IMG/VR virus record: IMGVR_UViG_2939127364_000001
Source: a virus
Lineage: Duplodnaviria > Heunggongvirae > Uroviricota > Caudoviricetes
Length of the DNA stretch: 64,000 nt
Reading direction: 5' to 3' (one strand)
Shown: positions 1 to 64,000 of the stretch, piece by piece
Layout of the letters: the number at the start of each line of letters is the position of its first letter
Position numbering within the stretch: position 1 is the first letter of the stretch
The notes under the pieces: model-generated
What the model saw: the letters and a program-made list of their open reading frames with translations, nothing else
Told to the model about the DNA's origin: nothing
Databases searched by the model: none
Translations under genes and position numbers: made by a program

Positions 1-680
1 ACCCATGTATCGTTATAGAGATACTGGCTACTGTTATCATCGGTAATACGGACCACACGAACCTTGTATGCGCGTCCAGGCTTAGGCAGCTTCAGCTCGT
101 AGCTACGGTAATAAACGCCGGTCTTCTTTGCTGTTAGCTTAATGCCAACGCTTTTTTCACCTTCCGCGACCACATCTACAAATGTTGAGTCGCCATTTGC
201 TATCTGGAACTTGTACTCAACAGTCGTACCGTTCGTGTCACCAGTTTTTTTATCTATGCTTCGCAAAGAAGGAAACTTCATGATGACACGAACCCGATCA
301 GCTTCATCGTTATCGATTGAAACCGTTACATAATGTGTTTTTTTTAACTGGATATTGACGGATTTAGGCGTTTCAACGAAATCAAAGCCAGACATTGGAG
401 TCTGGTCTTGTGAACCGTCGCGAAAATCCCATGTGATTCCGCTGAAGTTGGAGGAACCGTCTTCATTTACAATCGGCAGATCGTCGATAAAAATAGATCT
501 TGCGCCATTTACTAAGCCGCCAATTACCCCTTCCCCAAGAAGATCGAGGATAGCGGCCATTGCACGAGAATTTACGGTATCGTCGGCTTCAACCGGTGTA
601 CGGCTGGAGCTTTTGCTGCTTTTTTTACCACCCGCACCGGCAATAAACAGCGGTAGCTTTTTCTTCTTGAACTGTTCCAT
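1..680 (-). CDS. Tail tip / host-specificity protein J-like, 5' part only (gene runs off the window start)
   Basis: ATG at 678-680 preceded by AAGGA; N-terminus MEQFKKKKLPLFIAGAGGKKSS...RTPVEADDTV; lies directly downstream of the I-like gene as in the lambda I-J order. Absent from ORF track because truncated. Confidence 0.5.
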   Translation of the reverse strand, partial: MEQFKKKKLPLFIAGAGGKKSSKSSSRTPVEADDTVNSRAMAAILDLLGEGVIGGLVNGARSIFIDDLPIVNEDGSSNFSGITWDFRDGSQDQTPMSGFDFVETPKSVNIQLKKTHYVTVSIDNDEADRVRVIMKFPSLRSIDKKTGDTNGTTVEYKFQIANGDSTFVDVVAEGEKSVGIKLTAKKTGVYYRSYELKLPKPGRAYKVRVVRITDDNSSQYLYNDTW

Positions 681-697
681 GTTCAAAAAATCCTTGT

Positions 698-1291
698 TTA
701 CATTAGCTGGTCAATCGTGATTGAAGAACTCACAACCTGTGAGCCAACCAGAATTTCCTCGCCATAGATAAGTTGTACTGGGTTGCCCTGGTTTTCTGTA
801 TTTTGAGGGCCGTCGAAATAATAAGAGTTCGAGTTATCTGCCTGTCTCACACTTTCGTTAGTGGCTTGCGGCGATATGATTTGTGATATGCCGCCCATCA
901 TCAGTGACAAACCGAGAGGTGCTAAAGCAGGCATCACTACCGCCGATACAACCAACAAAGCGGCCCCTACTACCGTCTGAAACCACCCAAAAGCAGATCC
1001 ACCGCTTCCTCGCGGAACAGGTGTAATGCGGATTTTGGCAATGTTGTCAGACTGCCCCATCATCTGATATTCACTTTCGTCAACAGACCACTTGTGGCCC
1101 TGTTTATTGGTGATCTGGATGTGGTAACGGTCATAGGTTTTGATATTGCGCTTCATCCATGCTTTAAACCCAGGCTTGTTGGCCTCAATTAAATCCAGAG
1201 CCTGTTTTGTATTGCGCACCTTTAGATGCCAGTGGCGGCCAAAATGTTTGGCCATAGGGCCGCCAAGCTGCACATGAACTAACTCAGACAC
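698..1291 (-). CDS. Tail assembly protein I-like
   Basis: Hydrophobic central segment and C-terminal PVQLIYGEEILVGSQVVSS resembling lambda gpI (PVLYGEMRVGSRVVSQ); K-I-J synteny. Confidence 0.65.
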   Translation of the reverse strand: MSELVHVQLGGPMAKHFGRHWHLKVRNTKQALDLIEANKPGFKAWMKRNIKTYDRYHIQITNKQGHKWSVDESEYQMMGQSDNIAKIRITPVPRGSGGSAFGWFQTVVGAALLVVSAVVMPALAPLGLSLMMGGISQIISPQATNESVRQADNSNSYYFDGPQNTENQGNPVQLIYGEEILVGSQVVSSSITIDQLM

Positions 1292-2103
1292 GTCTCATCT
1301 CCCTTGAGCAAGTCTCTGTGACGCAAGTGATGCGTCGTATGTTTCTGATACATTCCGCCGTAATAAGCACGACAACTAAGACGGTCGATCTGGTGATGAA
1401 GAATCATTCCATCGCCGATATAAACCGCGCAGTGATCTGGCATTTTCCCGTATTGAATAAAGAAGACGTCCCCACGTTGAGGCTCTGTTCCAGGCGCAAG
1501 CCGTACCAATCCTTCGTTTCGGTAGTTCTGGTCGAGAATGTCGTTATCGCCGGTGTACCACGATGGAATATGCAGGTGTGCGTTCGGGTTTAGTTCGACG
1601 TTAAACTCACGCTTCAAATAGTCCCGACACAACATCCAGCAATCGAATACGCCAAATACATACGGTCTGCCCAGGTATGGCATTTCGAAACCATCAGGTG
1701 TGATCACATTCATCTCGCTAAAATGGAAAGGGGCATCTCCCTCAACATTCTTGCGAATAGCCAGAATCATCCACGGAACTTCCGTCGCTTCGCAGCCTGC
1801 ACGATCGGCATCAGATGCTTCTGCTGATTCATCAGTATGTGAATGCCAGATTGCGATAACATCACCCGCATCCTCTGCCGCCATAATGTCGTCAACGTGC
1901 ATTACAAAAGTGTTCTGCGGGTTCTCCGAAACATTCCGCGCTTCCATAAAGCGATATTTGTCGCCATTAGTTCTAACCAGAAAGCCACACGCTTCATTAG
2001 GGTAGCGATTTATGGCGCAGAGATAGATTTGCTGCATAACGTCAGAGCCAAGCTCAGGGATTGCTTTATTACCCATACCGCGTAGCTCCAATAAATCCGC
2101 CAA
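1279..2103 (-). CDS. Tail assembly protein K-like (JAB/MPN + NlpC/P60-type domains)
   Basis: HSHTDESAEASDAD JAMM-like motif; Cys/His-containing C-terminal half; L-K-I synteny. Start may be internal. Confidence 0.65.
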   Translation of the reverse strand: MADLLELRGMGNKAIPELGSDVMQQIYLCAINRYPNEACGFLVRTNGDKYRFMEARNVSENPQNTFVMHVDDIMAAEDAGDVIAIWHSHTDESAEASDADRAGCEATEVPWMILAIRKNVEGDAPFHFSEMNVITPDGFEMPYLGRPYVFGVFDCWMLCRDYLKREFNVELNPNAHLHIPSWYTGDNDILDQNYRNEGLVRLAPGTEPQRGDVFFIQYGKMPDHCAVYIGDGMILHHQIDRLSCRAYYGGMYQKHTTHHLRHRDLLKGDETCLS

Positions 2104-2800
2104 AATGGATCACACCGTCGGCAAAATAATTCCGACGCGCATTACAGGCGTCATAACGTTTTGTGCAGTAATCCGCACCAGACATAGACGTCTGCTGGTT
2201 ATTTTTGTCGAAATATGGACCGGTATAGCCGCATTCTGGCCCTCGGTATTTCCACGGGCAGGTGTTTTTAATGATCTGACGATACGGCAGTTGCACCCCC
2301 ATCAAATCGAACACACTGGACAATTCAAACTCGACAACCTGATGAGTTTCGAGAGTTTTCTGTTCGATAAACCACATTTCATCCGGGAAATGTTGGTTTG
2401 GATCTGCTGTTGGGTTGCCGTCTTTAAAATTAACGGCATCGAGGAAGCGAGCCAGCGTCATCTTGCGAATAATGCGGCAGCCAACAAGATCGTCGTTTGC
2501 CTGAACTTCCGCAGAGACAGTTCCGGCAAAGTTCGATACCTGAATTTTTGGACGTGGCAACGTTCCCTGGCCAGTTTTGTCAAAGCCTGATGCTTTGATT
2601 GGCCACGGCTCGTATGTCACTCCTTGCCAGACGACCGGTTGCATCAGTTCGTTTGTTCCGGCGTGGAAGAATAGCTTCCCCCCTGAAGTTGTGTTCGACA
2701 TATCCAGTACGAACAACTCAATGAGTGCAGAGGGAGATAAGCTCTGAATATCAGCTTTAATTCCCATTGTTTCATCCTTGAAATAAGTAGGCGCTAACAT
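2069..2800 (-). CDS. Minor tail protein L-like
   Basis: WQGVTYEPWPIKASGF...ARFLDAVNF...CPWKYRGPECGY parallels lambda gpL (WQGRQYQPYPIQGSGF...ARFLDAVNF...CTWTYRGDECGY). Confidence 0.8.
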   Translation of the reverse strand: MLAPTYFKDETMGIKADIQSLSPSALIELFVLDMSNTTSGGKLFFHAGTNELMQPVVWQGVTYEPWPIKASGFDKTGQGTLPRPKIQVSNFAGTVSAEVQANDDLVGCRIIRKMTLARFLDAVNFKDGNPTADPNQHFPDEMWFIEQKTLETHQVVEFELSSVFDLMGVQLPYRQIIKNTCPWKYRGPECGYTGPYFDKNNQQTSMSGADYCTKRYDACNARRNYFADGVIHFGGFIGATRYG

Positions 2801-2849
2801 CCTGTCAGCGCCACAATGATAGTAAATTAGTACTTACTTATCTAGATAC

Positions 2850-3185
2850 TTAAGCCTCAAATACTTGTCTGAATGTAGCTGTTAAGACACAGTACCCCTG
2901 ATATCGCTTGACCGTATGACTGTCACATACAACTACAATCCGTTTTCCTCTTGGATTAACCCAATAGAACGACTCAACGCCTGCTCGCTCAGTCAGGAAG
3001 TCATCGATTGCATTAATTTCGTTGTATGATCTGGTAAAGGTTAACGACCATTCTTCTTTAATACGATTAAGACCTTGAGCCTGTCGCTGCTCGTAGTCAT
3101 CACCAAAATTAAGTACCGTTACATTCGGTTTTACGCTTTTTTCAGATTCGTAATCTGGATACCAATTAAACGTTTGTCTTTCCAT
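2850..3185 (-). CDS. Minor tail protein M-like
   Basis: 111 aa ORF between tape measure and L, same size and position as lambda gpM. Confidence 0.6.
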   Translation of the reverse strand: MERQTFNWYPDYESEKSVKPNVTVLNFGDDYEQRQAQGLNRIKEEWSLTFTRSYNEINAIDDFLTERAGVESFYWVNPRGKRIVVVCDSHTVKRYQGYCVLTATFRQVFEA

Positions 3186-3227
3186 CTCACATCCTTGTGA
3201 GACTGCCCCGGTCGGGGCAGTCGATAG

Positions 3228-6200
3228 TTAGTTACGTTGAGTGTTTGGGTTGAGTGATCCGCCAGGGCGTTTCTCTTGAGCGATAGTCTCAAGCGCGATT
3301 GCTTTCATCCGTTGAGCGGCATTGTTCCATATGCTTTCTGTATCGCCGGATTCAGTTGTGCTACCGTCACTATGGACGTTGATCTCAATTGATACCGGAG
3401 AAAGAACATTTCCTCCTCCACTCATACCATCGGTACTGAGCGTTACAGGGATTGTTCGACCATCAGGCAATGGAACATACGCCTCATTCATATCGCCTTC
3501 CCCAAACAACGCCAATTGAGGTGAGTTGGCGATACCGCCTTTCTGGTATGCCCGGAGCGGGATCACGCCGTCTTTTCCGAATATGCCACCATTTGCAAAC
3601 TTCGGAATTGCAGGAATACCATTCGTGCCATCGGCAGCAGAACTGGTCAGATTGTTGAACCCGGAAGTTGAGCCAGAAGAACCGGACATCAATCCATCGA
3701 ATCCACCACCAGCCCATACTGAAACCAAACCAGATGCAACTGTTGCGCCGAAATTCAACCACTTATTACCAGAGCCGGAAGCATTAGCTCCAAGCATTGC
3801 AAACGCGGCAGACAGCGCGCCGGTAACAGAACTGAGGTTCTGCATCGAGAAGATGGAGTCCTTCACGGCTTTTGTCTCGGCATCTTTGGCTTCAGTGCTA
3901 TCAAATAGCCCTGATACCCAGCTACCAATCGCATTTGTTGCAGTGCCAATTGCGCTGGTGGTCTGCTGTGTTGTTTGCCCCAATCCAGTTACCGAACTGG
4001 ACGTCTCCTTCGTGGCTTCTCCTACCGACTTGTCGCCATTAACAGTGTTGCTTATGCGCACACCTTGATTGGCAACGGCGGAAGCAACCCCGGTGAGCAA
4101 ATTACCACTCTGTGAACTACCAGCTGCGGTGGTTCCCATCCCCAACATGTTCATTAGAGGCAGCGTGATCTGCGACTTCACGACCATATTGGTGATATCT
4201 TTCAAAATGGACTGAGACAGGCTGGAGAAGCTCATCTTCCCGTTAATAACGAAATCAGTCAGGACATCAGTTAAGCCACTAAACAAATCAGTCCAGGTGC
4301 TTTCGATCTGCTCTGCCAGGTTTTCGTATTCCAGTGCCAACTTCTGCGTCGCAGTCCCCGTCTCTTTAATAAGCGCGGTATTGCCAGCAGCAATAAGTTG
4401 ATTGATCTTTTTATCGAACAACTCAATCTGGCTTTGTGAGGCTGTGCCTGACTCAATCGCAGCTTTACGTAAATCCATCAACGCTTTAAGGTTGCGATTA
4501 TAGGTTTCTTCGAAATCAGCAACTTTCTCTTCACGAGACGGCGTATAGCCAGCACTAATAATGGAATCCGCCTCCGGTGCCCAAGTGGAGATCATCTGCT
4601 CAACATTGCGGCGATTAAACATCTCGCGATATTCAGGTGTCGCATTTTTGAGGTCTTCAAGACGTTTTTTCGCCTTGTCGATCATCTCTTGAGTGATGAA
4701 CTCGTTAGGAACCGCATTAGCCAAATCTGTCAGCGATTTCGTTGTATCGCGAAGAGACTGATCAAACGATACCGTAGCCTTAGAGCTTTCACCCATTTGC
4801 CCCATAAGCTGATCGGCTTTGTCCAGAGCCTTCTGATATCCGGCCGCCAGTTTCTGTTGCGCTGCCTGTTCTTTCTTTGCTGCTCTCTCGGCTGCTTTTG
4901 CGGTACGGTTTGCTGCCTTATCTGCTGCTTCTGCATCAAGTTCACGAGCTTTTGTCAGAGTCTTAATTACTGCGATGCGGTCATTTTCTGACAACTGCTC
5001 TAATTTCACATCACCGTAAATTTTCTTCTGTCTTAATTGCTCCTTGAGTTGTCGAGGCCCAACAACAGGTTGACCTTGTAAGTCGTATAATGCGGTACCA
5101 TCGAGATTGACTCTTTGATACCTTTTAGAGTCCATCTGCTGTTTCCAAAAACCAGTCATAGTTTTGGAATTAGCATCAACTGGTGTGCTTGAAAACTCAC
5201 CAATTTTACCGCCATTAATAGAAACCAAGCCGTCCCCAGCTTTCACGCTAAGACTGATTTCAAGGTTCTCCATCCCCTCTTTTACAATCTTCAAAGCCTC
5301 GGTGGTGGCGTCTATCTTTGTCTGGGCTTCTTTTTGCCCCTGCATATCGTTCGACTCTTGGGTCTTTTTGAGCTCTTCAGAGTATGTGGCGAGTTCACCA
5401 AGCCCCTTCTCATAACGAGCTTTATACCCTTTGAGTTTTTGCTCGTCGGCCTGGGCGTACAAACGTCCAAGTTCTGCGTTGTTTTCTGCCCTTAATTTGC
5501 TTTTTTCGTGGTCGGACAAGTCCGACCGCGCGGCAATTTTCTCATTGCTTTTGGTGAGTCTTTCTATCTCTTTGGCGACTGAGGCTATTAATGCATTCCC
5601 TTTCTGGTTGACCGCATCAATATCCTCTCTATATTTCTTAGTAATGCTTTGTTTGATGGTTTCGGCTATGCCGCCATCAAGAGCTTTGGCGACTTCCTCT
5701 CTTTCTTTTCGCGCTTTTTCCAGTTTCTTTTTGCTGTCGTCAACATCGACACCAACTTCGTACGGTCCCGTGTATGCTGAAAAATGCAAGGTTTTGCCAG
5801 TCTCGACTTCTTTTTCCAGTCTGGAGATCTCTCGATCTTTCTTGCTCAGTTCGCTTTCCAGCATCGCGCGATCTGCCTGCGTCATCGCTTCAGGGATTTC
5901 TCTGACTTTGTTTACAACGTCTTCGACTTTCTTCCTCAGACTGCTCATGTGCCAGATCAGCGTCGAAACCGCCGTTACCGCAGCAGTAAAGAAGAACCCT
6001 ATAGGGTTTGCAGCCATGAACGCAGTCAAGCCAGCAAATGCATTGCGAATAGCAAAAATCAATGCAGGGATGGTAGATAGTCCCATGCGTGAGGCTCGAT
6101 TGAAGCGTTTAACGGCTGTCGTCGCAAGATCAAATGTCCCCTGTATTGTGGTGGATACCGTAGCAAAGGTGCTGATCATGCTATTAGCAGTGCCAATGAC

Positions 6201-7811
6201 ACCAGAAATCCCCGATTTGAGGAGTCTGAAGGCCATCGTGACAGCGACGGCTTTGCCGAAAGTGACAACAAGCTCCTGGTTTTTAATCAGCCATTTCGCC
6301 AGGTCACGCAAACCATCAATAGCCGTCGTCAATCCGCTTCCCAACGAGTGAGCAAAAGATGTACCCTCTGCGCTATTCATCAGGGAGGTGAGTTCTTTCA
6401 TTCCCTCTCTTAAAGAAGACAAATAACCAGTCTGGCCTACTTTGTCCGCGAACAGCGTAAAGGCTGTCTTCATTTGCGCCAACGTACCGGTAAATGTGTT
6501 CATCATTTCGGACGCAGCTCCCTCGTTCTGCATCTTCAACTCTTTGAACATAAGTGCCAGTGCGTTTTTGGCTTCTACCGTTCCAGATGCTACAGCTTTA
6601 GTTAACTCGCCCATTGTCAGACCAGCAGCCTTGGCCATTGCGTTCATTGCTGTCGGAATCGCCTCACCTAATTGCTGGCGAAGCTCTTCCATCGATACAA
6701 CACCCTTACCAGACATCTGCTGAACAGCAATGGATGCACGCTTCAGAAGTTCGCTATCACCACCAAAACGAGCAACGGAGTCCACCAGCGCCTTCAGAGA
6801 ACCATCGGTTGGATCTAAGCCAGCAGAACGAAACTTCACGAAGGAGTCTGTTAACGCCTGCATCGCGAACGGCGCATTTTGAGCCATGTCTACGATGTAC
6901 TTCATATCATCAGCGGCAGCCTGGCCCGGGTTGGACTTCTCCTTATTCAACCCTCGAAGCATCACCCGCATACGTTCCATTTCGGCCGCAGCTTCAACAA
7001 TAGGCTTCTGCCACCCAAACATGATGTCAGTAACCGTTCTGGCTGCATCTCCGATCTCGCCAAGCAGGAAAATGTTGCCACGAAGGCCAGAGAACATACC
7101 TCCTTCGTTACTTTTACCGCTATGGCCAGAAGCGCCGCTACGCCGCCCGCTACCACCATCGCCACTTCCAGATGTACGAACGCGTACCGGCTTGCTAATC
7201 AGTTGCTGACGTCCGATAACTTCGTCCATCTGCTCACGAACCTTTTTCAGTCCCTCGGCAGCCTGACTCGTTGTGACACCCCAATTACTGAGTCGCTTCG
7301 TCGTGGTATTAAGGCGCGTATTCATGCCACTCACGGACGCAGAGGCTTCTTTGACCTCCGTACCAAAGCGGCTTGCGCTTTTGCTTGCATAGGTCGCCCA
7401 ATCAGAGAAATCATTTAGCTCTGATTGCACTTTACGTAATGACGCGGTGAGTTTATCTACTGAAGAAGTTGTCGTATCGACGCGCTCAATCAGGGCTTTA
7501 AGACCAGAATTGAGGCTGGTGATGTTGCCACGCATTTTACGCGTAGCATCTGAAGCAAGCTCAAAACCGGCAGCTACATCCTGTAGTTTATCTGCCGTAG
7601 AATCGAGCTTGCTTTCCAGAACGCCAATGATACGGGCGACCGAACCCAAAGAGCGTTCAAAGGTTTGGATTTTTTGAGCAGGCTTTGTTACCTGCTCACC
7701 AAATCGAGTAAGCAGTTTCCCCGCACGATCGATTGACGCTGTAAACTGTTTGTCTTCCAGCGACAGGATAAACTCTACGTTTTGTGACATTCCCTTGTCA
7801 TCCTCTGCCAA
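3228..7811 (-). CDS. Tail tape measure protein
   Basis: 1527 aa, Ala-rich and coiled-coil-like with hydrophobic segments; sits between the G/T chaperone genes and M-L-K-I. Confidence 0.85.
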   Translation of the reverse strand: MAEDDKGMSQNVEFILSLEDKQFTASIDRAGKLLTRFGEQVTKPAQKIQTFERSLGSVARIIGVLESKLDSTADKLQDVAAGFELASDATRKMRGNITSLNSGLKALIERVDTTTSSVDKLTASLRKVQSELNDFSDWATYASKSASRFGTEVKEASASVSGMNTRLNTTTKRLSNWGVTTSQAAEGLKKVREQMDEVIGRQQLISKPVRVRTSGSGDGGSGRRSGASGHSGKSNEGGMFSGLRGNIFLLGEIGDAARTVTDIMFGWQKPIVEAAAEMERMRVMLRGLNKEKSNPGQAAADDMKYIVDMAQNAPFAMQALTDSFVKFRSAGLDPTDGSLKALVDSVARFGGDSELLKRASIAVQQMSGKGVVSMEELRQQLGEAIPTAMNAMAKAAGLTMGELTKAVASGTVEAKNALALMFKELKMQNEGAASEMMNTFTGTLAQMKTAFTLFADKVGQTGYLSSLREGMKELTSLMNSAEGTSFAHSLGSGLTTAIDGLRDLAKWLIKNQELVVTFGKAVAVTMAFRLLKSGISGVIGTANSMISTFATVSTTIQGTFDLATTAVKRFNRASRMGLSTIPALIFAIRNAFAGLTAFMAANPIGFFFTAAVTAVSTLIWHMSSLRKKVEDVVNKVREIPEAMTQADRAMLESELSKKDREISRLEKEVETGKTLHFSAYTGPYEVGVDVDDSKKKLEKARKEREEVAKALDGGIAETIKQSITKKYREDIDAVNQKGNALIASVAKEIERLTKSNEKIAARSDLSDHEKSKLRAENNAELGRLYAQADEQKLKGYKARYEKGLGELATYSEELKKTQESNDMQGQKEAQTKIDATTEALKIVKEGMENLEISLSVKAGDGLVSINGGKIGEFSSTPVDANSKTMTGFWKQQMDSKRYQRVNLDGTALYDLQGQPVVGPRQLKEQLRQKKIYGDVKLEQLSENDRIAVIKTLTKARELDAEAADKAANRTAKAAERAAKKEQAAQQKLAAGYQKALDKADQLMGQMGESSKATVSFDQSLRDTTKSLTDLANAVPNEFITQEMIDKAKKRLEDLKNATPEYREMFNRRNVEQMISTWAPEADSIISAGYTPSREEKVADFEETYNRNLKALMDLRKAAIESGTASQSQIELFDKKINQLIAAGNTALIKETGTATQKLALEYENLAEQIESTWTDLFSGLTDVLTDFVINGKMSFSSLSQSILKDITNMVVKSQITLPLMNMLGMGTTAAGSSQSGNLLTGVASAVANQGVRISNTVNGDKSVGEATKETSSSVTGLGQTTQQTTSAIGTATNAIGSWVSGLFDSTEAKDAETKAVKDSIFSMQNLSSVTGALSAAFAMLGANASGSGNKWLNFGATVASGLVSVWAGGGFDGLMSGSSGSTSGFNNLTSSAADGTNGIPAIPKFANGGIFGKDGVIPLRAYQKGGIANSPQLALFGEGDMNEAYVPLPDGRTIPVTLSTDGMSGGGNVLSPVSIEINVHSDGSTTESGDTESIWNNAAQRMKAIALETIAQEKRPGGSLNPNTQRN

Positions 7812-8067
7812 ATATTTGCATCAGTTGCTCTTTGGCGTCAGGGTCTGCCTTATCCTGGCTTGGATCGTAGACTTTATCTGTTACGACTGGTCTTCCAATC
7901 CTGAGTTGCAAACCCTCCATGAACGCCTTCACAGCCTCGCCATCCGCCTGGGACGCACGAGCGACTTGTAAGTTGCGGACATCCTCTTCCGCACGCAGAC
8001 GGTCTATATTGCGACTGAGCATCCAGAACATCGTGAGAGGAACGTTCAGTAGCTCTAATGGCGACAC
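7798..8067 (-). CDS. Tail assembly chaperone T-like frame (probably made as a G-T fusion by -1 frameshift)
   Basis: Frame is -1 relative to G and stays open upstream of the listed GTG start through the 3' end of G (translated by hand). Confidence 0.45.
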   Translation of the reverse strand: MSPLELLNVPLTMFWMLSRNIDRLRAEEDVRNLQVARASQADGEAVKAFMEGLQLRIGRPVVTDKVYDPSQDKADPDAKEQLMQIFGRG

Positions 8068-8147
8068 GGCGTAGTGAGCAACTACACGACTGAAATAGAA
8101 TCCGAGATCTATTGAGACGGTCCTTGTCCCGGATTCATCGCGGGAAA

Positions 8148-8465
8148 TTACTTTGCCCCTTCGCCAGCCGCTTTTTCGTTTTCTTCATCAATCACTTCCA
8201 TAGCGAAGGTGAAGATCTGCTGGAGTTGCGGAACAGTCAGTTTTTCAAGAACTTCGTCAGGTACTGAAGGGATAACCTTACGAACCAGATCTGCATAAGC
8301 TGTCACTTGCTCAACAGGAGACATGTTCATGAGATCTTTGCCTTCCATCTGCTTGATGGAAACAAAGAGGCCGACGGTCATTTCAACGATGGGATATTCT
8401 TTGCCACCAAATTTGATGCTTTTTTTCGGCGGCAGAATGGAGTCGAGATCGAGTAATTTGGTCAT
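8148..8465 (-). CDS. Tail assembly chaperone G-like
   Basis: 105 aa acidic ORF directly upstream of the tape measure gene, overlapped at its 3' end by the open -1 frame. Confidence 0.55.
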   Translation of the reverse strand: MTKLLDLDSILPPKKSIKFGGKEYPIVEMTVGLFVSIKQMEGKDLMNMSPVEQVTAYADLVRKVIPSVPDEVLEKLTVPQLQQIFTFAMEVIDEENEKAAGEGAK

Positions 8466-8526
8466 GGTTTAAATCCTTTTAAACTCATACAGAGGCCCAT
8501 CCATGGGCCTCTTGGGTTATCACAAT

Positions 8527-9273
8527 TTAGCTTGCGGCAGTTACAGAGACGGCTTTGGTCGCCTTCTTGGCACCGTCATTAGTTGTGAAGGTGATATTGG
8601 CTGAACCGACAGCTTTACCAGTTACCAGTCCGTTCTGATCTACGGTCGCTTTATCAGTCGCATCAGAGCTCCACACGCCAGTCTTATTGGTTGCATCGGC
8701 CGGGGTGAAGGTTGCGCTCAATTGAACTTTAGTGCCCACTTTTACGGTCGGTGAAGACGGGGTCAGCGTGACGCTCTCAACCGGCTTTGGGAGGCTCATT
8801 TTCCCCAACACGCCAGCGTCGTCCGGGTAAGCGGAAAACTCAACTGAGAACACGCGAACGTCGTCAGACTGGTAGGTCATGGTGAAGTTACCCGCGGTTG
8901 CTGCTTTAGGGATGGTCAGAACATAATCCGTCGCATCCTGCGGGGTCAGCACCAACTCTTTCGCAACGTCGATCAGGTTCACTCCCTGCGCAGACGTGAT
9001 GGTTACGGTATCTTCGCCAGAACTCAGCGTGGAACCTGGCATCAGATCGACCATGTTTTTCAACACGGATTCAGCCAGCGGCGCAGTAATGGTGATGTTG
9101 CGGCCCTGGATCAGCTCGGAGATCGTGGTCTGGCCCAGCTGGTCTACGGTCACTTTCAGCGTTTCGGTTGCGATTTCAACCTGAACACCACCTTTGGTGT
9201 AACCCAAATCCACACCACCAAACGACACCTTACAGGCACCAAGTTTGATGTTTTTTACATGGGTATTAGACAT
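8527..9273 (-). CDS. Major tail protein V-like with C-terminal Ig-like (Big_2) domain
   Basis: AAGGAG RBS before ATG at 9273 (MSNTHVKN...); C-terminal VTLTPSSPTVKVGTKVQLSATF...VWSSDATDKATVDQNGLVTGKAVGSANITF is Big_2-like as in lambda gpV. Confidence 0.7.
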   Translation of the reverse strand: MSNTHVKNIKLGACKVSFGGVDLGYTKGGVQVEIATETLKVTVDQLGQTTISELIQGRNITITAPLAESVLKNMVDLMPGSTLSSGEDTVTITSAQGVNLIDVAKELVLTPQDATDYVLTIPKAATAGNFTMTYQSDDVRVFSVEFSAYPDDAGVLGKMSLPKPVESVTLTPSSPTVKVGTKVQLSATFTPADATNKTGVWSSDATDKATVDQNGLVTGKAVGSANITFTTNDGAKKATKAVSVTAAS

Positions 9274-9347
9274 TGATGGAAAACTCCTTTTTCCGTTAAT
9301 TCTACGCATTCATTGCGCTAATAGTAAGTATATACTTACCAATTGAG

Positions 9348-9704
9348 TTAATTCAATAAGTAGCCAGCAAATTCAACAGGAATGCCTGCTTCTATTAATG
9401 CCCCATCATTTTTGGGATAAATGATTGGCATCGCCATCGGTCGTACAAGTCGAAAATACACACCACCAGATTCCGTTTCCTCTACTGGAAACATCTCAAT
9501 GATTTTATTGGCTTTCTCAACCGTCGTAGTAATTGACGAACCACGCACAATGATTGTGAATGATTCGTGATAAAAGCCCTGTAGCTCATGATCGATGCTG
9601 ATGCCGGTATTTGGATTAATAAGCAGGACGCCAGATTTCACATTGGCAGGCAAGTAGTGACAGAAAATGTCAGTCCCGACCGTGCCAATCTTTGCCTTCT
9701 GCAT
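9348..9704 (-). CDS. Tail terminator U-like (start uncertain)
   Basis: Position between Z-like and V-like genes; track ORF extends to 9854 but that would overlap the upstream gene by 120 nt, so the internal ATG at 9704 is preferred. Confidence 0.35.
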   Translation of the reverse strand: MQKAKIGTVGTDIFCHYLPANVKSGVLLINPNTGISIDHELQGFYHESFTIIVRGSSITTTVEKANKIIEMFPVEETESGGVYFRLVRPMAMPIIYPKNDGALIEAGIPVEFAGYLLN

Positions 9705-9732
9705 CAAACTTGCAAACGCTTCAATAAACACA

Positions 9733-10206
9733 TTAACCTCTCGTAAATCCGGCTTTTCTGGCAGCCTCAAGAATCGCTTCTGAGAACTGCTTCTCGCTAA
9801 TTTCCACCGCTCTTTCCAGAAAGTGTGGCCCAACACGGGGTTTAACACCGGCAATTGGTGGGTTTGTCACGTTCTTCATTCGAGAAAGATAACCGAGTCG
9901 GTATTTACCCAGCTCCATGTACTTAGCATAGTCACCTACTTCTACACCCGGATGCCCCTGACGTGGTTTTGCTCCAGACACAGAAAGCTCAATGCGCAGC
10001 CCTGAATAACCTTCTTTAATCACCCTGGCAAAGATAGCTGTCTCCAGAGATCCGGTTTCCAGCGGGGCCATTGCACGGCTGAGGCGCTCAACCAAACGCG
10101 CCAGCTTTTCCATGTCCCGAATAAGATATCGCTTAAATGCTTTCTGGCTGTTGTTGAGTCTATTCCCCGCACGTTTGAACTGATGCGCATCGTATTTCAG
10201 ACCCAT
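9733..10206 (-). CDS. Tail completion protein (Z / HK97 gp10-like)
   Basis: 157 aa ORF in the position of lambda Z; assignment by synteny only. Confidence 0.4.
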   Translation of the reverse strand: MGLKYDAHQFKRAGNRLNNSQKAFKRYLIRDMEKLARLVERLSRAMAPLETGSLETAIFARVIKEGYSGLRIELSVSGAKPRQGHPGVEVGDYAKYMELGKYRLGYLSRMKNVTNPPIAGVKPRVGPHFLERAVEISEKQFSEAILEAARKAGFTRG

Positions 10207-10541
10207 ATATTCGCCCCTACTTCAAGATGCCCAGGTCTTCCTCGTAGCCCCCAGCGGCGATGAACACTGGACACCTTTAATTTTTGACCTTCAAGGATCA
10301 GTACATCATCAAGTTGTACAGCCGCTTCTAAAGGGACAACTAACACAGCATCAAACAGCTCCAGACTCGCCTTACCACGACTACCAGAGCTATCAGCACG
10401 AACTGACGATTTCTCATTACTCTGTTCGAACTTAACCACGCCGACATTCGTCTTCCTGACGAATTGTAATTGCGCCTCACCGTAAACGTTCTTTGCGCCA
10501 AAGCGGTAGATCGCAATTTCTGTTTGCCATGAAATATTCAT
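10197..10541 (-). CDS. Head-tail joining protein (FII-like?)
   Basis: Internal ATG at 10541 with GGGAGAG RBS; small ORF between head and tail modules. Confidence 0.3.
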   Translation of the reverse strand: MNISWQTEIAIYRFGAKNVYGEAQLQFVRKTNVGVVKFEQSNEKSSVRADSSGSRGKASLELFDAVLVVPLEAAVQLDDVLILEGQKLKVSSVHRRWGLRGRPGHLEVGANIWV

Positions 10542-10620
10542 GCTCTCTCCCTGTTGTTGTCGGTCGCTCTCATTACTGGCCAAAAACCCTTTAGACCAAA
10601 AGTAAATAATGCGACTGGCG

Positions 10621-11454
10621 TTACGCACGGCGAACAATCATACGGTTGTTGATGTAACTGACCAGCAAGCGCCAGGTGCTACGAGCCACATGCACGTTTG
10701 CAGCTTTACCGGTACGGTACATGTTGGTTGTTTCACCGATTGACTCTGACAAAATGCCATCCTCTCGTGCTGCGGCAACATCATTGCCATTTGCGATCTC
10801 ACACGCTTCGTTGACAACGGCAAGCATCAACGCTTCTTTGAAGTAGTCAGGGAACTCTTCAAACTTCTCCTGCGTCATCTTTTCCCAATCGACTAAATCA
10901 TGCCGGTACGCTCCATCTGCTCCCCACGGAATGTCATACACATTCAGCATATTTTGAGGGCGATCGTATCGGTCAAAGTCGATACGTAGAATTTTGCGGA
11001 TTGAGAACGGTAAAGTTTTAATTCGTCTGGTAGCCTCAATGAGACGCTTGCGCATTAAGCCTTCACCATCCGACAGCAAAGTGTCCCCATTCAGCATATC
11101 GATCGCCTGCATTTGAGCATCAGCGACAGTTGCAAACGACTGTTCTGGTATCGACAGTTCAAAACTATTCAGCAGAACATACATTTGCCGCTCTTCATGC
11201 GTCAGACCCGATGCAACAGCCTTCACAATGACGTACCGCAGATCGCGTTCTTTCTCAGAGAGCTGGTTATATTCAGCCGACACGACAACCGGAATCGACA
11301 TTTGACCGCTGGTAATTTCTAGCGGCTCGCCATCAACGAGAATAGCCCCGGTGCTGTCCTTTACTGTGTAGGTAGCAGATTCGATATCCAGCACGTTGAA
11401 GGCAAATGAAAGGGAAACAGCTTCACCGCTACGATACGAGTCGATCTGCGCCAT
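10621..11454 (-). CDS. Hypothetical virion morphogenesis protein
   Basis: 277 aa ORF in the structural operon; start codon overlaps stop of the upstream gene (TAATG). Confidence 0.35.
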   Translation of the reverse strand: MAQIDSYRSGEAVSLSFAFNVLDIESATYTVKDSTGAILVDGEPLEITSGQMSIPVVVSAEYNQLSEKERDLRYVIVKAVASGLTHEERQMYVLLNSFELSIPEQSFATVADAQMQAIDMLNGDTLLSDGEGLMRKRLIEATRRIKTLPFSIRKILRIDFDRYDRPQNMLNVYDIPWGADGAYRHDLVDWEKMTQEKFEEFPDYFKEALMLAVVNEACEIANGNDVAAAREDGILSESIGETTNMYRTGKAANVHVARSTWRLLVSYINNRMIVRRA

Positions 11455-11888
11455 TACTCACCGCCTTGTGCTTTCAGGATGCCTTCAATCATCTCGACAA
11501 TTCCTTTCGCTTTGACACCAACCTGATTACCAATCACACGTAGACCGGCAATGCCTTCATTGTCTGCAATTGACTCCAACTCTTCTCGTGTGAAAGTCTG
11601 GATCTGTTTGGCCGGTTCATCTGGTGTCCCACGTTTCATTGGCACAATGTCAGGTGCTGCTGGCTCGGTAATCAGGTCTGCGGTCAACTCGCCACGATCA
11701 CTGTATGCGGCAGACGGAGAAACATTTTTGCCCTCGACTGTTGATGCTCGCATTGAGGCACAAATCCTTTGCTGATCGATAAAAGGCAACTCCGCTACGG
11801 ACACCCCGTTCTCGAACTGAACGCCGCACAACATTCCCGAATAACCGGAAAATTGCGGTTCTAATAAAACAATTTTTGCTGGTTTCAT
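11454..11888 (-). CDS. Hypothetical structural-module protein
   Basis: 144 aa ORF, translationally coupled to the downstream gene. Confidence 0.35.
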   Translation of the reverse strand: MKPAKIVLLEPQFSGYSGMLCGVQFENGVSVAELPFIDQQRICASMRASTVEGKNVSPSAAYSDRGELTADLITEPAAPDIVPMKRGTPDEPAKQIQTFTREELESIADNEGIAGLRVIGNQVGVKAKGIVEMIEGILKAQGGE

Positions 11889-11932
11889 AACGCATTCTCT
11901 CTACATGGGCGGCTTTCGCCGCCCAATATTGA

Positions 11933-12853
11933 TTATTCCTGTGCAGCAGTGACTTCTACGGTCGCTGTCGCTTTGTGGCTACCATCTTGGGTAGTAACCT
12001 CGATTGTGGCAGTACCAGCCGCAACGCCAGTTACAACACCGGTTTCGCTATCCACCGTTGCAAACTCGGTATTTTTGGATTCCCAAGTAACGGTTTTATT
12101 TGTTGCTCCTGCCGGCTCGACATTTGCGGTCAGCTGAACAGTTTTGTTTGCCTCAACGGTTGTGCTATTTGGGTCGATTTCGACGCCGGTAACAGCCACA
12201 ACAGGCGCAGTTACTTCCACCGTTGCAGTTCCCTTTTTGCTGCCATCTTGGGAAACGATCTCAATCGTCGCAGTGCCAACTTCTACACCAGTAACGTTCC
12301 CGCTCTGGTCCACCGTTGCCTTGTCTTCATTTTTGGAAGACCAGGTAACTGCCTTATTCGTCGCATTTGACGGCTGAACATTCGCTTTCAGACTGACTGA
12401 TTTCCCTTTCTCAACAGAGGTTGAGTCTGGCGTTACCGTTACGGATTGAACGGCTACCGGATTTACGGTGACTTCCACTGACGCGGAAAGCTGGGTCTCC
12501 TGATCAGTTGCGGTAATTTTCACTTTGCCTGGTGCTACGCCAGTTACTAATCCAGTGCCGTTGACGGTTGCAATTTGATCATTGGCTGACTTCCAGGTGA
12601 ATGAACTGGCACTCTTACCCATAGTAATACCTGCACTAAGTTGAACAGTTTTCCCAACCAAAACTGATGGTGAAGCCGGAGTTATGTTTACGGATTGGGA
12701 GAAGGGAACCGCCTGCAAACAAGCAGATAGCTGACTTTGTTGCCGCTCGGTTAAAGGTTCATCGGAGATAGAATTGGTAAATCCGGCGCGGCACATATGC
12801 CCCGTAAAATCCGAAAATGCCTCTTCCGTAATCTTCATCTTTTGTTCTGGCAT
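11933..12853 (-). CDS. Ig-like (Big_2) repeat protein, probable head decoration or fibre protein
   Basis: Three tandem about 90-aa Big_2-like repeats (VTVTPDSTSVEKGKSVSLKANVQPSNATNKAVTWSS..., VTGVEIDPNSTTVEANKTVQLTANVEPAGATNKTVTWES...); AGGAG RBS. Confidence 0.6.
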   Translation of the reverse strand: MPEQKMKITEEAFSDFTGHMCRAGFTNSISDEPLTERQQSQLSACLQAVPFSQSVNITPASPSVLVGKTVQLSAGITMGKSASSFTWKSANDQIATVNGTGLVTGVAPGKVKITATDQETQLSASVEVTVNPVAVQSVTVTPDSTSVEKGKSVSLKANVQPSNATNKAVTWSSKNEDKATVDQSGNVTGVEVGTATIEIVSQDGSKKGTATVEVTAPVVAVTGVEIDPNSTTVEANKTVQLTANVEPAGATNKTVTWESKNTEFATVDSETGVVTGVAAGTATIEVTTQDGSHKATATVEVTAAQE

Positions 12854-12860
12854 TTCTCGC

Positions 12861-12894
12861 TCCTACAAAAAGGGTGGGCGTATAGCCCACCCTT
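12861..12894 (-). terminator. Intrinsic terminator / attenuator after the capsid gene
   Basis: Perfect 10-bp stem AAGGGTGGGC/GCCCACCCTT with 5-nt loop, followed on the minus strand by TTTTTGTAGGAG, which also carries the RBS of the next gene. Confidence 0.6.
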
Positions 12895-12926
12895 TAACAT
12901 AGATAATTACTTATCTACTGCACTGA

Positions 12927-13802
12927 TTAAATTTTTACATTGGTCAGTGCAGCGATAGCCTTATCGTGCTTATTCGCCAGAGAGCAGTACCACTTCACAC
13001 GGGTACGTACTGCGTCTTTGTTCTGTACAGTGCCAATGTTTTCAACAACGATACCTGCGTTGTCGCCGCCATACAGACCAGTAACGCCGTTCTCTTCTGA
13101 CAGATGCAGGCAGTAGATGCTTGCTTTGCCAGAATCGGTCGGGATGAAGTCGTTGATGATGAACGGAACGCCGTTATGACACAGCATCGGACGACCGAAG
13201 TTCTCCATCATGATTTCAGACGGGCCTACGTTTACTGTACGCAGCAGCGCACGGTAAGCACGCAGGTGCTCTGAACGCATCATGATGCAGTCAGCACCAA
13301 GATCTTTCACCGCATCGACCAGTTCGTCGAACATAGAGAAAGTCATAGATGCACCGGCGATATCGATCTTCTGATCTGCGTGCATCAGGCGTGGAATGCC
13401 GTCAAACGCCTTGTTGTTGGAGCTGGAGTCACCCAAAATCAGGTTGCGACGGAACGCACGAGCCAGACCTTTAACTTTCTGACGAACCTGAATAGCCAAC
13501 TGGTTGTTGGTGTCGGCCATAGTGGTCGCCAGGAATTTATCAACGTCTACGTCACCAGCCAGAATACGCAGTTTCGCAACGCATTCTTCGAAGGTTGCTG
13601 CACCTTCAGGGATGGTGTCGTTAACGTCGATGAAGGTAGCTTCACTCAGCGTTTTTTCACGGTTGTACAGATATGCCTTTGAATTAATTTTCATAAAAGG
13701 CAGGATGGCAAACAGGTCATCGCGATCAATGATAGTTTCGATCACACCCTGTTCGAGTTCGTTGTTAGACAGCTTTTCAGCTTCTTCACGCAGTAATGGC
13801 AT
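12927..13802 (-). CDS. Major capsid protein (putative)
   Basis: 291 aa ORF between scaffold-like and decoration genes, followed by a strong hairpin terminator; assignment by gene order. Confidence 0.5.
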   Translation of the reverse strand: MPLLREEAEKLSNNELEQGVIETIIDRDDLFAILPFMKINSKAYLYNREKTLSEATFIDVNDTIPEGAATFEECVAKLRILAGDVDVDKFLATTMADTNNQLAIQVRQKVKGLARAFRRNLILGDSSSNNKAFDGIPRLMHADQKIDIAGASMTFSMFDELVDAVKDLGADCIMMRSEHLRAYRALLRTVNVGPSEIMMENFGRPMLCHNGVPFIINDFIPTDSGKASIYCLHLSEENGVTGLYGGDNAGIVVENIGTVQNKDAVRTRVKWYCSLANKHDKAIAALTNVKI

Positions 13803-13827
13803 CTATCAATTCCCTTTGATTTAGATG

Positions 13828-14715
13828 TTACTTAAGTCCAATTTTCCCCAGACCGGAGGCCAACTTATCCATAGTCGACTTGTTCTTCGGTTGGGATATT
13901 GTGTAGGTCGATTTGGAATGTGAGCCTACACCCTGCTTGGCTTCGCTACGCATCAATGCGTCAGCTTCCGGATCTGCCCGCACAATGCGTTCAATCGCGG
14001 ATTCAAACGGCAACGGCTTACCTTCACCGTCAACCAGAACAGTTCGTTCTTTATGACCTGCCGGTTTGTCATAACCCACTACGCTACCGTCTTCACCCAC
14101 TTCAAAATGAGAACCGTAGATCACGCGGGCTTTTGCCGGAGTCATCAGAACTTTGTCACGTAGGAAGAGAGAGTTACTGAAGGAAGCGCCCACGGTCATC
14201 TCGACTAATTGAGATTTCAGTGATGCGTTTTCACTTTCCAGTGCTGCATAACGTTCGTCACGCTGTGCCAGCTCTGCCTGGTGTGCTTCGATCATCTGTT
14301 TTTTAACAGCATCGAACTCACCACGACGCTCCAGTTCAGCTTGCTCCGCCTCACGACGTGCGTTTTCTGCGGCCTGTTCAGCTTCTAAAAGCTGGCGAGC
14401 ACGCGCCGGGTCGATGTCACCGTACTGAGCAAGCTGATCGGTCAATGTGCGCTCTTTCTCTTTGCGCTTCATGTTCTCTTTCAGCAGTTCAGCACCAGCT
14501 TTCTTGGTTTTGCGAAGTTCGGCCAGTAACTCTTCATGAGTCATGCCAGCGTATTCGTCATCACCCTTCGGCTGCTCTTTTTGTTCACCCTGTTTGTCAG
14601 GATCTTGTGTACTCTGCTCATTATCAGCAGCTACACCGCCAGCGCCTCCACGCTCATGCGCTTCAGCAACATCCATCAGACCACGACGGGCCAAAAGCAT
14701 TTGCCACAGTTGCAT
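13828..14715 (-). CDS. Scaffolding protein (putative)
   Basis: 295 aa, highly charged with a long coiled-coil-like Glu/Ala/Arg-rich segment; lies between portal and capsid genes. Confidence 0.45.
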   Translation of the reverse strand: MQLWQMLLARRGLMDVAEAHERGGAGGVAADNEQSTQDPDKQGEQKEQPKGDDEYAGMTHEELLAELRKTKKAGAELLKENMKRKEKERTLTDQLAQYGDIDPARARQLLEAEQAAENARREAEQAELERRGEFDAVKKQMIEAHQAELAQRDERYAALESENASLKSQLVEMTVGASFSNSLFLRDKVLMTPAKARVIYGSHFEVGEDGSVVGYDKPAGHKERTVLVDGEGKPLPFESAIERIVRADPEADALMRSEAKQGVGSHSKSTYTISQPKNKSTMDKLASGLGKIGLK

Positions 14716-14736
14716 AAAAATTCCCTTTGTTACTTA

Positions 14737-16311
14737 TCACTCGTTCTCTTGAGTAGATGAGTCCCCATTCCCTCGGGGTTGATCTTGCCCGCTTTCTTGG
14801 GCTGCACCTTGATCATAAGTAAGCACTGACTTATTTTCAAGGGTATTTAGATCATTTTTTGGCGGAAAATTCAAGAGATCTTTATCAAATTCCTTTTTCA
14901 TCGCCTCAGTAATGTTCGGGAAAATCTTCTCAATAAGCATTTCCATCTGGTGACGACGTACAGAGTCCGGTGCCTGAAGTAATGACAGTTTCTCGGCAAC
15001 AGAAAATTCATCTGTAAGGCCACGAATATCGAAACTTTCTGGATACGCAATTAAAGAGTGGTCTTCGTCCAGATCTGCCCCCATCCATTTCGCAACCAGT
15101 AGCATGATTTGGCGTTCAGCCCTTTCCAGACGCTCTGCTTTTGTGACAAGCAAGCTATTTACACGCTGGAAGTCATACATTTTTGCGGCACCAGATGAAT
15201 TATCGATTCCCTGTGCGTTGTCCTGCTTCGTTCGCTCACCAGCTACACCAACTGAATGGTAGATTTCGTTAATCACCGTCTTAATCGTAGTGATGATCAT
15301 CTGAGCTTGTTTCGGGTCTGGTGACAGATAAAACGGCTGGTTTCCACCTTCAGAATCGTAGGTGAAGACTCGCTTTGTGCCCATTTCAAGCACTTTAGTG
15401 TGGTTTTCATCACCAGGTAAAAGCGACTGTACCGGTATAGCCAACTGGCTAAATGTCTGATCCTGAATAATGGCATCAAGGTTTGACAGATAGTTTGCAA
15501 CCGCACGATCAAGATAAGCGATATCATCGATCAACGATGGGCTGAAATACGGTGATTCACTTTCTCCAATACAATCAACAGGAAACACAGGAACTACGCC
15601 GAGATTATGCTCACCGCTATCCTCTAAAATAACTTTTGCCTGACGGCGACCTGCTCCACCAGCGCCCTTCTTCACTTCCTCACGGAACAGATACCACTCG
15701 TTTTGTGTCCACAGACGATAACGTTGGTATTCCTGACCTGTAGAAGTAAAAGGATCTGCGTCATCACGAGCGACTTCCACAATTAACGCCCACAACATAT
15801 TCCCGTCGTCGTCCCATGCCACATCCAGCATTTGCTGAGGTGAAATCCAGTAGGCGTAGGCGCGAGCATCTTTCTTTTTCTCGTCAGCTACTGACTCAAC
15901 ATCACCACTCATCGTGCTATCGACAACAACCCATATGCGACCGTAAATAGACGACTGCAAATCAATAGCGGCCATAAATGAGTCAATAGAGGCATTCTGG
16001 CGAGTCGCACGTTTCCAGAAATTGCGGATCTGCTCTGGTGCCTCTTCGATATTTCTATGAATGTCTTCTTTAAAGAGATATTTGTTGATGAGGTTTACCA
16101 CCTCACGAGTGTGGTTGAAGCGATAAGCACGTTCAACTCGCTCCTTAAACTCCTGATCTCCCTCTTTAAAGTAACGAAAGATATTGTCTGTAAACCAACC
16201 ACGCCCGCCAGCGTAAGTGCTGGCGAGGAAGTCCCAATGTTCTTTTTTCTTTTCGTATTCCGGGTGGCGTCGCGCCACCAGATCCTTAATTTGTTTGTCG
16301 TTCAATTCCAT
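14737..16311 (-). CDS. Portal protein
   Basis: 524 aa ORF immediately downstream of the terminase large subunit, acidic C-terminus. Confidence 0.6.
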   Translation of the reverse strand: MELNDKQIKDLVARRHPEYEKKKEHWDFLASTYAGGRGWFTDNIFRYFKEGDQEFKERVERAYRFNHTREVVNLINKYLFKEDIHRNIEEAPEQIRNFWKRATRQNASIDSFMAAIDLQSSIYGRIWVVVDSTMSGDVESVADEKKKDARAYAYWISPQQMLDVAWDDDGNMLWALIVEVARDDADPFTSTGQEYQRYRLWTQNEWYLFREEVKKGAGGAGRRQAKVILEDSGEHNLGVVPVFPVDCIGESESPYFSPSLIDDIAYLDRAVANYLSNLDAIIQDQTFSQLAIPVQSLLPGDENHTKVLEMGTKRVFTYDSEGGNQPFYLSPDPKQAQMIITTIKTVINEIYHSVGVAGERTKQDNAQGIDNSSGAAKMYDFQRVNSLLVTKAERLERAERQIMLLVAKWMGADLDEDHSLIAYPESFDIRGLTDEFSVAEKLSLLQAPDSVRRHQMEMLIEKIFPNITEAMKKEFDKDLLNFPPKNDLNTLENKSVLTYDQGAAQESGQDQPRGNGDSSTQENE

Positions 16312-16337
16312 TTGAATAACCTTAGATAATTACTTAC

Positions 16338-17594
16338 CTATCGAGAACCACCAAGAATAACACGGTTTTTGACTGGATACCTACGATGTACTGGATAGCC
16401 CAATGCGTCTGCACTATGCTCAATGCCACCTGTCTTATCCATATCTCGTGTTCCAGGCTTGTAGATGACTTTTTCCAGTGAATCAATCAAATGCTTGCAC
16501 TTCGGATCGATATACAGCCGGATATCTCCAGATGCGGTCATCAGCATTCGGTTAACAGCATTAACACGATCCGCAATTGGCGGGTGCTTTTTCGAATAAT
16601 CGACACGTAAGAATCCCTTCTCTTTGAATATGTCGACGTCAGACTCCCCGCGAGCATGTTGGCGATAAGCACCTGCCGGATCTGGAAATACCGTTATCTG
16701 TGATTTCCAGCGCCAGAAGCGTCTCTCAAGCTCATCACAAACCTCTGCCGTGTTAGAGGAAAAGAGCACCAATTCATCAATTGCCCATAGCTCACCATTT
16801 GGCTGAGGTTGCAAAATTACTGAAGACATCGGGTCAATGTTGAAGTCCTGCCCTACCCATATAGGCAACCGAGGGTTGAACTGAAGCGGTTTTACATGCA
16901 CGTTACGATCGAACGGGTAGTAAACGCGCCCGGACATGTTCTCAAAGCTCGCCAGGTACTCCTGAGCGAACGATTTCGGGTCCATATCGTTCTTAGCAGC
17001 TTCAATTTCCGCCGTAGGTACAAACGGAGAATCGGCAGTTACAAACTGCCAGCTCTTCCACTGTCCCTTTCTTTGCAGCTCTACGTTCTGGCCTATCGTC
17101 CACAGTTTGTGAAATTCCGAGAAGCCTTTTGGCGTACCAATGATCAGTGCACCGCCGCGTGTCGATGAAAGAGTAGGTCGTAACACCTTGTACCAGGTGT
17201 CAGCCTTCATATCCTGAAATTCATCAAGCACTACAAAATGCAACGCTACGCCGCGCAGAGTGTCAGGCTTATCAGCACCTTTGAGGGCGATCTCCGAACC
17301 GTTCTTCAACACGATTGTCATCGTGGTGTCGTTCTTTTTCCTAACCCACTTACGAGGCAGAACTTCCTGTAGATCGTCCCACAAAATCTGGCGAGCCATC
17401 TGGTAAGTAGGAGCGACATACCAGACCCTTTGCTTTTTTTCCTTTGCCGCCGCACGAATAATAGTGGAGATCGACAACCGGGATTTTCCCCAGCGTCGAC
17501 CAGCACAAACAACTTTAAATCGATGCGGAGACTGGAAGACTTTCATCTGTCCAGAATGCAGTTGCACAAGACTGAGCGAGGACGGGATTGCCAT
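16338..17594 (-). CDS. Terminase large subunit
   Basis: Walker A-like VVCAGRRWGKS, Walker B-like HFVVLDEF, C-terminal nuclease-like half with conserved acidic residues. Confidence 0.75.
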   Translation of the reverse strand: MAIPSSLSLVQLHSGQMKVFQSPHRFKVVCAGRRWGKSRLSISTIIRAAAKEKKQRVWYVAPTYQMARQILWDDLQEVLPRKWVRKKNDTTMTIVLKNGSEIALKGADKPDTLRGVALHFVVLDEFQDMKADTWYKVLRPTLSSTRGGALIIGTPKGFSEFHKLWTIGQNVELQRKGQWKSWQFVTADSPFVPTAEIEAAKNDMDPKSFAQEYLASFENMSGRVYYPFDRNVHVKPLQFNPRLPIWVGQDFNIDPMSSVILQPQPNGELWAIDELVLFSSNTAEVCDELERRFWRWKSQITVFPDPAGAYRQHARGESDVDIFKEKGFLRVDYSKKHPPIADRVNAVNRMLMTASGDIRLYIDPKCKHLIDSLEKVIYKPGTRDMDKTGGIEHSADALGYPVHRRYPVKNRVILGGSR

Positions 17595-18226
17595 TATTCG
17601 TCCTCCCCTTCACTTCCATCATCTGTCGCATCAAATTCGCTTAGAGCTTCTTCTTCCAACGTCTCAAGCAATTCGTCATCGATGATTTCAGGCTCGTCGT
17701 CTTCCTGACGTAATTTCGCCACCTGGGAAGGCGTAAGCTCACCAAATACCAGGTTCGGAATTTCTTCCTCGTCATTTTCCGCATGATCCATGCCCAATGC
17801 TTTGGACGAAACTTCAAAGCATTTTGCAAGGGTATTACTGGCTCTCTGTAAGCTCTTGAGAGAATCCTCAATCGCCCCTAAAGGCTTACCCTCACGTTTG
17901 GCCGTAGTGACTTCGACCATCACCATCTGCCCCAACGCATACGCCCAGCCGTCATAACGTGTACGACGTTCTTCTATCTTTTCCGCACGGGCTTTAGCGC
18001 GAAGCTCTGCGTCAGATTTAAGAGACTCACGAACCATCTTCCCAACAGAGTCCGCGCCTTTCTCTAATCCTCGCTTTTTGAAATGTCTGGAGAGTGTTTC
18101 ACGACGAATGCCGTACTCTTCCTCCAGCTTTGAGAGTGTATATTCGCCTGACGTCCATTTGGCTTCAGCTTCGGCCCACTCCGCTGGTGTCAGGCGAGTT
18201 TTTACCTCGTCTTTTTCGACCGTCAT
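17594..18226 (-). CDS. Terminase small subunit (putative)
   Basis: 210 aa, helix-turn-helix-like N-terminus and very acidic C-terminus; stop overlaps TerL start. Confidence 0.45.
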   Translation of the reverse strand: MTVEKDEVKTRLTPAEWAEAEAKWTSGEYTLSKLEEEYGIRRETLSRHFKKRGLEKGADSVGKMVRESLKSDAELRAKARAEKIEERRTRYDGWAYALGQMVMVEVTTAKREGKPLGAIEDSLKSLQRASNTLAKCFEVSSKALGMDHAENDEEEIPNLVFGELTPSQVAKLRQEDDEPEIIDDELLETLEEEALSEFDATDDGSEGEDE

Positions 18227-18265
18227 AGATCCCTCTAAAACACACAGAGCGCGTCCATGCGCTCT

Positions 18266-18308
18266 AAAACAACTTGTTTACTGCATCTGCTAACCAACTT
18301 GTTTTCTA
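18266..18308 (-). promoter_or_regulatory. Two copies of the AAAACAA-N-TTGTTTT palindrome upstream of the terminase small subunit gene
   Basis: AAAACAACTTGTTTACT and AACCAACTTGTTTTCTA, 40-80 nt upstream of the TerS start; a short hairpin AGAGCGC..GCGCTCT lies between them and the ATG. Confidence 0.45.
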
Positions 18309-18321
18309 GGTTGTTTAATTA

Positions 18322-18420
18322 GGTCTGGGCATGTCTTATTAAGCCTGCTTCCGTATATATTTAATAAGTTACTTATTATTTATATATACAGAAGCAGGTC
18401 TTTAAATAAGCTCCCAGACC
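18322..18420. repeat. Long imperfect inverted repeat (about 100 bp), copy 1
   Basis: GGTCTGGG...GCCTGCTTCCGTATATAT..TTAATAAGTTACTTATTATT..ATATATACAGAAGCAGG...CCCAGACC; between the end of the ParB/ABC operon and the TerS promoter region. Confidence 0.6.
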
Positions 18421-18422
18421 GA

Positions 18423-18689
18423 TTACATCACCAGTAACTTCGCTTTGGCTCGACCTAAAGTGGTTAACCCAAGAGTTCGGCGGTGATAGCGATTGTCACT
18501 GCGTTGGCGCGTATGCCCTTTCTCCACCAGCCCCTTTTTTATCAGAGCGCGAATTGAGAACTGGATACTTTGCTTGGTTGTCTTGTACGGCAAAACTTCA
18601 AGCAATTCGTCCAGATCAAGTAAATGACCTCGCTCATAACCGAGATTGAGCGTTTTGATAATGTCCTTTTGTTTATCGGTTAACGTCAT
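18423..18689 (-). CDS. Hypothetical small protein, last gene of the ParB/ABC/GNAT operon
   Basis: 88 aa basic ORF, 10 nt downstream of the GNAT-like gene. Confidence 0.3.
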   Translation of the reverse strand: MTLTDKQKDIIKTLNLGYERGHLLDLDELLEVLPYKTTKQSIQFSIRALIKKGLVEKGHTRQRSDNRYHRRTLGLTTLGRAKAKLLVM

Positions 18690-18698
18690 GGCAAATCC

Positions 18699-19598
18699 TT
18701 ATGCCGGTAAAGCAATTTCTAACGGTTTATCCAAAGGTTGTTTGTCGAATGCCAGCAGTGGCAGCGTGTCAGGCAGCCGACGACCAAAGTCAGGGTTTCG
18801 GTACACACCATACAACGGAGACGTAAAGCTCAGGTTGTGAATGTCCTTGAGCAGCTTCACAATGCTGGCCTCGTCCACCAGACTGTCGGCAATGTCCTGA
18901 ATCGTCGTGCCACGATTCCGCCCAGCTTTTGCCAGGGAACTGTTCTTGTGGTAGTCCGCTACCAGATCACGCAGTGCACGGCGACGACGAGACTCGCTCA
19001 TTGCGAACAACTCTTTGACGATCGCCTCGTTATCACCCGGGTCGGAACGGAAATGGCGCTGGAATACACGCAGTGCACTTTCATAGCTCTTCGGTCGCTC
19101 AGGGCGGATGAACTTAAACCCTGCTTTCATGGCGAAGGGATTGTATTTGCTCATCGAGGACTGGATCTCAATGATTGGCCGGTCGTGCATCCTGCTAACC
19201 AGGTTAATCATTCGATAGGAGACGCCGACACCGCGGTACTGAGTGTCCACAACGGAACGGCTGATCACCGCAAAGTTGTTGTTCACGTACCGCCCCCAAT
19301 ACTGGTTGGCCACGGTGGTATTGGTGGTTGGCTTCAGCTTAGGAAACATGCGATGGCGAGGCGCCAGCAGCAGTTTCGGGTAAGCCATAACCACGACGCC
19401 CACCAGCCGGTCGTCCAGTTCGCAGCGATAATACGTTGGCGCAAACGGCTTACCATCCGTCTTGTAGTGCAGCGACTTCAGCGCGTGCCAGTCTTCAACC
19501 GTGCCTTTGGTAACGGTCATACGCTCCAGAAAGTCCAGATGACGCGGGAACTCTTCCGGGCGGTAGCGTTTGATGATGATGCCTGTCATGTCGATCAC
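18699..19598 (-). CDS. GNAT-like acetyltransferase-domain protein with C-terminal extension
   Basis: LVGVVVMAY strand, QYRGVGVSYRMINLV (R-x-x-G-x-G/A motif A-like) and NPFAMKAGFKF (motif B-like). Confidence 0.45.
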   Translation of the reverse strand: MIDMTGIIIKRYRPEEFPRHLDFLERMTVTKGTVEDWHALKSLHYKTDGKPFAPTYYRCELDDRLVGVVVMAYPKLLLAPRHRMFPKLKPTTNTTVANQYWGRYVNNNFAVISRSVVDTQYRGVGVSYRMINLVSRMHDRPIIEIQSSMSKYNPFAMKAGFKFIRPERPKSYESALRVFQRHFRSDPGDNEAIVKELFAMSESRRRRALRDLVADYHKNSSLAKAGRNRGTTIQDIADSLVDEASIVKLLKDIHNLSFTSPLYGVYRNPDFGRRLPDTLPLLAFDKQPLDKPLEIALPA

Positions 19599-19849
19599 CT
19601 ACGCTCGATATTGGCATTGATGAAGTCCAGGCGAAGCGATTCCATCGCCCCAACCATGACGTATGGACGCCCACCGTTATGCCAGCAATCCAGCACACTG
19701 CCGTCGTTGTTGATCATCAGCAGTGCCAGGCTCTGGCTTTTGCCTTCTCTGGCGTACTGGAGTGCTTCTTCCAGCAGGCGGATGACTTCAACGTTGTTGT
19801 TGTCAGCCTCTTTCGATGGCTTCAGCTCTACGATCTTCAAATCAGGCAT
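19595..19849 (-). CDS. Hypothetical protein
   Basis: 84 aa ORF whose start overlaps the ABC ATPase gene stop and whose stop overlaps the GNAT-like gene start. Confidence 0.3.
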   Translation of the reverse strand: MPDLKIVELKPSKEADNNNVEVIRLLEEALQYAREGKSQSLALLMINNDGSVLDCWHNGGRPYVMVGAMESLRLDFINANIERR

Positions 19850-29450: not shown

Positions 29451-29825
29451 TTACCACCAGGCGCAGAAGGTCAGTCTGTTATTGTGAAAGTCGTGGTTCT
29501 TAATCAGATCTTCCACAAGCTCTTTCAACTGCCCCACATCATGCCAGTAACCTTCATCGTACTCCTGACTGCCGAAGAAAAAACCTTCCCGGGTAGGCAA
29601 GTACTCTTCGCAATTACTTTCGTTTATGTGCATCAAATGAGCCTTCAGAAAACAAATGTCATTCATCGTTAATTCTAAAAGCTCACAATTTTCGACTTCA
29701 CCTACGTTGCGCTCCATCCACCCAACGAGCGCATTGAACTTACGGAAGTAAGCAACCTGCTTTCTGGATGCCTCGTTATTCAGATCGTTTTTAGGCTGTG
29801 TCTCGATATAGATATCAAGTCCCAT
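29451..29825 (-). CDS. Hypothetical protein (palindromic-motif regulon member)
   Basis: ATG at 29825 (MGLDIYIE...) with AAGGAAA RBS; track ORF starts at an upstream GTG. Confidence 0.35.
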   Translation of the reverse strand: MGLDIYIETQPKNDLNNEASRKQVAYFRKFNALVGWMERNVGEVENCELLELTMNDICFLKAHLMHINESNCEEYLPTREGFFFGSQEYDEGYWHDVGQLKELVEDLIKNHDFHNNRLTFCAWW

Positions 29826-29882
29826 GATGGTTTCCTTATTAAGTTGCTTCAGTGAAATCATTTTCACAAATCAGATAAGGCA

Positions 29883-29899
29883 GAAAACAAATTGTTATC
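29883..29899 (-). promoter_or_regulatory. Palindromic motif copy (GAAAACAAATTGTTATC)
   Basis: Upstream of the 29451-29825 gene. Confidence 0.5.
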
Positions 29900-29942
29900 G
29901 GGCATAAGAAAATGGCGCGGTTTACGCGCCATTCAAAGAGGA

Positions 29943-30338
29943 TTAAGCGAATACGCTTTCAGGGATTAAGGTGTCAGCAGGAATGCCGGAGGTAATGCGC
30001 AGGCCGTACTGACCAATCCAGGTAGTGTTGGTATTCAGGTTGGAGGCGAATACGGTGTTAACCATATTCATCATTGGTTCAAACACCTCTTCATCAACCT
30101 GGCGGAAGTAGTTCTCGATTTTCAGCAGCAGCGGGTCAGTTGCATCGAAAATAGACTGGTATTGAGTCGCGTACTCGCCGTCGGAGTCATCACCTTTACG
30201 CACGATCGTACTGGCCTGTACTTCGGCGCCAGTTTCGGTGTTGTACGTAACAACGGTGATTTTTGCCACATTCTTACCTTCGGCGGTTTCAGAGGCATAG
30301 TAAACATCAACTGTCAGTTTTTCGCGTTTAATGGTCAT
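29943..30338 (-). CDS. Hypothetical protein
   Basis: ATG 30338 (MTIKREKL...) with GGAGAG RBS; track start is an upstream TTG. Confidence 0.35.
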   Translation of the reverse strand: MTIKREKLTVDVYYASETAEGKNVAKITVVTYNTETGAEVQASTIVRKGDDSDGEYATQYQSIFDATDPLLLKIENYFRQVDEEVFEPMMNMVNTVFASNLNTNTTWIGQYGLRITSGIPADTLIPESVFA

Positions 30339-30464
30339 TTCACTCTCCGTAGTGTATTGGTTATTTTTATATTCTATGATCGTAAGTATGTACTTACAAT
30401 ACAAAAAAGCCCCGTAAGGATGGCGGGGCTGTCGTACTGTCGACTAATTACCACTTGCACATTA

Positions 30465-30776
30465 TCAGGCTATTGCCATCACTGATGCTCTCTGAATCTC
30501 TTGCTGGGCCACGCGGTTAACTTCCATCAAAGCCAGTTCGAGCTGATGTTCCGGCCACATTCTTTGAAATGCCATCCAGCCTTTTCCACGCTGGCGACGA
30601 ACATTCATTACATAACGAGTAAAGGTGTTTTTATCGAAAGACACCGCTGTTTCACGGAACAGACGAATAGAAGTTCCATTGGCAACGATGTCCAGGAAAG
30701 TTAATTGAGCAACCAGTGCAGGCTTCTCTTTTCTCTTCTGGTCTTTGTCCAGACCAAGAACCAATGATTTTTTCAT
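30465..30776 (-). CDS. Hypothetical protein (palindromic-motif regulon member)
   Basis: ATG 30776 (MKKSLVLG...) with GGAG RBS; degenerate palindrome copy just upstream. Confidence 0.35.
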   Translation of the reverse strand: MKKSLVLGLDKDQKRKEKPALVAQLTFLDIVANGTSIRLFRETAVSFDKNTFTRYVMNVRRQRGKGWMAFQRMWPEHQLELALMEVNRVAQQEIQRASVMAIA

Positions 30777-30786
30777 TACAACTCCG

Positions 30787-30803
30787 TAAACGACTTGTTT
30801 TCT
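30787..30803 (-). promoter_or_regulatory. Degenerate palindromic motif copy (AAACGACTTGTTTTCTC)
   Basis: Directly upstream of the GGAG RBS of the 30465-30776 gene. Confidence 0.35.
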
Positions 30804-30929
30804 CAATGGCGTAAATAATACCAGTAAGAAAACGGCTACAAAGCATATTGATCAGGTGCATGAGCGATATGCAGGTTCCTCCCTGCGGCTATAGAGAAAT
30901 TAAGCCAGCAATGCTGGCTTTGGTTAGGT

Positions 30930-31259
30930 TTACTCGAATACTTCAAGAAACTCCTGAACGTCCCAGTGCTGGACGAGGTGAAGATAGACCTTAGAAATAA
31001 CGTCATTTTCGCTATCGCATGTGAAGTAGTACTTCTGGCTGCGGTTGTATGTGTCCACACAAAATTCGCTCATATCCATAAAGTCAGCATCTTCACCCAT
31101 GTCGCAAATCATCAAAGCAGGTGCGTCATCACGAGTCATCAGCTCAAGCACCCACCGCGAATTGATCAGAGTGGAAGACCAACCTTCCAGCTCATAGAAC
31201 TGGTCAAACTCTTTTTGAGTCAATTTCTTGATTTGGTTGATGTCGATATTTGCAAACAT
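30930..31259 (-). CDS. Small highly acidic protein
   Basis: About 109 aa from MFANIDI, with roughly 22 Asp/Glu against 8 basic residues; AAGGA RBS; palindrome copy overlaps the track-listed upstream ATG. Confidence 0.35.
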   Translation of the reverse strand: MFANIDINQIKKLTQKEFDQFYELEGWSSTLINSRWVLELMTRDDAPALMICDMGEDADFMDMSEFCVDTYNRSQKYYFTCDSENDVISKVYLHLVQHWDVQEFLEVFE

Positions 31260-31268
31260 AAAGCAATC

Positions 31269-31285
31269 CTTAAACAACATGTTTT
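31269..31285 (-). promoter_or_regulatory. Palindromic motif variant (TAAACAACATGTTTTCT)
   Basis: Upstream of the acidic-protein gene. Confidence 0.4.
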
Positions 31286-31619
31286 CTTGATGGTGTTATT
31301 ATCGCAATAACGCACAGGCGAAAAAGGATTTTATTCCGGTGAATGTGGTTTTGGCAGTGAGTTTTCAGGTTCAGTACCGAGTACACTTTTTACATTATTC
31401 TGATTTAGTGGCCGAAGGTGGCTGGTGGGCAGAATAATCCTCTCCCCGAAAACCTACTGAAATCGATTGTGACCCGTTGGCTGTCTGGCACAATTACGCT
31501 GTAACTGGGCATTCAGAGGGAATCCAGCGGTAAGTAAGTTCGCCTGCACGTGAGCGCCTCTCTTCTTCCCGCACATTACAGGTGGGTAGCCGCAACTCTC
31601 CCTATCGCTATACCGGTAC

Positions 31620-31765
31620 GCCGCCGTTCCTGAACCGGCATCGAGCCTTTTCCCGAAATCCACACAGGCAACTCGACCGTTTCCCTGAAAATCCCCAGCC
31701 GTTCCCCGAAGGCAACCCAGCCGTTTCTGTAGCGGGATGCAGCCTTTTCCCTGTATGGACCGAAG
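31620..31765. repeat. Iteron-like direct repeats, family 1, cluster B (6 copies, 21-23 bp period)
   Basis: GCCGTTCCTGAA, GCCTTTTCCCGAAA, CCGTTTCCCTGAAAA, GCCGTTCCCCGAA, GCCGTTTCTGTAG, GCCTTTTCCCTGTA at roughly two-helical-turn spacing. Confidence 0.6.
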
Positions 31766-31899
31766 GCTAACCGTAGGGGTGTTACGGGGGATAAAATCAG
31801 GAGTTGAATAAATACGAAAAAGGAGGCGACACCCCTCCTTCCCTCCCCACTTATACATACCTGTCTTGTTCGCTATACATGTTGTGTTTTCTTCGTGTT

Positions 31900-32720
31900 T
31901 TATCTGTCTCAACCTCTCTATAGGCGTTAATGCTCACTCCTTCCAGAATGTTCTATACGGCGACTATTTCTGTTGGTGAATTGGGTGTGTCGTTCTCTCT
32001 GTCGGTGTAAATGGTTTCGTTCGTTTTGCGGTGGTTCTTCTGTGGGGTGTTCTCGTCGTTTTGGTGATTGTTCTTCTCCGTCTATGGAGTAATGGCAGGT
32101 GGGCGATTCCTTTCGTTATTGTGTTTGAGTTGTTTGTCTGGAGTGTGTGAAAGGCTTTTGTAGTTATTCGTGTATTGGGTAATGGCGTTTCCCGTGATTG
32201 TTATGTTTCGTGTCTTTTGGGATTGAGAGAAACCTTGCGGTTACAGGCTTCGTTGGGGTTTCAGTGATTCTGGTGTTTCTTCGCTGTTTGGGTAATGGCG
32301 TGTCGTGGGTATCGCGCGTATGAATGTTTTCGGATTGCCTGTGAAAGTTAGGTTGGTTGTCCGGTAGCCTGGGAAGAAGAGGTGGGTCTTTTCGGTAGCC
32401 TGCCATAAAGAGGTTGGTTGTTTTGGGGAATGACATGTGTGTTATTTAGTTGTTTTGTTATGCCTGAAAATAAGTTGTTTATATGGTTGTGTAACGCAAC
32501 GGGAACGATTTTGAGCGTGTGTTTTTGTTGGTAGTGTGTTGGATCGTCTGTGGTGAAAATTGGACGCTGTGGCGCTGTCTGCTGCGTAGAATTACGGGTA
32601 TAAGCAGTGATGTGTGAAAACGTCAATTTTTTAGACCAAATCGGGTGAAAGCGTTGATGTTTCGTTGATCTGTTATTCAGTTGTTTTCTTATTGGTATAA
32701 ACAACTATAACCTATTGATA
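31900..32720. other. Noncoding tract of about 0.8 kb, strongly G+T-rich on the plus strand, with internal direct repeats
   Basis: Few A/C on the plus strand; repeated GGTAATGGCG-containing units near 32086, 32176, 32290 and CGGTAGCCTG..AAGAGGTKGG near 32362 and 32393; only low-complexity ORFs. Confidence 0.5.
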
Positions 32721-32823
32721 TTTAAGGATGTGATTGCAGGTATAGAATGGGGGTAGTGGCGATCAACGGATTCTTATAGAAAAGAATCAAATTGTGACCG
32801 CCATTATCAATGAGTTGCAACCG

Positions 32824-33393
32824 TTAGTTGTTCAGATAAACATTTGGAACACGGACGTAGAAGTTCCTGTCGCCGGTAAGTTCCAGAGTAATGTTAATGT
32901 CATTACCATTGTCTAGTGTAGCCGTTGCTCTATAGAACTTATCCGTCACCTTGTCCTCTATTGTCACCTTCATACATTTTGGTGCAGTCGAACCGTTATT
33001 CTCTTTCAGAATGGTCGTTACGAGAGGACAAGCCGCTTCTTCAAGAGCAACCTCTTTCTGGTGTGGGATACCGATGAAGATGTTACCAGCAAGCAACGCG
33101 ACGATTACGATAAAAGGAAGTCGACTGCCTTTTGTAACGGTGGCACGTTTCCAGAGATAGACCGGAAGGAGAAATACTCCCCACAGGATGGCCGGTGGTT
33201 CATACCCTGCATCAGACAATGCCATTCTGTCAGCCACCAGAAAGCCGAGTCCAGCGACTCCACCTATCACTATTGCATAATTCAAATACTCATCTGGCGG
33301 CGCTCCAAAGAAGAGAGGCAGTAAAGCTAGAAGCCACGCATAAGCATTATTCAGAGGTTTTGTTTGTTGGTTCTGGGTTTCCATCACATCCAT
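32824..33393 (-). CDS. Inner-membrane protein with C-terminal soluble domain
   Basis: N-terminal hydrophobic helices (WLLALLPLFFG, IVIGGVAGLGFLV, ILWGVFLLPVYLW, FIVIVALLAGNIFIGI). Confidence 0.4.
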   Translation of the reverse strand: MDVMETQNQQTKPLNNAYAWLLALLPLFFGAPPDEYLNYAIVIGGVAGLGFLVADRMALSDAGYEPPAILWGVFLLPVYLWKRATVTKGSRLPFIVIVALLAGNIFIGIPHQKEVALEEAACPLVTTILKENNGSTAPKCMKVTIEDKVTDKFYRATATLDNGNDINITLELTGDRNFYVRVPNVYLNN

Positions 33394-33767
33394 TCCATCA
33401 CATAAAAATCGCGTTTATATATTATCAATTTTCTCACTTGTATAACCTAAATACGCATCCGTTTATCAATCCACCTTCCACAAACATCAGCTTTAGCTAT
33501 GAAAAATAACAATCTCAAAGTGAAAACCATTATCATAGGAAACGATTAGATGAGATGGTCTAATTCATCATCTATCATTGCTTTAACACTTGAATCATTA
33601 ACCCCGTATTGATTTATGAACCGTTTCAGCTCCGGTGAAAACTGAAGGTAGATATCGTGAGCGTTTTTCACTGTAGGTTCAACGCCACGCATTTCAAGCG
33701 CCTTTAGTAGATATGAGTCTTCTTTAAGCATAAATTCTCCGTTGTCTAGTATGAAGCGATTGCCGGA

Positions 33768-34067
33768 TTACCATTGCCAGCACTCTAGCCCTTCAACGAC
33801 CGGTGCACCACAATCAAAATGTACAGAGTCAAAGCCTACATCAAGTACTTTCTGAATGTTAGCAATCGCGCCTTCGGATATACCATATCGACGCAAGTCC
33901 TCTTTCCAGACATCATCCTGTAACCCGGCGTGGACAATACAACCGCCATCAATTTGTGAAACCCAATCCAGCTCATTGCTTGCGATCATGAATCGGCGAG
34001 CATCTTCCTCTGATGTATGAGATGAACTGATCAATGCCACCTGGTAGGCTTGGGTAATGTTCAACAT
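33768..34067 (-). CDS. Hypothetical protein (two palindrome copies upstream)
   Basis: 99 aa; GGAG RBS; palindrome copies at about 34080-34095 and 34130-34146. Confidence 0.4.
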   Translation of the reverse strand: MLNITQAYQVALISSSHTSEEDARRFMIASNELDWVSQIDGGCIVHAGLQDDVWKEDLRRYGISEGAIANIQKVLDVGFDSVHFDCGAPVVEGLECWQW

Positions 34068-34079
34068 TTCAACAACTCC

Positions 34080-34146
34080 GAAACAATTTGTTTTCTTATG
34101 TGGCTTATTATCTCAATCAACAAAAGGTAGAAAACAAATTGTTTTA
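34080..34146 (-). promoter_or_regulatory. Tandem pair of palindromic motif copies about 50 bp apart
   Basis: GAAACAATTTGTTTTC (34080-34095) and GAAAACAAATTGTTTTA (34130-34146), upstream of the 33768-34067 gene and just before the metG 3' end. Confidence 0.5.
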
Positions 34147-34179
34147 GGGTTTGTTAAAGTCAGAAGGGGTTGTGTCTAT

Positions 34180-34210
34180 ATGAAAATGCCCAGCGTGTTG
34201 CCGGGCATTG
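34180..34210 (-). terminator. metG intrinsic terminator (probable)
   Basis: Imperfect hairpin ATGCCCGGC...GCTGGGCAT followed by TTTTCAT on the minus strand, 20-50 nt after the metG stop. Confidence 0.45.
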
Positions 34211-34228
34211 CGAACAGAGGTTGTTTAA

Positions 34229-36262
34229 TTACTTAACCTGGTGGCCTGGTTTAGCACCAGCATCCGGGCTTAACAGGAAGATATCTTTCCCGCCGGGGCC
34301 AGCAGCCATCACCATGCCTTCGGAGATACCGAAGCGCATTTTACGCGGAGCCAGGTTAGCCACCATAATGGTGTGACGACCAATCAGTGCCTGTGGGTCT
34401 GGATAAGCAGAACGGATGCCTGAGAAGACATTACGCTTTTCACCACCGAGATCCAGTGTCAGACGCAGCAGTTTGTCAGAACCTTCGACAAACTCCGCGT
34501 TTTCAATCAGCGCCACACGCAGGTCAACTTTGGCGAAGTCGTCAAAGGTGATGGTTTCCTGAATCGGGTCGTCAGCCAGTGGGCCAGTTACCGGTGCAGC
34601 TGTGGCTTTCACTTCTTCTTTGGATGCTTCCACCAGTGCTTCCACCTGTTTCATATCGATACGGTTATACAATGCCTTGAACGGATTCACTTTATGGCCC
34701 AGCAGCGGTTGCTGGATACCATCCCAGGTCAGTTCTGTATTCAGGAATGCTTCTGCACGTTCAGTCAGTTTCGGCAGTACCGGTTTCAAGTACGTCATCA
34801 GCACGCGGAACAGGTTAATGCCCATAGAGCAAATCGCCTGCAGATCGGCATCGCGTCCTTCCTGCTTCGCCACCACCCACGGAGCCTGTTCATCGACATA
34901 TCGGTTAGCCAGGTCAGCCAATGCCATGATTTCACGGATAGCTTTACCAAATTCGCGGCTTTCCCATGCTTCGCCAATCACTTCAGCGGCATCAGTAAAG
35001 GTTTTGTACAGTTGCGGGTCAGCCAGTTCGCTTGCCAGCACGCCGTCAAAACGCTTGTTGATAAAGCCTGCATTACGGGAGGCCAGGTTAACCACTTTGT
35101 TCACGATATCGGCATTCACGCGCTGAACGAAATCCTCCAGGTTGAGATCGATATCATCAATGCGCGAAGAGAGTTTCGCAGTGTAGTAGTAACGCAGGCT
35201 GTCGGCGTCAAAATGATTCAGCCAGGTGCTGGCTTTAATAAAGGTGCCGCGAGACTTGGACATCTTCGCGCCGTTCACCGTCACATAGCCGTGAACAAAC
35301 AGGTTGGTCGGCTTGCGGAAGTTGCTGCCTTCCAGCATGGCAGGCCAGAACAGGCTGTGGAAGTAAACAATATCTTTACCGATGAAGTGGTACAGCTCGG
35401 CTGTGGAGTCTTTCTTCCAGTATTCATCGAAGCTGGTGGTATCGCCGCGCTTGTCGCACAGATTCTTGAAGGAACCCATGTAGCCAATCGGCGCGTCCAG
35501 CCAGACGTAGAAATATTTGCCCGGCGCGTTCGGAATTTCAAAACCGAAGTAAGGCGCATCGCGGGAGATATCCCACTGTTGCAGGCCGGATTCAAACCAC
35601 TCCTGCATTTTGTTCGCCACCTGCTCCTGCAACGCACCGCTGCGGGTCCATGCCTGCAACATTTCGCTGAAAGAGGGCAGATCAAAGAAGAAGTGTTCGG
35701 AATCACGCATTACCGGGGTAGCGCCAGAAACCACCGATTTCGGCTCGATCAATTCAGTCGGGCTATATGTTGCGCCGCAGACTTCACAGTTATCGCCGTA
35801 TTGATCTGGCGCTTTACATTTCGGGCAGGTGCCTTTCACAAAACGATCCGGCAGGAACATGCCTTTTTCCGGGTCGTACAACTGAGAGATAGTGCGGTTT
35901 TTAATAAAACCGTTCTCTTTCAGGCGAGTATAGATAAGCTCAGACAGCTGGCGGTTCTCTTCGCTGTGCGTCGAGTGATAGTTGTCATAGCTGATGTTAA
36001 AGCCTGCGAAATCAGTCTGGTGTTCCTGACTCATTTCGCCAATCATCTGCTCCGGTGTGATACCAAGCTGCTGTGCTTTCAGCATGATCGGCGTACCGTG
36101 GGCATCGTCGGCACAGATGAAATTAACCTCGTGGCCGCGCATTCGCTGGTAACGAACCCAGACATCAGCCTGGATGTGCTCCAGCATATGGCCGAGGTGG
36201 ATTGAGCCGTTAGCGTACGGCAGCGCGCACGTCACCAGAATTTTCTTCGCGACTTGGGTCAT
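34229..36262 (-). CDS. metG: Methionine--tRNA ligase
   Basis: 677 aa from [29 protein letters not shown] (HIGH motif), KMSKS present, C-terminal tRNA-binding domain; near identical to the E. coli MetG I know. Track ORF is an N-terminally over-extended version. Confidence 0.95.
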
Positions 36263-36419
36263 AGTAGGCATTACTTCTTTGTAGTGAAAAGGGGCTTGAT
36301 AGTAACAAAATGGCCTTATGTCTGCCATGTGATAACAGCATTTCTCATAAATGATTAAATGTCGTAGCTGGAGTACACTACAAGGCGACAATTGCGCAAA
36401 TTAAAATAAAGGAGACGGG

Positions 36420-37520
36420 ATGAGCGAGTCCAAATCGCCGGATGCCCTGAGAGCAATGGTAGCCGGTACGCTGGCTAATTTTCAGCACCCAACCCTGAAA
36501 CACAACCTGACTACGCTTAAAGCGTTACACCATGTTGCGTTGATGGATGACACACTGCATGTCGAACTAATCATGCCTTTCGTGTGGAATAAGCCTTTTG
36601 AAGACCTGAAAGAGCAATGTAGTGGTGATCTGCTCCGTATCACTGGCGCAAAGGCTATTGACTGGAAGCTGTCGTACAACATTGCCACGCTTAAGCGCGT
36701 CAAAAACCAACCAGGCATTAATGGCGTTAAGAACATTATCGCCGTCAGCTCAGGCAAGGGCGGCGTGGGTAAATCCTCCACGGCGGTAAACCTGGCACTG
36801 GCGTTGGCTGCTGAAGGTGCGAAAGTTGGTATTTTGGATGCCGATATCTATGGTCCATCAATTCCAACCATGCTGGGCGCGGAAAACCAACGTCCAACCT
36901 CACCTGACGGTACTCACATGGCACCTATCATGTCTCATGGCCTGGCAACCAACTCTATTGGTTATCTGGTCACCGACGACAATGCAATGGTGTGGCGTGG
37001 ACCGATGGCCAGCAAGGCGCTGATGCAGATGTTGCAGGAAACTCTATGGCCTGATCTGGACTATCTCGTTCTCGATATGCCGCCGGGCACTGGTGATATT
37101 CAGTTGACGCTGGCGCAGAACATTCCTGTAACTGGTGCGGTTGTGGTAACTACGCCGCAAGACATCGCGCTGATCGATGCGAAGAAAGGCATTGTGATGT
37201 TCGAAAAAGTCGAAGTGCCGGTACTGGGTATCGTCGAAAACATGAGTGTGCATATTTGCAGTAACTGCGGTCATCACGAGCCAATTTTTGGCACCGGTGG
37301 CGCACAGAAACTGGCCGAGAAATACAACACGCAGTTGTTAGGCCAAATGCCACTTCATATCTCTCTTCGTGAAGATCTGGATAACGGAACACCAACCGTT
37401 ATTAGTCGTCCAGATAGCGAATTTACGGCTATTTATCGTGACCTCGCAGATCGCGTTGCCGCCCAAATGTATTGGCAAGGTGAAGTAATACCTGGCGAAA
37501 TCGCATTCCGCGCAGTGTGA
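36420..37520 (+). CDS. apbC: Fe-S cluster carrier ATPase ApbC/Mrp
   Basis: P-loop SGKGGVGKSST, Mrp/NBP35 CxxC motif (CSNCGHH); divergent from metG as in E. coli. Confidence 0.95.
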   Translation: MSESKSPDALRAMVAGTLANFQHPTLKHNLTTLKALHHVALMDDTLHVELIMPFVWNKPFEDLKEQCSGDLLRITGAKAIDWKLSYNIATLKRVKNQPGINGVKNIIAVSSGKGGVGKSSTAVNLALALAAEGAKVGILDADIYGPSIPTMLGAENQRPTSPDGTHMAPIMSHGLATNSIGYLVTDDNAMVWRGPMASKALMQMLQETLWPDLDYLVLDMPPGTGDIQLTLAQNIPVTGAVVVTTPQDIALIDAKKGIVMFEKVEVPVLGIVENMSVHICSNCGHHEPIFGTGGAQKLAEKYNTQLLGQMPLHISLREDLDNGTPTVISRPDSEFTAIYRDLADRVAAQMYWQGEVIPGEIAFRAV

Positions 37521-37556
37521 TAAAAGGCGGTGCATTGCACCGCCTAATCAGTTCTC

Positions 37557-37946
37557 CTACATCACGGGACAATCATCAAACTCGCCACTTCTTGCGTCGT
37601 TGATAATGTGAGTGATCACACCAAACACGGCATTGCTGCCCGTGCATCCATCGTCATCCTTTGGCAATGCTTCCTTCTTACCGGTTCTTAAATCCTCCAG
37701 ATGCTGACGTGGGTACTTCCGGTATCTTTTTACGCGATATTCCCCATCCAGAGCGCATACAAGCAGAGAACCATCAACCGGGGTAAGTGAGGAATCGACC
37801 ACCAGCAATGCACCCTGTAATATTCCCTCACGATGATGACTATCAGCTGCCCTCATGAAGTAGGTCGCTGAAGGATGTCTAATTATCTGCTGATCAAGAG
37901 AAATACGGCTCTCAGCATAATCCGCCGCAGGAGAAGGGAAGCCCAT
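37557..37946 (-). CDS. UmuD'-like S24 peptidase-fold protein (HumD-like, lacks the UmuD N-terminal arm)
   Basis: MGFPSPAADYAESRISLDQQIIRHPSATYF aligns with UmuD from Gly25 (the UmuD' N-terminus); Ser in AADSHH and Lys in YRVKRY at catalytic positions; LexA box 19 nt upstream. Confidence 0.7.
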   Translation of the reverse strand: MGFPSPAADYAESRISLDQQIIRHPSATYFMRAADSHHREGILQGALLVVDSSLTPVDGSLLVCALDGEYRVKRYRKYPRQHLEDLRTGKKEALPKDDDGCTGSNAVFGVITHIINDARSGEFDDCPVM

Positions 37947-37964
37947 AGCGTTTTCACCTCAGAG

Positions 37965-37984
37965 TACTGTTTATCCATACAGTA
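37965..37984 (-). promoter_or_regulatory. LexA (SOS) box upstream of the UmuD'-like gene
   Basis: TACTGTTTATCCATACAGTA (CTGT-N8-ACAG) 19 nt upstream of ATG, followed by GAGGTG RBS. Confidence 0.7.
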
Positions 37985-38044
37985 TACATTAAAGATGCTT
38001 GAAGTGTGCAATAGCGCGATGCTTTGCGCTCGTCTGGTGGCGCG

Positions 38045-38296
38045 TTATTTTTTGGCTATATCTTCTTTCTGATATACCGGATCGTTTCCTTTTGGCAGCA
38101 GGAGGCTTAACTGCCGGTAGTGCCGTAGCCGTTCCATGAAATAGGTGCGCAGGTTCTCAGGTTGCTCACGGGCTACCTGTTCCGCTATGACGGGTATGTT
38201 CAATCGCTCTTTGTAGGCAACCCCCCTGGCAGCCAGGTCAACGTTAACTTTATTCCTTTCTTCCTGGCTTTTGGCTGCTATGTTCCAGTTGCTCAT
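38045..38296 (-). CDS. Hypothetical small protein
   Basis: 83 aa ORF between the hsdM promoter region and the UmuD'-like gene. Confidence 0.3.
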
Positions 38297-38648
38297 GTTT
38301 AAGGCTCACATTTCCAGATGGTATTCTGAACACCCGTACCAGGCGCAAGATGAGGGTTAGCGTTCGCGCTATGCAGATATACAGCTTTAGACTTTCCGTA
38401 TTGCTGACAGGCTTTATCTGCGTTTTTTGGCAGGCTATCCAAGCCAATACCAGCCATCGAACTGGATGCTAACCTTTTCACCGTCATTGTATTGCACCAT
38501 CGCACACCCAGACATAGCTAAAATCGCACCGACAATACCGCTTTTCCAAAAAGCTCTAATTAGGTCATTCGTTACCTAATGTCCGAACTGCTAAAGCATC
38601 CAAGTTGCTGTAGAATCACATCCAATTACTTAAACCTGAAATAAGTGG

Positions 38649-58996: not shown

Positions 58997-60902
58997 AGCT
59001 GCGCCCCTCTTTAACTTCGACAGTGATAATTTCCCGGAACCACGATTTCATCTCTTTGTGGGAGATGATCATCACTGTGCCACGTTCACGCGCTTTGGCT
59101 TCCAGAATCCCCATGAGACGCTCCAGACCGGCTGTGTCGAGCGCGTCGTCAATTTCATCACCGATAAATAGCTCGATATTCTTACTGGCGCGACTGGCAA
59201 CCAGATCCTGCAAAGCCAGAGAGCACGCAATACGTACCTTACGCTTCTCACCACCAGACAAAGTCTGGAAGGATTTGCTGGAGCCTGTTTTGATTACGCT
59301 GATATTGAATTTGTCGCGATACTCACCTTTCTTCGTTGTCTCCATTGTCGACCATTCGGCAACGATATTGCCGTCCGACAGCGTGTTGAGATACTCCGCA
59401 GTCCTGATGTTCAGGAAAGGCGTAACGGAGGTCAGGATGTGTGAACGCACGCCTGCTGGGGAGTAAACCTGGCGGGCCTTCTCCAGCAACAGAGCCTGTT
59501 CCTGAATGCTCTTTAACTCATTTTTAAGTACTGCATGATTAGATTTATTGGCAGCCAGGTTGTCTTCATGGCGCTTAATAACGGCCAGAAATGGGTTTGC
59601 TTCCGCCATGATGCGATTCACTTCAGTACGCGCCCGCGCAACCATCGCTTCGACGGCCACAACTTCACGTTCGCGATGACGCAGCGCACTTAGCTCATTG
59701 GTCAGGCGTTCTATTGTGGAGATGATTTCTGAGACGTCGGGTGTGGCTGCGACCAGTGCAGACTCGATACCGAGTGCTTTCTCAAGACGAGTCTTGTGTT
59801 GAGCCACTGCCGCTGCTGATGTCTGCGCAAGGCCGATCTCATTGCGCGCTTGTTCAATGAAGCTCTCCTTCACCGTGGATAAATCTTCTTCGCAGTAGGG
59901 CTTTCCGCACGTAATGCAGGGTGCCCCGATCTTTGTGCTGACCTCTTCAGCTTTGGTTTTAAACGAGCGAGCACGGTTTATCGACTCGTTCTGTGCCGCT
60001 TCTGAAGTACGGATGCTTGAGCGGATCTCAGTAATAGCACTGCGCACCTTCAGCAGTTTGGCGTCATGCTCTTCTTTGGAGGCCAGCTTGCTGCGTTCGC
60101 CAGCAATCGCATTTTCCGTATCACGGATCTGTTCTGGCAGCGAGCGAATTTCCATCTCGACTTCAGACAGTGTTACCTCCGCGCCAGCCAAATCGGCTCG
60201 GGCCTTGTCCAGACGCTCGCCGCGATCGCGCTCCCAGCTTTCAGAGGACGCTTTGGCCGCCTCAATCTCTGACTGTGCAGTCTCGATAAGCGTGAGACAG
60301 GCGTCCATTTTGGATTTGGTAACGTCCATACGTGCGGCAGCTGCATTAGCACGCTCGCGGGCAATGGCATAGGCTCGCGTCAATCGGTCGACGCCAGCAG
60401 CTTCTTCAACGATGGTTTTGAGGCTCTTGTCGGACATACCGGGCAGATCTGGCATCGCTTCCTGACTGGCGTAGATGGACGCCATGAACACCTCTTTCGA
60501 TGCCCCAATCAGACGTTCTACGAACGTCTGTGTCAGCGTGTCCTTGCCTTTGGTCATATCACCGTCTTCACCACGGACGATTAGTCGGTTCTTGAACTCT
60601 TTGTGTTTACGATGGCGAATGATCGCGTATTTCTTACCTTCGTCTTCAACTGTAACCATCACACGGCAGTTCTTCTCATGGCCCGTCGACAGCACGTCAT
60701 CGCCTTTGACGCCATGTGCAGTCTCACCATACAGACACCACATTAAGCTATTCATCAGAGTGGATTTCCCGGCGCCATTGCTGGCAGCAGACGTATCGCC
60801 ACTGTTCACACCCTGGATCAGCACCAGTCCACGCTGGTCTAACTCGACTTCTGCGCTGGCGATTGCCATAAAATTTTCAACCTGGAGCTTTAAAAACTTC
60901 AT
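58986..60902 (-). CDS. SbcC/Rad50-like SMC ATPase
   Basis: N-terminal MKFLKLQVENF...GLVLIQGVNSGDTSAASNGAGKST (Walker A), long coiled coil, C-terminal LSGGEKRKVRIACSLAL and FIGDEIDDALD; track ORF is over-extended to 61148. Confidence 0.75.
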   Translation of the reverse strand: MKFLKLQVENFMAIASAEVELDQRGLVLIQGVNSGDTSAASNGAGKSTLMNSLMWCLYGETAHGVKGDDVLSTGHEKNCRVMVTVEDEGKKYAIIRHRKHKEFKNRLIVRGEDGDMTKGKDTLTQTFVERLIGASKEVFMASIYASQEAMPDLPGMSDKSLKTIVEEAAGVDRLTRAYAIARERANAAAARMDVTKSKMDACLTLIETAQSEIEAAKASSESWERDRGERLDKARADLAGAEVTLSEVEMEIRSLPEQIRDTENAIAGERSKLASKEEHDAKLLKVRSAITEIRSSIRTSEAAQNESINRARSFKTKAEEVSTKIGAPCITCGKPYCEEDLSTVKESFIEQARNEIGLAQTSAAAVAQHKTRLEKALGIESALVAATPDVSEIISTIERLTNELSALRHREREVVAVEAMVARARTEVNRIMAEANPFLAVIKRHEDNLAANKSNHAVLKNELKSIQEQALLLEKARQVYSPAGVRSHILTSVTPFLNIRTAEYLNTLSDGNIVAEWSTMETTKKGEYRDKFNISVIKTGSSKSFQTLSGGEKRKVRIACSLALQDLVASRASKNIELFIGDEIDDALDTAGLERLMGILEAKARERGTVMIISHKEMKSWFREIITVEVKEGRSYVV

Positions 60903-61131
60903 ATAACACCTCTGATATCGTGTGTTAACTTTTGACCATCTTTCAATCTGAACTCCGTATGCGCGGGGAAGGATCTGCGATTCAATAAGCCTTTTCTGGT
61001 TAGCCTTCCAAGATAAAACGCTACGGGATTTCCTCCTGAAGGGTATGGCTTGTGAAACATAACCGTCTGGCCTTTTTGAAGTTTTTTCATCACGATGGCA
61101 AACTCTCGAAAGCTCCCATAATAACGTTGCC

Positions 61132-62217
61132 TCACACAGCCTCCGCACTCTCTGCTTCGGTCAAGATCTCCTGACACAGTATGTCCAGCTTGCTCAGGTC
61201 GAAGCCACCGTCAGTGTCGTGAACGATCTTGCAGTACGCCGCAACGGACTCGCCCAGGCTGTCAATTTTGCTGGTTTCCGCAGTACTGGCAGCGCCTTCC
61301 ATCATCGATGCCTTGCGAATGAAGTTGCAGACGACACCCTTCGCGCCCATTGTTTTCAGGACGTTCTGAAGTTTGATGCCTTCTTCATCGCTCTCAACAA
61401 CGGCACGGAAGCGCACGTAGTTGCCGCGAATCTGATCGTCATCTACATCGTCCTCAAGGTTCACGAATTTAGGTGCCGAGGTTTCGTGGTGAGTGAATGA
61501 GCCGTCCGGTTTGACGATCATGAAGCCGGCCAGTGAACCAACATCCCCCCAATTCTGGTGTGTCAGCGCCCCGATACTTACCACTCCAGGCAGCACTTCT
61601 TTGTGGTTGTGGTAGTGCCCGGACAACAATAAACGGAAGCCGATATCTTTCAGTTCCTGTGCGTCGATGCCGACATCGGGCATGGTGGGGATCGCTTTGT
61701 TGATTGAGGTATGTACAACAACATCATGGTTGTCACCATCCAGCCCGGAACGCAGCGTTTTGAGATCGCTGATAAGTTCTGCGTGGTTATTACGCCAGCT
61801 AATCAGATGGACGGTTACGTCGCCCATTTTGATGGAATGAGGACGTTTGCCGCAGACGATTTCCACACCGATTGAGCGCAGAGAGGCTGCTGCATTGGCG
61901 CTGTATACGGAATTGTTGGTTTCGAGGTCGTGGTTGCCAGCCAGCATTACCACCTTGAGACCCAACTCTTTGATGATCCACTCGTAAGTTTCGGTCACGA
62001 AATGCAGAACGGAAGGTGATATAGCACCGCGAACATGGAAGGTATCACCAGCTACCAGCATGTGCTTACAGCCAGCAGCTTTCATCGCTTTGGCCGCCTC
62101 CTTCGTAGCGTCCAGTTGGATCTCCAGCCGAGAGTTAAGCCCGTCAGCGTTTGTTGTCGCAAAAGCATCCCAACGATGATAATGGGGATCTGATATTACC
62201 CCGTATGGCAATGTCAT
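61132..62217 (-). CDS. SbcD/Mre11-like metallophosphoesterase nuclease
   Basis: DPHYH, GDTFH, GNHD and GHYH calcineurin-like phosphoesterase motifs. Confidence 0.75.
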   Translation of the reverse strand: MTLPYGVISDPHYHRWDAFATTNADGLNSRLEIQLDATKEAAKAMKAAGCKHMLVAGDTFHVRGAISPSVLHFVTETYEWIIKELGLKVVMLAGNHDLETNNSVYSANAAASLRSIGVEIVCGKRPHSIKMGDVTVHLISWRNNHAELISDLKTLRSGLDGDNHDVVVHTSINKAIPTMPDVGIDAQELKDIGFRLLLSGHYHNHKEVLPGVVSIGALTHQNWGDVGSLAGFMIVKPDGSFTHHETSAPKFVNLEDDVDDDQIRGNYVRFRAVVESDEEGIKLQNVLKTMGAKGVVCNFIRKASMMEGAASTAETSKIDSLGESVAAYCKIVHDTDGGFDLSKLDILCQEILTEAESAEAV

Positions 62218-62613
62218 GTGTCTTTTCCTTTGTGGTTATTTTGATACAAATTCTAAGCGTGCATAAGAGGCATACAACCCAGACAACACGGCACACAAAA
62301 GAATATAAAGGCACATGATAATGACAAAAAAATAAGTAAGTAAATACCTATCAGATAGGGCAGCAACGATTTCTAAACGTCACAAGCAATTTTATGAGAG
62401 CAGTCATTTACTGATGACAAGAAATGAAAAAGGAGAACGGACGGTGAAGTTGTGAGATGACATCTACGGCGTTTGCGTGTGTCGTCTTCAAACGCATCCG
62501 TCGGCCACAGTTTCTGCTCTTGAATAAAATTCACTCATGCATTAATCCCTAAAGCTCTCAGTGTCTTTCTAAGACACCATATTTTATGCCCGGTAAAAAG
62601 CATGAGTTTGCCT

Positions 62614-63258
62614 TTAAAACGTCTCTGAGGGCTTCTGACGCGCTCTGCTGATGTCTATTACCCCAGCTTTTGGACGAGGGTCTACAAGATTCAACTCTTC
62701 AGCACTGTGATACTCCGTGTCGAACTCCCGATCGACATGGCGAATGTAAATGGCTGTCAGAAGGCTGTTATCATTCAGAAAGTGTCCGTAAGATTTGCGA
62801 ATTACTTCGCCAACCTTCTCAATCTTCTCTCCGCCCATGCAGAGATGGTTAAATCGGCTGTGTTTCCGCAGCATTTCATCCACCGGGCCTGAGTAGACCT
62901 TATCAACTCTCCCGAACCGGATGATATTTCCGGTATCAGCTTCAACCAGACAAACGAGTTTGCCAGGTTCGACACGATCTCGCCAAGTGACACCAGAGCG
63001 CAGTGTGTTGAAGTAGGGAGCATCCAATCCGATGATCGGTTTACGAAATGCTAGTAGTGGCACGTAACGTATGCAGCTGTTTAGGTGGAAATGCGCACCG
63101 GCGTCGTGGAGTTTAAGCCGGGTTTCGTTAATCGGGCATTTCGAAGCAATGCCGCAAAGGTCGCAGAGCAACTTCTGTTTGTTCAGACTAGTGTTTGATT
63201 CAATGGTGTAGGAGCCATCTTCAAGACGGCGAACCCAGCGCGTGCGTTTAAGATCCAT
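62614..63258 (-). CDS. Hypothetical protein adjacent to the iteron array
   Basis: 214 aa ORF with Cys pairs (CDLCGIASKC); nearest gene to the origin-like repeats. Confidence 0.35.
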   Translation of the reverse strand: MDLKRTRWVRRLEDGSYTIESNTSLNKQKLLCDLCGIASKCPINETRLKLHDAGAHFHLNSCIRYVPLLAFRKPIIGLDAPYFNTLRSGVTWRDRVEPGKLVCLVEADTGNIIRFGRVDKVYSGPVDEMLRKHSRFNHLCMGGEKIEKVGEVIRKSYGHFLNDNSLLTAIYIRHVDREFDTEYHSAEELNLVDPRPKAGVIDISRARQKPSETF

Positions 63259-63344
63259 AATTCTTGTTCAAATAATTTTGTCCGGGGCAACGATAACGGA
63301 TAAGGCGCACCGGAGTTTGCAAATGCCTGTTTACTTATTCACTT

Positions 63345-63420
63345 TATTCACAGGCCCGATCCAATATTTAGATCCCCAGAGAGATCCTACAGAAGATCAA
63401 AAGAGATCCCAGATCGTCTC
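63345..63420. promoter_or_regulatory. Origin-like leader, unit 1: DnaA-box-like sequence plus six GATC sites in about 60 bp
   Basis: TTATTCACAGG then CCGATCC, AGATCCCC, GAGATCC, AGATCAA, GAGATCCC, AGATCGT. Confidence 0.45.
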
Positions 63421-63458
63421 CAGCGCTTGCGGTTACTGGCTTGAGAAGGGGTTACTAT

Positions 63459-63557
63459 CCACTATAGGGAGCAAAATAACCACTGTAGAGAGCATAATAA
63501 CCGCTATGAAGAGCAAAACAACCTCTCTGGAGAGTAGTCGGTATCCACTGTAGTGAG
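63459..63557. repeat. Iterons, family 2, array 1 (5 copies, 21-bp period)
   Basis: CCACTATAGGGAG, CCACTGTAGAGAG, CCGCTATGAAGAG, CCTCTCTGGAGAG, CCACTGTAGTGAG starting at about 63459, 63480, 63501, 63522, 63545. Confidence 0.7.
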
Positions 63558-63714
63558 TAGGAGACAATGTTTTAACTGGATAACTCCGAGCCTGTTTTTC
63601 TGCGGCAGATGGCTGATATTCTTGGAAATATTGTAAATTTTGCGCTGCGGCGTGTTTATTTCGATCACACATTATCCCCAGAAGGGGAGTGATGCCTGAT
63701 TTTGTAATTATCTG

Positions 63715-63800
63715 ATTTTTATACACAGGCCCGATCCAGTAATTCAGATCCCTGTTAGAACCAAAGAGAACCACAAAGACCCAAAGAGATCCCCGGCCCC
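63715..63800. promoter_or_regulatory. Origin-like leader, unit 2: DnaA-box-like sequence plus GATC sites
   Basis: TTATACACAGGCCCGATCCAGTAATTCAGATCCC ... AAAGAGATCCCC; homologous to unit 1. Confidence 0.45.
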
Positions 63801-63841
63801 TGCAAACCGTTGTGCCACATGGCTTTAGAGGTTATCGATAT

Positions 63842-63960
63842 CCACTATAGTGAGAATAACAACCACTATAGAGAGTAAATCAACCACTATGGAGAGTAGA
63901 AAAACCGCTGTAGGCGGTAGGATAACCACTGTGATGGGTGCTACTATCCACTGTAATCAG
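63842..63960. repeat. Iterons, family 2, array 2 (6 copies, 21-bp period)
   Basis: CCACTATAGTGAG, CCACTATAGAGAG, CCACTATGGAGAG, CCGCTGTAGGCGG, CCACTGTGATGGG, CCACTGTAATCAG starting at about 63842, 63863, 63884, 63905, 63926, 63948. Confidence 0.7.
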
Positions 63961-64000
63961 TAAAGGCACCCAAGCCGTCGAATAAAAAGAGACATTTGGA

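Follow-up and report, generated by a model that had tools for sequence, protein, structure and literature searches.

The window analysed here, the whole 64,000-nt stretch, begins inside tail gene J and ends at an origin just before repA. A lambda-like tail module occupies its left end (1..9309, minus strand; RefSeq annotation of plasmid pYLMB53a and phrog_32, phrog_30, phrog_18 and phrog_14), in the order J (N-terminal 228 aa, cut by the left end), I, K (a C40 peptidase), L and M, and then the tape measure protein (3228..7811), chaperones and an Ig-domain major tail protein. The C40 peptidase (1279..2103, minus strand) was considered as an endolysin and rejected, as it is a lambda-K-like tail-tip protein by PHROGs. 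The head, connector and packaging module (9348..18226, minus strand; annotation and PHROGs) is 80% identical in nucleotide sequence to SSU5 genes 001–020, and encodes neck proteins, an Ig-like decoration protein, the major capsid protein, scaffold and portal, together with TerL (16338..17594) and a TerS-like DNA-binding protein (17594..18226), both on the minus strand. Further upstream is a conserved operon (18699..21843, minus strand; phrog_723, phrog_930, phrog_293, phrog_886 and phrog_796; CYRAN_119–122 in phage Cyrano) of two proteins with a ParB N-terminal domain, an ABC-type ATPase, a 299-aa ATPase/acetyltransferase-like protein and an 84-aa protein. The first-pass annotation had placed a ParB/ABC/GNAT operon upstream of TerS, and it is present; however, its reading as a partition locus was rejected, as ParA is encoded outside the window. 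PADLOC matched no defence system to this operon.

The remainder of the window carries cargo and metabolism genes. Two captured host genes, metG (34229..36262, minus strand) and apbC/mrp (36420..37520, plus strand), are 99% and 95% identical in amino acid sequence to their K-12 counterparts, are divergent as on the E. coli chromosome, and are likewise annotated in pYLMB53a and Cyrano. A homologue of the DNA polymerase III theta subunit (HOT-like; 38045..38296, minus strand; PF06440, 2.1e-29; phrog_1105) adjoins a UmuD'-like gene, and is followed by type I restriction-modification genes hsdM, hsdS and hsdR (38649..44765, plus strand; RefSeq annotation of a relative). A DNA and nucleotide metabolism block (48584..62217, minus strand; PHROGs, Pfam and annotation of relatives) includes RNase H, a Dam-like methyltransferase, a 3'-5' exonuclease, an AAA ATPase, DHFR, a phosphatase/Pnk-like protein, thymidylate synthase, a MazG-like protein, a RuvC-like resolvase, an HNH endonuclease and SbcC/SbcD-like proteins.

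Comparative analyses place this sequence among known elements. Circular E. coli plasmids of ~106–113 kb and IncFIB type match the window at 94–99% identity; among them are pYLMB53a (NZ_CP073940.1; 112,732 bp, circular, IncFIB, non-mobilizable) and Cyrano (pLF82 of E. coli LF82; OV696614 / NC_011917). Over positions 1–25000, identity is 98.9% with pYLMB53a, 97.5% with Cyrano, 96.8% with Escherichia phage CMS-2020a and 80.5% with Salmonella phage SSU5 (NC_018843); none of the records in the searched collections was an exact match, the best identity being 97.9–98.9%. The rest of the window is collinear with the same plasmids, and its final position is the last base of those records that start with repA. 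In total, 821 plasmid records match, mostly ~110 kb, IncFIB and non-mobilizable. The window is thus, with high confidence, a 64-kb arc (~58%) of a circular ~106–113-kb E. coli phage-plasmid of the SSU5 supergroup, whose members include SSU5_pHCM2, pKpn, pSLy3 and pMT1 (Pfeifer et al. 2021, PMC7969092). Within that supergroup it belongs to the Cyrano/pLF82-like E. coli branch, probably to the 'pSLy3' group.

If the element were a complete lambda-like prophage, then integrase, a CI/Cro-type repressor and lysis genes would be sought among its genes, and the first-pass annotation had found none of them in 1..64000. That absence held up in both profile scans and tblastn searches. Approximately 73 window ORFs were scanned with PHROGs, in sets that included 53 unannotated ORFs and 10 structural and ParB ORFs; Pfam was run on 47 ORFs of these sets and NCBIfam on 10. 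For about 25 other ORFs, outside the profile scans, names came from RefSeq, which in a plasmid of 98–99% identity lists genes for tail, capsid, portal and terminase proteins, a helicase, metG, apbC, hsdMSR and nucleotide metabolism. No PHROGs family of the 'lysis' or 'integration and excision' categories was matched by the 53 unannotated and 10 structural/ParB ORFs, and no integrase, holin, endolysin, spanin or HTH_3/CI/Cro match was obtained with Pfam (47 ORFs) or NCBIfam (10 ORFs). Similarly, the Cyrano holin, endolysin, Rz, Rz1, integrase, HTH repressor, ParA and RepA had no tblastn match in the window (best E 0.085), nor did SSU5 Ant, the repressor-like SSU5_116 or the xis-like SSU5_054 at E <= 0.1. 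The 64-kb window also yielded no tRNA gene, a common att target, and no att-like feature. Because the window covers ~58% of a ~110-kb replicon, it is unremarkable that two small modules should both fall in the other 42%; the estimated chance is ~0.18 if they are randomly placed, which is not statistically remarkable.

In the closest relatives, these modules lie on the uncovered ~45–50 kb of the circle, whose contents in the present replicon are expected to be similar. Cyrano is annotated with lysis genes (CYRAN_22–25), an integrase (CYRAN_44) and an HTH repressor (CYRAN_45), and its ParA (CYRAN_28) and RepA (CYRAN_63) are both beyond the window. The genes for tail fibres are directly followed, 8–11 kb to the left of the window, by holin, endolysin, Rz and Rz1; in pYLMB53a, holin and endolysin are 9.9–11.2 kb from the window start on that side, and are 95% and 99% identical in amino acid sequence to those of Cyrano. 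The endolysin of these relatives is of the Enc34 type with a C-terminal membrane anchor, and in Cyrano it matches phrog_873 (3e-88) and PDB 7Q47 'Endolysin' (6.8e-54), while Rz and Rz1 match spanin PHROGs. A lysis cassette had been expected near the terminase genes, but the normal layout of the SSU5 family places it downstream of the tail fibres (SSU5_026–030). Approximately 24 kb left of the window is a tyrosine recombinase, convergent with a 128-aa HTH 'putative repressor'; the latter and a 70-aa gene are divergent, a cI/cro-like arrangement. The Cyrano integrase matches PF00589 (6e-10) and phrog_1 (1e-46), and its HTH repressor matches phrog_8 (1e-11), with a weak, sub-threshold match to HTH_19. 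A conserved LexA box and inverted repeat are found upstream of the recombinase gene in the SSU5/Cyrano family. Lysogens express CYRAN_45, which Table 1 of PMC9928086 lists as the reference master repressor; the literature searched gave no immunity repressor, recombination site or lysis gene defined by experiment for the SSU5-type family, and from its annotation CYRAN_45 is a putative repressor, the roles of the recombinase being likewise presumptive. Since relatives do carry an integrase-family gene, a missing integrase is not a trait of the element. The earlier suggestion that the functions lie outside the window is supported. The gap is therefore ordinary, and the biology is already known, that of an SSU5/Cyrano-family phage-plasmid.

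Three genes in the window could be considered as regulators. The first (18423..18689, minus strand; CYRAN_123, annotated 'DNA binding domain containing protein') is directly upstream of TerS and is the sole stand-alone candidate regulator adjoining the late genes. It encodes an 88-aa probable winged-helix DNA-binding protein: the single-sequence AF2 model has a pLDDT of 85–88 at residues 1–55 and an H-H-H-β-β topology, the top Foldseek matches are the LexA DNA-binding domain, DtxR, MecI and HrcA (probability <=0.99; E >= 0.14), and the NCBIfam matches (Sta1, Lrs14 and LexA) are all sub-threshold. The second (25482..26042, plus strand; likely start near 25518) is labelled 'transcriptional repressor' by PHROGs (phrog_1444). 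It was rejected as an immunity repressor, as it is a moron encoding an FljA-like phase-1 flagellin repressor (PF03614 Flag1_repress, 3.7e-67, full length), with 68% amino acid identity to SSU5_121. The third (37557..37946, minus strand) is the 129-aa S24 protein (Pfam Peptidase_S24; phrog_811), which aligns to UmuD' (PDB 1UMU; E 6.7e-23) from UmuD' residue 1 and thus lacks a DNA-binding domain; the first-pass description of the only S24-fold protein was accurate in both respects. The start codon of this gene is preceded, at a distance of 18 nt, by a consensus LexA box, TACTGTATGGATAAACAGTA (37965..37984). Judged by sequence, this protein is likely to be a pre-processed, SOS-regulated UmuD' analogue like P1 HumD, unrelated to immunity.

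It is nonetheless conceivable, although unlikely, that part of the lysis-lysogeny control is inside the window in a form that was not recognised. The 88-aa protein, with its predicted fold, is one candidate; others are a 92-aa protein (23470..23748), whose orthologue CYRAN_117 is transcribed 12-fold above background in lysogens, and further members of the ~25 window ORFs that lack a functional assignment by PHROGs and Pfam. The literature searched also contained no characterised lysis-lysogeny switch for the SSU5-type family. In contrast, neither sequence nor profile comparisons related these candidates to any repressor, antirepressor, Cro, holin or endolysin family, the 92-aa protein was modelled by AF2 at low confidence (pLDDT 65), and relatives have a credible cI/cro-like pair elsewhere on the replicon.

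A defective, plasmid-only derivative, in which lysis and/or lysogeny-control genes have truly been lost beyond the window too, is very improbable. Among Escherichia records in PLSDB, 236 have the structural module, 229 the lysis cassette and 228 the recombinase/repressor pair; each of the latter is thus present in ~97% as many records, and the ~3% shortfall would favour such a loss. One E. coli SSU5-like element is not inducible with mitomycin C (PMC9600943), and relatives contain IS elements and cargo insertions. However, the closest relatives all have both modules, and in the window every structural, packaging and DNA-metabolism gene is an intact long ORF, in an order collinear with that of the functional phage Cyrano.

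The plasmid-like lifestyle proposed in the first-pass annotation is well supported, by the 821 matching plasmid records, by the location of the head module and by the origin. Among 5,426 complete E. coli genomes, 239 carry the head module; its 254 occurrences are all plasmid-borne, with none on a chromosome. At the right end of the window is a plasmid origin-like region (63340..63965, plus strand; TRF arrays, repeat families and DnaA boxes), immediately upstream of repA, which in relatives begins just past the window end. It consists of two units ~380 bp apart. Each comprises a DnaA box (63344..63352 and 63719..63727), a stretch rich in GATC and a share of a 21-bp iteron array (core CCACTRTAGnGAG, 9 copies in total over 63459..63960); 11 matches to the iteron pattern were observed versus 2.3 expected, and 11 was reached in 0/100 shuffles. 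Their position and the IncFIB typing suggest a link between these iterons and RepA. SSU5-type phage-plasmids are reported to be exclusively extrachromosomal and mitomycin C-inducible (PMC9600943), and Cyrano has been shown by experiment to be an active plasmid prophage inducible by the SOS response; it is present at ~5.5 copies per cell, forms virions and responds to ciprofloxacin with 39-fold induction (PMC9928086). With plasmid records on the one hand and the modules in the uncovered part on the other, a plasmid lifestyle and functions outside the window hold at once. An integrated lambdoid prophage, with int/xis, att sites, an immunity region and a lysis cassette just outside the window and beside chromosomal genes, is effectively refuted: although its head and tail genes are lambda-like and the chromosomal core genes metG and apbC could be mistaken for a chromosomal flank, this pair is amid phage-plasmid DNA at the same site in Cyrano and pYLMB53a, every head module in the complete genomes is on a plasmid, the iteron origin adjoins repA, the search of the window gave neither a tRNA gene nor an att-like feature, and what flanks it in relatives is plasmid DNA, with tail fibres on the left and repA on the right.

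As an SSU5-type phage-plasmid, the prophage would persist without integration as a low-copy IncFIB-type plasmid, using the iteron/DnaA-box origin with RepA encoded beyond the window, and would be partitioned by a ParA system also encoded outside it; these features are established in relatives and presumed for the present replicon. By analogy with Cre, which resolves plasmid multimers in P1, the recombinase would most likely serve multimer resolution rather than chromosomal integration, in which case no attP/attB is expected.

The element resembles several known phages in part. It shares with lambda homologous J, I, K, L, M and tape measure proteins and the head–tail gene order, but has no int/xis/attP beside the tail genes, no S24-domain CI and no lysis genes upstream of the terminase, and replicates as a plasmid. 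Like P1, it is a non-integrating prophage with an iteron/DnaA-box origin, RepA, a partition system and a tyrosine recombinase, and both have a UmuD'-like protein (HumD in P1), a homologue of pol III theta (HOT) and TciA/TciB-like genes, the P1 gene functions being those reportedly given by Lobocka et al. 2004. In contrast, the myovirus virion genes of P1 are unrelated to the lambda-like siphovirus ones, its C1/Coi/Ant immunity system has no homologue here, and the recombinase is not Cre. SSU5 matches the head, tail and packaging genes at ~80% nucleotide identity and has the same module order, with holin, endolysin and spanins after the tail fibre as in Cyrano, and its group shares the IncFIB-type RepA, siphovirus morphology and ~100–110-kb size of this family. 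Unlike Cyrano, SSU5 is devoid of the tyrosine recombinase/HTH repressor pair. Genes for an Ant-like antirepressor and a repressor-like protein are present in SSU5 and absent from the window. The nearest relatives, Cyrano and pYLMB53a, are 97–99% identical in nucleotide sequence over the structural module and are collinear in gene order over the whole window, sharing its metG/apbC, S24, FljA-like, ParB-operon and nucleotide-metabolism genes. Cyrano differs in having Ea22/Eaa-like genes and a DUF4942 gene versus the type I restriction-modification genes, and nrdAB, in place of which the window has the HNH endonuclease.

The first-pass annotation had found no integrase, immunity repressor, or lysis cassette in the window, and profile and homology searches bore this out. 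Genes were defined from an ORF list guided by the RefSeq annotation of E. coli plasmid pYLMB53a. The PHROGs scan covered 53 window ORFs without clear annotation together with 10 structural and ParB ORFs, the Pfam scan covered 47 of those 53 (searched as concatemers, with match coordinates traced back to single ORFs), and the NCBIfam and PADLOC scans covered 10 ORFs each. None of the scanned ORFs matched a PHROG family of the 'lysis' or 'integration and excision' categories, or the Phage_integrase, resolvase, holin, lysozyme, or HTH_3/CI/Cro families of Pfam. Similarly, tblastn of the window with the holin, endolysin, Rz, Rz1, integrase, HTH repressor, ParA, and RepA of Escherichia phage Cyrano (plasmid pLF82 of E. 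coli LF82) gave a best E-value of 0.085, and the Ant, repressor-like SSU5_116, and excisionase-like SSU5_054 proteins of Salmonella phage SSU5 had no match at E ≤ 0.1. A tRNA scan found no tRNA genes and Rfam gave no match at the gathering threshold; the window therefore has neither a tRNA-type att target nor a known regulatory RNA.

Individual candidates for the missing functions were also considered. A hydropathy scan identified four small membrane ORFs, at 27002..27268, 47066..47224 (DUF3927, TciB-like), 47743..47931, and 32824..33393. None of the four has a muralytic neighbor, the first three have no lysis PHROG, and a canonical holin–endolysin–spanin cassette is absent from the window. 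The C40 peptidase at 1279..2103(-) was rejected as an endolysin, as it is a lambda-K-like tail-tip protein (phrog_30, 'minor tail protein'). ORF 25482..26042(+), which carries the PHROG name 'transcriptional repressor', was rejected as an immunity repressor because it is a full-length FljA (PF03614, 3.7e-67). This FljA-like 'repressor of phase-1 flagellin' is also present in SSU5 (SSU5_121) and Cyrano (CYRAN_114), and is a moron. Its presence hints at a possible role of the phage-plasmid in modulating flagellin expression in the host; a literature search found no paper that connects fljA with phage-plasmids.

The sole S24 protein of the window (37557..37946(-), 129 aa) is UmuD'-like and, as the first-pass annotation had stated, has no DNA-binding domain. 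In a phmmer comparison with 1UMU_A (E = 6.7e-23), its residues 2–118 align with residues 1–114 of UmuD', the motif GFPSPAADY is identical between the two, and the protein matches phrog_811 ('UmuD-like', 3e-53). Its first residue corresponds to Gly25 of UmuD, which is past the cleavage site, and the N-terminal domain is absent. A CI/LexA-type cleavable repressor, with a helix-turn-helix domain, an S24 domain, and an Ala/Cys-Gly site, was thus rejected. Judged by this alignment, which is full-length from the processed N-terminus, the protein is a ready-processed UmuD' of the UmuD'/P1 HumD-like type. A consensus-matching LexA box, TACTGTATGGATAAACAGTA (37965..37984), ends 18 nt upstream of its start codon, and SOS (LexA) regulation of the gene is predicted from this box. 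The LexA-box scan of the window gave one other match, at 30647, which was taken as chance (0.9 expected) because it is inside an ORF and is not AT-rich. A gene for a DNA polymerase III theta subunit (HOT-like) adjoins the UmuD'-like gene, with the pair spanning 37557-38296; the two correspond to the accessory genes humD and hot, which are paired in phage P1. The window contains no umuC partner gene.

Sequence comparisons place the window in a well-described family. By megablast, positions 1–25000 are 97.5% identical to Cyrano, 96.8% to Escherichia phage CMS-2020a, and 93.6% to PhiR41_1, with approximately 80% identity to Klebsiella phage-plasmids and 80.5% nucleotide identity to SSU5 across 68% of the query. 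Overall, identities to Cyrano, CMS-2020a, PhiR41_1, and hundreds of plasmids range from 94 to 99%. The same 25 kb matched 821 plasmid records in PLSDB, of which 780 are typed as non-mobilizable. The best of these is pYLMB53a (NZ_CP073940.1), a circular IncFIB plasmid of 112,732 bp from E. coli (98.9% identity over 99% of the query), and the middle and right parts of the window are collinear with the same plasmids. As the closest records across the searched collections of plasmids, phages, and E. coli genomes are 97.9–98.9% identical to the window, its flanks were read from relatives. Window position 1 corresponds to position 49,326 of pYLMB53a, within the tail-tip gene J, and position 64,000 corresponds to the final base of the pYLMB53a record, the first base of which is the start of repA. 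Since its end positions map onto pYLMB53a in this way, the window represents approximately 58% of a circular replicon of about 110 kb.

The terminase, portal, capsid, and tail array is conserved and collinear with SSU5 and its relatives, and gene-by-gene PHROG matches agree. On the basis of these sequence comparisons, the element is an SSU5-supergroup phage-plasmid (Pfeifer et al. 2021, PMC7969092; review table in PMC11652158), nearest to Cyrano/pLF82 of the E. coli branch. The replicon probably falls in the 'pSLy3' group, given its host, size, and replicon type. The missing functions are a matter of window truncation combined with a known lifestyle, which is already known biology: SSU5-type elements have been known since 2012, with detailed surveys from 2021 onwards, and the outcome is as expected for 64 kb cut from a phage-plasmid of about 110 kb.

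Two lifestyles were weighed for the element. An integrative lambdoid prophage fails every test: no integrase family was matched in the window, no chromosomal copy was found in 5,426 complete E. coli genomes, and the flanks in relatives are plasmid genes, with no integrase, att site, or lysis cassette in a chromosomal setting. The plasmid-like lifestyle, which the first-pass annotation had proposed, is supported by both distribution and replication signals. Of the 5,426 genomes, 239 contain the head and packaging module (window 9300–18300), such that the family is found in approximately 4% of complete E. coli genomes, and every one of the module's 254 locations is on a plasmid record. This agrees with the report that P1-, N15-, and SSU5-type elements are exclusively extrachromosomal in thousands of genomes (Pfeifer et al. 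2022, PMC9600943).

The window also contains a probable sign of plasmid replication that was unmentioned in the first-pass annotation. An origin-like region at 63340-63965 is built from two units with a spacing of approximately 380 bp. Both units have a DnaA box (TTATTCACA or TTATACACA), a stretch rich in GATC, and iterons of 21 bp. The iterons share the core CCACTRTAGnGAG and occur as nine copies in a single orientation; the pattern occurs 11 times where 2.3 occurrences are expected, a count that 100 shuffles never reached. The region lies directly upstream of the position at which repA starts in relatives, and repA itself (Rep3_N/Rep3_C) is seen only in those relatives. The ORF at 63433..63774(-), which overlaps the origin-like region, is probably spurious. 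When a phage-like window has no int, att, or lysis genes, plasmid hallmarks are thus worth checking for, as with the origin-like iteron region inside this one.

The other part of the earlier proposal, that the missing functions lie beyond the window, is likewise supported, as the lysis cassette, recombinase, and repressor were located outside the equivalent region in relatives. In SSU5, the tail-fiber and Cor genes are immediately followed by the genes for a putative holin (SSU5_026), an endolysin (027), and Rz-like spanins (028–030). In Cyrano, the holin, endolysin, Rz, and Rz1 genes (CYRAN_22–25; 8740-10158 of the Cyrano stretch L005) follow the tail fiber, approximately 8.4 kb beyond the equivalent of window position 1. 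Neither the Cyrano holin nor the endolysin has a Pfam match. Rz and Rz1 match spanin PHROGs, and the endolysin matches phrog_873 ('endolysin', 3e-88) and PDB entry 7Q47 ('Endolysin', 6.8e-54) and has a C-terminal hydrophobic (transmembrane) helix, as read from its sequence. Entry 7Q47 is presumably the unusual membrane-anchored endolysin of phage Enc34. In pYLMB53a, the holin (95% aa identity) and endolysin (99%) are at 38,372–39,401, 9.9–11.2 kb to the left of the window start, where RefSeq names them 'hypothetical' and 'membrane protein'. Between the missing Pfam matches and this 'membrane protein' label, Pfam-based screens would therefore wrongly score the family as being without lysis genes.

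Further on in Cyrano are a KacT toxin–antitoxin pair, ParA (CYRAN_28; ParA/MinD families), DnaB, primase, and ligase. These are followed by an 'Integrase' (CYRAN_44; PF00589, 6e-10; phrog_1, 1e-46) that is convergent with a 128-aa HTH 'putative repressor' (CYRAN_45; phrog_8 'transcriptional regulator', 1e-11; a weak, sub-threshold HTH_19 match), and then by DnaE, recombination genes, and RepA (CYRAN_63; Rep3_N/Rep3_C). Transcripts of CYRAN_45 are present in the lysogen, and Misson et al. 2023 (PMC9928086) give this gene as the reference master repressor in their Table 1. The corresponding pair in pYLMB53a, annotated as 'site-specific integrase' and 'transcriptional regulator', is at 24,418–25,902. 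Of the Escherichia plasmid records, 236 carry the structural module, 229 carry the lysis cassette, and 228 carry the recombinase/repressor pair.

Relatives of the element are known to be active. Cyrano, maintained at approximately 5.5 copies per cell, produces virions and is induced 39-fold by ciprofloxacin, as demonstrated by qPCR, TEM, and ciprofloxacin treatment (Misson et al. 2023, PMC9928086), and SSU5-like elements are induced by mitomycin C, including those of Enterobacter, which make inducible virions (PMC9600943). By extension from what is described for relatives, the element would be a low-copy plasmid prophage kept by RepA acting on iterons and by ParA-type partition. Lysogeny would be maintained by the small HTH repressor, whose gene forms a cI/cro-like layout with a divergent 70-aa gene, until DNA damage triggers the lytic cycle, and lysis would depend on the cassette of holin, membrane-anchored endolysin, and spanins behind the tail fibers. 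The tyrosine recombinase would serve to resolve plasmid multimers, like Cre of P1, and not for integration, in which case attP and attB would not be needed. The lifestyle is like that of P1, with which several accessory genes are held in common, whereas the virion genes of the element are lambda-like.

In the 64-kb window and Cyrano positions 18,000–67,999, the only consensus LexA box besides that of the UmuD'-like gene precedes the recombinase gene. This box, at 23045..23064 of the Cyrano stretch (L005), overlaps the -10 element of a TTGATC-17-TAATAT promoter, and 28 nt separate the end of its core from the recombinase start codon. The box is kept in Klebsiella plasmid pJN2-26, where the recombinase is 82% identical, despite diverged spacer DNA around it. 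A perfect 12-bp inverted repeat, ATGATTCCATAC-N7-GTATGGAATCAT, ends 53–55 nt upstream of the LexA box; the repeat and box together are at 22961-23064 of the Cyrano stretch (L005), 25931-26032 of the pYLMB53a stretch (L002), and 1372-1470 of the pJN2-26 stretch (L007). A scan of IMG/VR found the repeat in 101 contigs, which with these three loci brings the total to 104. At 101 of the 104 loci there is a recombinase homologue (59–100% aa identity), and in 94 of the 101 it starts 96–101 nt downstream of the repeat. Similarly, a CTGT-N8-ACAG box follows the repeat by 53–55 nt at 92 of the 104 loci, in at least 15 sequence variants that differ in their interior, and the 7-bp spacer of the repeat has four different versions. 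Neither the window nor SSU5 contains the repeat, and SSU5 lacks this recombinase as well. It could be a core site for the recombinase, given its lox/dif-like architecture, or an operator.

The recombinase gene and the convergent repressor gene share 6 nt at the 3' end of the latter, in Cyrano as well as in pJN2-26. The repressor gene is short and has no S24 domain, and DnaE-type replication genes are downstream of the recombinase on the same strand. Speculatively, SOS-driven transcription of the recombinase could therefore interfere with repressor expression; no paper describing such interference was found in the searchable literature. The stronger proposal, that host LexA directly gates a recombinase-led early transcript running antisense through the repressor gene, in place of repressor cleavage or an antirepressor, is rather unlikely. 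By analogy, the layout hints at a switch that would combine LexA use like that of GIL01 with convergent interference like that of 186 and P2, which would be unusual and would lie wholly outside the window. The conserved LexA box and inverted repeat are a concrete, testable entry to the immunity and induction circuit of the family.

Within the window, a five-gene operon between the helicase and TerS genes (18699-21843) encodes two proteins with ParB N-terminal domains, an ABC-type ATPase, a 299-aa ATPase/acetyltransferase-like protein, and an 84-aa protein. The operon is kept in the family (SSU5_125 onwards; CYRAN_119–122) and was rejected as a partition locus. PADLOC gave only generic ATPase and ParB-domain matches for the operon and its neighbors, and no known defence system. 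The 88-aa protein directly upstream of TerS (18423-18689) has fold matches to the DNA-binding domains of LexA, DtxR, and MecI, with weak statistics, and was the only one of the 10 unassigned ORFs to give NCBIfam matches, which were sub-threshold and of the winged-helix type. It is predicted from the modelled fold to be a winged-helix DNA-binding protein, and is a candidate late-gene or packaging regulator. A ribbon-helix-helix fold for the 92-aa protein at 23470..23748 was unsupported, as its AF2 model (pLDDT 65) was too poor for a fold search. A sequence search of the PDB with the 88-aa protein, the 92-aa protein, and the Cyrano HTH repressor gave nothing informative.

The window also carries metG (99% aa identity to K-12) and apbC/mrp (95%) at 34229-37520, divergent as on the chromosome and in the middle of the phage-plasmid. 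Both are likewise present in Cyrano and pYLMB53a, and the apbC homologue is expressed in Cyrano lysogens. Going by sequence, the 3.3 kb of near-identity to the chromosome could permit homologous recombination; despite it, no chromosomal phage copy was found among the 5,426 genomes. Plasmid pYLMB53a additionally has yeh-type fimbrial genes, which are chromosomal neighbors of mrp-metG in K-12.

Several further features were observed in the window. Approximately 1.5 kb at 31300-32800 is without credible ORFs, having ORFs of odd composition with no PHROG, Pfam, or Rfam match and scattered short repeats, and is unannotated in pYLMB53a too. The genes at 45404-46302 match phrog_425 ('membrane associated protein') and phrog_557 ('outer membrane protein'), the same PHROGs as SSU5_023/024 after the SSU5 tail fiber; in the window they are among accessory genes, far from the tail module. 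The type I restriction-modification genes have perfect 12-bp tandem repeats at the end of hsdM (40104-40126, 1.9 copies) and in the middle of hsdS (40760-40787, 2.3 copies), and changes of repeat number in the central region of hsdS are a known specificity switch. Finally, an HNH endonuclease gene at 57498-58274, with no counterpart gene in Cyrano, lies between a RuvC-like resolvase gene and the gene upstream of an SbcC-like ATPase. In Cyrano and SSU5 the resolvase gene is followed by nrdAB, whereas the window is without nrdAB, and the HNH gene may be a homing-endonuclease insertion.

Follow-up and report, generated by a model that had tools for sequence, protein, structure and literature searches.

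Dispersed 20-bp palindromes in an SSU5-like phage-plasmid are candidate operators of an element-encoded dimeric regulator

In phages lambda, 434 and P22, operators of the Cro/CI type are dyad sites that are bound by a helix-turn-helix dimer and are clustered, three to six of them, in one or two immunity regions. The C1 immunity repressor of the phage-plasmid P1 instead controls many operators dispersed over the genome; these are 17-bp asymmetric sites of the ATTGCTCTAATAAATTT type and lie at promoters. The OB operators of RK2 KorB and the ParB/Noc sites are palindromes of 13–16 bp that are dispersed over about a dozen or more places on one replicon, are bound by dimers and serve global repression. 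Cluster A mycobacteriophages carry more than 20 copies of one short repressor site, the stoperator, throughout their genomes (L5 gp71 and the TipsytheTRex repressor); these sites are found at promoters and also between genes, in the short gaps of the early and late lytic operons, and they have been proposed to silence the prophage by blocking both initiation and elongation of transcription (PMC9283540). A stoperator is asymmetric and 13 bp long, is recognised by a monomer that has two DNA-binding domains, and works in one orientation relative to transcription (PMC9283540). Phage T1 and Citrobacter phage Stevie have 16–20 copies of one 22-bp intergenic repeat that the authors likened to stoperators; the phages are strictly lytic, and the repeats, whose function is unknown, lack symmetry and follow the direction of transcription (PMC4319613).

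We analysed a stretch of 64,000 nt (the window), which is part of an SSU5-like (SSU5/pMT1-type) phage-plasmid of E. coli. The window contains about 14 copies of a 20-base palindrome, and the whole phage-plasmid about 28; the consensus is a 20-bp dyad formed by the half-sites ATARGTAAGT and ACTTAYYTAT. A sequence-only reading had described this family as element-wide. The family proved to be real, at positions that had been given correctly to within a few bases, and far above chance level. We counted matches to ATAGGTAAGNNCTTACCTAT of at least 14/18 bases against second-order Markov simulations and observed 10, with 0.11 expected. A palindromised scoring matrix, with training sites solely from other lineages (pMT1, two Klebsiella lineages and Morganella), found 13 sites in the window at a threshold of 15 bits (null, 0.0) and 15 at a threshold of 12 bits (null, 0.08). 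A matrix trained on the window gave 13 matches of at least 14 bits in the 48 kb of a related element beyond the window, against 0.06 expected. The element-wide spread held as well: in Cyrano, an annotated close relative, 26/28 sites were intergenic, mostly between co-directional lytic genes, and 23 intergenic sites reached at least 15 bits (0.07 expected on intergenic composition). The sites were nearly confined to short intergenic junctions in the structural and DNA-metabolism modules. Their description as marking transcription-unit boundaries was only loosely right: they do lie at gene junctions, but these are internal to long operons, and one site falls within a coding region.

In number (about 26–30) and placement, the sites are strikingly similar to stoperators, with many copies that lie both at promoters and in the short gaps between genes of lytic operons. 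Unlike stoperators, they are 20-bp perfect dyads with a fixed half-site spacing and no orientation; moreover, they occur in proteobacterial hosts, their candidate repressor, a small XRE-type protein, has no relationship to gp71, and an elongation block is putative. As a phage-plasmid with what we propose to be dispersed operators, the element would resemble P1, although the sequence, the symmetry and the tight junction placement within operons differ from those of C1 operators. Like KorB/ParB systems, it encodes a protein with a ParB N-terminal domain (ParB_N) and has a site upstream of that gene; by contrast, the site is a 20-mer of another sequence, ParB_N has no detectable helix-turn-helix, and its gene is silent in the plasmid state. 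The T1 and Stevie repeats offer a likeness in that they, too, are multicopy and intergenic in an enterobacterial siphovirus, but their sequence is unrelated to the motif. The likeness to Cro/CI operators lies in the dyad, the constant spacing, the independent half-sites and a copy at the repressor's own promoter, which would allow autoregulation; here, however, about 28 junctions distributed over some 100 kb carry sites.

Twelve of the 14 instances listed in the sequence-only reading held; one is weak and another is the core of a different repeat. The latter (18361–18380) scored 10.9 bits and is the AT-rich centre of a long inverted repeat with arms CCTGCTTCYGTATAT. Eleven sites are strong (20–28 bits), including those starting at 2822, 9324, 12899, 16322, 21843, 48565, 50783, 55626, 56901 and 62332; a strong site in the portal gene was absent from the earlier list. 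The sites in the window, with their scores, are as follows.

2822–2841, GTAAATTAGTACTTACTTAT: junction of minor tail protein M and minor tail protein L, 24.0 bits with the other-lineage matrix; on the gene (minus) strand, followed by a hairpin (2812–2790); orthologous copies in pMT1 and both Klebsiella lineages.
9324–9343, GTAAGTATATACTTACCAAT: junction of tail completion protein and Ig-domain tail protein, 22.0 bits; core GTAAGTATATACTTA invariant in four lineages, flanks variable.
12899–12918, ATAGATAATTACTTATCTAC: 8 nt past the major capsid gene stop, 23.1 bits; directly precedes an intrinsic terminator (12892–12876, minus strand); orthologous sites in relatives.
14815–14834, ATAAGTAAGCACTGACTTAT: within the portal gene, 78 nt ahead of its stop, 25.9 bits.
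16322–16341, TTAGATAATTACTTACCTAT: overlaps the large terminase stop codon, 10 nt ahead of the portal start codon, 23.7 bits.
21843–21862, CTAAGTAATCACTTACTTAT: between two divergent genes, those of ParB_N (start 21825, minus strand) and a UvsW-like helicase (start 21908, plus strand), 20.3 bits; abuts TATAAT at 21863–21868.
30382–30401, GTAAGTATGTACTTACAATA: moderate site directly after a terminator, 15.0 bits; overlaps a promoter-like TTGTAA-17-TAGAAT (minus strand); the sole site in the accessory region; Klebsiella ortholog GTAGGTAAGTACTTACAATA.
48565–48584, ATAGGTAAACACTTACTTAC: overlaps the stop of an RNase H-like gene, 25.1 bits; RNA fold no better than shuffles.
49742–49761, AATAGTTTGTACTTATCTAT: moderate site at the stop of the Cyrano gene 80 homolog, 14.9 bits; one good half-site only; RNA fold no better than shuffles.
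50783–50802, ATAGGTAAGTGATTACCTAT: 11 nt ahead of the adenine methyltransferase gene start, 26.7 bits; promoter-like TTGCCA-17-AAAAAT (minus strand) directly upstream.
55626–55645, ATAAGTAAGCACATACCTAT: 17 nt ahead of the ThyX gene start, 27.3 bits.
55776–55795, AATGATAAGTACTCACTTAC: weak, doubtful site overlapping a promoter-like TTGTAA-17-TATATT (minus strand), 12.6 bits.
56901–56920, ATAGATAAGCACTTACCTAT: after a RuvC-like gene, 26.5 bits; on the minus strand, followed by a terminator-like hairpin (about 56892–56868); equivalent site in Cyrano.
62332–62351, ATAAGTAAGTAAATACCTAT: upstream of an SbcD-like gene, 27.7 bits.

Alignment of the same junctions in related genomes, a check that had been suggested with the original description, revealed orthologous sites in Yersinia pMT1, Klebsiella, Kluyvera and Morganella. 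Four to six lineages have sites at the same six junctions of the structural module. Such conservation at shared junctions reaches lineages with as little as 69% portal identity, and far more distant relatives have sites at analogous junctions. The site at 16322 was kept in pMT1, Klebsiella, Kluyvera and Morganella while the remaining spacer varied in sequence and length, and the same terminase/portal junction is occupied by an Acinetobacter-type variant in that lineage. The portal-gene site occupies the spacer of a promoter-like TTGAAA-17-TATGAT (14840–14812, minus strand; a 10/12 match and the top score within the first 20 kb) and persists in frame although the encoded residues differ (NKSVLTY, SKLALTY and NRYVNTY). 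Its retention despite these residue changes, together with the fact that sites form conservation islands inside variable spacers, indicates selection on the nucleotide sequence. Relatives in Acinetobacter, Massilia and Paraburkholderia have their own variants with the same 20-bp geometry (ATCAGTCAGTAnTGACTGAT, ATAAGTCACCGGTGACTTAT and GATAGTCAAAACTGACTATC, respectively), and all copies within one lineage share that lineage's variant, in a concerted manner. At 12 bits or more, the Acinetobacter variant was present at 12 sites in the locus that supplied the training sites (L009) and at 16 sites in an independent locus (L021), where 0.7 were expected by chance.

The sequence-only reading had offered three roles for the motif: an element-specific promoter, a binding site for a global regulator and an RNase III processing stem. 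The two 10-bp half-sites of the motif always abut: every inverted half-site pair had a gap of 0, and the +/-4 gaps among pairs were register echoes of the same sites. Deviations in the two halves were independent (133 Watson-Crick pairs, versus 137.8 +/- 4.2 with right halves permuted), and the half-site matrix was alike on both strands, without strand asymmetry. We saw no base-pair covariation relative to shuffles (77.2% versus 78.6% paired; score 0.129 versus 0.150). No -35, -10, Shine-Dalgarno or start-codon register was conserved around the motif and nothing was conserved beyond 20–22 bp, the distance from site to start codon ranging from 1 to more than 100 nt. Fixed spacing, independent half-sites and the lack of covariation and of a flanking register together indicate a DNA site for a symmetric dimer. 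These sequence patterns thus point to palindromes that behave like the DNA sites of a dimeric regulator, unlike an RNA hairpin or a promoter.

A role in RNA, as short hairpins for processing or stability of polycistronic mRNA or as translational repressor operators, has some points in its favour: most sites are transcribed, many lie 0–18 nt past a stop codon or 1–17 nt ahead of a start codon, and stems of 6–10 bp are possible at most of them. The element also encodes an FljA-like protein (25482–26042; Pfam PF03614, E 1.8e-68) that might bind such operators, and FljA represses translation of fliC mRNA (PMC2652032). We nevertheless consider this role quite improbable. In addition to the missing covariation, G·U was not favoured over A·C on the transcribed (sense) strand (18 each), the stems are weak (-1.1 to -7.2 kcal/mol), and 3/13 well-matching sites folded no better than shuffles. 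No Rfam family matched in the window, Acinetobacter relatives without an FljA-like gene still carry the dispersed motif, and the site beside the promoter of the helicase gene precedes the predicted -10. The RNase III stem is unsupported on the same counts, its 6–10 bp being far shorter than RNase III substrates. A structured RNA or RNase III element is likewise not supported; compensatory changes and a stable helix of about two turns are lacking. That the motif is a lytic-gene promoter read by a phage-specific transcription factor or polymerase seems scarcely credible, even though many lytic genes are preceded by sites and several sites overlap sigma-70-like hexamer pairs. The palindrome has no orientation relative to genes, the overlapping hexamers fall in differing registers from site to site, and several sites lie 10–17 nt before a start codon or overlap the upstream stop, some of them (at 10–11 nt, or with the stop overlap) leaving no room for a leader; furthermore, the element's annotation lists neither an RNA polymerase nor a sigma factor. 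Neutral or selfish repeats of the REP/MITE kind, or recombination boundary sequences at module junctions, without a regulatory role, would also be intergenic, palindromic and numerous, and some sites do lie where relatives differ in gene content, for instance after ruvC. Such an origin is very improbable, given that the sites are tied to orthologous junctions across lineages rather than patchy, that the coding-region site was retained at the cost of amino-acid changes, that copies within a lineage all show its variant and that a copy at the repressor promoter is invariant at +1.

That copy belongs to an XRE-type helix-turn-helix repressor gene, which adjoins the integrase gene outside the window and is a homolog of Cyrano CYRAN_45. 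Its promoter consists of TTTACA, then TGTAATAT and then the core GGTAAGnnCTTACC at about +1. The core was invariant in all XRE allele classes (56–100% protein identity), while spacer and leader varied. Three Acinetobacter-type sites lie in the divergent regulatory (immunity) region of the Acinetobacter XRE homolog, which is 48% identical and whose recognition helix starts differently. Among Acinetobacter plasmids (154 records), this homolog, but not the FljA-like protein, is found together with the motif. The role as a global-regulator site is thus supported by the fixed-spacing dyad, the independent half-sites, the concerted lineage variants and the invariant copy at the XRE repressor +1. We put it at a little better than even that the 20-bp palindromes are operators of one element-encoded dimeric regulator, most probably the XRE prophage repressor. 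Two findings count against this reading: of the motif, the copy at the XRE promoter retains just the inner 14 bp (11–16 bits), and the motif is the same although XRE alleles are only 56–65% identical, an uncommon situation for immunity repressors. The sites probably serve genome-wide silencing, and are stoperator-like yet palindromic. In the lysogenic (plasmid) state, the repressor would sit on about 28 sites across the operons of the structural and DNA-metabolism modules. At a site that overlaps a promoter, initiation would be blocked, the candidates being the internal promoter in the portal 3' end, the ParB/helicase divergent region, the regions upstream of dam and thyX, and the repressor's own promoter; where it lies in a tight gene junction, it would act as a roadblock against read-through transcription. 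The sites themselves, their statistics, conservation and DNA-type symmetry, and the copy at the repressor promoter are shown here; which protein binds them, and that it silences by occlusion or roadblock, we infer. Several sites lie just upstream of terminator hairpins, for which an operator function gives no clear reason and which counts against it.

The other protein to be weighed as binder is ParB_N (21145–21825, minus strand), whose N-terminal domain is ParB/Spo0J-like and whose C-terminal module is conserved but of unassigned fold. ParB, Noc and KorB use dispersed palindromes, and the sites could be parS- or KorB-operator-like loading or binding sites for DNA organisation, regulation or packaging during lytic growth, possibly with the ABC-type ATPases of adjacent genes. 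The N-terminal domain matches Spo0J, ParB and Noc (E 3e-9) and Pfam ParB_N, the protein is present in every lineage bearing a motif variant, and a site lies directly upstream of its gene in E. coli, pMT1, Klebsiella, Morganella, Acinetobacter and Massilia. ParB_N also diverges faster than its neighbours (46% identity in Morganella, versus 70–80%), and at one strand position in the C-terminal module, lineages with GTAAG-type motifs have T and those with GTCA-type motifs have I or V. We still regard ParB_N as an unlikely binder. It has no recognised DNA-binding or helix-turn-helix domain, Pfam and PDB profile searches with the C-terminal module were empty, and its AlphaFold model was unusable (pLDDT 39). 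The upstream site would be equally expected if ParB_N merely belonged to a regulated lytic operon, and the invariant site at the XRE promoter is left unexplained. In addition, the ParB_N gene is silent in the plasmid state: its expression in E. coli LF82 lysogens was at the floor (4.99; PMC9928086 supplement), and ParB_N therefore cannot be the lysogenic silencer.

In the same LF82 lysogens, and in favour of the silencing model, the repressor gene was expressed at 95.8 over a background of 9.8, and the structural and DNA-metabolism genes flanked by sites were at background (PMC9928086 supplement). Expression dropped across sites from gene 30 to gene 31 (54.6 to 6.2), from 34 to 35 (43.7 to 8.8) and from 64 to 65 (31.5 to 7.5); equally large drops occurred without a site between genes 81 and 82 and between genes 102 and 103 (PMC9928086 supplement). 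With drops both at sites and elsewhere, the gene-level lysogen RNA-seq does not discriminate. Counting against the model, genes 34 (43.7) and 81 (117) lie directly downstream of sites yet were expressed, and the helicase gene, whose promoter region is overlapped by a site, was expressed at 46 (PMC9928086 supplement).

The dispersed palindromes share a 20-bp dyad with the consensus ATARGTAAGT|ACTTAYYTAT. Simple consensus matching at 14 or more of 18 bases identified 10 sites in the window, against 0.11 expected. To avoid circularity, we also used a matrix built only from sites of other lineages; this matrix detected 13 sites scoring 15 bits or more in the window, where 60 simulations gave an expectation of 0.0. 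A window-trained matrix, applied to the 48 kb of a related element lying outside the window, returned 13 matches of at least 14 bits where 0.06 were expected. In Escherichia phage Cyrano, an annotated close relative, 26 of the 28 sites were intergenic, and the strong intergenic sites numbered 23, compared with 0.07 expected under a null model trained on AT-rich intergenic DNA.

The window matched SSU5-like phage-plasmids, among them Cyrano, phage SSU5, pMT1 of Yersinia pestis and over 800 plasmids from Escherichia, Klebsiella, Enterobacter, Yersinia and Salmonella; the terminase-portal junction was present in more than 900 plasmid records. The gene layout was taken from comparison with the annotated Cyrano genome.

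Gene layout of the window, from the Cyrano comparison
1 to about 18.2 kb, minus strand: tail and head genes
After the tail and head genes: ParB_N/ABC-ATPase operon
About 22-48 kb: accessory region, with the FljA-like gene, metG, apbC, a umuD-like gene and a type I restriction system
48.5-64 kb: DNA-metabolism module

The motif proposed in the sequence-only reading is thus present and enriched, and 12 of the 14 instances listed there are members of the family; the one at 18361-18380 belongs to a separate repeat, and that at 55778-55797 is weak. A strong site in the portal gene (14815-14834) had been missed. The claim that the motif is spread across the whole element held; site density is high in the structural and DNA-metabolism modules and near zero in the accessory region. 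The separate repeat is a long inverted repeat (18344-18398 and 50100-50154) with 15-nt arms, CCTGCTTCYGTATAT, and a 25-nt AT-rich core weakly resembling the motif. Its window copies are found upstream of terS and after the dam gene; a third, at Cyrano 31159-31211, separates the ParA operon from the replication genes, and pMT1 also has copies. Possible functions of this repeat are termination, regulation or a part in packaging.

Alignment of orthologous junctions confirmed that sites are kept in pMT1, two Klebsiella lineages, Kluyvera and Morganella. The conserved junctions were tail M to L, tail completion to tail protein, capsid to Ig-like, the portal 3' end, terminase to portal, and the ParB/helicase divergent region. 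Within the aligned spacers, the site formed a conserved island, while the surrounding sequence and its length varied. The portal site is in frame within the C-terminal tail of the protein, where residues differ between lineages (NKSVLTY, SKLALTY, NRYVNTY) and the nucleotides track each lineage's own motif variant; persistence of the motif despite these residue changes therefore indicates selection on the DNA sequence. Distant relatives carried their own 20-bp palindrome, with identical geometry and at analogous junctions.

Lineage variants of the palindrome
Acinetobacter: ATCAGTCAGTAnTGACTGAT
Massilia: ATAAGTCACCGGTGACTTAT
Paraburkholderia: GATAGTCAAAACTGACTATC

At a threshold of at least 12 bits, the Acinetobacter locus used for training has 12 sites; an independent stretch of 50 kb, for which chance predicts 0.7, has 16. 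Such comparisons lend clear support to the dispersed SSU5-group palindromes as a candidate regulatory system. Just downstream of two sites lie minus-strand hairpins (2790-2812 and about 9303-9318) whose pairing is preserved by compensatory changes from one lineage to another (GGCGCT...AGCGCC versus AACGTC...GACGTT; GCGCA/TGCGT versus GTGTC/GACAC), and the loop of the hairpin at 2790-2812, ACAGGATGT, is conserved.

Three roles had been suggested for the motif: an element-specific promoter, an RNase III processing stem or a binding site for a global regulator. A sigma-70 promoter was prompted by TTGTAA-17-TAGAAT/TATATT at two sites and by TTGAAA-17-TATGAT around the portal site, the top-scoring sigma-70-like sequence of the first 20 kb. 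Promoter-like hexamers also occur at or beside the sites at 30382, 50783, 55626 and 56901, and TATAAT adjoins the ParB/helicase site. At other sites a promoter would not fit: one, for instance, overlaps the terminase stop and lies 10 nt ahead of the portal start. With the sites in sense orientation, no position outside the 20-22 bp was conserved, so there is no fixed register for a -35, a -10 or a Shine-Dalgarno element. Because the hexamer registers vary between sites and the flanks are unconserved, the motif itself is not a promoter. The portal-gene element (14812-14840, minus strand), which lies in the 3' end of the gene and reads TTGATA-17-TATGAT in Morganella, is positioned for transcription of the scaffold and capsid genes; a terminator follows these at 12876-12892.

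An RNA hairpin had seemed plausible because, by eye, the G·U pairs of the sites inspected first seemed to lie on the sense strand. A full count on the transcribed strand of the 23 Cyrano sites gave equal numbers of G·U and A·C mismatches (18 each) and 133 Watson-Crick pairs between halves, compared with 137.8 +/- 4.2 when right halves were permuted among sites. Covariation among these 23 sites of one element showed no excess (77.2% paired versus 78.6% in shuffles). The predicted hairpins were weak (-1.1 to -7.2 kcal/mol), the RNA folds of three good sequence matches were no better than those of shuffles, and an Rfam search gave no family matches. Half-sites abutted at every site. Variable spacing, raised by a Klebsiella site readable as 9-bp arms with a 4-nt gap, was ruled out by a half-site scan in which all +/-4 gaps were echoes of an internal TAAG-TAAG periodicity at sites also having gap 0. 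Taken together, these observations and the missing flanking register argue against both the RNase III stem and the promoter. The regulator-binding role stands as the candidate: abutting half-sites that do not covary fit recognition in duplex DNA, half-site by half-site, by what would be a symmetric dimer.

We considered four element-encoded candidates for the binder: an FljA-like protein, the XRE repressor, the ParB_N protein and a small winged-helix protein upstream of terS. FljA is the repressor of phase-1 flagellin. The FljA-like protein (25482-26042, plus strand) is a full-length FljA homolog (Pfam PF03614, E 1.8e-68) and was attractive because FljA represses translation of fliC mRNA (PMC2652032); we rejected it, as its gene is absent from Acinetobacter relatives that retain the dispersed motif. 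The FljA-like gene is conserved among SSU5-type plasmids whose hosts, Klebsiella and Y. pestis, lack flagella.

The XRE-type repressor gene (CYRAN_45 homolog, outside the window) adjoins the integrase gene and was found in all groups, including 154 Acinetobacter plasmids. Its promoter comprises TTTACA, a 16-nt spacer, TGTAATAT and then, at about +1, GGTAAGnnCTTACC, which is the motif's inner 14 bp. This core was invariant in every XRE allele class (56-100% identity), while spacer and leader varied. The Acinetobacter homolog is 48% identical and differs in its recognition helix (KRPNVLSM versus KNANNLSL); three sites of the Acinetobacter type lie in its divergent regulatory region. A viral-contig scan for distant repressor homologs yielded known allele classes only. 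In E. coli LF82 lysogens (RNA-seq, supplement of PMC9928086), expression of the repressor gene was 95.8, compared with a background of 9.8. The ParB_N protein (21145-21825, minus strand) could also be the binder, given that it is conserved throughout and that a site lies directly upstream of its gene in every lineage, but that gene was at the expression floor in lysogens. Comparison of the candidates thus favours the XRE repressor as the putative binder, with the ParB_N protein as its main rival. The latter has a GGEHRWRAA box and a conserved C-terminal module (HQTMRFKV...NAGEAL), and its gene heads an operon that also encodes another ParB_N protein and two ABC-type ATPases and leads to terS. 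A ribbon-helix-helix fold for the module, hinted at by the sequence pattern, found no confirmation in Pfam and PDB profile searches, which were empty; its AlphaFold model, from a shallow alignment, had a pLDDT of 39.

In the plasmid state, the XRE repressor would occlude promoters and, once bound, may act as an elongation roadblock. This mechanism is drawn by analogy with mycobacteriophage L5-type repressors, which use operators and stoperators (PMC9283540), the same mixture of operator-type and junction-type sites as here. Stoperators, reported for actinobacteriophages, are asymmetric, monomer-bound and orientation-dependent, whereas the sites here are palindromic and orientation-free. Phages T1 and Stevie have comparable repeats of unknown role (PMC4319613). 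The literature searched contained no description of the motif or of SSU5-group regulation, including lysis-lysogeny control, and the motif string gave no matches. At the gene level, lysogen RNA-seq showed expression falling across the sites between genes 30 and 31, 34 and 35, and 64 and 65; equal falls occurred elsewhere without sites, and two genes downstream of sites were expressed. These data are compatible with a stop function and do not discriminate, since most genes were at background and drops also occurred without sites. The element's top expressed gene by far in lysogens was CYRAN_43 (Cyrano 40268-40822, outside the window; 7,084 normalised reads versus background 9.8), which encodes 184 residues with no Pfam match.

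We tentatively propose, at somewhat less than even odds, that a stoperator-like network, with an origin independent of the mycobacteriophage system, silences the whole SSU5 supergroup. A small XRE dimer on about 28 junction palindromes would block initiation and elongation, and sites and repressor would co-evolve as a unit defining cross-genus immunity groups. The supergroup includes Y. pestis pMT1, Salmonella Typhi pHCM2-type plasmids, and Klebsiella, E. coli and Acinetobacter phage-plasmids with resistance genes; SSU5-type elements are common, with many in the last three hosts. A putative 20-bp operator with a candidate repressor provides a specific map of the regulon and a way into direct experiments, and the lineage-specific variants form a natural series for repressor co-evolution with dozens of sites. 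If the junction sites stop elongation, they would represent a second, independently evolved stoperator strategy, using a symmetric dimer rather than an oriented monomer, and would bear on how bound repressor halts RNA polymerase.

The type I restriction-modification system is complete (M, S and R; 38649-44765, plus strand) and forms cargo, with the umuD-like gene on one side and the DNA-metabolism module on the other; it is common to the window and plasmid pTIC and absent from CP099126 and Cyrano. Identity to pTIC is only about 75-77% in the DNA-metabolism module and about 97% elsewhere. At 56666-56932, the window lacks two ribonucleotide reductase genes that Cyrano and pTIC both have between ruvC and mazG. 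The most over-represented 8-mer in the window is the Chi sequence GCTGGTGG, with 15 copies (6 plus, 9 minus) against about 1.5 expected from base composition.

Follow-up and report, generated by a model that had tools for sequence, protein, structure and literature searches.

What is the role of a long palindrome that stands between a small gene and the terminase genes of a phage-plasmid? The window analyzed here, a stretch of 64,000 nt, is in the region around this element 98-99% identical to the Escherichia phages CMS-2020a, PhiR41_1, and Cyrano, 86% identical to Salmonella phage SSU5, and about 80% identical to Klebsiella phage-plasmids, which identifies it as part of an SSU5-like phage-plasmid. 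Such elements, which carry resistance genes, are frequent in clinical Enterobacteriaceae and Acinetobacter. The relatives' records that we examined contain no annotated lytic origin, packaging site, or transcription signal, and the literature that we searched yielded no description of any of these for SSU5-like elements. Nearly every gene of the window lies on the minus strand, and we refer to this orientation as sense when describing the element.

The earlier note on this DNA described an imperfect inverted repeat of about 100 bp at 18322-18420. Inverted-repeat search, folding, and orthologous copies in relatives all bear this out. The complete imperfect palindrome (site 1, s1; minus strand) lies between the stop codon of a gene annotated as encoding an 88-aa DNA-binding protein (18423-18689, minus) and terS, which encodes the small terminase (17594-18226, minus) and is followed by the large terminase gene (16338-17594). 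The two 39-nt arms of s1 (18322-18360 and 18382-18420) are 72% complementary and are spaced by 21 nt. Within them, the inner arm at 18343-18358 reads GCCTGCTTCCGTATAT on the plus strand and forms the gene-sense 3' arm ATATACGGAAGCAGGC (minus), the nearly invariant half of the palindrome, while the gene-sense 5' side ACCTGCTTCTGTATAT (18384-18399, minus) is the more variable arm and carries a T opposite G that gives a U.G pair in the sense RNA. The outer arm GGTCTGGG (18322-18329), a member of the CCCAGAC motif set, pairs with CCCAGACC (18413-18420). The center is an AT-rich core (18359-18383) with the palindrome TAAGTtACTTA (18365-18375); outer arms and core have no strand assigned. An AT palindrome is nested inside s1 (18354-18369 and 18371-18386). 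We considered the core motif as a dispersed operator and rejected this for the enterobacterial elements, in which TAAGTnACTTA is confined to the palindromes; in Acinetobacter, a similar 14-bp palindrome is dispersed.

Two smaller features occupy the remaining distance to terS. A 13-bp palindrome, AAACAAnTTGTTT, is present in two copies (18267-18279 and 18292-18304, no strand), and a GC hairpin, AGAGCGC-ATGGAC-GCGCTCT followed by GUGUGUUUU (18236-18266, minus), stands directly before the terS ribosome-binding site. Judged by its sequence, this hairpin, which is separate from the palindrome, looks like a second, conventional terminator or attenuator, and an Acinetobacter relative has an analogous hairpin with a T-run before terS.

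A homologous second copy had been placed near 50071-50156, and we recovered it as site 2 (s2; 50073-50156, minus), a paralogous palindrome between the stop codon of a Dam-family methyltransferase gene (50178-50771, minus; Pfam Dam, E = 2e-38) and an 84-aa ORF (49761-50015, minus). The 16-nt inner arms and part of the core are common to both sites. At s2, the inner arms can be extended to 17 nt (50098-50114 and 50140-50156; 94% complementary, 25 nt spacing), with the sense 3' arm at 50099-50114 and the sense 5' arm at 50140-50155 (both minus). Across the whole window, the 16-mer GCCTGCTTCCGTATAT occurs with at most two mismatches only at the arm positions 18343, 18384 (minus), 50099, and 50140 (minus), and one further match with three mismatches is probably due to chance; in all there were five matches, a number that none of 100 shuffles attained and that compares with 0.36 expected. 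The 23-mer TTATTTATATATACAGAAGCAGG has exactly two occurrences (0.00 expected), and s1 and s2 align with a mean column identity of 81% over about 125 nt. Of the arms said to be shared, the inner ones are indeed present at both sites, but the outer pair GGTCTGGG/CCCAGACC is complete at s1 only: at s2, GGTCTGGG lies at 50073-50080, its partner beside the other arm is degenerate (CAGACGCCAGAAC), and a better match to the partner, CCCTCCCAGAC, lies at 50232-50242 within the methylase gene. The gene coordinates agree with the description of both sites as lying directly 3' of one minus-strand gene and 5' of the next.

Using the arm motifs as a query, we found a third palindrome (s3) outside the window, at 31159-31211 of the complete Cyrano genome, between the last gene of the ParA operon and a block consisting of a 246-aa gene of unknown function and the genes for a DnaB-like helicase and a primase. 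Cyrano, SSU5, and the Klebsiella element pJN2-26 each contain exactly three copies, which occupy the same intergenic regions of 175-200 bp in all three elements: s1 before the terminase and structural block, s2 after the Dam methylase, and s3 between the partition operon and the helicase-primase block. Each position is kept in E. coli, Salmonella, and Klebsiella elements, so that both window copies stand at the same boundaries in relatives, conservation in relatives being one of the points by which the earlier note would judge its proposal. All copies begin a few nt past a stop codon on the gene-sense strand, where the stop codon and the few nt are followed by (G)TCTGGGAG, about 10 nt, RCCTGCTTCYGTATATATAAATA, and the AT core, and then by ATATACGGAAGCAGGY, a T-run (s2 and s3 only), CTCCCAGAC, and more CCAGAC-like repeats. 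This layout was confirmed in seventy-odd IMG/VR contigs per site; pattern scans of IMG/VR with the arm sequences gave, among the matches listed, mostly chance hits and few new variants.

Distant relatives have arms that are changed yet complementary, such as GCCTTGCTCCCATA/TATGGGAGCAAGGC, with outer repeats that now read CTGCGG. An Acinetobacter phage-plasmid (TerL 59% identical) contains two palindromes that follow the same plan, one about 550 bp upstream of terS and the other at a different location. The recurrence of this design in relatives as far as Acinetobacter indicates that it is old and maintained. The element is real, non-random, and conserved. The copies also exchange sequence: s1 and s3 have the same 55-bp inner palindrome in many E. 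coli elements but different ones in Cyrano, which shows that gene conversion between copies has occurred recently. In addition, s3 is a mosaic breakpoint, at which the homology of Cyrano with SSU5 or pJN2-26 begins; s1 and s2 lie within continuous homology in the same comparisons.

The third copy, the conservation throughout the family, and the asymmetry of the arms described below were absent from the earlier note. We found no prior description of these repeats in the literature searched, a set without the SSU5 genome announcement and one 2026 preprint, and Rfam returned only sub-threshold eukaryotic microRNA hairpin models, which scored 25.6 bits or less where the gathering scores are 46-211.

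The stems had been proposed to form hairpins in RNA or cruciforms in DNA. Predicted folds and alignments confirm this potential and show that it is conserved, with compensatory changes. Folding of both RNA strands placed the two window sites far beyond their shuffles, with z-scores of -9.1 and -8.5 for the two strands of s1 and -6.3 and -5.3 for those of s2, and DNA folding gave -9.0 and -5.5, respectively. The sense-strand RNA folds at -51.3 kcal/mol for s1 (z = -9.1) and at -40.6 kcal/mol for s2 (z = -6.3), and the predicted s1 fold consists of helices of 17 and 7 bp with outer helices of 3, 6, and 8 bp. In pJN2-26, compensated changes private to one site are seen at s2 (CTTTCG/CGAAAG) and at s3 (CCTGTTTC/GAAACAGG), and RNAalifold detected double changes in 6 of the 12 consensus pairs among 26 diverse copies. 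The 55 distinct inner-arm pairs that we compiled contain 703 Watson-Crick pairs, 39 G.U pairs (in the sense RNA only), 12 A.C pairs, and 16 other mismatches. We tried the strand bias of such wobble pairs as a means of telling RNA from DNA, and it was not decisive: the inner arms favor the sense strand, whereas the energies and the diverse alignment are mixed. The folding energy of sense minus antisense amounts to -3.4 kcal/mol at s1, +2.8 kcal/mol at s2, where antisense is favored, and -1.5 kcal/mol at s3, and the main polymorphic pair of the 26-copy alignment is U.G in 8 copies and C.A in 6. Template switching at quasi-palindromes could also have produced these compensatory changes without selection.

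Our tentative interpretation is that the three-copy palindromes act as hairpin insulators or terminators at operon boundaries. Since nearly all genes are co-oriented, insulators would be needed between the transcription blocks. Read-through transcripts from the upstream genes would carry both arms and could fold them into a hairpin of 24-40 bp a few nt past the stop codon. At s3, and weakly at s2, this hairpin together with a U-tract would constitute an intrinsic terminator. In the absence of a U-tract, the s1 hairpin would serve as a pause, as a processing site (probably for RNase III), and as a structure protecting the 3' end, and s1 and the small terminator upstream of terS would together keep upstream expression from leaking into the late operon. 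We infer that s1 and s2 behave like s3, that the hairpin causes the fall in RNA observed across s3, and that RNase III is involved.

Features of the sites bear on this interpretation in both directions. A stable stem-loop is predicted directly downstream of a gene on the transcribed strand. The sequence 3' of the stem differs between the sites, with no U-tract at s1 (CAGGCTTAATAAG; none is present after either stem), GUUUUAU at s2 (window 50091-50097), and UCUUUU to UUUUUUU at s3 in relatives, and in most clades a T-run immediately follows the sense 3' arm at s2 and s3. A scan for the terminator consensus called neither s1 nor s2. The predicted s1 fold offers the approximately 20 bp or more of double-stranded RNA that RNase III acts on, which makes processing by this enzyme at the palindromes plausible.

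Expression data are available for LF82, the lysogen of the related phage Cyrano. In per-gene RNA-seq of this strain, the genes of the partition operon are expressed (CYRAN_28, CYRAN_29, and CYRAN_30 average 50, 89, and 55), whereas the next gene, CYRAN_31, averages 6.2, a value at or below the prophage background with its median of 9.8 (PMC9928086 supplement). In other conditions, the values fall from about 8.6-10.4 to 2.3-3.1 across the 194-bp gap that holds s3; the column label is taken to mean log2(FPKM+5), since the smallest values are log2 5 (PMC9928086 supplement). At the level of genes, the decrease across s3 in this lysogen is about 100-fold or greater, and a scan from ParA to CYRAN_31 revealed s3 as the only long, high-identity inverted repeat inside the gap. 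The decrease from CYRAN_123 to terS, over s1 and the small terminator, is about 2-5-fold. For s2 the data are uninformative because the genes on both sides are silent, and the genes downstream of s1, s2, and s3 are all silent in the lysogen. The RNA drop at s3, which is the strongest evidence on function that we have, supports an insulating or terminating role at gene resolution, for a paralogue outside the window. Of the palindromes, it is this paralogue for which the suggested ending of transcripts has indirect support; at s1, the missing U-tract and the smaller decrease of 2-5-fold speak against it. That such terminators should be bidirectional, as had also been suggested, has no rationale since the flanking genes are co-oriented.

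The sites resemble intrinsic terminators in the stable hairpin just past the stop codon, in the T-run at s3 (weaker at s2), and in the sharp RNA drop at s3. They differ from them in that s1 lacks a U-tract, the stem, with its AT-rich upper part, has 2-3 times the usual length, the sequence is common to sites and genera, and one clade is hairpin-free. Ordinary terminators do not share sequence, whereas here three sites, and different genera, have the 16-nt arm and part of the core in common. Phage T7 has about ten RNase III sites, which are intergenic hairpins in polycistronic transcripts with a characteristic internal loop. The hairpins here are similarly intergenic, their predicted helices of 24-40 bp are long enough, and they would protect the mRNA 3' end; in contrast to the T7 sites, there are three of them and the folds are predicted ones.

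The PeSLs of T4-type phages are repeated, conserved intergenic stem-loops that end upstream transcription (PMC2839356, PMC4122927). The palindromes described here resemble PeSLs in their placement between a stop codon and the next gene and in their recombining copies, some of which lie at mosaic breakpoints: there is a conserved stem-loop in three copies, with recombination between copies and a mosaic junction at s3 only. However, PeSLs are numerous (148 mentions, many of them numbered, in PMC2839356), lie in hyperplastic regions, have a clear sigma-70 early promoter, and form stem-loops that often contain polyG/polyC tracts. The palindromes come instead as three fixed copies of about 100 bp with an AT core of 21-27 bp, and we recognized no sigma-70 promoter within the repeated element at s1 or s2, either by scan or by manual inspection.

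The two arms of the palindrome evolve differently. The sense 3' arm, ATATACGGAAGCAGG, is nearly invariant, whereas most changes in the drifting 5' arm are C to T and leave a U.G pair. The near-invariance of the 3' arm indicates an extra sequence-specific constraint that the hairpin insulator model does not explain. The most telling departure from a plain terminator comes from Klebsiella sp. PO552 plasmid p2 (TerL 87% identical) and related contigs, which have no hairpin and retain a directional unit with the 3' half only. In this clade, the 25-nt half-unit TTATTAAATATATACrGrAGCwrGG is part of a directional unit of about 65 nt that ends in TTATTAAATATATACAGAGCTAGG and a T-run. The PO552 plasmid carries three near-identical copies of the unit, one at s1 and two at s3 that face each other 186 bp apart, and these units fold no better than shuffled sequence. 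The L280-289 contigs likewise retain the half-unit without the full palindrome, and in L280-type contigs a conventional terminator follows within 6 nt. The hairpin-free units suggest that the basic unit is a directional motif of about 25 nt, of which the palindrome represents two back to back, and that this motif has a sequence-specific function besides, or in place of, the hairpin. Together with the absence of a U-tract at s1 and the asymmetry of the arms, the hairpin-free Klebsiella clade leaves room for a sequence-specific role as promoter, origin, or packaging site.

One of the two main rival readings, which we consider unlikely, is that of a DNA-level nucleoprotein site, either a lytic replication origin or a plasmid maintenance site. 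Here the AT core would unwind or bend, and a phage protein would bind the inverted arms and the CCCAGAC repeats. Such motifs cluster around the sites, in inverted orientation on the upstream side and in direct orientation on the downstream side, at times with 3-4 copies, and their enrichment is symmetric at s1 and s2. In distant clades, the arms and the outer motifs change together, the latter to CTGCGG in the L287/L288 contigs and to CCCAAAT in Acinetobacter. On sequence grounds, this flanking pattern looks more like protein-binding repeats than like a stem. A DNA site would also account for the conservation of sequence, beyond structure, among the three sites and between genera and for the half-unit kept without a hairpin by the PO552 clade, and it fits the location of s3 between the ParA operon and the block encoding the 246-aa protein, the helicase, and the primase, as well as the lack of an annotated lytic origin in the records examined. 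Herpes simplex virus oriS and oriL and phage SPP1 oriL and oriR are AT-rich palindromic origins present in several copies, and phage N15 has dispersed centromeres; the design of the palindromes resembles all of these. The likeness to the herpes simplex and SPP1 origins extends to the AT center, the inverted conserved boxes, the dispersed copies, and the location of one copy by replication genes, whereas the stop-codon placement and the sense T-runs of the palindromes point to RNA and an initiator is only hypothetical. No candidate binding protein emerged from our analysis. The constant placement after a stop codon, the sense-strand T-runs, and the bias of the inner arms toward G.U pairs would not be expected of a pure DNA site, and the site-private compensation within one genome favors intrastrand pairing over a common protein recognition sequence. 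Repeats of a partition centromere usually occur at the par promoter as well; although s3 abuts the ParA operon, neither arms nor CCCAGAC motif are found in the ParA upstream region, and we detected no link to the ParA promoter. GC skew was uninformative as an origin indicator, being monotonic and driven by gene orientation.

It is also unlikely that the element is, as the other main rival reading has it, a composite terminator and promoter cassette of the PeSL kind, in which the sense 3' half would be a lytic promoter or an initial transcribed region for the downstream block. By this logic, likewise unlikely, the 5' arm would serve only to stop read-through, and transcripts starting inside the element would lack that arm and escape termination. 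The division of labor would fit the near-invariant 3' arm and the 5' arm that drifts with U.G pairs kept, and also the retention of the half-unit alone in the PO552 clade and the L280-289 contigs. Each of the three large co-oriented blocks of the genome has one of the sites at its head. The exchange of sequence between copies and the mosaic breakpoint at s3 are PeSL-like features as well (PMC2839356). The small terminator about 100 nt after s1 and before terS resembles a promoter-leader-terminator arrangement under antitermination. In phage lambda, PR'-tR' is such a promoter-leader-terminator controlled by antitermination, and the likeness lies in the succession of s1 and a small terminator about 100 nt later. 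On the other hand, a scan revealed no sense-strand sigma-70-type promoter at s1 or s2, and a manual search for -35 and -10 elements was unconvincing. A T4-type late promoter was considered too: most copies contain the box TATAAATA in their sense 5' half, but counts of 8, 9, and 4 on both strands of three genomes show no genome-wide enrichment, and we rejected this candidate. The silence of the downstream genes in the lysogen fits a lytic promoter without being positive evidence for it. The L280-type arrangement, with a conventional terminator within 6 nt of the half-unit, is awkward for a promoter, and the two PO552 units that face each other argue in the same direction.

A variant of the origin idea, which we judge improbable, holds that the palindromes extrude as cruciforms or hairpins and thereby act as lytic origins of the circular plasmid-prophage, with termination as a secondary effect. 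Either a phage protein may melt the AT core, or a phage nuclease of the SbcCD or gp46-47 type may cut the hairpin. The cut might provide the double-strand ends that recombination-dependent replication needs and that a circular replicon lacks. T4-like genes for recombination-dependent replication are annotated, namely UvsX/RecA-like, UvsY, UvsW, and gp32-like.

Improbable, too, is the possibility that s1 is a cos or pac site for the adjacent terminase, with s2 and s3 non-functional or auxiliary. The earlier note had raised a packaging role, and two observations would suit it: s1 is upstream of terS at a distance of 96-194 bp, and both ends of the linear SSU5 GenBank record fall in the s1 core (...ACTTATTA | AATATATACGG..., corresponding to about 18361|18362). 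P1 pac and lambda cos are single-copy sites beside terminase genes. The palindrome recalls P1 pac in its short repeats around a central region and shares with both sites the adjacency of s1 to terminase genes. In contrast to a unique, terminase-associated site, however, the palindrome occurs in three copies per genome at conserved positions, of which only s1 adjoins terS and two lie 30-47 kb from the terminase. The SSU5 end-to-start junction, moreover, reproduces exactly the circular sequence of the relatives, with no duplication or loss. We regard GenBank record boundaries as weak evidence for virion ends. The starts of the Cyrano and SSU5 records are one base apart, yet the Cyrano record derives from plasmid pLF82, which was re-annotated and compared with SSU5, and its paper gives no termini; it is therefore no independent indication of ends. 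Draft-assembly contigs frequently stop close to these regions, which we attribute to the three-copy repeat breaking assemblies. We found no report on the virion termini of SSU5-type phages in the literature searched. The large terminase matches Pfam Terminase_6N, its characterized relatives are only 25-41% identical, and the nearest of these (25-27% identity) include those of T5-like phages; this class assignment is uninformative about the packaging type and lends a cos mechanism no support.

Least probable of all is a neutral palindromic repeat that persists without function by gene conversion and self-correcting template switching. In its favor, s3 matches the inner palindrome of s1 in many E. 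coli elements, as recent conversion would have it, and correction at quasi-palindromes can look like compensatory evolution. Against it, elements from E. coli to Acinetobacter retain the three positions and the design, and long palindromes are normally unstable and lost if useless. A Xer/dif-like or lox-like recombination site was rejected on the basis of the sequence: three orientation-free palindromes would lead to deletions and inversions, and the spacer is far too long.

Whether as hairpin insulators or terminators, as we tentatively propose, or in another capacity, the three copies split a genome of about 108 kb into three co-oriented blocks. The element offers a handle on the silencing of lytic genes during plasmid replication. 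If the half-unit were indeed a promoter or a protein-binding site, it would mark control points of the lytic program. As far as we found, the element is undescribed; it is kin to known kinds of element and does not form a new category, and its main interest lies in the half-unit, which is conserved, and in what the element may reveal about the control architecture of a phage-plasmid family common in the clinic. On a practical note, short-read assemblies appear to break at the repeat, which may also be the reason why the SSU5 reference has its arbitrary 'start' where it does.

Directly 5' of the terS ribosome-binding site, on the minus strand of the window, lies a conventional GC hairpin with GUGUGUUUU (18236-18266). 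Every close relative keeps both hairpin and T-run, and the Acinetobacter phage-plasmids have an analogous pair 5' of terS. The conservation of such a structure before terS suggests that expression of the late operon would need antitermination or an activator.

The window contains 11 copies of the 13-bp palindrome AAACAAnTTGTTT (up to one mismatch allowed), compared with 0.5 expected. The first two copies (18267-18279 and 18292-18304) are placed between terS and site 1, the imperfect palindrome upstream of it; the others lie at 28388, 29885, 30788, 31272, 32468, 34081, 34132, 46945, and 47674. Each complete relative carries 9-11 exact copies, which in Cyrano lie about 25-55 bp 5' of start codons, among them those of terS, ParA, and the helicase. 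AAACAAnTTGTTT probably serves as operator for a global regulator. Site 1 and terS also adjoin a string of minus-strand genes (18423-21178 and upstream), which encode two ParB-N-domain proteins, an ABC-type ATPase, a protein that carries the annotation of an ATPase-acetyltransferase fusion (MK0520-like) in Cyrano, and the 88-aa DNA-binding protein. Elements from E. coli, Salmonella, and Klebsiella all have this string immediately 5' of site 1 and terS, in fixed linkage with the terminase; Acinetobacter has it in a looser form.

In the Acinetobacter baumannii plasmid NZ_CP107617, the 14-bp palindrome A(A/G)TAAG(C/T)GCTTA(T/C)T is present in at least 12 places (loci L493-L495), mostly just 5' of genes such as terS, major capsid, and primase, and also forms the centre of both large palindromes. 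Unlike this dispersed 14-mer, the counterpart core motif of the enterobacterial elements occurs only inside the large palindromes. In the clade of Klebsiella sp. PO552 plasmid p2 (CP037443), the palindrome is replaced by a directional, non-hairpin unit of about 65 nt, present in p2 in three near-identical copies (around 78967, 39469, and 39238; L496-L498). Two of the three are convergent, 186 bp apart, and flank a GC hairpin with ACGGAGCCAGGC within its stem.

Downstream of s2, the second palindrome copy, TAGAAC and TAAAAT separated by 16 nt (sense orientation; 50023-50050, minus strand) form a possible weak sigma-70 promoter of the 84-aa ORF, recognized by eye only. The promoter scan made no call at this site; the TAGAAC hexamer is conserved as TAGAAT in SSU5 and pJN2-26.

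Gene content between ParA and s3, the third palindrome copy, differs among close relatives, with two genes in Cyrano (29975-31134; L006) versus four in SSU5 (31231-33435; L009). Only a DUF2971 protein gene is common to both, and homology restarts at the s3 palindrome. Contigs of draft assemblies often stop no more than a few hundred bases from site 1 or s3 (IMG/VR loci L016, L293, L306, L345, L359, and L369), which we attribute to the breaking of short-read assemblies by the three-copy palindrome. The same kind of break may be the reason why the SSU5 reference record starts where it does.

Follow-up and report, generated by a model that had tools for sequence, protein, structure and literature searches.

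A metG-apbC cassette, apparently captured long ago from an enterobacterial chromosome, in Escherichia coli phage-plasmids

We found metG and apbC (mrp) side by side in a phage-like context in a viral record of 64,000 nucleotides (IMGVR_UViG_2939127364_000001; the whole stretch is called the window here). By homology, the window evidently represents part of a phage-plasmid of the SSU5 supercommunity, of the Cyrano/pLF82/pECOH89 kind, and the 3.3 kb holding the two genes evidently descends from the enterobacterial chromosomal metG-apbC (mrp) locus. We assign a probability of roughly 0.6 to the account as a whole, which combines this identity with one old capture, conversion of metG, and a cassette that is expressed in lysogeny and adds enzyme capacity.

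The cassette region matched closed circular plasmids of about 110 kb with 94-100% coverage and 96-100% identity, and the closed plasmids of these relatives encode portal, terminase, capsid and ParB proteins. Both flanks had been described as phage-like in the original prediction, and both indeed matched such phage-plasmids. In particular, the portal/terminase/capsid region of pGD31-F25 and pYLMB30c was 98.5% identical to 12.7-19.6 kb of the window, and the ParB-family genes of the window were recognised through 97% synteny with annotated relatives; no repA was located within the window. The window is nevertheless a mosaic relative of pGD31-F25 and pYLMB30c, being only about 75% identical to them over 51.9-56.8 kb. 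Scans of the whole window for Rfam families and tRNAs returned no match. For Cyrano itself, virions are made, ciprofloxacin raises production 39-fold, and the plasmid copy number is 5.5 per cell (PMC9928086). Two apbC-carrying E. coli phage-plasmids were placed in the pSLy3 group of Pfeifer et al. (PMC12429562).

A host segment inside a single mobile element was the reading originally preferred, and the closed genomes bear it out. The cassette recurred with identical junctions on circular E. coli plasmids of 100-126 kb, about 217 of them, each closed independently, and also in four phage records (Cyrano, CMS-2020a in two records, and PhiR41_1). Across 34100-37600, its DNA was 95-100% identical to that of Cyrano (= pLF82), pECOH89/p7.2.1, pGD31-F25, pYLMB30c, CMS-2020a and PhiR41_1. 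The portal/terminase backbone was present on plasmids in 236 of 5,426 complete genomes and on the chromosome in none of them. Among completely sequenced E. coli, about 4% carry elements with this backbone, and the clinical strains LF82 and ST131 are among these. With about 217 carriers among about 236 phage-plasmids with the backbone, the cassette is near-universal in the sublineage. It is a fixed and already annotated feature of this lineage and is not peculiar to the window.

The features of the locus and its neighbours are listed in Table 1. As the original prediction had stated, metG and apbC stand back to back in the native divergent arrangement of the chromosome. Homology to the K-12 chromosome extended from 34228, at the metG stop codon, to 37516, 4 nt short of the apbC stop codon. 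The left junction lies within 34150-34227, as SSU5 homology stops at 34149 and host homology begins at 34228; the earlier estimate of about 34150-34180 agrees with this interval. The right junction coincides with the apbC stop codon (37520). When the flanks were compared with the E. coli K-12 metG neighbourhood, a check proposed at the outset, the chromosomal yeh flanks were found to be absent from the window.

Table 1. Features of the metG-apbC cassette and its surroundings (positions in the window)
Feature	Position	Strand	Description
DUF5983-family gene	33768-34067	minus	PF19419 match; annotated in relatives; adjoins metG downstream
Element-specific regulatory spacer	34067-34158		30-nt inverted repeat; two palindromic AACAAnTTGTTTTCT copies
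Terminator-like hairpin	34185-34209	minus	20 nt past metG stop; 10-bp stem, then UUUUCAU
metG, methionine-tRNA ligase	34229-36262	minus	677 aa; ATG start; full length with C-terminal tRNA-binding/dimerisation domain
Divergent intergenic region	36263-36419		157 nt; blocks conserved in chromosomal loci (alignment)
apbC (mrp), Fe-S cluster carrier ATPase	36420-37520	plus	366 aa
GC-rich 9-bp hairpin	37525-37545		between converging apbC and humD; UUUUAUC after it on minus strand
humD, P1-type, UmuD'-like S24 peptidase	37557-37946	minus	NF051876, 219.8 bits
Canonical LexA box TACTGTTTATCCATACAGTA of humD	37965-37984	minus	sequence reading
DNA polymerase III theta homologue	38045-38296	minus	NF008207
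Type I restriction-modification hsdM	38649-40211	plus	ORFs and annotation of relatives
Type I restriction-modification hsdS	40208-41527	plus	ORFs and annotation of relatives
Type I restriction-modification hsdR	41649-44765	plus	ORFs and annotation of relatives

Motifs common to both flanks had also been reported, and this was confirmed for AACAANTTGTTTTCTT, which occurred 11 times (at most 2 mismatches) against 0.35 expected, with copies at 18-34 kb and at 46.9-47.7 kb, so that the cassette lies between them. The long inverted repeat that had been noted on both flanks was likewise recovered: its 34-nt arms (16323-16356 and 50768-50801) are 82% complementary and bracket the region. No relevant tandem repeats were detected near the cassette. 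The copies of AACAAnTTGTTTTCT in the left spacer occupy 34082-34097 on the plus strand and 34128-34143 on the minus strand, and this spacer is the final SSU5-homologous stretch before the cassette, with SSU5 matching only 50 nt (34101-34149) at the cassette position. To the right, accessory cargo comprising the theta homologue and the type I restriction-modification genes runs from 38045 to 44765.

Each end of the cassette carries a hairpin. The metG-side hairpin had a fold energy of -20.1 kcal/mol (z-score -4.7) and no homology to the K-12, Salmonella or Citrobacter flanks downstream of metG; the apbC-side hairpin had a fold energy of -19 kcal/mol (z-score about -4.4 on both strands) and was element-specific rather than chromosomal in the alignment. 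The cassette is cut to exactly two genes plus their shared divergent control region, flanked by element-specific hairpins. In a consensus scan for promoters and terminators, counts did not exceed those of shuffled sequence; the junction hairpins escaped it and were later confirmed by folding. The same scan detected no strong sigma-70 site in the metG-apbC spacer. The promoters we assign within this spacer are putative, with candidate -10 elements TACTAT on the metG side and TACACT/TAAACT on the apbC side; a ribosome-binding site, AAGGAG, lies within the conserved spacer blocks. In the alignment, the half of the spacer nearest apbC was of the Salmonella/Citrobacter type and not of the K-12 type. 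A 720-aa metG reading frame reaching 36391 is just an upstream TTG extension.

Both products had been called near identical to the E. coli proteins. This holds for MetG, which was 98.8% identical to the K-12 enzyme (93.7% in DNA), but was overstated for ApbC, with 94.5% identity in protein and only 81.9% in DNA. MetG passed the equivalog model NF001100 with 1019.8 bits (cut-off 587) over residues 4-677, passed TIGR00398 and TIGR00399, and contained the domains PF09334, PF19303 and PF01588 (residues 581-674). The class I motifs (HLGH at 22, KMSKS at 333) and the zinc knuckles (CPKC at 146, CEVC at 159) were present, and given its identity to the K-12 enzyme, phage-plasmid MetG presumably has aminoacylation activity. 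Its 8 substitutions relative to K-12 are conservative and mostly common to the Salmonella and Citrobacter enzymes compared. ApbC passed the equivalog NF008669 with 759.3 bits (cut-off 348) and matched PF10609 with 342 bits; it has the deviant Walker A motif GKGGVGKS at 112 and the cluster-binding CxxC motif, CSNC, at 280. Its N-terminus is three residues shorter than that of the chromosomal protein. Across six phage-plasmid copies, ApbC was 100% identical in protein despite 53 polymorphic nucleotide sites.

The earlier reading needs correction in a further respect: the capture appears ancient and not recent. Plasmid apbC DNA showed at most 82.6% identity to the enterobacterial loci listed, in a donor scan that took one genome per species and listed at least 80 loci (at least 80 species), among which Escherichia chromosomes such as those of E. 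albertii and E. fergusonii did not appear individually. Two apparent donors at '99%', Escherichia sp. E1V33 and 'E. hormaechei' B56, proved to have standard loci of the Escherichia type, about 88% identical in DNA, and no closer chromosomal ApbC above about 95% was found in a search of 5.8 billion proteins. The dS relative to K-12 was 1.56 for apbC and 0.32 for metG, although 'old' does not convert to years here, since evolution can run faster in phage genes than in chromosomal genes. In the apbC tree, the plasmid copies were monophyletic (bootstrap 100) on a long branch and sister to Escherichia (bootstrap 94). The composition of apbC has drifted toward the lower GC content of the element (GC3 0.51-0.53 in plasmid copies versus 0.62 in E. 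coli), whereas that of metG was unchanged at 0.61-0.62.

The left junction is shared by a second cassette variant, PPv2 (L131-L134), which also carries the DUF5983-family gene beside metG. Its ApbC is only 81% identical to the window-type allele in protein and keeps both the Walker A and CxxC motifs, and the two have derived characters in common: the N-terminus shorter by 3 aa, N57-K58-P59, N303, N322 and M350. PPv2 and the main variant grouped together with a bootstrap of 81. Relative to K-12, PPv2 was 96.9% identical in metG and 72.9% in apbC; the variant was absent from closed genomes and from PLSDB. Taken with the tree, these features argue strongly for one old capture in the ancestor of the sublineage, after which metG and apbC would have diverged in path.

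The six copies differed at 52 codons of apbC, all synonymously, and at 169 synonymously varying codons and 7 amino acid-changing codons of metG. The dN/dS was 0.02-0.06, over a saturated dS, and both reading frames and all motifs have remained intact through a divergence that shifted GC3 by 0.1-0.2. This pattern strongly suggests that apbC is under strict purifying selection and evolves as a phage-plasmid gene, and that the cassette, captured long ago, has been kept by selection. The low dN/dS of metG is weaker evidence for selection on the plasmid copy, because it is partly imported with converted host tracts (see below). An alternative is that a host fragment entered by illegitimate recombination and persists by hitch-hiking, functionless in the element. 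Viable relatives without the cassette would fit this view: it is absent from SSU5 and from the SSU5-like E. coli plasmid S56-B, and in CP122497.1 it is replaced by other, IS-rich cargo while the element persists. The MetRS transcript is also low in lysogens. Since such relatives persist without it, the cassette is dispensable for maintenance and the phage cycle. A neutral passenger is nonetheless unlikely, given the absence of any non-synonymous variation in apbC within the plasmid clade, the low dN/dS with intact frames and motifs, and the near-universal carriage in the sublineage.

The history of metG is different. Across alleles, metG was 94-97% identical to E. coli, and plasmid alleles interleaved with chromosomal and K-12 ones in the tree. 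In p7.2.1, about 1,560 records matched a tract of 1,323 nt with 99% identity or more, chromosomes among them with 99.2-99.3%, whereas the window allele was about 90% identical to K-12 across the same tract. We therefore conclude that metG has very probably been overwritten repeatedly by gene conversion from the chromosomal metG of the resident host, which would be why it has stayed host-like in sequence and composition. Exchange between plasmid and chromosome, together with hybrid metG junctions in draft scaffolds, could also point to a different function, in which 2 kb of near-identity serves as a handle for reversible integration or transduction, or in which loss of the host metG makes the plasmid indispensable. 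This carries little probability. No integrated backbone was present in the 5,426 complete chromosomes, and chromosomal metG is retained in essentially every genome. For the 732 nt at the 3' end of metG, the matches listed were plasmids down to 95.4% identity and chromosomes from 93.2%, and the plasmid-type allele was on no chromosome among them. A handle or addiction device would also leave the strict conservation of apbC unexplained.

Expression data are available for Cyrano. During lysogeny, CYRAN_99 (apbC) was listed as a moron at 9-fold above background, with a log2(fpkm+5) of 6.35-6.67, and CYRAN_100 (MetRS) had a value of 3.85-4.16 (PMC9928086). We estimate the latter at about 1.6-fold above background, from normalized counts of 16 versus 92 for the 9-fold CYRAN_99 (PMC9928086). 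In macrophages, CYRAN_100 was lower still than this level, and the humD homologue CYRAN_98 rose from a log2 value of about 7 to 12.3 (PMC9928086). Because the MetRS transcript is barely above background in the Cyrano lysogen, a dosage benefit in the plasmid state is doubtful for metG.

Extra enzyme dosage is the most likely candidate for a physiological role. The cassette would act as an accessory 'moron' expressed in lysogeny, each gene being driven by its own native promoter in the divergent spacer and uncoupled from the lytic programme, and would supply extra MetRS and Fe-S carrier capacity proportional to the copy number of the plasmid. ApbC would be the constitutive partner and may deliver Fe-S clusters to enzymes of the host or of the element. 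MetRS, weak in lysogens, may matter mainly after induction, when the heavy thymidylate and methyl-group demand of the element would compete for folate and methionine. A more speculative joint reading, which we regard as possible but doubtful, is a two-speed adaptive module comprising an element-specific ApbC paralogue and a metG kept host-matched by conversion. ApbC, with its two alleles 19% apart in protein, might then serve element-encoded or stress-related clients, and a host-matched MetRS would always be compatible with the tRNA and dimer partner of the current host and would be of use once induction depletes folate and methionine. If true, no aminoacyl-tRNA synthetase of a temperate phage would have been shown to be under selection before this one, and the module would be an instance from nature of a virus and an essential host gene evolving in concert.

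Mobile second synthetase copies are classically resistance genes, such as the mupirocin-resistant IleRS MupA and the pneumococcal second MetRS. By this precedent, the cassette might supply a resistant or decoy target, or a buffer against a GNAT-type toxin of the element acting on charged tRNA; Cyrano encodes a KacT-type acetyltransferase toxin, and the multicopy state raises target dosage. We consider protection against a drug or toxin quite improbable. MetRS differs from the host enzyme only by the conservative substitutions described above and scored 33 bits against the MupA/MupB models (cut-off 1900), so it lacks the strong divergence of a resistance-type synthetase. Continual conversion to host sequence is the opposite of what a diverged resistant allele would show, and no link to a MetRS-directed toxin was found.

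The artefacts that had been raised as alternatives, a chimeric assembly or two unrelated islands beside an ordinary chromosomal metG, are almost certainly wrong: although a duplicated segment can confuse short-read assemblies and the plasmid and chromosomal copies are indeed fused within metG in some IMG/VR draft scaffolds (L119/L124, L106), the same junctions recur in closed plasmids and phage records, element motifs stand on both sides in place of the yeh flanks, the backbone is never chromosomal, and the plasmid copy differs by 10-12% from every one of the 5,400 chromosomal copies, which rules out a mis-join with the host's own locus. The apparent tandem or hybrid copies in those scaffolds contain scaffold gaps and a hybrid metG, and chimerism of the draft assemblies is the best reading of them. 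The duplicated metG can yield chimeric draft contigs and ambiguous read mapping or typing at the locus.

The existence of the cassette is already known, as it is annotated in hundreds of records, including MetRS in the Cyrano record, and apbC was noted in two papers, one listing it among the Cyrano morons (PMC9928086) and one remarking on its acquisition (PMC12429562). In the literature searched, no paper paired SSU5, pLF82, pECOH89 or phage-plasmids with metG or MetRS, and no publication analysing the cassette was found; beyond annotation, it has received essentially no study. Outside the giant phages, synthetase genes are rare, and the original remark that a phage-borne MetRS would be unusual is well founded: only 26 of 50,697 phage records had one, mostly short unverified fragments or mislabelled host contigs. 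In that collection, no temperate phages of ordinary size other than these E. coli phage-plasmids had a credible MetRS. Among the other records with metG-apbC, the pair in 'Acinetobacter phage MD-2021a' lies amid dcd, pfs and efflux genes, which marks that record as a chromosomal contig, and 'Pseudomonas phage Y5' is an unverified, unannotated and unconvincing record; most other phage tblastn matches were fragments of 2-20 kb, none convincing.

Compared with the chromosomal metG-mrp (apbC) loci of Escherichia, Salmonella and Citrobacter, the cassette has the same gene order, divergent orientation, spacer blocks and full-length, motif-bearing proteins, but it lacks the yeh neighbours and has element-specific terminators. 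Its ApbC is 3 aa shorter and bears about 10 lineage-specific substitutions, with DNA 18% diverged and a lower GC3. Cyrano (= pLF82) and sister phage-plasmids have the backbone, cassette and insertion site of the window, with an identical ApbC protein; to the right of humD, Cyrano carries Ea22/Eaa-type genes where the window carries the type I restriction-modification system. Salmonella phage SSU5 and S56-B have a homologous siphovirus/plasmid backbone and the same organisation of the early region, with repeated operator-like motifs, but are without metG, apbC, humD, theta and the type I restriction-modification genes.

Jumbo and huge phages (for example Microcystis phage MaAM05, 274 kb, and uncultured phages, 635 kb) likewise encode a MetRS homologue. 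However, their enzymes are highly diverged (24-29% identity), do not resemble host enzymes as recent copies would, and belong to large translation-gene sets in lytic giants, unlike the host-matched MetRS of the temperate element of about 110 kb described here. A parallel is provided by the P1 morons humD and hot, which are likewise host-like accessory genes with their own promoter on a plasmid prophage; humD and theta homologues directly adjoin the cassette. To our knowledge, P1 carries neither a synthetase nor an Fe-S carrier. With MupA/MupB IleRS, too, an essential class I synthetase has a second copy that is mobile, but that copy is strongly diverged from the housekeeping enzyme, whereas the MetRS of the window appears to be kept near-identical by conversion. 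The cassette therefore offers a cheap and testable case for the effect of an extra housekeeping enzyme on a prophage or its host, and also bears on how recombination with a mobile copy shapes an essential host gene.

The ORF list of the window contained a 2.0-kb minus-strand ORF and, divergent from it, a plus-strand ORF, which were identified as metG and apbC (mrp), respectively. Both products passed their NCBIfam equivalog models (MetG, NF001100, 1019.8 bits, cut-off 587; ApbC, NF008669, 759.3 bits, cut-off 348), and the Pfam matches agreed. The signature motifs of MetRS were all present (HLGH22, KMSKS333, and the zinc knuckles CPKC146 and CEVC159), and ApbC kept both Walker A GKGGVGKS112 and CSNC280. 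The genes share a 157-nt spacer in the same layout as at the chromosomal locus, and the GC content of the pair was 0.49-0.52 compared with 0.40-0.47 in the flanks. The ORFs, models, motifs and spacer bear out the original prediction of a metG-apbC pair arranged divergently as on the chromosome.

Features of the window and of the second cassette variant, with coordinates in nucleotides
Feature	Position	Strand	Description
34-nt inverted repeat	16323-16356 and 50768-50801		brackets the cassette region; core TTACCTATCGAGAA
AACAANTTGTTTTCTT sites	18268-47690		11 sites
~30-nt unit pairs	28480-28543 and 32358-32424		GGTAGCCTG..AGAGGTTGGT; 3.9 kb apart
Asymmetric stretch	32001-33000		GC skew +0.34, AT skew -0.30
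SSU5 match at cassette edge	34101-34149
K-12 chromosomal homology	34228-37516		metG stop codon to 4 nt short of apbC stop
metG	start ATG at 36262, end 34229	minus	677 aa
apbC/mrp	36420-37520	plus	366 aa
P1-like accessory pair	37557-38296		HumD-family UmuD' homologue; DNA polymerase III theta (hot-like) homologue
LexA box	37965-37984		TACTGTTTATCCATACAGTA
RNase HI homologue	48584-49228	minus	host-like
Divergent module	51947-56765		~75% identical to pGD31-F25/pYLMB30c
DfrA51-type DHFR	53617-54093	minus	351.6 bits, cut-off 322
PPv2 (contigs L131-L134; E. coli TPA assemblies, e.g. GCA_021861085.1)			DUF5983 - metG (minus) - apbC (plus) - BOF - hok - cytochrome c peroxidase

Closed circular E. coli records, most of them 106-120 kb long, covered 91-94% of a 20-kb query spanning the pair, at 96-98% identity. 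In two annotated records, pYLMB30c and pGD31-F25, the same metG-apbC pair is surrounded by genes for the major capsid protein, portal, large terminase and ParB, as well as by DEAD-box helicase and nucleotide-metabolism genes. The segment 34100-37600 was 100% identical to pGD31-F25 and 95.4-98.3% identical to the phages Cyrano (= pLF82), CMS-2020a (two records) and PhiR41_1. The window is a mosaic relative of these phage-plasmids that copies no single one of them. Within phage-plasmids, the element falls in the SSU5 supercommunity (Pfeifer et al. 2021, PMC7969092), and two apbC-carrying E. coli phage-plasmids have been placed in the pSLy3 group (PMC12429562). The portal/terminase backbone was found in 236 of 5,426 complete E. 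coli genomes, plasmid-borne every time and in none of them on a chromosome. The metG-apbC segment occupied 225 plasmid places (217 records at at least 95% identity), and PLSDB yielded 204 near-full matches, almost all from Escherichia and non-mobilizable. Within the window, AACAANTTGTTTTCTT occurred 11 times, compared with 0.35 expected, on both sides of the cassette, and the 34-nt inverted repeat brackets the region. The sequence-only reading had preferred a host segment captured inside one mobile element. Since the same pair lies on closed plasmids and phages, the backbone is plasmid-only and the motifs stand on both sides, this reading is confirmed, which rules out a chimeric assembly as well as two unrelated islands around a chromosomal metG.

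The AACAANTTGTTTTCTT motif holds a palindrome, is 30-fold over-represented and closely precedes leftward early genes; the DUF5983 gene, for instance, starts 15 nt after one copy. The motif probably serves the phage-plasmid as an operator or promoter element. The arms of the inverted repeat, 34 kb apart, are 82% complementary, and one of them lies at the start of the terminase gene. The stretch of extreme strand asymmetry and repeats overlaps small hypothetical ORFs annotated in Cyrano (CYRAN_103/104). Elsewhere, the remaining window was 96-99% identical to pGD31-F25/pYLMB30c, apart from the divergent module. Beyond this module toward 64000, the window resembles S56 plasmid B in having SbcC/Rad50-like and phosphoesterase genes, and a large nrdAB ORF is missing. 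Given the low identity of the module and the S56-B-like genes downstream, the element is a recombinant between sublineages.

The limits of the insert are sharp. Chromosomal homology is confined to the two genes and their spacer, and the K-12 comparison revealed no trace of the yeh neighbours at the cassette ends. Only a short SSU5 match is present at the edge, and metG, apbC, humD, theta and the type I R-M system are absent from SSU5 and the SSU5-like E. coli plasmid S56-B. In the relative CP122497.1, the interval from the same DUF5983 gene to humD is occupied by IS1, an HTH gene, IS3 and a DUF4145 gene; the site is a hotspot for cargo. Strong hairpins of non-chromosomal origin were found 20 nt past metG (-20.1 kcal/mol, z -4.7, followed by UUUUCAU) and between apbC and humD (-19 kcal/mol). 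The P1-like accessory pair adjoins the cassette, and a canonical LexA box that overlaps a predicted -10 element precedes the humD homologue. The Cyrano humD homologue is strongly upregulated in macrophages (log2 ~7 to 12.3; PMC9928086).

Comparison with K-12 gave 94.5% protein and 81.9% DNA identity for the window apbC, with a dS of 1.56 compared with 1.35 between the K-12 and Salmonella genes. The plasmid apbC is as distant from E. coli as that of Salmonella or Citrobacter, and the closest chromosomal copy among the 80 species loci listed was that of C. werkmanii (82.6% identity). The alignment revealed that the spacer half next to apbC was of the Salmonella/Citrobacter type rather than the K-12 type. 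In neighbour-joining trees, the plasmid apbC copies formed one clade on a long branch (bootstrap 100), sister to Escherichia (bootstrap 94). Their GC3 was 0.51-0.53 compared with 0.62 in K-12, and has drifted toward the 46.8% GC of the element.

For metG, the window copy was 98.8% identical to K-12 in protein and 93.7% in DNA, with a dS of 0.32 compared with 0.98 between K-12 and Salmonella, and GC3 was unchanged (0.61-0.62 in plasmid copies, 0.626 in K-12). The plasmid copies were non-monophyletic and interleaved with K-12 by neighbour-joining, and sliding windows revealed a mosaic. Over 34378-35700, metG of p7.2.1/pECOH89 was 97-100% identical to K-12, whereas the window allele was ~90% identical there; this 1,323-nt tract matched ~1,560 records at at least 99% identity, many chromosomes among them at 99.2-99.3%. 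The 3' 732 nt of the window metG reached at least 95% identity in only 191 records; among the matches listed, plasmids extended down to 95.4% and chromosomes stood at 93.2% and lower, with no sign of flow from plasmid metG to the chromosome. The simplest reading of these alignments is that the plasmid metG has repeatedly undergone gene conversion from the host chromosome. Two draft 'viral' scaffold sets (L119+L124, IMGVR_UViG_2740892421_000017; L106, IMGVR_UViG_2671181056_000013) join chromosomal yehD-yehE-apbC-metG to phage-plasmid DNA through a hybrid metG, plasmid-type in the 5' 1.2 kb and K-12-type in the 3' 0.8 kb and flank. They are either assembly chimeras formed from the duplicated gene or rare cointegrates.

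The ApbC protein search also revealed a 366-aa 'E. coli' ApbC (P0074) only 81% identical to the window protein, which belongs to a second cassette variant, PPv2. Its left junction is the same as that of the window, with upstream genes 74-82% identical to the window early region; downstream of apbC are a YgiW/BOF gene, hok, cytochrome c peroxidase and cytochrome b562. Searches of closed E. coli genomes and of PLSDB gave no PPv2 match. The PPv2 and window ApbC proteins share derived characters (a 3-aa shorter N-terminus MS[ED]SKSP, N57-K58-P59, N303, N322 and M350). They differ at 69 residues, some at core positions invariant in E. coli, Salmonella and the window, and PPv2 ApbC, which retains the Walker A and CSNC motifs, is 79% identical to that of E. 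coli. The PPv2 apbC has a GC3 of 0.43 and a dN/dS of 0.064 relative to the window allele, with which it clusters at codon positions 1+2 (bootstrap 81%). The PPv2 metG, at 96.9% identity to K-12, clusters with it (bootstrap 100%). The shared derived residues, the deep divergence and the host-like metG are all explained by one old capture, after which apbC diverged in the element and metG was homogenised with the host copy.

Among six window-type copies, apbC varied at 53 nucleotide sites, which fall in 52 codons and change no amino acid. Because these differences accumulated inside the plasmid clade, they testify directly to purifying selection acting on the plasmid copy. In metG, 169 codons varied synonymously and 7 with amino-acid changes, a pattern partly imported with converted tracts. 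In Cyrano, with ~5.5 copies per cell, virion formation and 39-fold ciprofloxacin induction, CYRAN_99 was listed as a moron expressed 9-fold above the prophage background (Misson et al. 2023, PMC9928086); the Cyrano record identifies it as the apbC homologue. Its log2(fpkm+5) was 6.35-6.67, and that of MetRS (CYRAN_100) was 3.85-4.16 in LB and 2.7-3.1 in macrophages (PMC9928086, S1 table).

Both cassette genes are intact, under selection and have been kept for a long time; apbC is transcribed while the element is a plasmid, and metG recombines with the host copy. We infer that the cassette functions autonomously as an accessory unit, adding to Fe-S carrier capacity and, less so, to MetRS capacity. 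The element carries thymidylate synthase, DHFR (dfrA51), DNA methyltransferases and a type I R-M system, whose demand after induction would fall on the folate and methionine/SAM pools; additional MetRS could then safeguard tRNA-Met charging. A resistance-type synthetase is unlikely because the plasmid MetRS is host-identical and kept so, and an integration handle or addiction device is also unlikely, as no integrated backbone was found in the complete genomes and chromosomal metG was retained throughout. The DHFR passes the NCBIfam model of DfrA51, a trimethoprim-resistance gene recently described in phage-plasmids (PMC12217456), and is encoded in an operon-like array alongside thymidylate synthase, an AAA ATPase and a DnaQ-like exonuclease. 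Another housekeeping-type gene on the element, the RNase HI homologue (NF001236, 220 bits), has a ~55-residue N-terminal extension and is frameshifted in pGD31-F25.

MetRS is rare in phages, with 26 of 50,697 phage records; the credible cases are four of the phage-plasmids described here, one 274-kb cyanophage and two 635-kb uncultured phages. We rejected 'Acinetobacter phage MD-2021a', which consists of chromosomal contigs with housekeeping neighbours around metG/mrp, and 'Pseudomonas phage Y5', an unverified record; these entries (CAKLQF020000011.1, CAKLQH020000007.1, OQ572407.1) inflate the apparent count of phage-borne synthetases. Annotations of the cassette already exist in hundreds of records and for the Cyrano genome, and apbC appears in two papers, one remarking that phage-plasmids 'acquired the apbC gene' (PMC12429562); the cassette is therefore real but already catalogued. 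No mention of the plasmid metG was found in the literature searched. What has gone unreported is how the cassette evolves: it was captured in ancient times, its ApbC paralogue diverges fast and its metG evolves in concert with the host copy. In kind, the cassette falls among the host-derived accessory genes of temperate phages.

Follow-up and report, generated by a model that had tools for sequence, protein, structure and literature searches.

Bacteriophage P1 encodes a shorter, already activated form of UmuD, which has been named HumD (PMC7092418), and humD is regarded as a LexA-regulated SOS gene residing in a variable region of P1-like phage-plasmids (PMC9603915). As relayed in later papers, P1 HumD restores SOS mutagenesis in UmuD'-defective E. 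coli (McLenigan 1999, PMID 10559166; via PMC7092418, PMC4713147 and PMC11541004), and the concept of a pre-activated, SOS-controlled UmuD' that is carried on a mobile element and borrows the UmuC of its host goes back to the same 1999 work on P1 (McLenigan 1999, as relayed there). The annotation of the P1 genome record also describes humD as functionally complementing UmuD'. P1 HumD reportedly forms dimers, binds UmuC as well as RecA filaments, and rescues mutagenesis in recA430 and umuDC-deletion backgrounds. A preliminary description of a 64,000-nucleotide stretch of viral DNA (hereafter the window) had drawn attention to a UmuD'-like gene preceded by a LexA box, and had proposed complementation of a umuD mutant as a test of its function; by the account of the papers that cite it, such an experiment has already been published for P1 HumD (McLenigan 1999; via PMC4713147, PMC7092418 and PMC11541004). 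Here, we describe a computational analysis of this gene, its regulatory region and the element that carries it. The coordinates of the features are collected in Table 1.

Table 1. Features of the humD locus and related genes in the window.
Feature	Position	Strand	Basis or remark
humD CDS (129 aa), pre-truncated UmuD' analogue	37557..37946	minus	ORF list, NCBIfam, Pfam, PDB
LexA (SOS) box, predicted	37965..37984		TACTGTATGGATAAACAGTA on gene strand
Shine-Dalgarno-like GAGGTG	37955..37960	minus	8 nt before humD ATG
sigma-70-like promoter, predicted	37981..38010	minus	consensus scan, 9/12 matches
terminator-like hairpin	37520..37545	minus	9-bp GC-rich stem 37525..37545, then UUUUAU; between convergent humD and apbC
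metG	34229..36262 (RefSeq start)	minus	cargo on phage-plasmid
apbC	36420..37520	plus	cargo on phage-plasmid
hot, DNA polymerase III theta homologue (83 aa)	38045..38296	minus	directly 5' of humD, same strand
hsdM-hsdS-hsdR, type I R-M	38649..44765	plus	95-96% identical to hsd loci of P1-like phages (vB_EcoM-673R5, phi456)
DnaQ-like 3'-5' exonuclease	51926..52480	minus	Pfam RNase_T, 76.6 bits

The gene encodes a minus-strand product of 129 residues whose N-terminus reads MGFPSPAADYAESRISLDQQ, and the span under which it was originally listed, 37557-37984, comprises the humD ORF together with the LexA box. The first residues are M-GFPSPAADY, and in alignments with known structures, among which UmuD' and the full-length UmuD of Pol V were the best hits, the Gly at residue 2 falls opposite residue 25 of the latter (PDB 8gmt_B) and residue 1 of the former (1umu_A, E = 7e-23). 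The same pairing was obtained with K-12 UmuD taken from NC_000913.3, and the proposal that the ORF begins at the equivalent of UmuD Gly25 was thus borne out. An in-frame stop is located five codons 5' of the humD ATG, and no alternative in-frame start (ATG, GTG or TTG) was found between the two. The upstream in-frame start that had been named beforehand as the observation that would overturn this reading is therefore absent, the N-terminal arm cannot be restored, and the short form is the sole product that can be made.

Comparison with family models led to the same assignment. The equivalog model NCBIfam NF051876 ("HumD family translesion DNA polymerase") matched over positions 1-129 of 129 with 219.8 bits against a cutoff of 120 (E = 8e-66), and the identical RefSeq protein, WP_000506720.1, is named 'HumD family translesion DNA polymerase'. 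The other traits of the HumD family are also found here, namely a start at the Gly25 equivalent, loss of both the N-terminal arm and the Cys24-Gly25 cleavage site, a gene without an operon partner of the umuC polymerase type, and a predicted LexA operator in the regulatory region. The UmuD model NCBIfam NF007621 (Pol V autoproteolytic subunit) gave 87 bits, below its cutoff of 110, with the 24 N-terminal residues missing, and HumD is not a member of that subfamily. The LexA model TIGR00498 gave 27 bits against a cutoff of 111 and covered the C-terminal domain only; membership of the LexA or phage CI-type repressors requires a DNA-binding N-terminal domain, and HumD, at only 129 residues, falls outside both. 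Pfam PF00717 (Peptidase_S24) was matched with 37.9 bits against a cutoff of 23.3.

In tblastn searches of phage genomes the protein was 100% identical to a gene product of Escherichia phage Cyrano, 98-99% identical to those of CMS-2020a and PhiR41_1, 91-93% identical to HumD of P1, P7, RCS47, SJ46 and D6, and 64-73% identical to the products of UmuD-like genes of phiKO2, N15, HK140 and HK639. The dN/dS values of the window humD were 0.05 against P1 and 0.07 against D6, and the gene is under strong purifying selection. Its locus had been said to resemble the P1 HumD arrangement, a view supported by the amino acid identity to P1 HumD (91.5%), the full-length NF051876 match, and an equivalent LexA site and Shine-Dalgarno/ATG context; by these matches the gene goes beyond mere resemblance and is a HumD orthologue.

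A search of a protein collection returned 561 homologous clusters, many of them already labelled HumD, and the named clusters came from Escherichia, Citrobacter, Klebsiella, Enterobacter, Salmonella and Kluyvera. Among the matches listed, 106 of 120 representatives start with M-GFPSP or M-GYPSP, and the listed representatives mostly measure 126-130 residues with the same start. Six of the seven longer N-termini among these 120 have an internal Met directly before GFPSPA, so that the longer forms look like over-extended gene calls. A humD match covering at least 80% of the query was counted in 678 of the 5,426 complete E. coli genomes (about one in eight), and 699 of the 812 humD places obtained from all matches are on plasmids.

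The LexA box, TACTGTTTATCCATACAGTA, has three mismatches to the consensus TACTGTATATATATACAGTA. No other site in the 64-kb window comes this close to the LexA 20-mer (three or fewer mismatches), and none of 100 dinucleotide-preserving shuffles produced such a match. The box had originally been placed 19 nt upstream of the gene; its identity stands, but the gap between box and ATG is 18 nt. The bare CTGT-N8-ACAG core occurs twice in the window against 0.9 expected, which is not significant. Its second occurrence, at 30647..30662 (CTGTTTCACGGAACAG), has a GC-rich spacer and more than three mismatches to the LexA 20-mer, and was dropped as a candidate LexA site, being a chance-level match. In position the humD box, at -38, compares with the K-12 umuDC box at -39. 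A box of the TACTGT-N8-ACAGT type, in which the last base varies, was located 5' of humD in all nine phage loci examined, at 34-64 nt from the start in eight of them; in HK140 the box precedes an intervening small ORF. A LexA site is annotated at the equivalent place in both P1 and phiKO2, the P1 record labelling it "LexA binding site in the regulatory region of lxr and humD", just 5' of humD.

The predicted promoter consists of a -35 element TGCACA (38010..38005), an 18-nt spacer and a -10 element TATACT (37986..37981) that overlaps the LexA box, and the promoter scan of this region gave one promoter-like site against 2.2 expected from shuffles, which makes the prediction a weak one. P1 and the window have in common the -35 sequence TTGCAC and the stretch CTTTAATGT, and the stretch GAGGTGAAAACGCTATGGGCTTC, which forms the Shine-Dalgarno/ATG context of humD, is identical in P1. 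In the P1 annotation, PhumD is predicted to lie within lxr, about 480 bp upstream, and lxr is absent here. At the other end of the gene, the hairpin between humD and apbC gave an RNA fold of -19.9 kcal/mol (z = -4.4) and was missed by the pattern scan for promoters and terminators. No clear terminator was found between hot and humD, so that LexA-independent read-through into humD is possible.

The setting of the gene is not chromosomal. In E. coli plasmids of about 101-114 kb the 1.3 kb around humD recur with 100% identity, and the window as a whole matches the SSU5-like phage-plasmids CMS-2020a, Cyrano/pLF82, PhiR41_1 and Klebsiella pJN2-26 in tail, head and replication genes, the matched regions including genes for the tape measure, J-like tail tip, portal, terminase and partition. 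By these matches the window belongs to an SSU5-like phage-plasmid of E. coli of about 110 kb. A chromosomal island, in which humD would lie between a chromosomal apbC and an R-M island, was rejected because of the plasmid matches and because metG-apbC is only about 90% identical to the chromosome; a window made up entirely of a P1-like phage was also rejected, as within the 10-kb P1 stretch compared around humD only humD with its box (86% nucleotide identity) and hot (90%) match. Cyrano is the pLF82 element of strain LF82, a virion-producing phage-plasmid of the SSU5-like siphovirus type that responds to genotoxic stress, in the form of ciprofloxacin, with induction (PMC9928086).

The metG-apbC pair is a second, diverged copy with about 90% nucleotide identity to the E. 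coli chromosomal pair, and such copies were found at 221 plasmid places among the complete E. coli genomes. As cargo, it gives the phage-plasmid a methionyl-tRNA synthetase and an Fe-S carrier of its own. Compared with plasmid pGD31-F25, the stretch 51947..64000 is only 75-77% identical, and most of the remaining window is 97-99.7% identical. The element is mosaic.

The gene had been located between apbC and the R-M system, but it does not adjoin the latter directly, as hot, which had been passed over, separates humD from hsdM. Hot matched Pfam PF06440 with 107.9 bits (cutoff 34.6) and NCBIfam PRK10969, aligned over its full length (residues 1-83) with the P1 Hot structures 1se7 and 2ido (E = 9e-45), and is 88% identical in amino acid sequence to P1 Hot; the spacer between hot and humD is 98 bp. 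The P1 gene order is hot, lxr (on the opposite strand), LexA box, humD, phd and doc, and by this comparison the locus is the hot-humD module of P1, minus lxr and phd-doc. In vB_EcoM-673R5 the hsd genes are situated between pmgS and phd-doc, which is the place of the P1 pap...humD block, and this placement fits the P1 record, where P1-like DNA is noted on both sides of the EcoDXXI and R124 hsd loci. A segment of hsdS (about 40837..41390) did not align with related plasmids, which suggests a variable target-recognition domain. Similarity to Cyrano/pLF82 spans apbC, humD and the LexA box and ends at 37994, and comparison with the window found neither hot nor hsd genes in Cyrano upstream of humD; hot and hsd are thus an insertion or replacement of their own, 5' of the humD promoter. 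By these comparisons the locus is a mosaic of modules swapped between P1-like and SSU5-like phage-plasmids. The exact apbC-humD-hot-hsdM arrangement was found in 74 genomes. An ORF of 68 codons at 38299..38505 (minus strand), between hsdM and hot, has no Pfam match and is unannotated in RefSeq relatives, and is probably not a gene.

When K-12 UmuC served as the tblastn query, neither the window nor the complete related plasmid pGD31-F25 yielded a umuC homologue (best E = 0.7), and no Y-family polymerase is listed in the annotation of pGD31-F25, in keeping with the original remark that an adjacent umuC-like polymerase gene is missing. Thus, as for P1, reliance on the UmuC of the host is the simplest reading. 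The annotation of pGD31-F25 does include recA, dnaE, a primase, a DnaB-like helicase, a ligase, a 3'-5' exonuclease, nrdAB, thyA and dfrA51, all of which, except the exonuclease, map outside the region represented by the window. With regard to the DnaQ-like exonuclease of the window, the partner of Hot might be this epsilon-like protein of the element instead of the epsilon of the host.

Alignments with the UmuD structures and with K-12 UmuD paired Ser36 with UmuD Ser60 and Lys73 with Lys97, and so confirmed the original observation that Ser and Lys are kept at the catalytic positions. The GDSM motif of UmuD has degenerated to ADSH in HumD. Across 107 family representatives the Ser60 position is occupied by Ser in 62, Thr in 43 and Ala in two, and the Lys97 position by Lys in 105, with the rest of the GDSM motif lost. 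The statement that Ser and Lys are retained is thus true of this protein, but the alignment indicates that the nucleophile is not strictly conserved family-wide. The C-terminal tail, INDARxGEFDDCPVM, is nearly invariant in the HumD family and missing from UmuD; in this protein it corresponds to residues 116..129 (37560..37601 of the window, minus strand) and is acidic with a hydrophobic tip. It may loosely recall the C-terminal docking peptide of SSB (DFDDDIPF). An AlphaFold2 model of HumD built from a 97-sequence family alignment was poor, with a mean pLDDT of 60.4 and values below 50 at residues 1-23, 96-105 and 119-129, and offered no confident structure for the tail.

The gene is humD, a phage version of UmuD' that travels with hot as a module shared with P1, and we consider it very probable that it is derepressed in the SOS response and that its product is pre-activated and partners host UmuC. 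In an undamaged cell, host LexA would sit on the 20-bp box overlapping the -10 element of the humD promoter and thereby keep the gene off. Upon DNA damage, RecA-stimulated cleavage of LexA would allow transcription of humD, and translation would yield at once the form into which UmuD is converted only by RecA-mediated self-cleavage at Cys24-Gly25. Made in its processed form, HumD would skip the slow post-translational activation that delays host Pol V, and it does not possess the N-terminal arm, which is the part that carries the regulatory determinants of UmuD. A HumD dimer, together with the LexA-controlled UmuC of the host, RecA and ATP, would then constitute a Pol V-like translesion polymerase able to copy damaged DNA of both phage-plasmid and host, the price being mutations. 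By analogy with P1, LexA would occupy the box, the predicted promoter would be used in this element and host UmuC would be the partner of HumD, and the 91.5% identity to P1 HumD suggests that this allele would also replace UmuD' in SOS mutagenesis.

Other roles can be envisaged. HumD, together with the epsilon binder Hot, could tune Pol III, or the DnaE and DnaQ-like exonuclease of the element, during damage-induced replication, and this, more than activation of UmuC, would be its main role. In this locus as in P1, hot and humD are same-strand neighbours, which would fit such a function, as would the DnaQ-like exonuclease in the window and the presence in pGD31-F25 of dnaE, primase, DnaB-like helicase and recA in a plasmid without a Y-family polymerase; in addition, Sutton, Opperman and Walker are said to have reported in 1999 an interaction of both UmuD and UmuD' with the Pol III subunits alpha, beta and epsilon. 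However, P1 has hot-humD without dnaE, and N15, phiKO2, HK140, HK639 and Cyrano have humD without hot, which means that the hot-humD pairing is not a family trait. The published P1 result is, in the form in which it is relayed, a restoration of UmuD'-type SOS mutagenesis (McLenigan 1999), and a main role at the replicative polymerase in place of UmuC appears very improbable. We regard it as very improbable that HumD is an active Ser/Thr-Lys peptidase working in trans, for example on the arm of host UmuD in a heterodimer or on another S24-type protein, and thereby speeding the switch to SOS mutagenesis. It is true that a hydroxyl is found at the Ser60 position in 105 of the 107 representatives (62 Ser, 43 Thr), that Lys occupies the Lys97 position in 105 although HumD has no cleavage site of its own, and that UmuD cleavage can be intermolecular. 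In contrast, however, the remainder of the GDSM motif is lost, with a variable Asp and His in place of Met, Thr would be an unusual nucleophile among Ser-Lys dyad peptidases, and the Lys position is Met in HK639. Moreover, UmuD' carrying Ser60Ala still supports mutagenesis, so that the residues may be kept for structural reasons.

That humD is instead a functionless remnant of a decaying umuDC operon is scarcely credible. While the loss of both the N-terminal arm and umuC, and a score below the UmuD subfamily cutoff (87 against 110 bits), are what such a remnant would display, the dN/dS of 0.05-0.07, the 561 homologous clusters with listed representatives mostly of 126-130 residues and the same start, and the conserved operator all argue against decay, as does a P1 orthologue described as functional (PMC7092418, citing McLenigan 1999). 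The conservation data effectively refute this reading. Although the phage UmuD' that partners host UmuC remains our preferred model, the kept Ser/Thr and Lys residues and the invariant tail are not obviously needed by a passive UmuD' mimic, and count against the model in its plain form. The HumD family may, in an extension that we hold to be unlikely, go beyond passive copying of UmuD', with the tail docking to the replisome or to repair proteins, the dyad acting in trans, for example on host UmuD, and hot-humD forming a portable 'replisome-tuning' cassette. Such a cassette could pass from one phage-plasmid lineage to another, unrelated one, here the P1-like and the SSU5-like.

The humD gene described here is an ordinary copy of a phage gene that has already been characterised, and as such was already known. 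The main gain is a corrected map, in which the P1 hot-humD module resides in an SSU5-like phage-plasmid beside an R-M system shared with P1-like phages and a second metG-apbC pair. Given its presence in about one in eight complete E. coli genomes, mostly on phage-plasmids, humD may add to damage-induced mutagenesis in clinical strains, which is a known idea. The sole parts that depart from the textbook are the kept Ser/Thr-Lys dyad and the EFDDCPVM tail, both at the level of the family, and these offer a cheap follow-up to those working on Pol V.

In relation to known systems, HumD shares with MucA, ImpA, SamA and RumA the character of an SOS-controlled accessory subunit of Y-family polymerases encoded on mobile elements (PMC7092418). 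These proteins, however, are full-length, need cleavage and are encoded in operons with mucB, impB, samB and rumB, respectively, neither of which holds for HumD. With E. coli UmuD/UmuD' (PDB 1umu, 1i4v and 8gmt) it has in common the S24 fold, 44% identity over 115 aligned residues, the kept Ser and Lys positions, and the spacing between LexA box and ATG. In contrast, UmuD has 24 extra N-terminal residues, has to undergo self-cleavage on RecA filaments, and is co-transcribed with umuC, and HumD differs further in a small insertion preceding the last strand and in a C-terminal extension of 10 residues (GEFDDCPVM), which is missing from UmuD.

Among phage proteins, N15 gp26, phiKO2 gp23 and their counterparts in HK140, HK639 and Enterobacter phage vB_Ecl_MII_003 resemble the protein described here in length (127-129 residues), in the Gly25-equivalent start, in possessing the same C-terminal tail, and in having a LexA box upstream and no umuC; they differ in their lower identity (64-73%), in Thr at the Ser60 position, and in having no hot. 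In phiKO2, dinI is the divergent neighbour of humD, and in HK140 dinI is situated upstream of the intervening small ORF. The system to which the locus is most readily compared is that of P1, a myovirus, in contrast to the SSU5-like siphovirus phage-plasmid that carries the gene here. In P1, lxr (573 bp, opposite strand) lies between hot and the LexA box, and phd-doc lie downstream, whereas here apbC and metG are found downstream and a type I hsd locus upstream of hot. Nevertheless, P1 HumD (YP_006569.1) has the same 129 residues in length, is 91.5% identical and begins with the same M-GFPSPAADY, and the two loci have in common a LexA box about 38-39 nt upstream of the gene, the absence of umuC, and hot upstream on the same strand.

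Follow-up and report, generated by a model that had tools for sequence, protein, structure and literature searches.

The right-hand end of the viral DNA analysed here, a stretch of 64,000 nucleotides that is called the window below, holds what is in all likelihood the origin from which an SSU5/pMT1/pHCM2-type phage-plasmid replicates in its plasmid state, an origin of the P1 oriR/RepFIB type that is present as two diverged tandem copies just upstream of repA. Both copies are found as collinear modules in the 742-bp gap that separates an open reading frame on the minus strand (62614–63258) from the end of the window. The original prediction, made from the letters of the sequence, had described two origin-like units in this gap, and its inventory of parts turned out to be accurate: unit 1 contains a DnaA-box-like sequence, six GATC sites and five iterons, and unit 2 a DnaA-box-like sequence, three GATC sites and six iterons.

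At the nucleotide level the origin region is 90% identical to that of Salmonella phage SSU5, and more than 180 plasmids match it with 90–100% identity, including Yersinia pestis pMT1 and Salmonella Typhi pHCM2. These plasmids reside in E. coli, Salmonella, Yersinia pestis, Enterobacter and Citrobacter, are typed in PLSDB as IncFIB and are mostly non-mobilisable; both origin units were registered in more than 330 PLSDB records. The repA regions of pMT1, pHCM2 and SSU5 represent the same locus (90% identical), where both units are retained with all GATC sites and iteron positions kept, and the differences are point changes only. Phage structural genes are present in the window. For the phage-plasmid Cyrano, which has a 90%-identical replicon, about 5.5 copies per chromosome were reported (PMC9928086). 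The complete relative NZ_CP073940.1 is 97–99% identical to the window and coincides with it exactly over the last 801 bases only, while the records of many relatives stop just at the window end, being rotated so that repA comes first. In NZ_CP073940.1 cumulative GC skew is lowest at the repA/ori end; as evidence for origin location it was rejected as uninformative, because it tracks gene orientation and an inserted fimbrial/IS block.

Anatomy of the two units

Unit 1 (63335–63562) is composed of a DnaA box, an array of GATC heptamers, a GC-rich spacer and five iterons at 21-bp spacing. Its left edge is formed by two abutting DnaA-box-like 9-mers of the plus strand, TTATTCACT at 63335–63343, with two mismatches to TTATCCACA, and TTATTCACA at 63344–63352, with one mismatch and a fit to TTWTNCACA. 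In P1 oriR, two tandem DnaA boxes are annotated at the position that corresponds to this pair. The heptamer array (63358–63415) has GATC at 63358, 63371, 63383, 63395, 63405 and 63412, that is with spacing of 13, 12, 12, 10 and 7 bp, and all six sites are invariant in SSU5, pMT1, pHCM2 and the E. marmotae relative. The array is homologous to the five Dam sites annotated in P1 oriR, and by analogy with P1 it is probably the Dam-methylated region of unwinding and SeqA binding. The spacer that follows on the plus strand (63416–63455) has an AT content of 0.44 versus 0.53 for the window and contains the motif CTGGCTT, common to P1 and IncFIB(K). The five direct repeats (63456–63562, plus strand) start at positions 63456, 63477, 63498, 63519 and 63542 and have the consensus TAACCACTATAGAGAGTAAAA. 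To the right of them a weak inverted DnaA-box-like site, ACTGGATAA, lies on the minus strand (63575–63583); its reverse complement deviates from TTATCCACA by two mismatches. The sequence TGGATAACT at this right-hand site is invariant in five family members, and in 33 of 54 related loci the same position is occupied by a DnaA box with 0–1 mismatch (TGTGGATAA). In P1 oriR, DnaA boxes are located at both ends.

The spacer between the units (63591–63668) carries indels and is 56% identical to its E. marmotae counterpart, which is in the neutral range, and apparently is unconstrained. It is followed by an additional DnaA-box-like site of the plus strand, TTATCCCCA (63672–63680, one mismatch), placed 47 bp upstream of the unit 2 box; this site is conserved in family members and reads ATATCCACA in E. 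marmotae. Unit 2 (63719–63965) repeats the module order of unit 1, with six iterons. Its DnaA box TTATACACA (63719–63727, plus strand) fits TTWTNCACA, shows 92–100% conservation and is replaced by the exact TTATCCACA in E. marmotae. In the heptamer array (63733–63791) GATC is found at 63733, 63747 and 63788, and three other heptamers are mutated (AGAACC at 63757 and 63767, AGACCC at 63777). This mixed state of intact and mutated heptamers is itself conserved, with 87% identity to E. marmotae. The GC-rich spacer of unit 2 (63796–63838, plus strand) contains CTGCAAACCGTTGT and resembles the spacer of pO157 RepFIB, and the six direct repeats (63839–63965, plus strand) start at 63839, 63860, 63881, 63902, 63923 and 63945.

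The two units, set about 375 bp apart, share 74% identity over 231 aligned bp with the longest common exact run of 15 bp. They are not equivalent, since unit 2 has half the number of GATC sites and bears the likely repA promoter. An Rfam scan of the region 62300–64000 (E up to 1) gave no RNA family.

The cluster of six GATC within 60 bp is the densest one in the 64-kb window, where the next best has three. It was reproduced in none of 300 first-order Markov simulations, the simulated maximum being five, reached in 6 of them. Three GATC in 60 bp, as in unit 2, are not significant alone, for nearly all simulations got three, and judging from the sequence the array of unit 2 is recognisable solely via its homology to unit 1. 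The weight matrix of iterons found 11 matches in the 64-kb window, all of them within the two arrays, and Tandem Repeats Finder detected two arrays with period 21 (scores 82 and 81). Counting both strands, the window contains seven occurrences of TTWTNCACA against about four expected by our estimate, and therefore a single match to the DnaA box is unremarkable; what gives these boxes weight is that they take the same place in unit 1, unit 2 and P1.

Comparison with characterised origins

To compare the units with known replicons, an origin profile was composed of the DnaA–GATC–spacer modules of P1, FIB(K), pO157, PhiR41_1 and a Pantoea plasmid, leaving out all sequences of the window. Exactly two matches were found with this profile in the 64-kb window, at 63331–63449 (E = 4.8e-18) and at 63704–63836 (E = 1.2e-11). 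The base-by-base alignment of both units with P1 oriR runs through the DnaA boxes and GATC heptamers and includes the spacer motif CTGGCTT. In the P1 record (NC_005856) oriR is annotated with a DnaA site, five Dam sites and incC with five RepA iterons at a 21-bp period; PrepA lies inside the last iterons, and repA and then nine incA iterons follow. The likeness comprises tandem DnaA boxes, GATC heptamers, the GC-rich spacer and 21-bp iterons (five in P1), and in the right part a promoter at the last iteron junction, repA and a downstream iteron field. The P1 oriR-type reading offered by the original prediction is borne out by this part-for-part and nucleotide-level match to the annotated oriR, and by a P1-like RepA that adjoins the window end. 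Its parallel with oriC-type origins does not fit. An origin of that type has DnaA as the sole initiator, many DnaA boxes and AT-rich 13-mers, and lacks Rep iterons; here each unit has one or two DnaA-like boxes together with Rep iterons, and a rep gene lies next to them, so that both are Rep-plus-iteron origins. P1 differs in that it has one oriR module, while here two stand in tandem, and in the iteron core, which is TGTGCTGGAGGGA in P1 and CCACTRTAGAGAG here; besides, the iterons downstream of repA are found here in both orientations.

Like P1, the host element is a phage-plasmid with its own Dam-type methyltransferase. The prediction of such an enzyme was right at the level of family: the product of 50181–50771 (minus strand, 197 aa) matches Pfam PF05869 'Dam' (2.4e-38), and a 99%-identical protein is annotated as 'phage N-6-adenine-methyltransferase'. 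It is a Dam-family N6-adenine methyltransferase by its sequence, with only presumptive GATC specificity.

RepFIB of P307, F and pO157 (IncFIB) has the closest characterised initiator (64% identity) and shares with our locus the DnaA box, the GATC array (five sites in RepFIB) and a spacer very like that of unit 2 (CTGCAAACC..TTGT), as well as the location of iterons both upstream and downstream of rep, the former serving as the origin and the latter as control elements (PMC11983097). It is distinguished by a single origin module and another iteron sequence. The same module of DnaA box, six GATC and spacer is found in IncFIB(K) of Klebsiella plasmids and in the SSU5-like phage PhiR41_1. In IncFIB(K), roughly 2000 Klebsiella plasmids carry it with 78% identity to unit 1 across some 100 bp, and in PhiR41_1 it is flanked by the same 214-aa gene. 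These two differ from the locus studied in having a single module, unrelated iterons and RepA proteins that are 50–59% identical. Five or more GATC are characteristic of P1 and RepFIB origins; unit 1 has six of them in 58 bp, and unit 2 conforms to this in part, with three GATC and three mutated heptamers.

There is hardly any chance that the repeats form some other cis-acting site, such as a partition centromere or packaging site, or that they are a series of phage-type promoters. The thought is suggested by the phage nature of the element, which has ParB-like genes elsewhere, and by the string CACTATAGGGAG, which we take to resemble the core of the T7 promoter; the latter is contained in one iteron of 11 and was treated as a coincidence. 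None of these alternatives would be expected from the nucleotide-level homology to the experimentally defined oriR of P1, and the same can be said of the presence of repeats on both sides of repA, of the co-variation between the iteron sequence and the rep gene, and of the same architecture on non-phage plasmids of Pantoea, Erwinia and Rahnella.

The initiator

The original prediction left two places for the cognate initiator, the ORF 62614–63258 and the sequence beyond the window end, and only the second of them stood. By sequence, the initiator is RepA, a protein of the Rep3 family encoded beyond position 64000. The plus-strand segment 63966–64000 is the leader to its start codon, and ATG begins with the base that comes after the window end: in 100%-identical records the base following the match is the first of repA (position 6802 of L001, position 1 of NZ_CP073940.1). 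RepA contains the Pfam domains Rep3_N (2.4e-11) and Rep3_C. Its identity is 64% with RepFIB of F/pO157, 59% with IncFIB(K) and 50% with rep of phage PhiR41_1; with RepA of P1 it is 49% over the aligned segment (45–48% by tblastn). No match to RepA was found among PDB sequences. The classical RepFIB rep has a CTG start (PMC11983097). Outside the window, the 600 bp that follow repA in the 100%-identical record contain at least 11 iterons, oriented both ways (7860–8470 of L001), and this field resembles incA of P1 and the E–K control repeats of RepFIB.

The product of 62614–63258 belongs to a PHROG family of unknown function and has neither a Pfam match, including any Rep domain, nor a match among PDB sequences. 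In PhiR41_1 the same 214-aa gene adjoins a different rep and a different set of iterons. The iteron sequence changes with the rep gene in PhiR41_1, P1 and FIB(K), while the flanking ORF is constant; it is therefore RepA that co-varies with iterons, and not the product of this ORF.

Distribution, age and constraint of the duplication

A scan with RepA, taking one genome per species, yielded 80 loci. Single-module replicons are represented by P1, F, pO157, IncFIB(K), PhiR41_1, a Photorhabdus plasmid and a large Pantoea clade. Nearly all loci with RepA about 68% identical or more over the full length have the double layout, in which the distal unit with its DnaA box, GATC sites and five iterons starts about 440–680 bp before repA, or 870 bp before it in one locus, and the proximal iteron array occupies −165 to −57. 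Besides Salmonella pHCM2 and Yersinia pMT1, this layout was registered in Kluyvera, Buttiauxella, Yersinia, Rahnella, Erwinia, Pantoea, Franconibacter, Cedecea and Xenorhabdus. On the RepA tree the double-module loci form one clade nested among single-module replicons, which means that the duplication happened once, and the tandem pair thus points to one old event. The duplication of the whole unit, regarded in the original prediction as unusual, is real; it is old and common to a RepA clade spanning several genera, rather than peculiar to this element.

A rough tree was also built of the modules themselves, on 125 columns, and is noisy. Proximal copies of different genera mostly cluster together, apart from their distal partners, and distal modules mostly fall among single-unit origins. 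In the same noisy tree P1 and PhiR41_1 are placed beside the distal modules of the SSU5 clade and the single-unit clade of Pantoea beside the distal modules of Rahnella, while F/pO157 and several other single-unit origins fall elsewhere.

Selective constraint was estimated relative to E. marmotae. Identity at four-fold degenerate sites of the flanking genes is 46–62%, while it reaches 75% and 87% in the GATC arrays and 83% and 86% in the iterons of units 1 and 2, respectively. By these comparisons both units are conserved above the neutral rate. As arrays and iterons retain 75–87% against 46–62% at four-fold sites and 56% in the inter-unit spacer, both units are presumably functional in the SSU5 clade.

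Asymmetry between the units

In related loci the distal unit, which corresponds to unit 1, is the more uniform of the two. Its left DnaA box, taken as the best one per locus, has 0–1 mismatch in 50 of 54 loci, the same fraction (50/54) has 5–6 GATC, and five iterons are present in most of them. The proximal unit has 3–5 GATC in 42 of these loci and two or fewer in the other 12; the number is consistently lower than in the distal unit and never amounts to six. Its DnaA–GATC half was lost independently in at least four lineages with iterons being kept, while the distal unit decayed once, in locus L060, where the proximal unit is complete. The origin profile scores the distal unit at 61 bits and the proximal one at 40. 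One can assume that unit 1 is the principal origin, and on balance we lean towards this assignment.

Two observations count against it. In the SSU5 clade the left half of unit 2 is at least as conserved as that of unit 1 (87% versus 75% identity to E. marmotae), and it is therefore not a decaying relic in this clade, where unit 2 may be a full second origin. In L060, moreover, the proximal unit appears as the sole complete one.

There is a certain, though minor, probability that both units are fully active and interchangeable, and either of them fires once RepA and DnaA are loaded. Each has all parts and is under purifying selection in the SSU5 clade, and the existence of losses on both sides, usually of the proximal left half and of the distal unit in L060, is what redundancy predicts. 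Interchangeable origins would not, however, be expected to lose parts so one-sidedly (at least four proximal cases versus one distal), or to differ always in the same direction in the number of GATC and in similarity to the origin profile.

Candidate repA promoter

At the junction of the last two iterons of unit 2 there is an extended −10-like motif of the plus strand, TGCTACTAT (63939–63947), which is a candidate for the repA promoter; transcription of repA would then be predicted to start at about 63954. Among 55 loci of the double-unit clade, 46 have the pattern TGnTAnn(A/T)T about 63 bp before the ATG codon of repA, and the distal arrays lack it; the −10 element of P1 PrepA is annotated at the same last-iteron junction. 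A generic promoter scan did not detect the −10-like motif, and the promoter and terminator scan registered only weak consensus matches. The iteron array of unit 2 takes positions −162 to −36 from the repA ATG. In relatives the iterons of proximal arrays start from −163/−142 to −57, those of the one-module Pantoea clade, with its single array, start from −141 to −56, and incC of P1 spans −160 to −57. The location of the unit 2 array relative to repA is, consequently, that of the proximal arrays of relatives, the single arrays of Pantoea and P1 incC, and by this analogy the array is probably the operator of the repA promoter.

The same coincidence of distances can be read in another way, with unit 2 as the real origin and unit 1 as an incA-like sink for RepA, DnaA and SeqA that pairs with unit 2 and lowers the copy number. 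We consider this improbable. The distance from repA to the unit 2 iterons is indeed that of the single origins of P1 and the Pantoea clade, and additional clusters of iterons are negative controllers in RepFIB and P1 (PMC11983097; incA annotation of P1). The known control arrays, incA and the E–K repeats of RepFIB, consist nevertheless of bare iterons, and a pure sink could do without a full GATC array and without DnaA boxes at its left and right ends, which are just the features of unit 1 best conserved across genera. Lineages deprived of the proximal DnaA–GATC half, in addition, must initiate from the distal unit.

Proposed division of labour between the units

In P1, RepA monomers bound to iterons open the GATC-bearing region together with DnaA, and this opening requires Dam methylation; the hemimethylated origin is bound by SeqA. 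RepA of P1 represses its own promoter located in the iterons, and extra iterons pair with the origin, thus limiting the copy number. We infer that RepA, DnaA and SeqA bind at the locus studied here, that it depends on Dam and that it is active in replication. As carried over from P1 and RepFIB, RepA would bind the 21-bp-phased iterons and host DnaA the flanking boxes, and together they would open the adjacent array of GATC heptamers only if it is fully methylated by Dam. After firing, the hemimethylated array would be sequestered by SeqA. The account of P1 initiation from which these steps are taken rests in part on PMC5043065 and on the annotation of the P1 record.

With unit 1 as the favoured principal origin, extending to its right-hand DnaA-box-like site (63335–63583), unit 2 (63719–63965) would keep the ancestral promoter-proximal position, and its iterons, overlapping the repA promoter, would be the place of RepA autorepression. 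The weakened left half of unit 2 may make it a reserve origin and/or an additional RepA- and SeqA-binding partner for handcuffing, either with unit 1 or with the large iteron field downstream of repA. Timing of initiation by Dam and SeqA and control of copy number by the second unit, both proposed in the original prediction, may follow from the same analogy.

A further possibility, which we regard as rather doubtful, is that a two-origin replicon has been maintained since the single old duplication throughout a large clade of plasmids and phage-plasmids of enterobacteria, with Y. pestis pMT1 and S. Typhi pHCM2 among its members. The origins would differ in sensitivity to Dam and SeqA (six versus three GATC) and be used depending on conditions. 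The choice of the origin may then vary with the Dam level of the host, with growth rate or between plasmid maintenance and the start of the lytic cycle, and the promoter-proximal origin would tie initiation to transcription of repA.

Significance for the phage-plasmid family

Origins of this kind are textbook ones, and the replicon is routinely typed as IncFIB. In the accessible literature no description was found of the tandem duplication of the origin, of how old it is or of the asymmetric decay of its copies, though the original pMT1 and RepFIB papers may contain one; in publications on SSU5-like elements, IncpKPHS1 and Pantoea pPATH the origin is not described. No new mechanism is revealed here, the parts and their likely workings being as in P1 and RepFIB. 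What is gained, for phage-plasmids of a widespread family (SSU5-like, pMT1, pHCM2), is the location of an unannotated origin and the name of its initiator, which can be used in replicon typing, in the design of curing cassettes and in vector construction. The conserved tandem origin provides a natural case of a duplicated cis-acting replication element whose copies have probably divided the labour in part, and lineages that lack one half or the other are its ready-made deletion mutants.

Surroundings of the tandem origin

The gene adjoining the origin inside the window (62614–63258, minus strand) encodes a conserved protein of 214 amino acids assigned to phrog_2105, for which searches of Pfam and PDB returned no match. 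It is found again in the related locus L010 (903–1547), and in SSU5-like elements it always lies beside the origin, independently of which rep gene is present there.

Within the origin itself, the first iteron of unit 1, the distal module, situated at 63456–63476, includes the string CACTATAGGGAG, which forms the core in T7 promoters of class III. This likeness was judged coincidental, since it is confined to one iteron among 11 and the other ten are devoid of the string.

Farther away the phage-plasmid backbone carries further genes of note. Two ORFs, 34229–36262 on the minus strand and 36420–37520 on the plus strand, have their counterparts in metG (methionine-tRNA ligase) and apbC, respectively, of the 98%-identical record NZ_CP073940.1; both are genes of housekeeping type. 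The same backbone has also received an insertion of a type I restriction-modification operon (38649–44765, plus strand), which is complete and whose genes are hsdM, hsdS and hsdR according to the annotation of the relative.

Related replicons and the region beyond the window

One metagenome-assembled genome (MAG) of Buttiauxella harbors two related replicons: the contig L058 retained both origin units, while in L060 the proximal unit is complete and the distal one decayed to three GATC sites and one iteron. In L005, an IncFIB(K) plasmid of K. pneumoniae, extra iteron-like repeats of the TTGACTGCGATATGTA type (2290–2350) adjoin sopA about 200 bp upstream of its single origin module.

The window end (64000) falls exactly one base short of the repA start codon, since many plasmid sequences were deposited in a rotated form that puts repA first, and the gene explaining the origin is therefore located immediately outside the window. 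After repA, just past the window end, at least 11 additional iterons were registered in the identical record L001 (7860–8470), direct in the first group and inverted in the later one, and accompanied by neither DnaA nor GATC module. This stretch is a third putative RepA-binding field, larger than either of the arrays inside the window.
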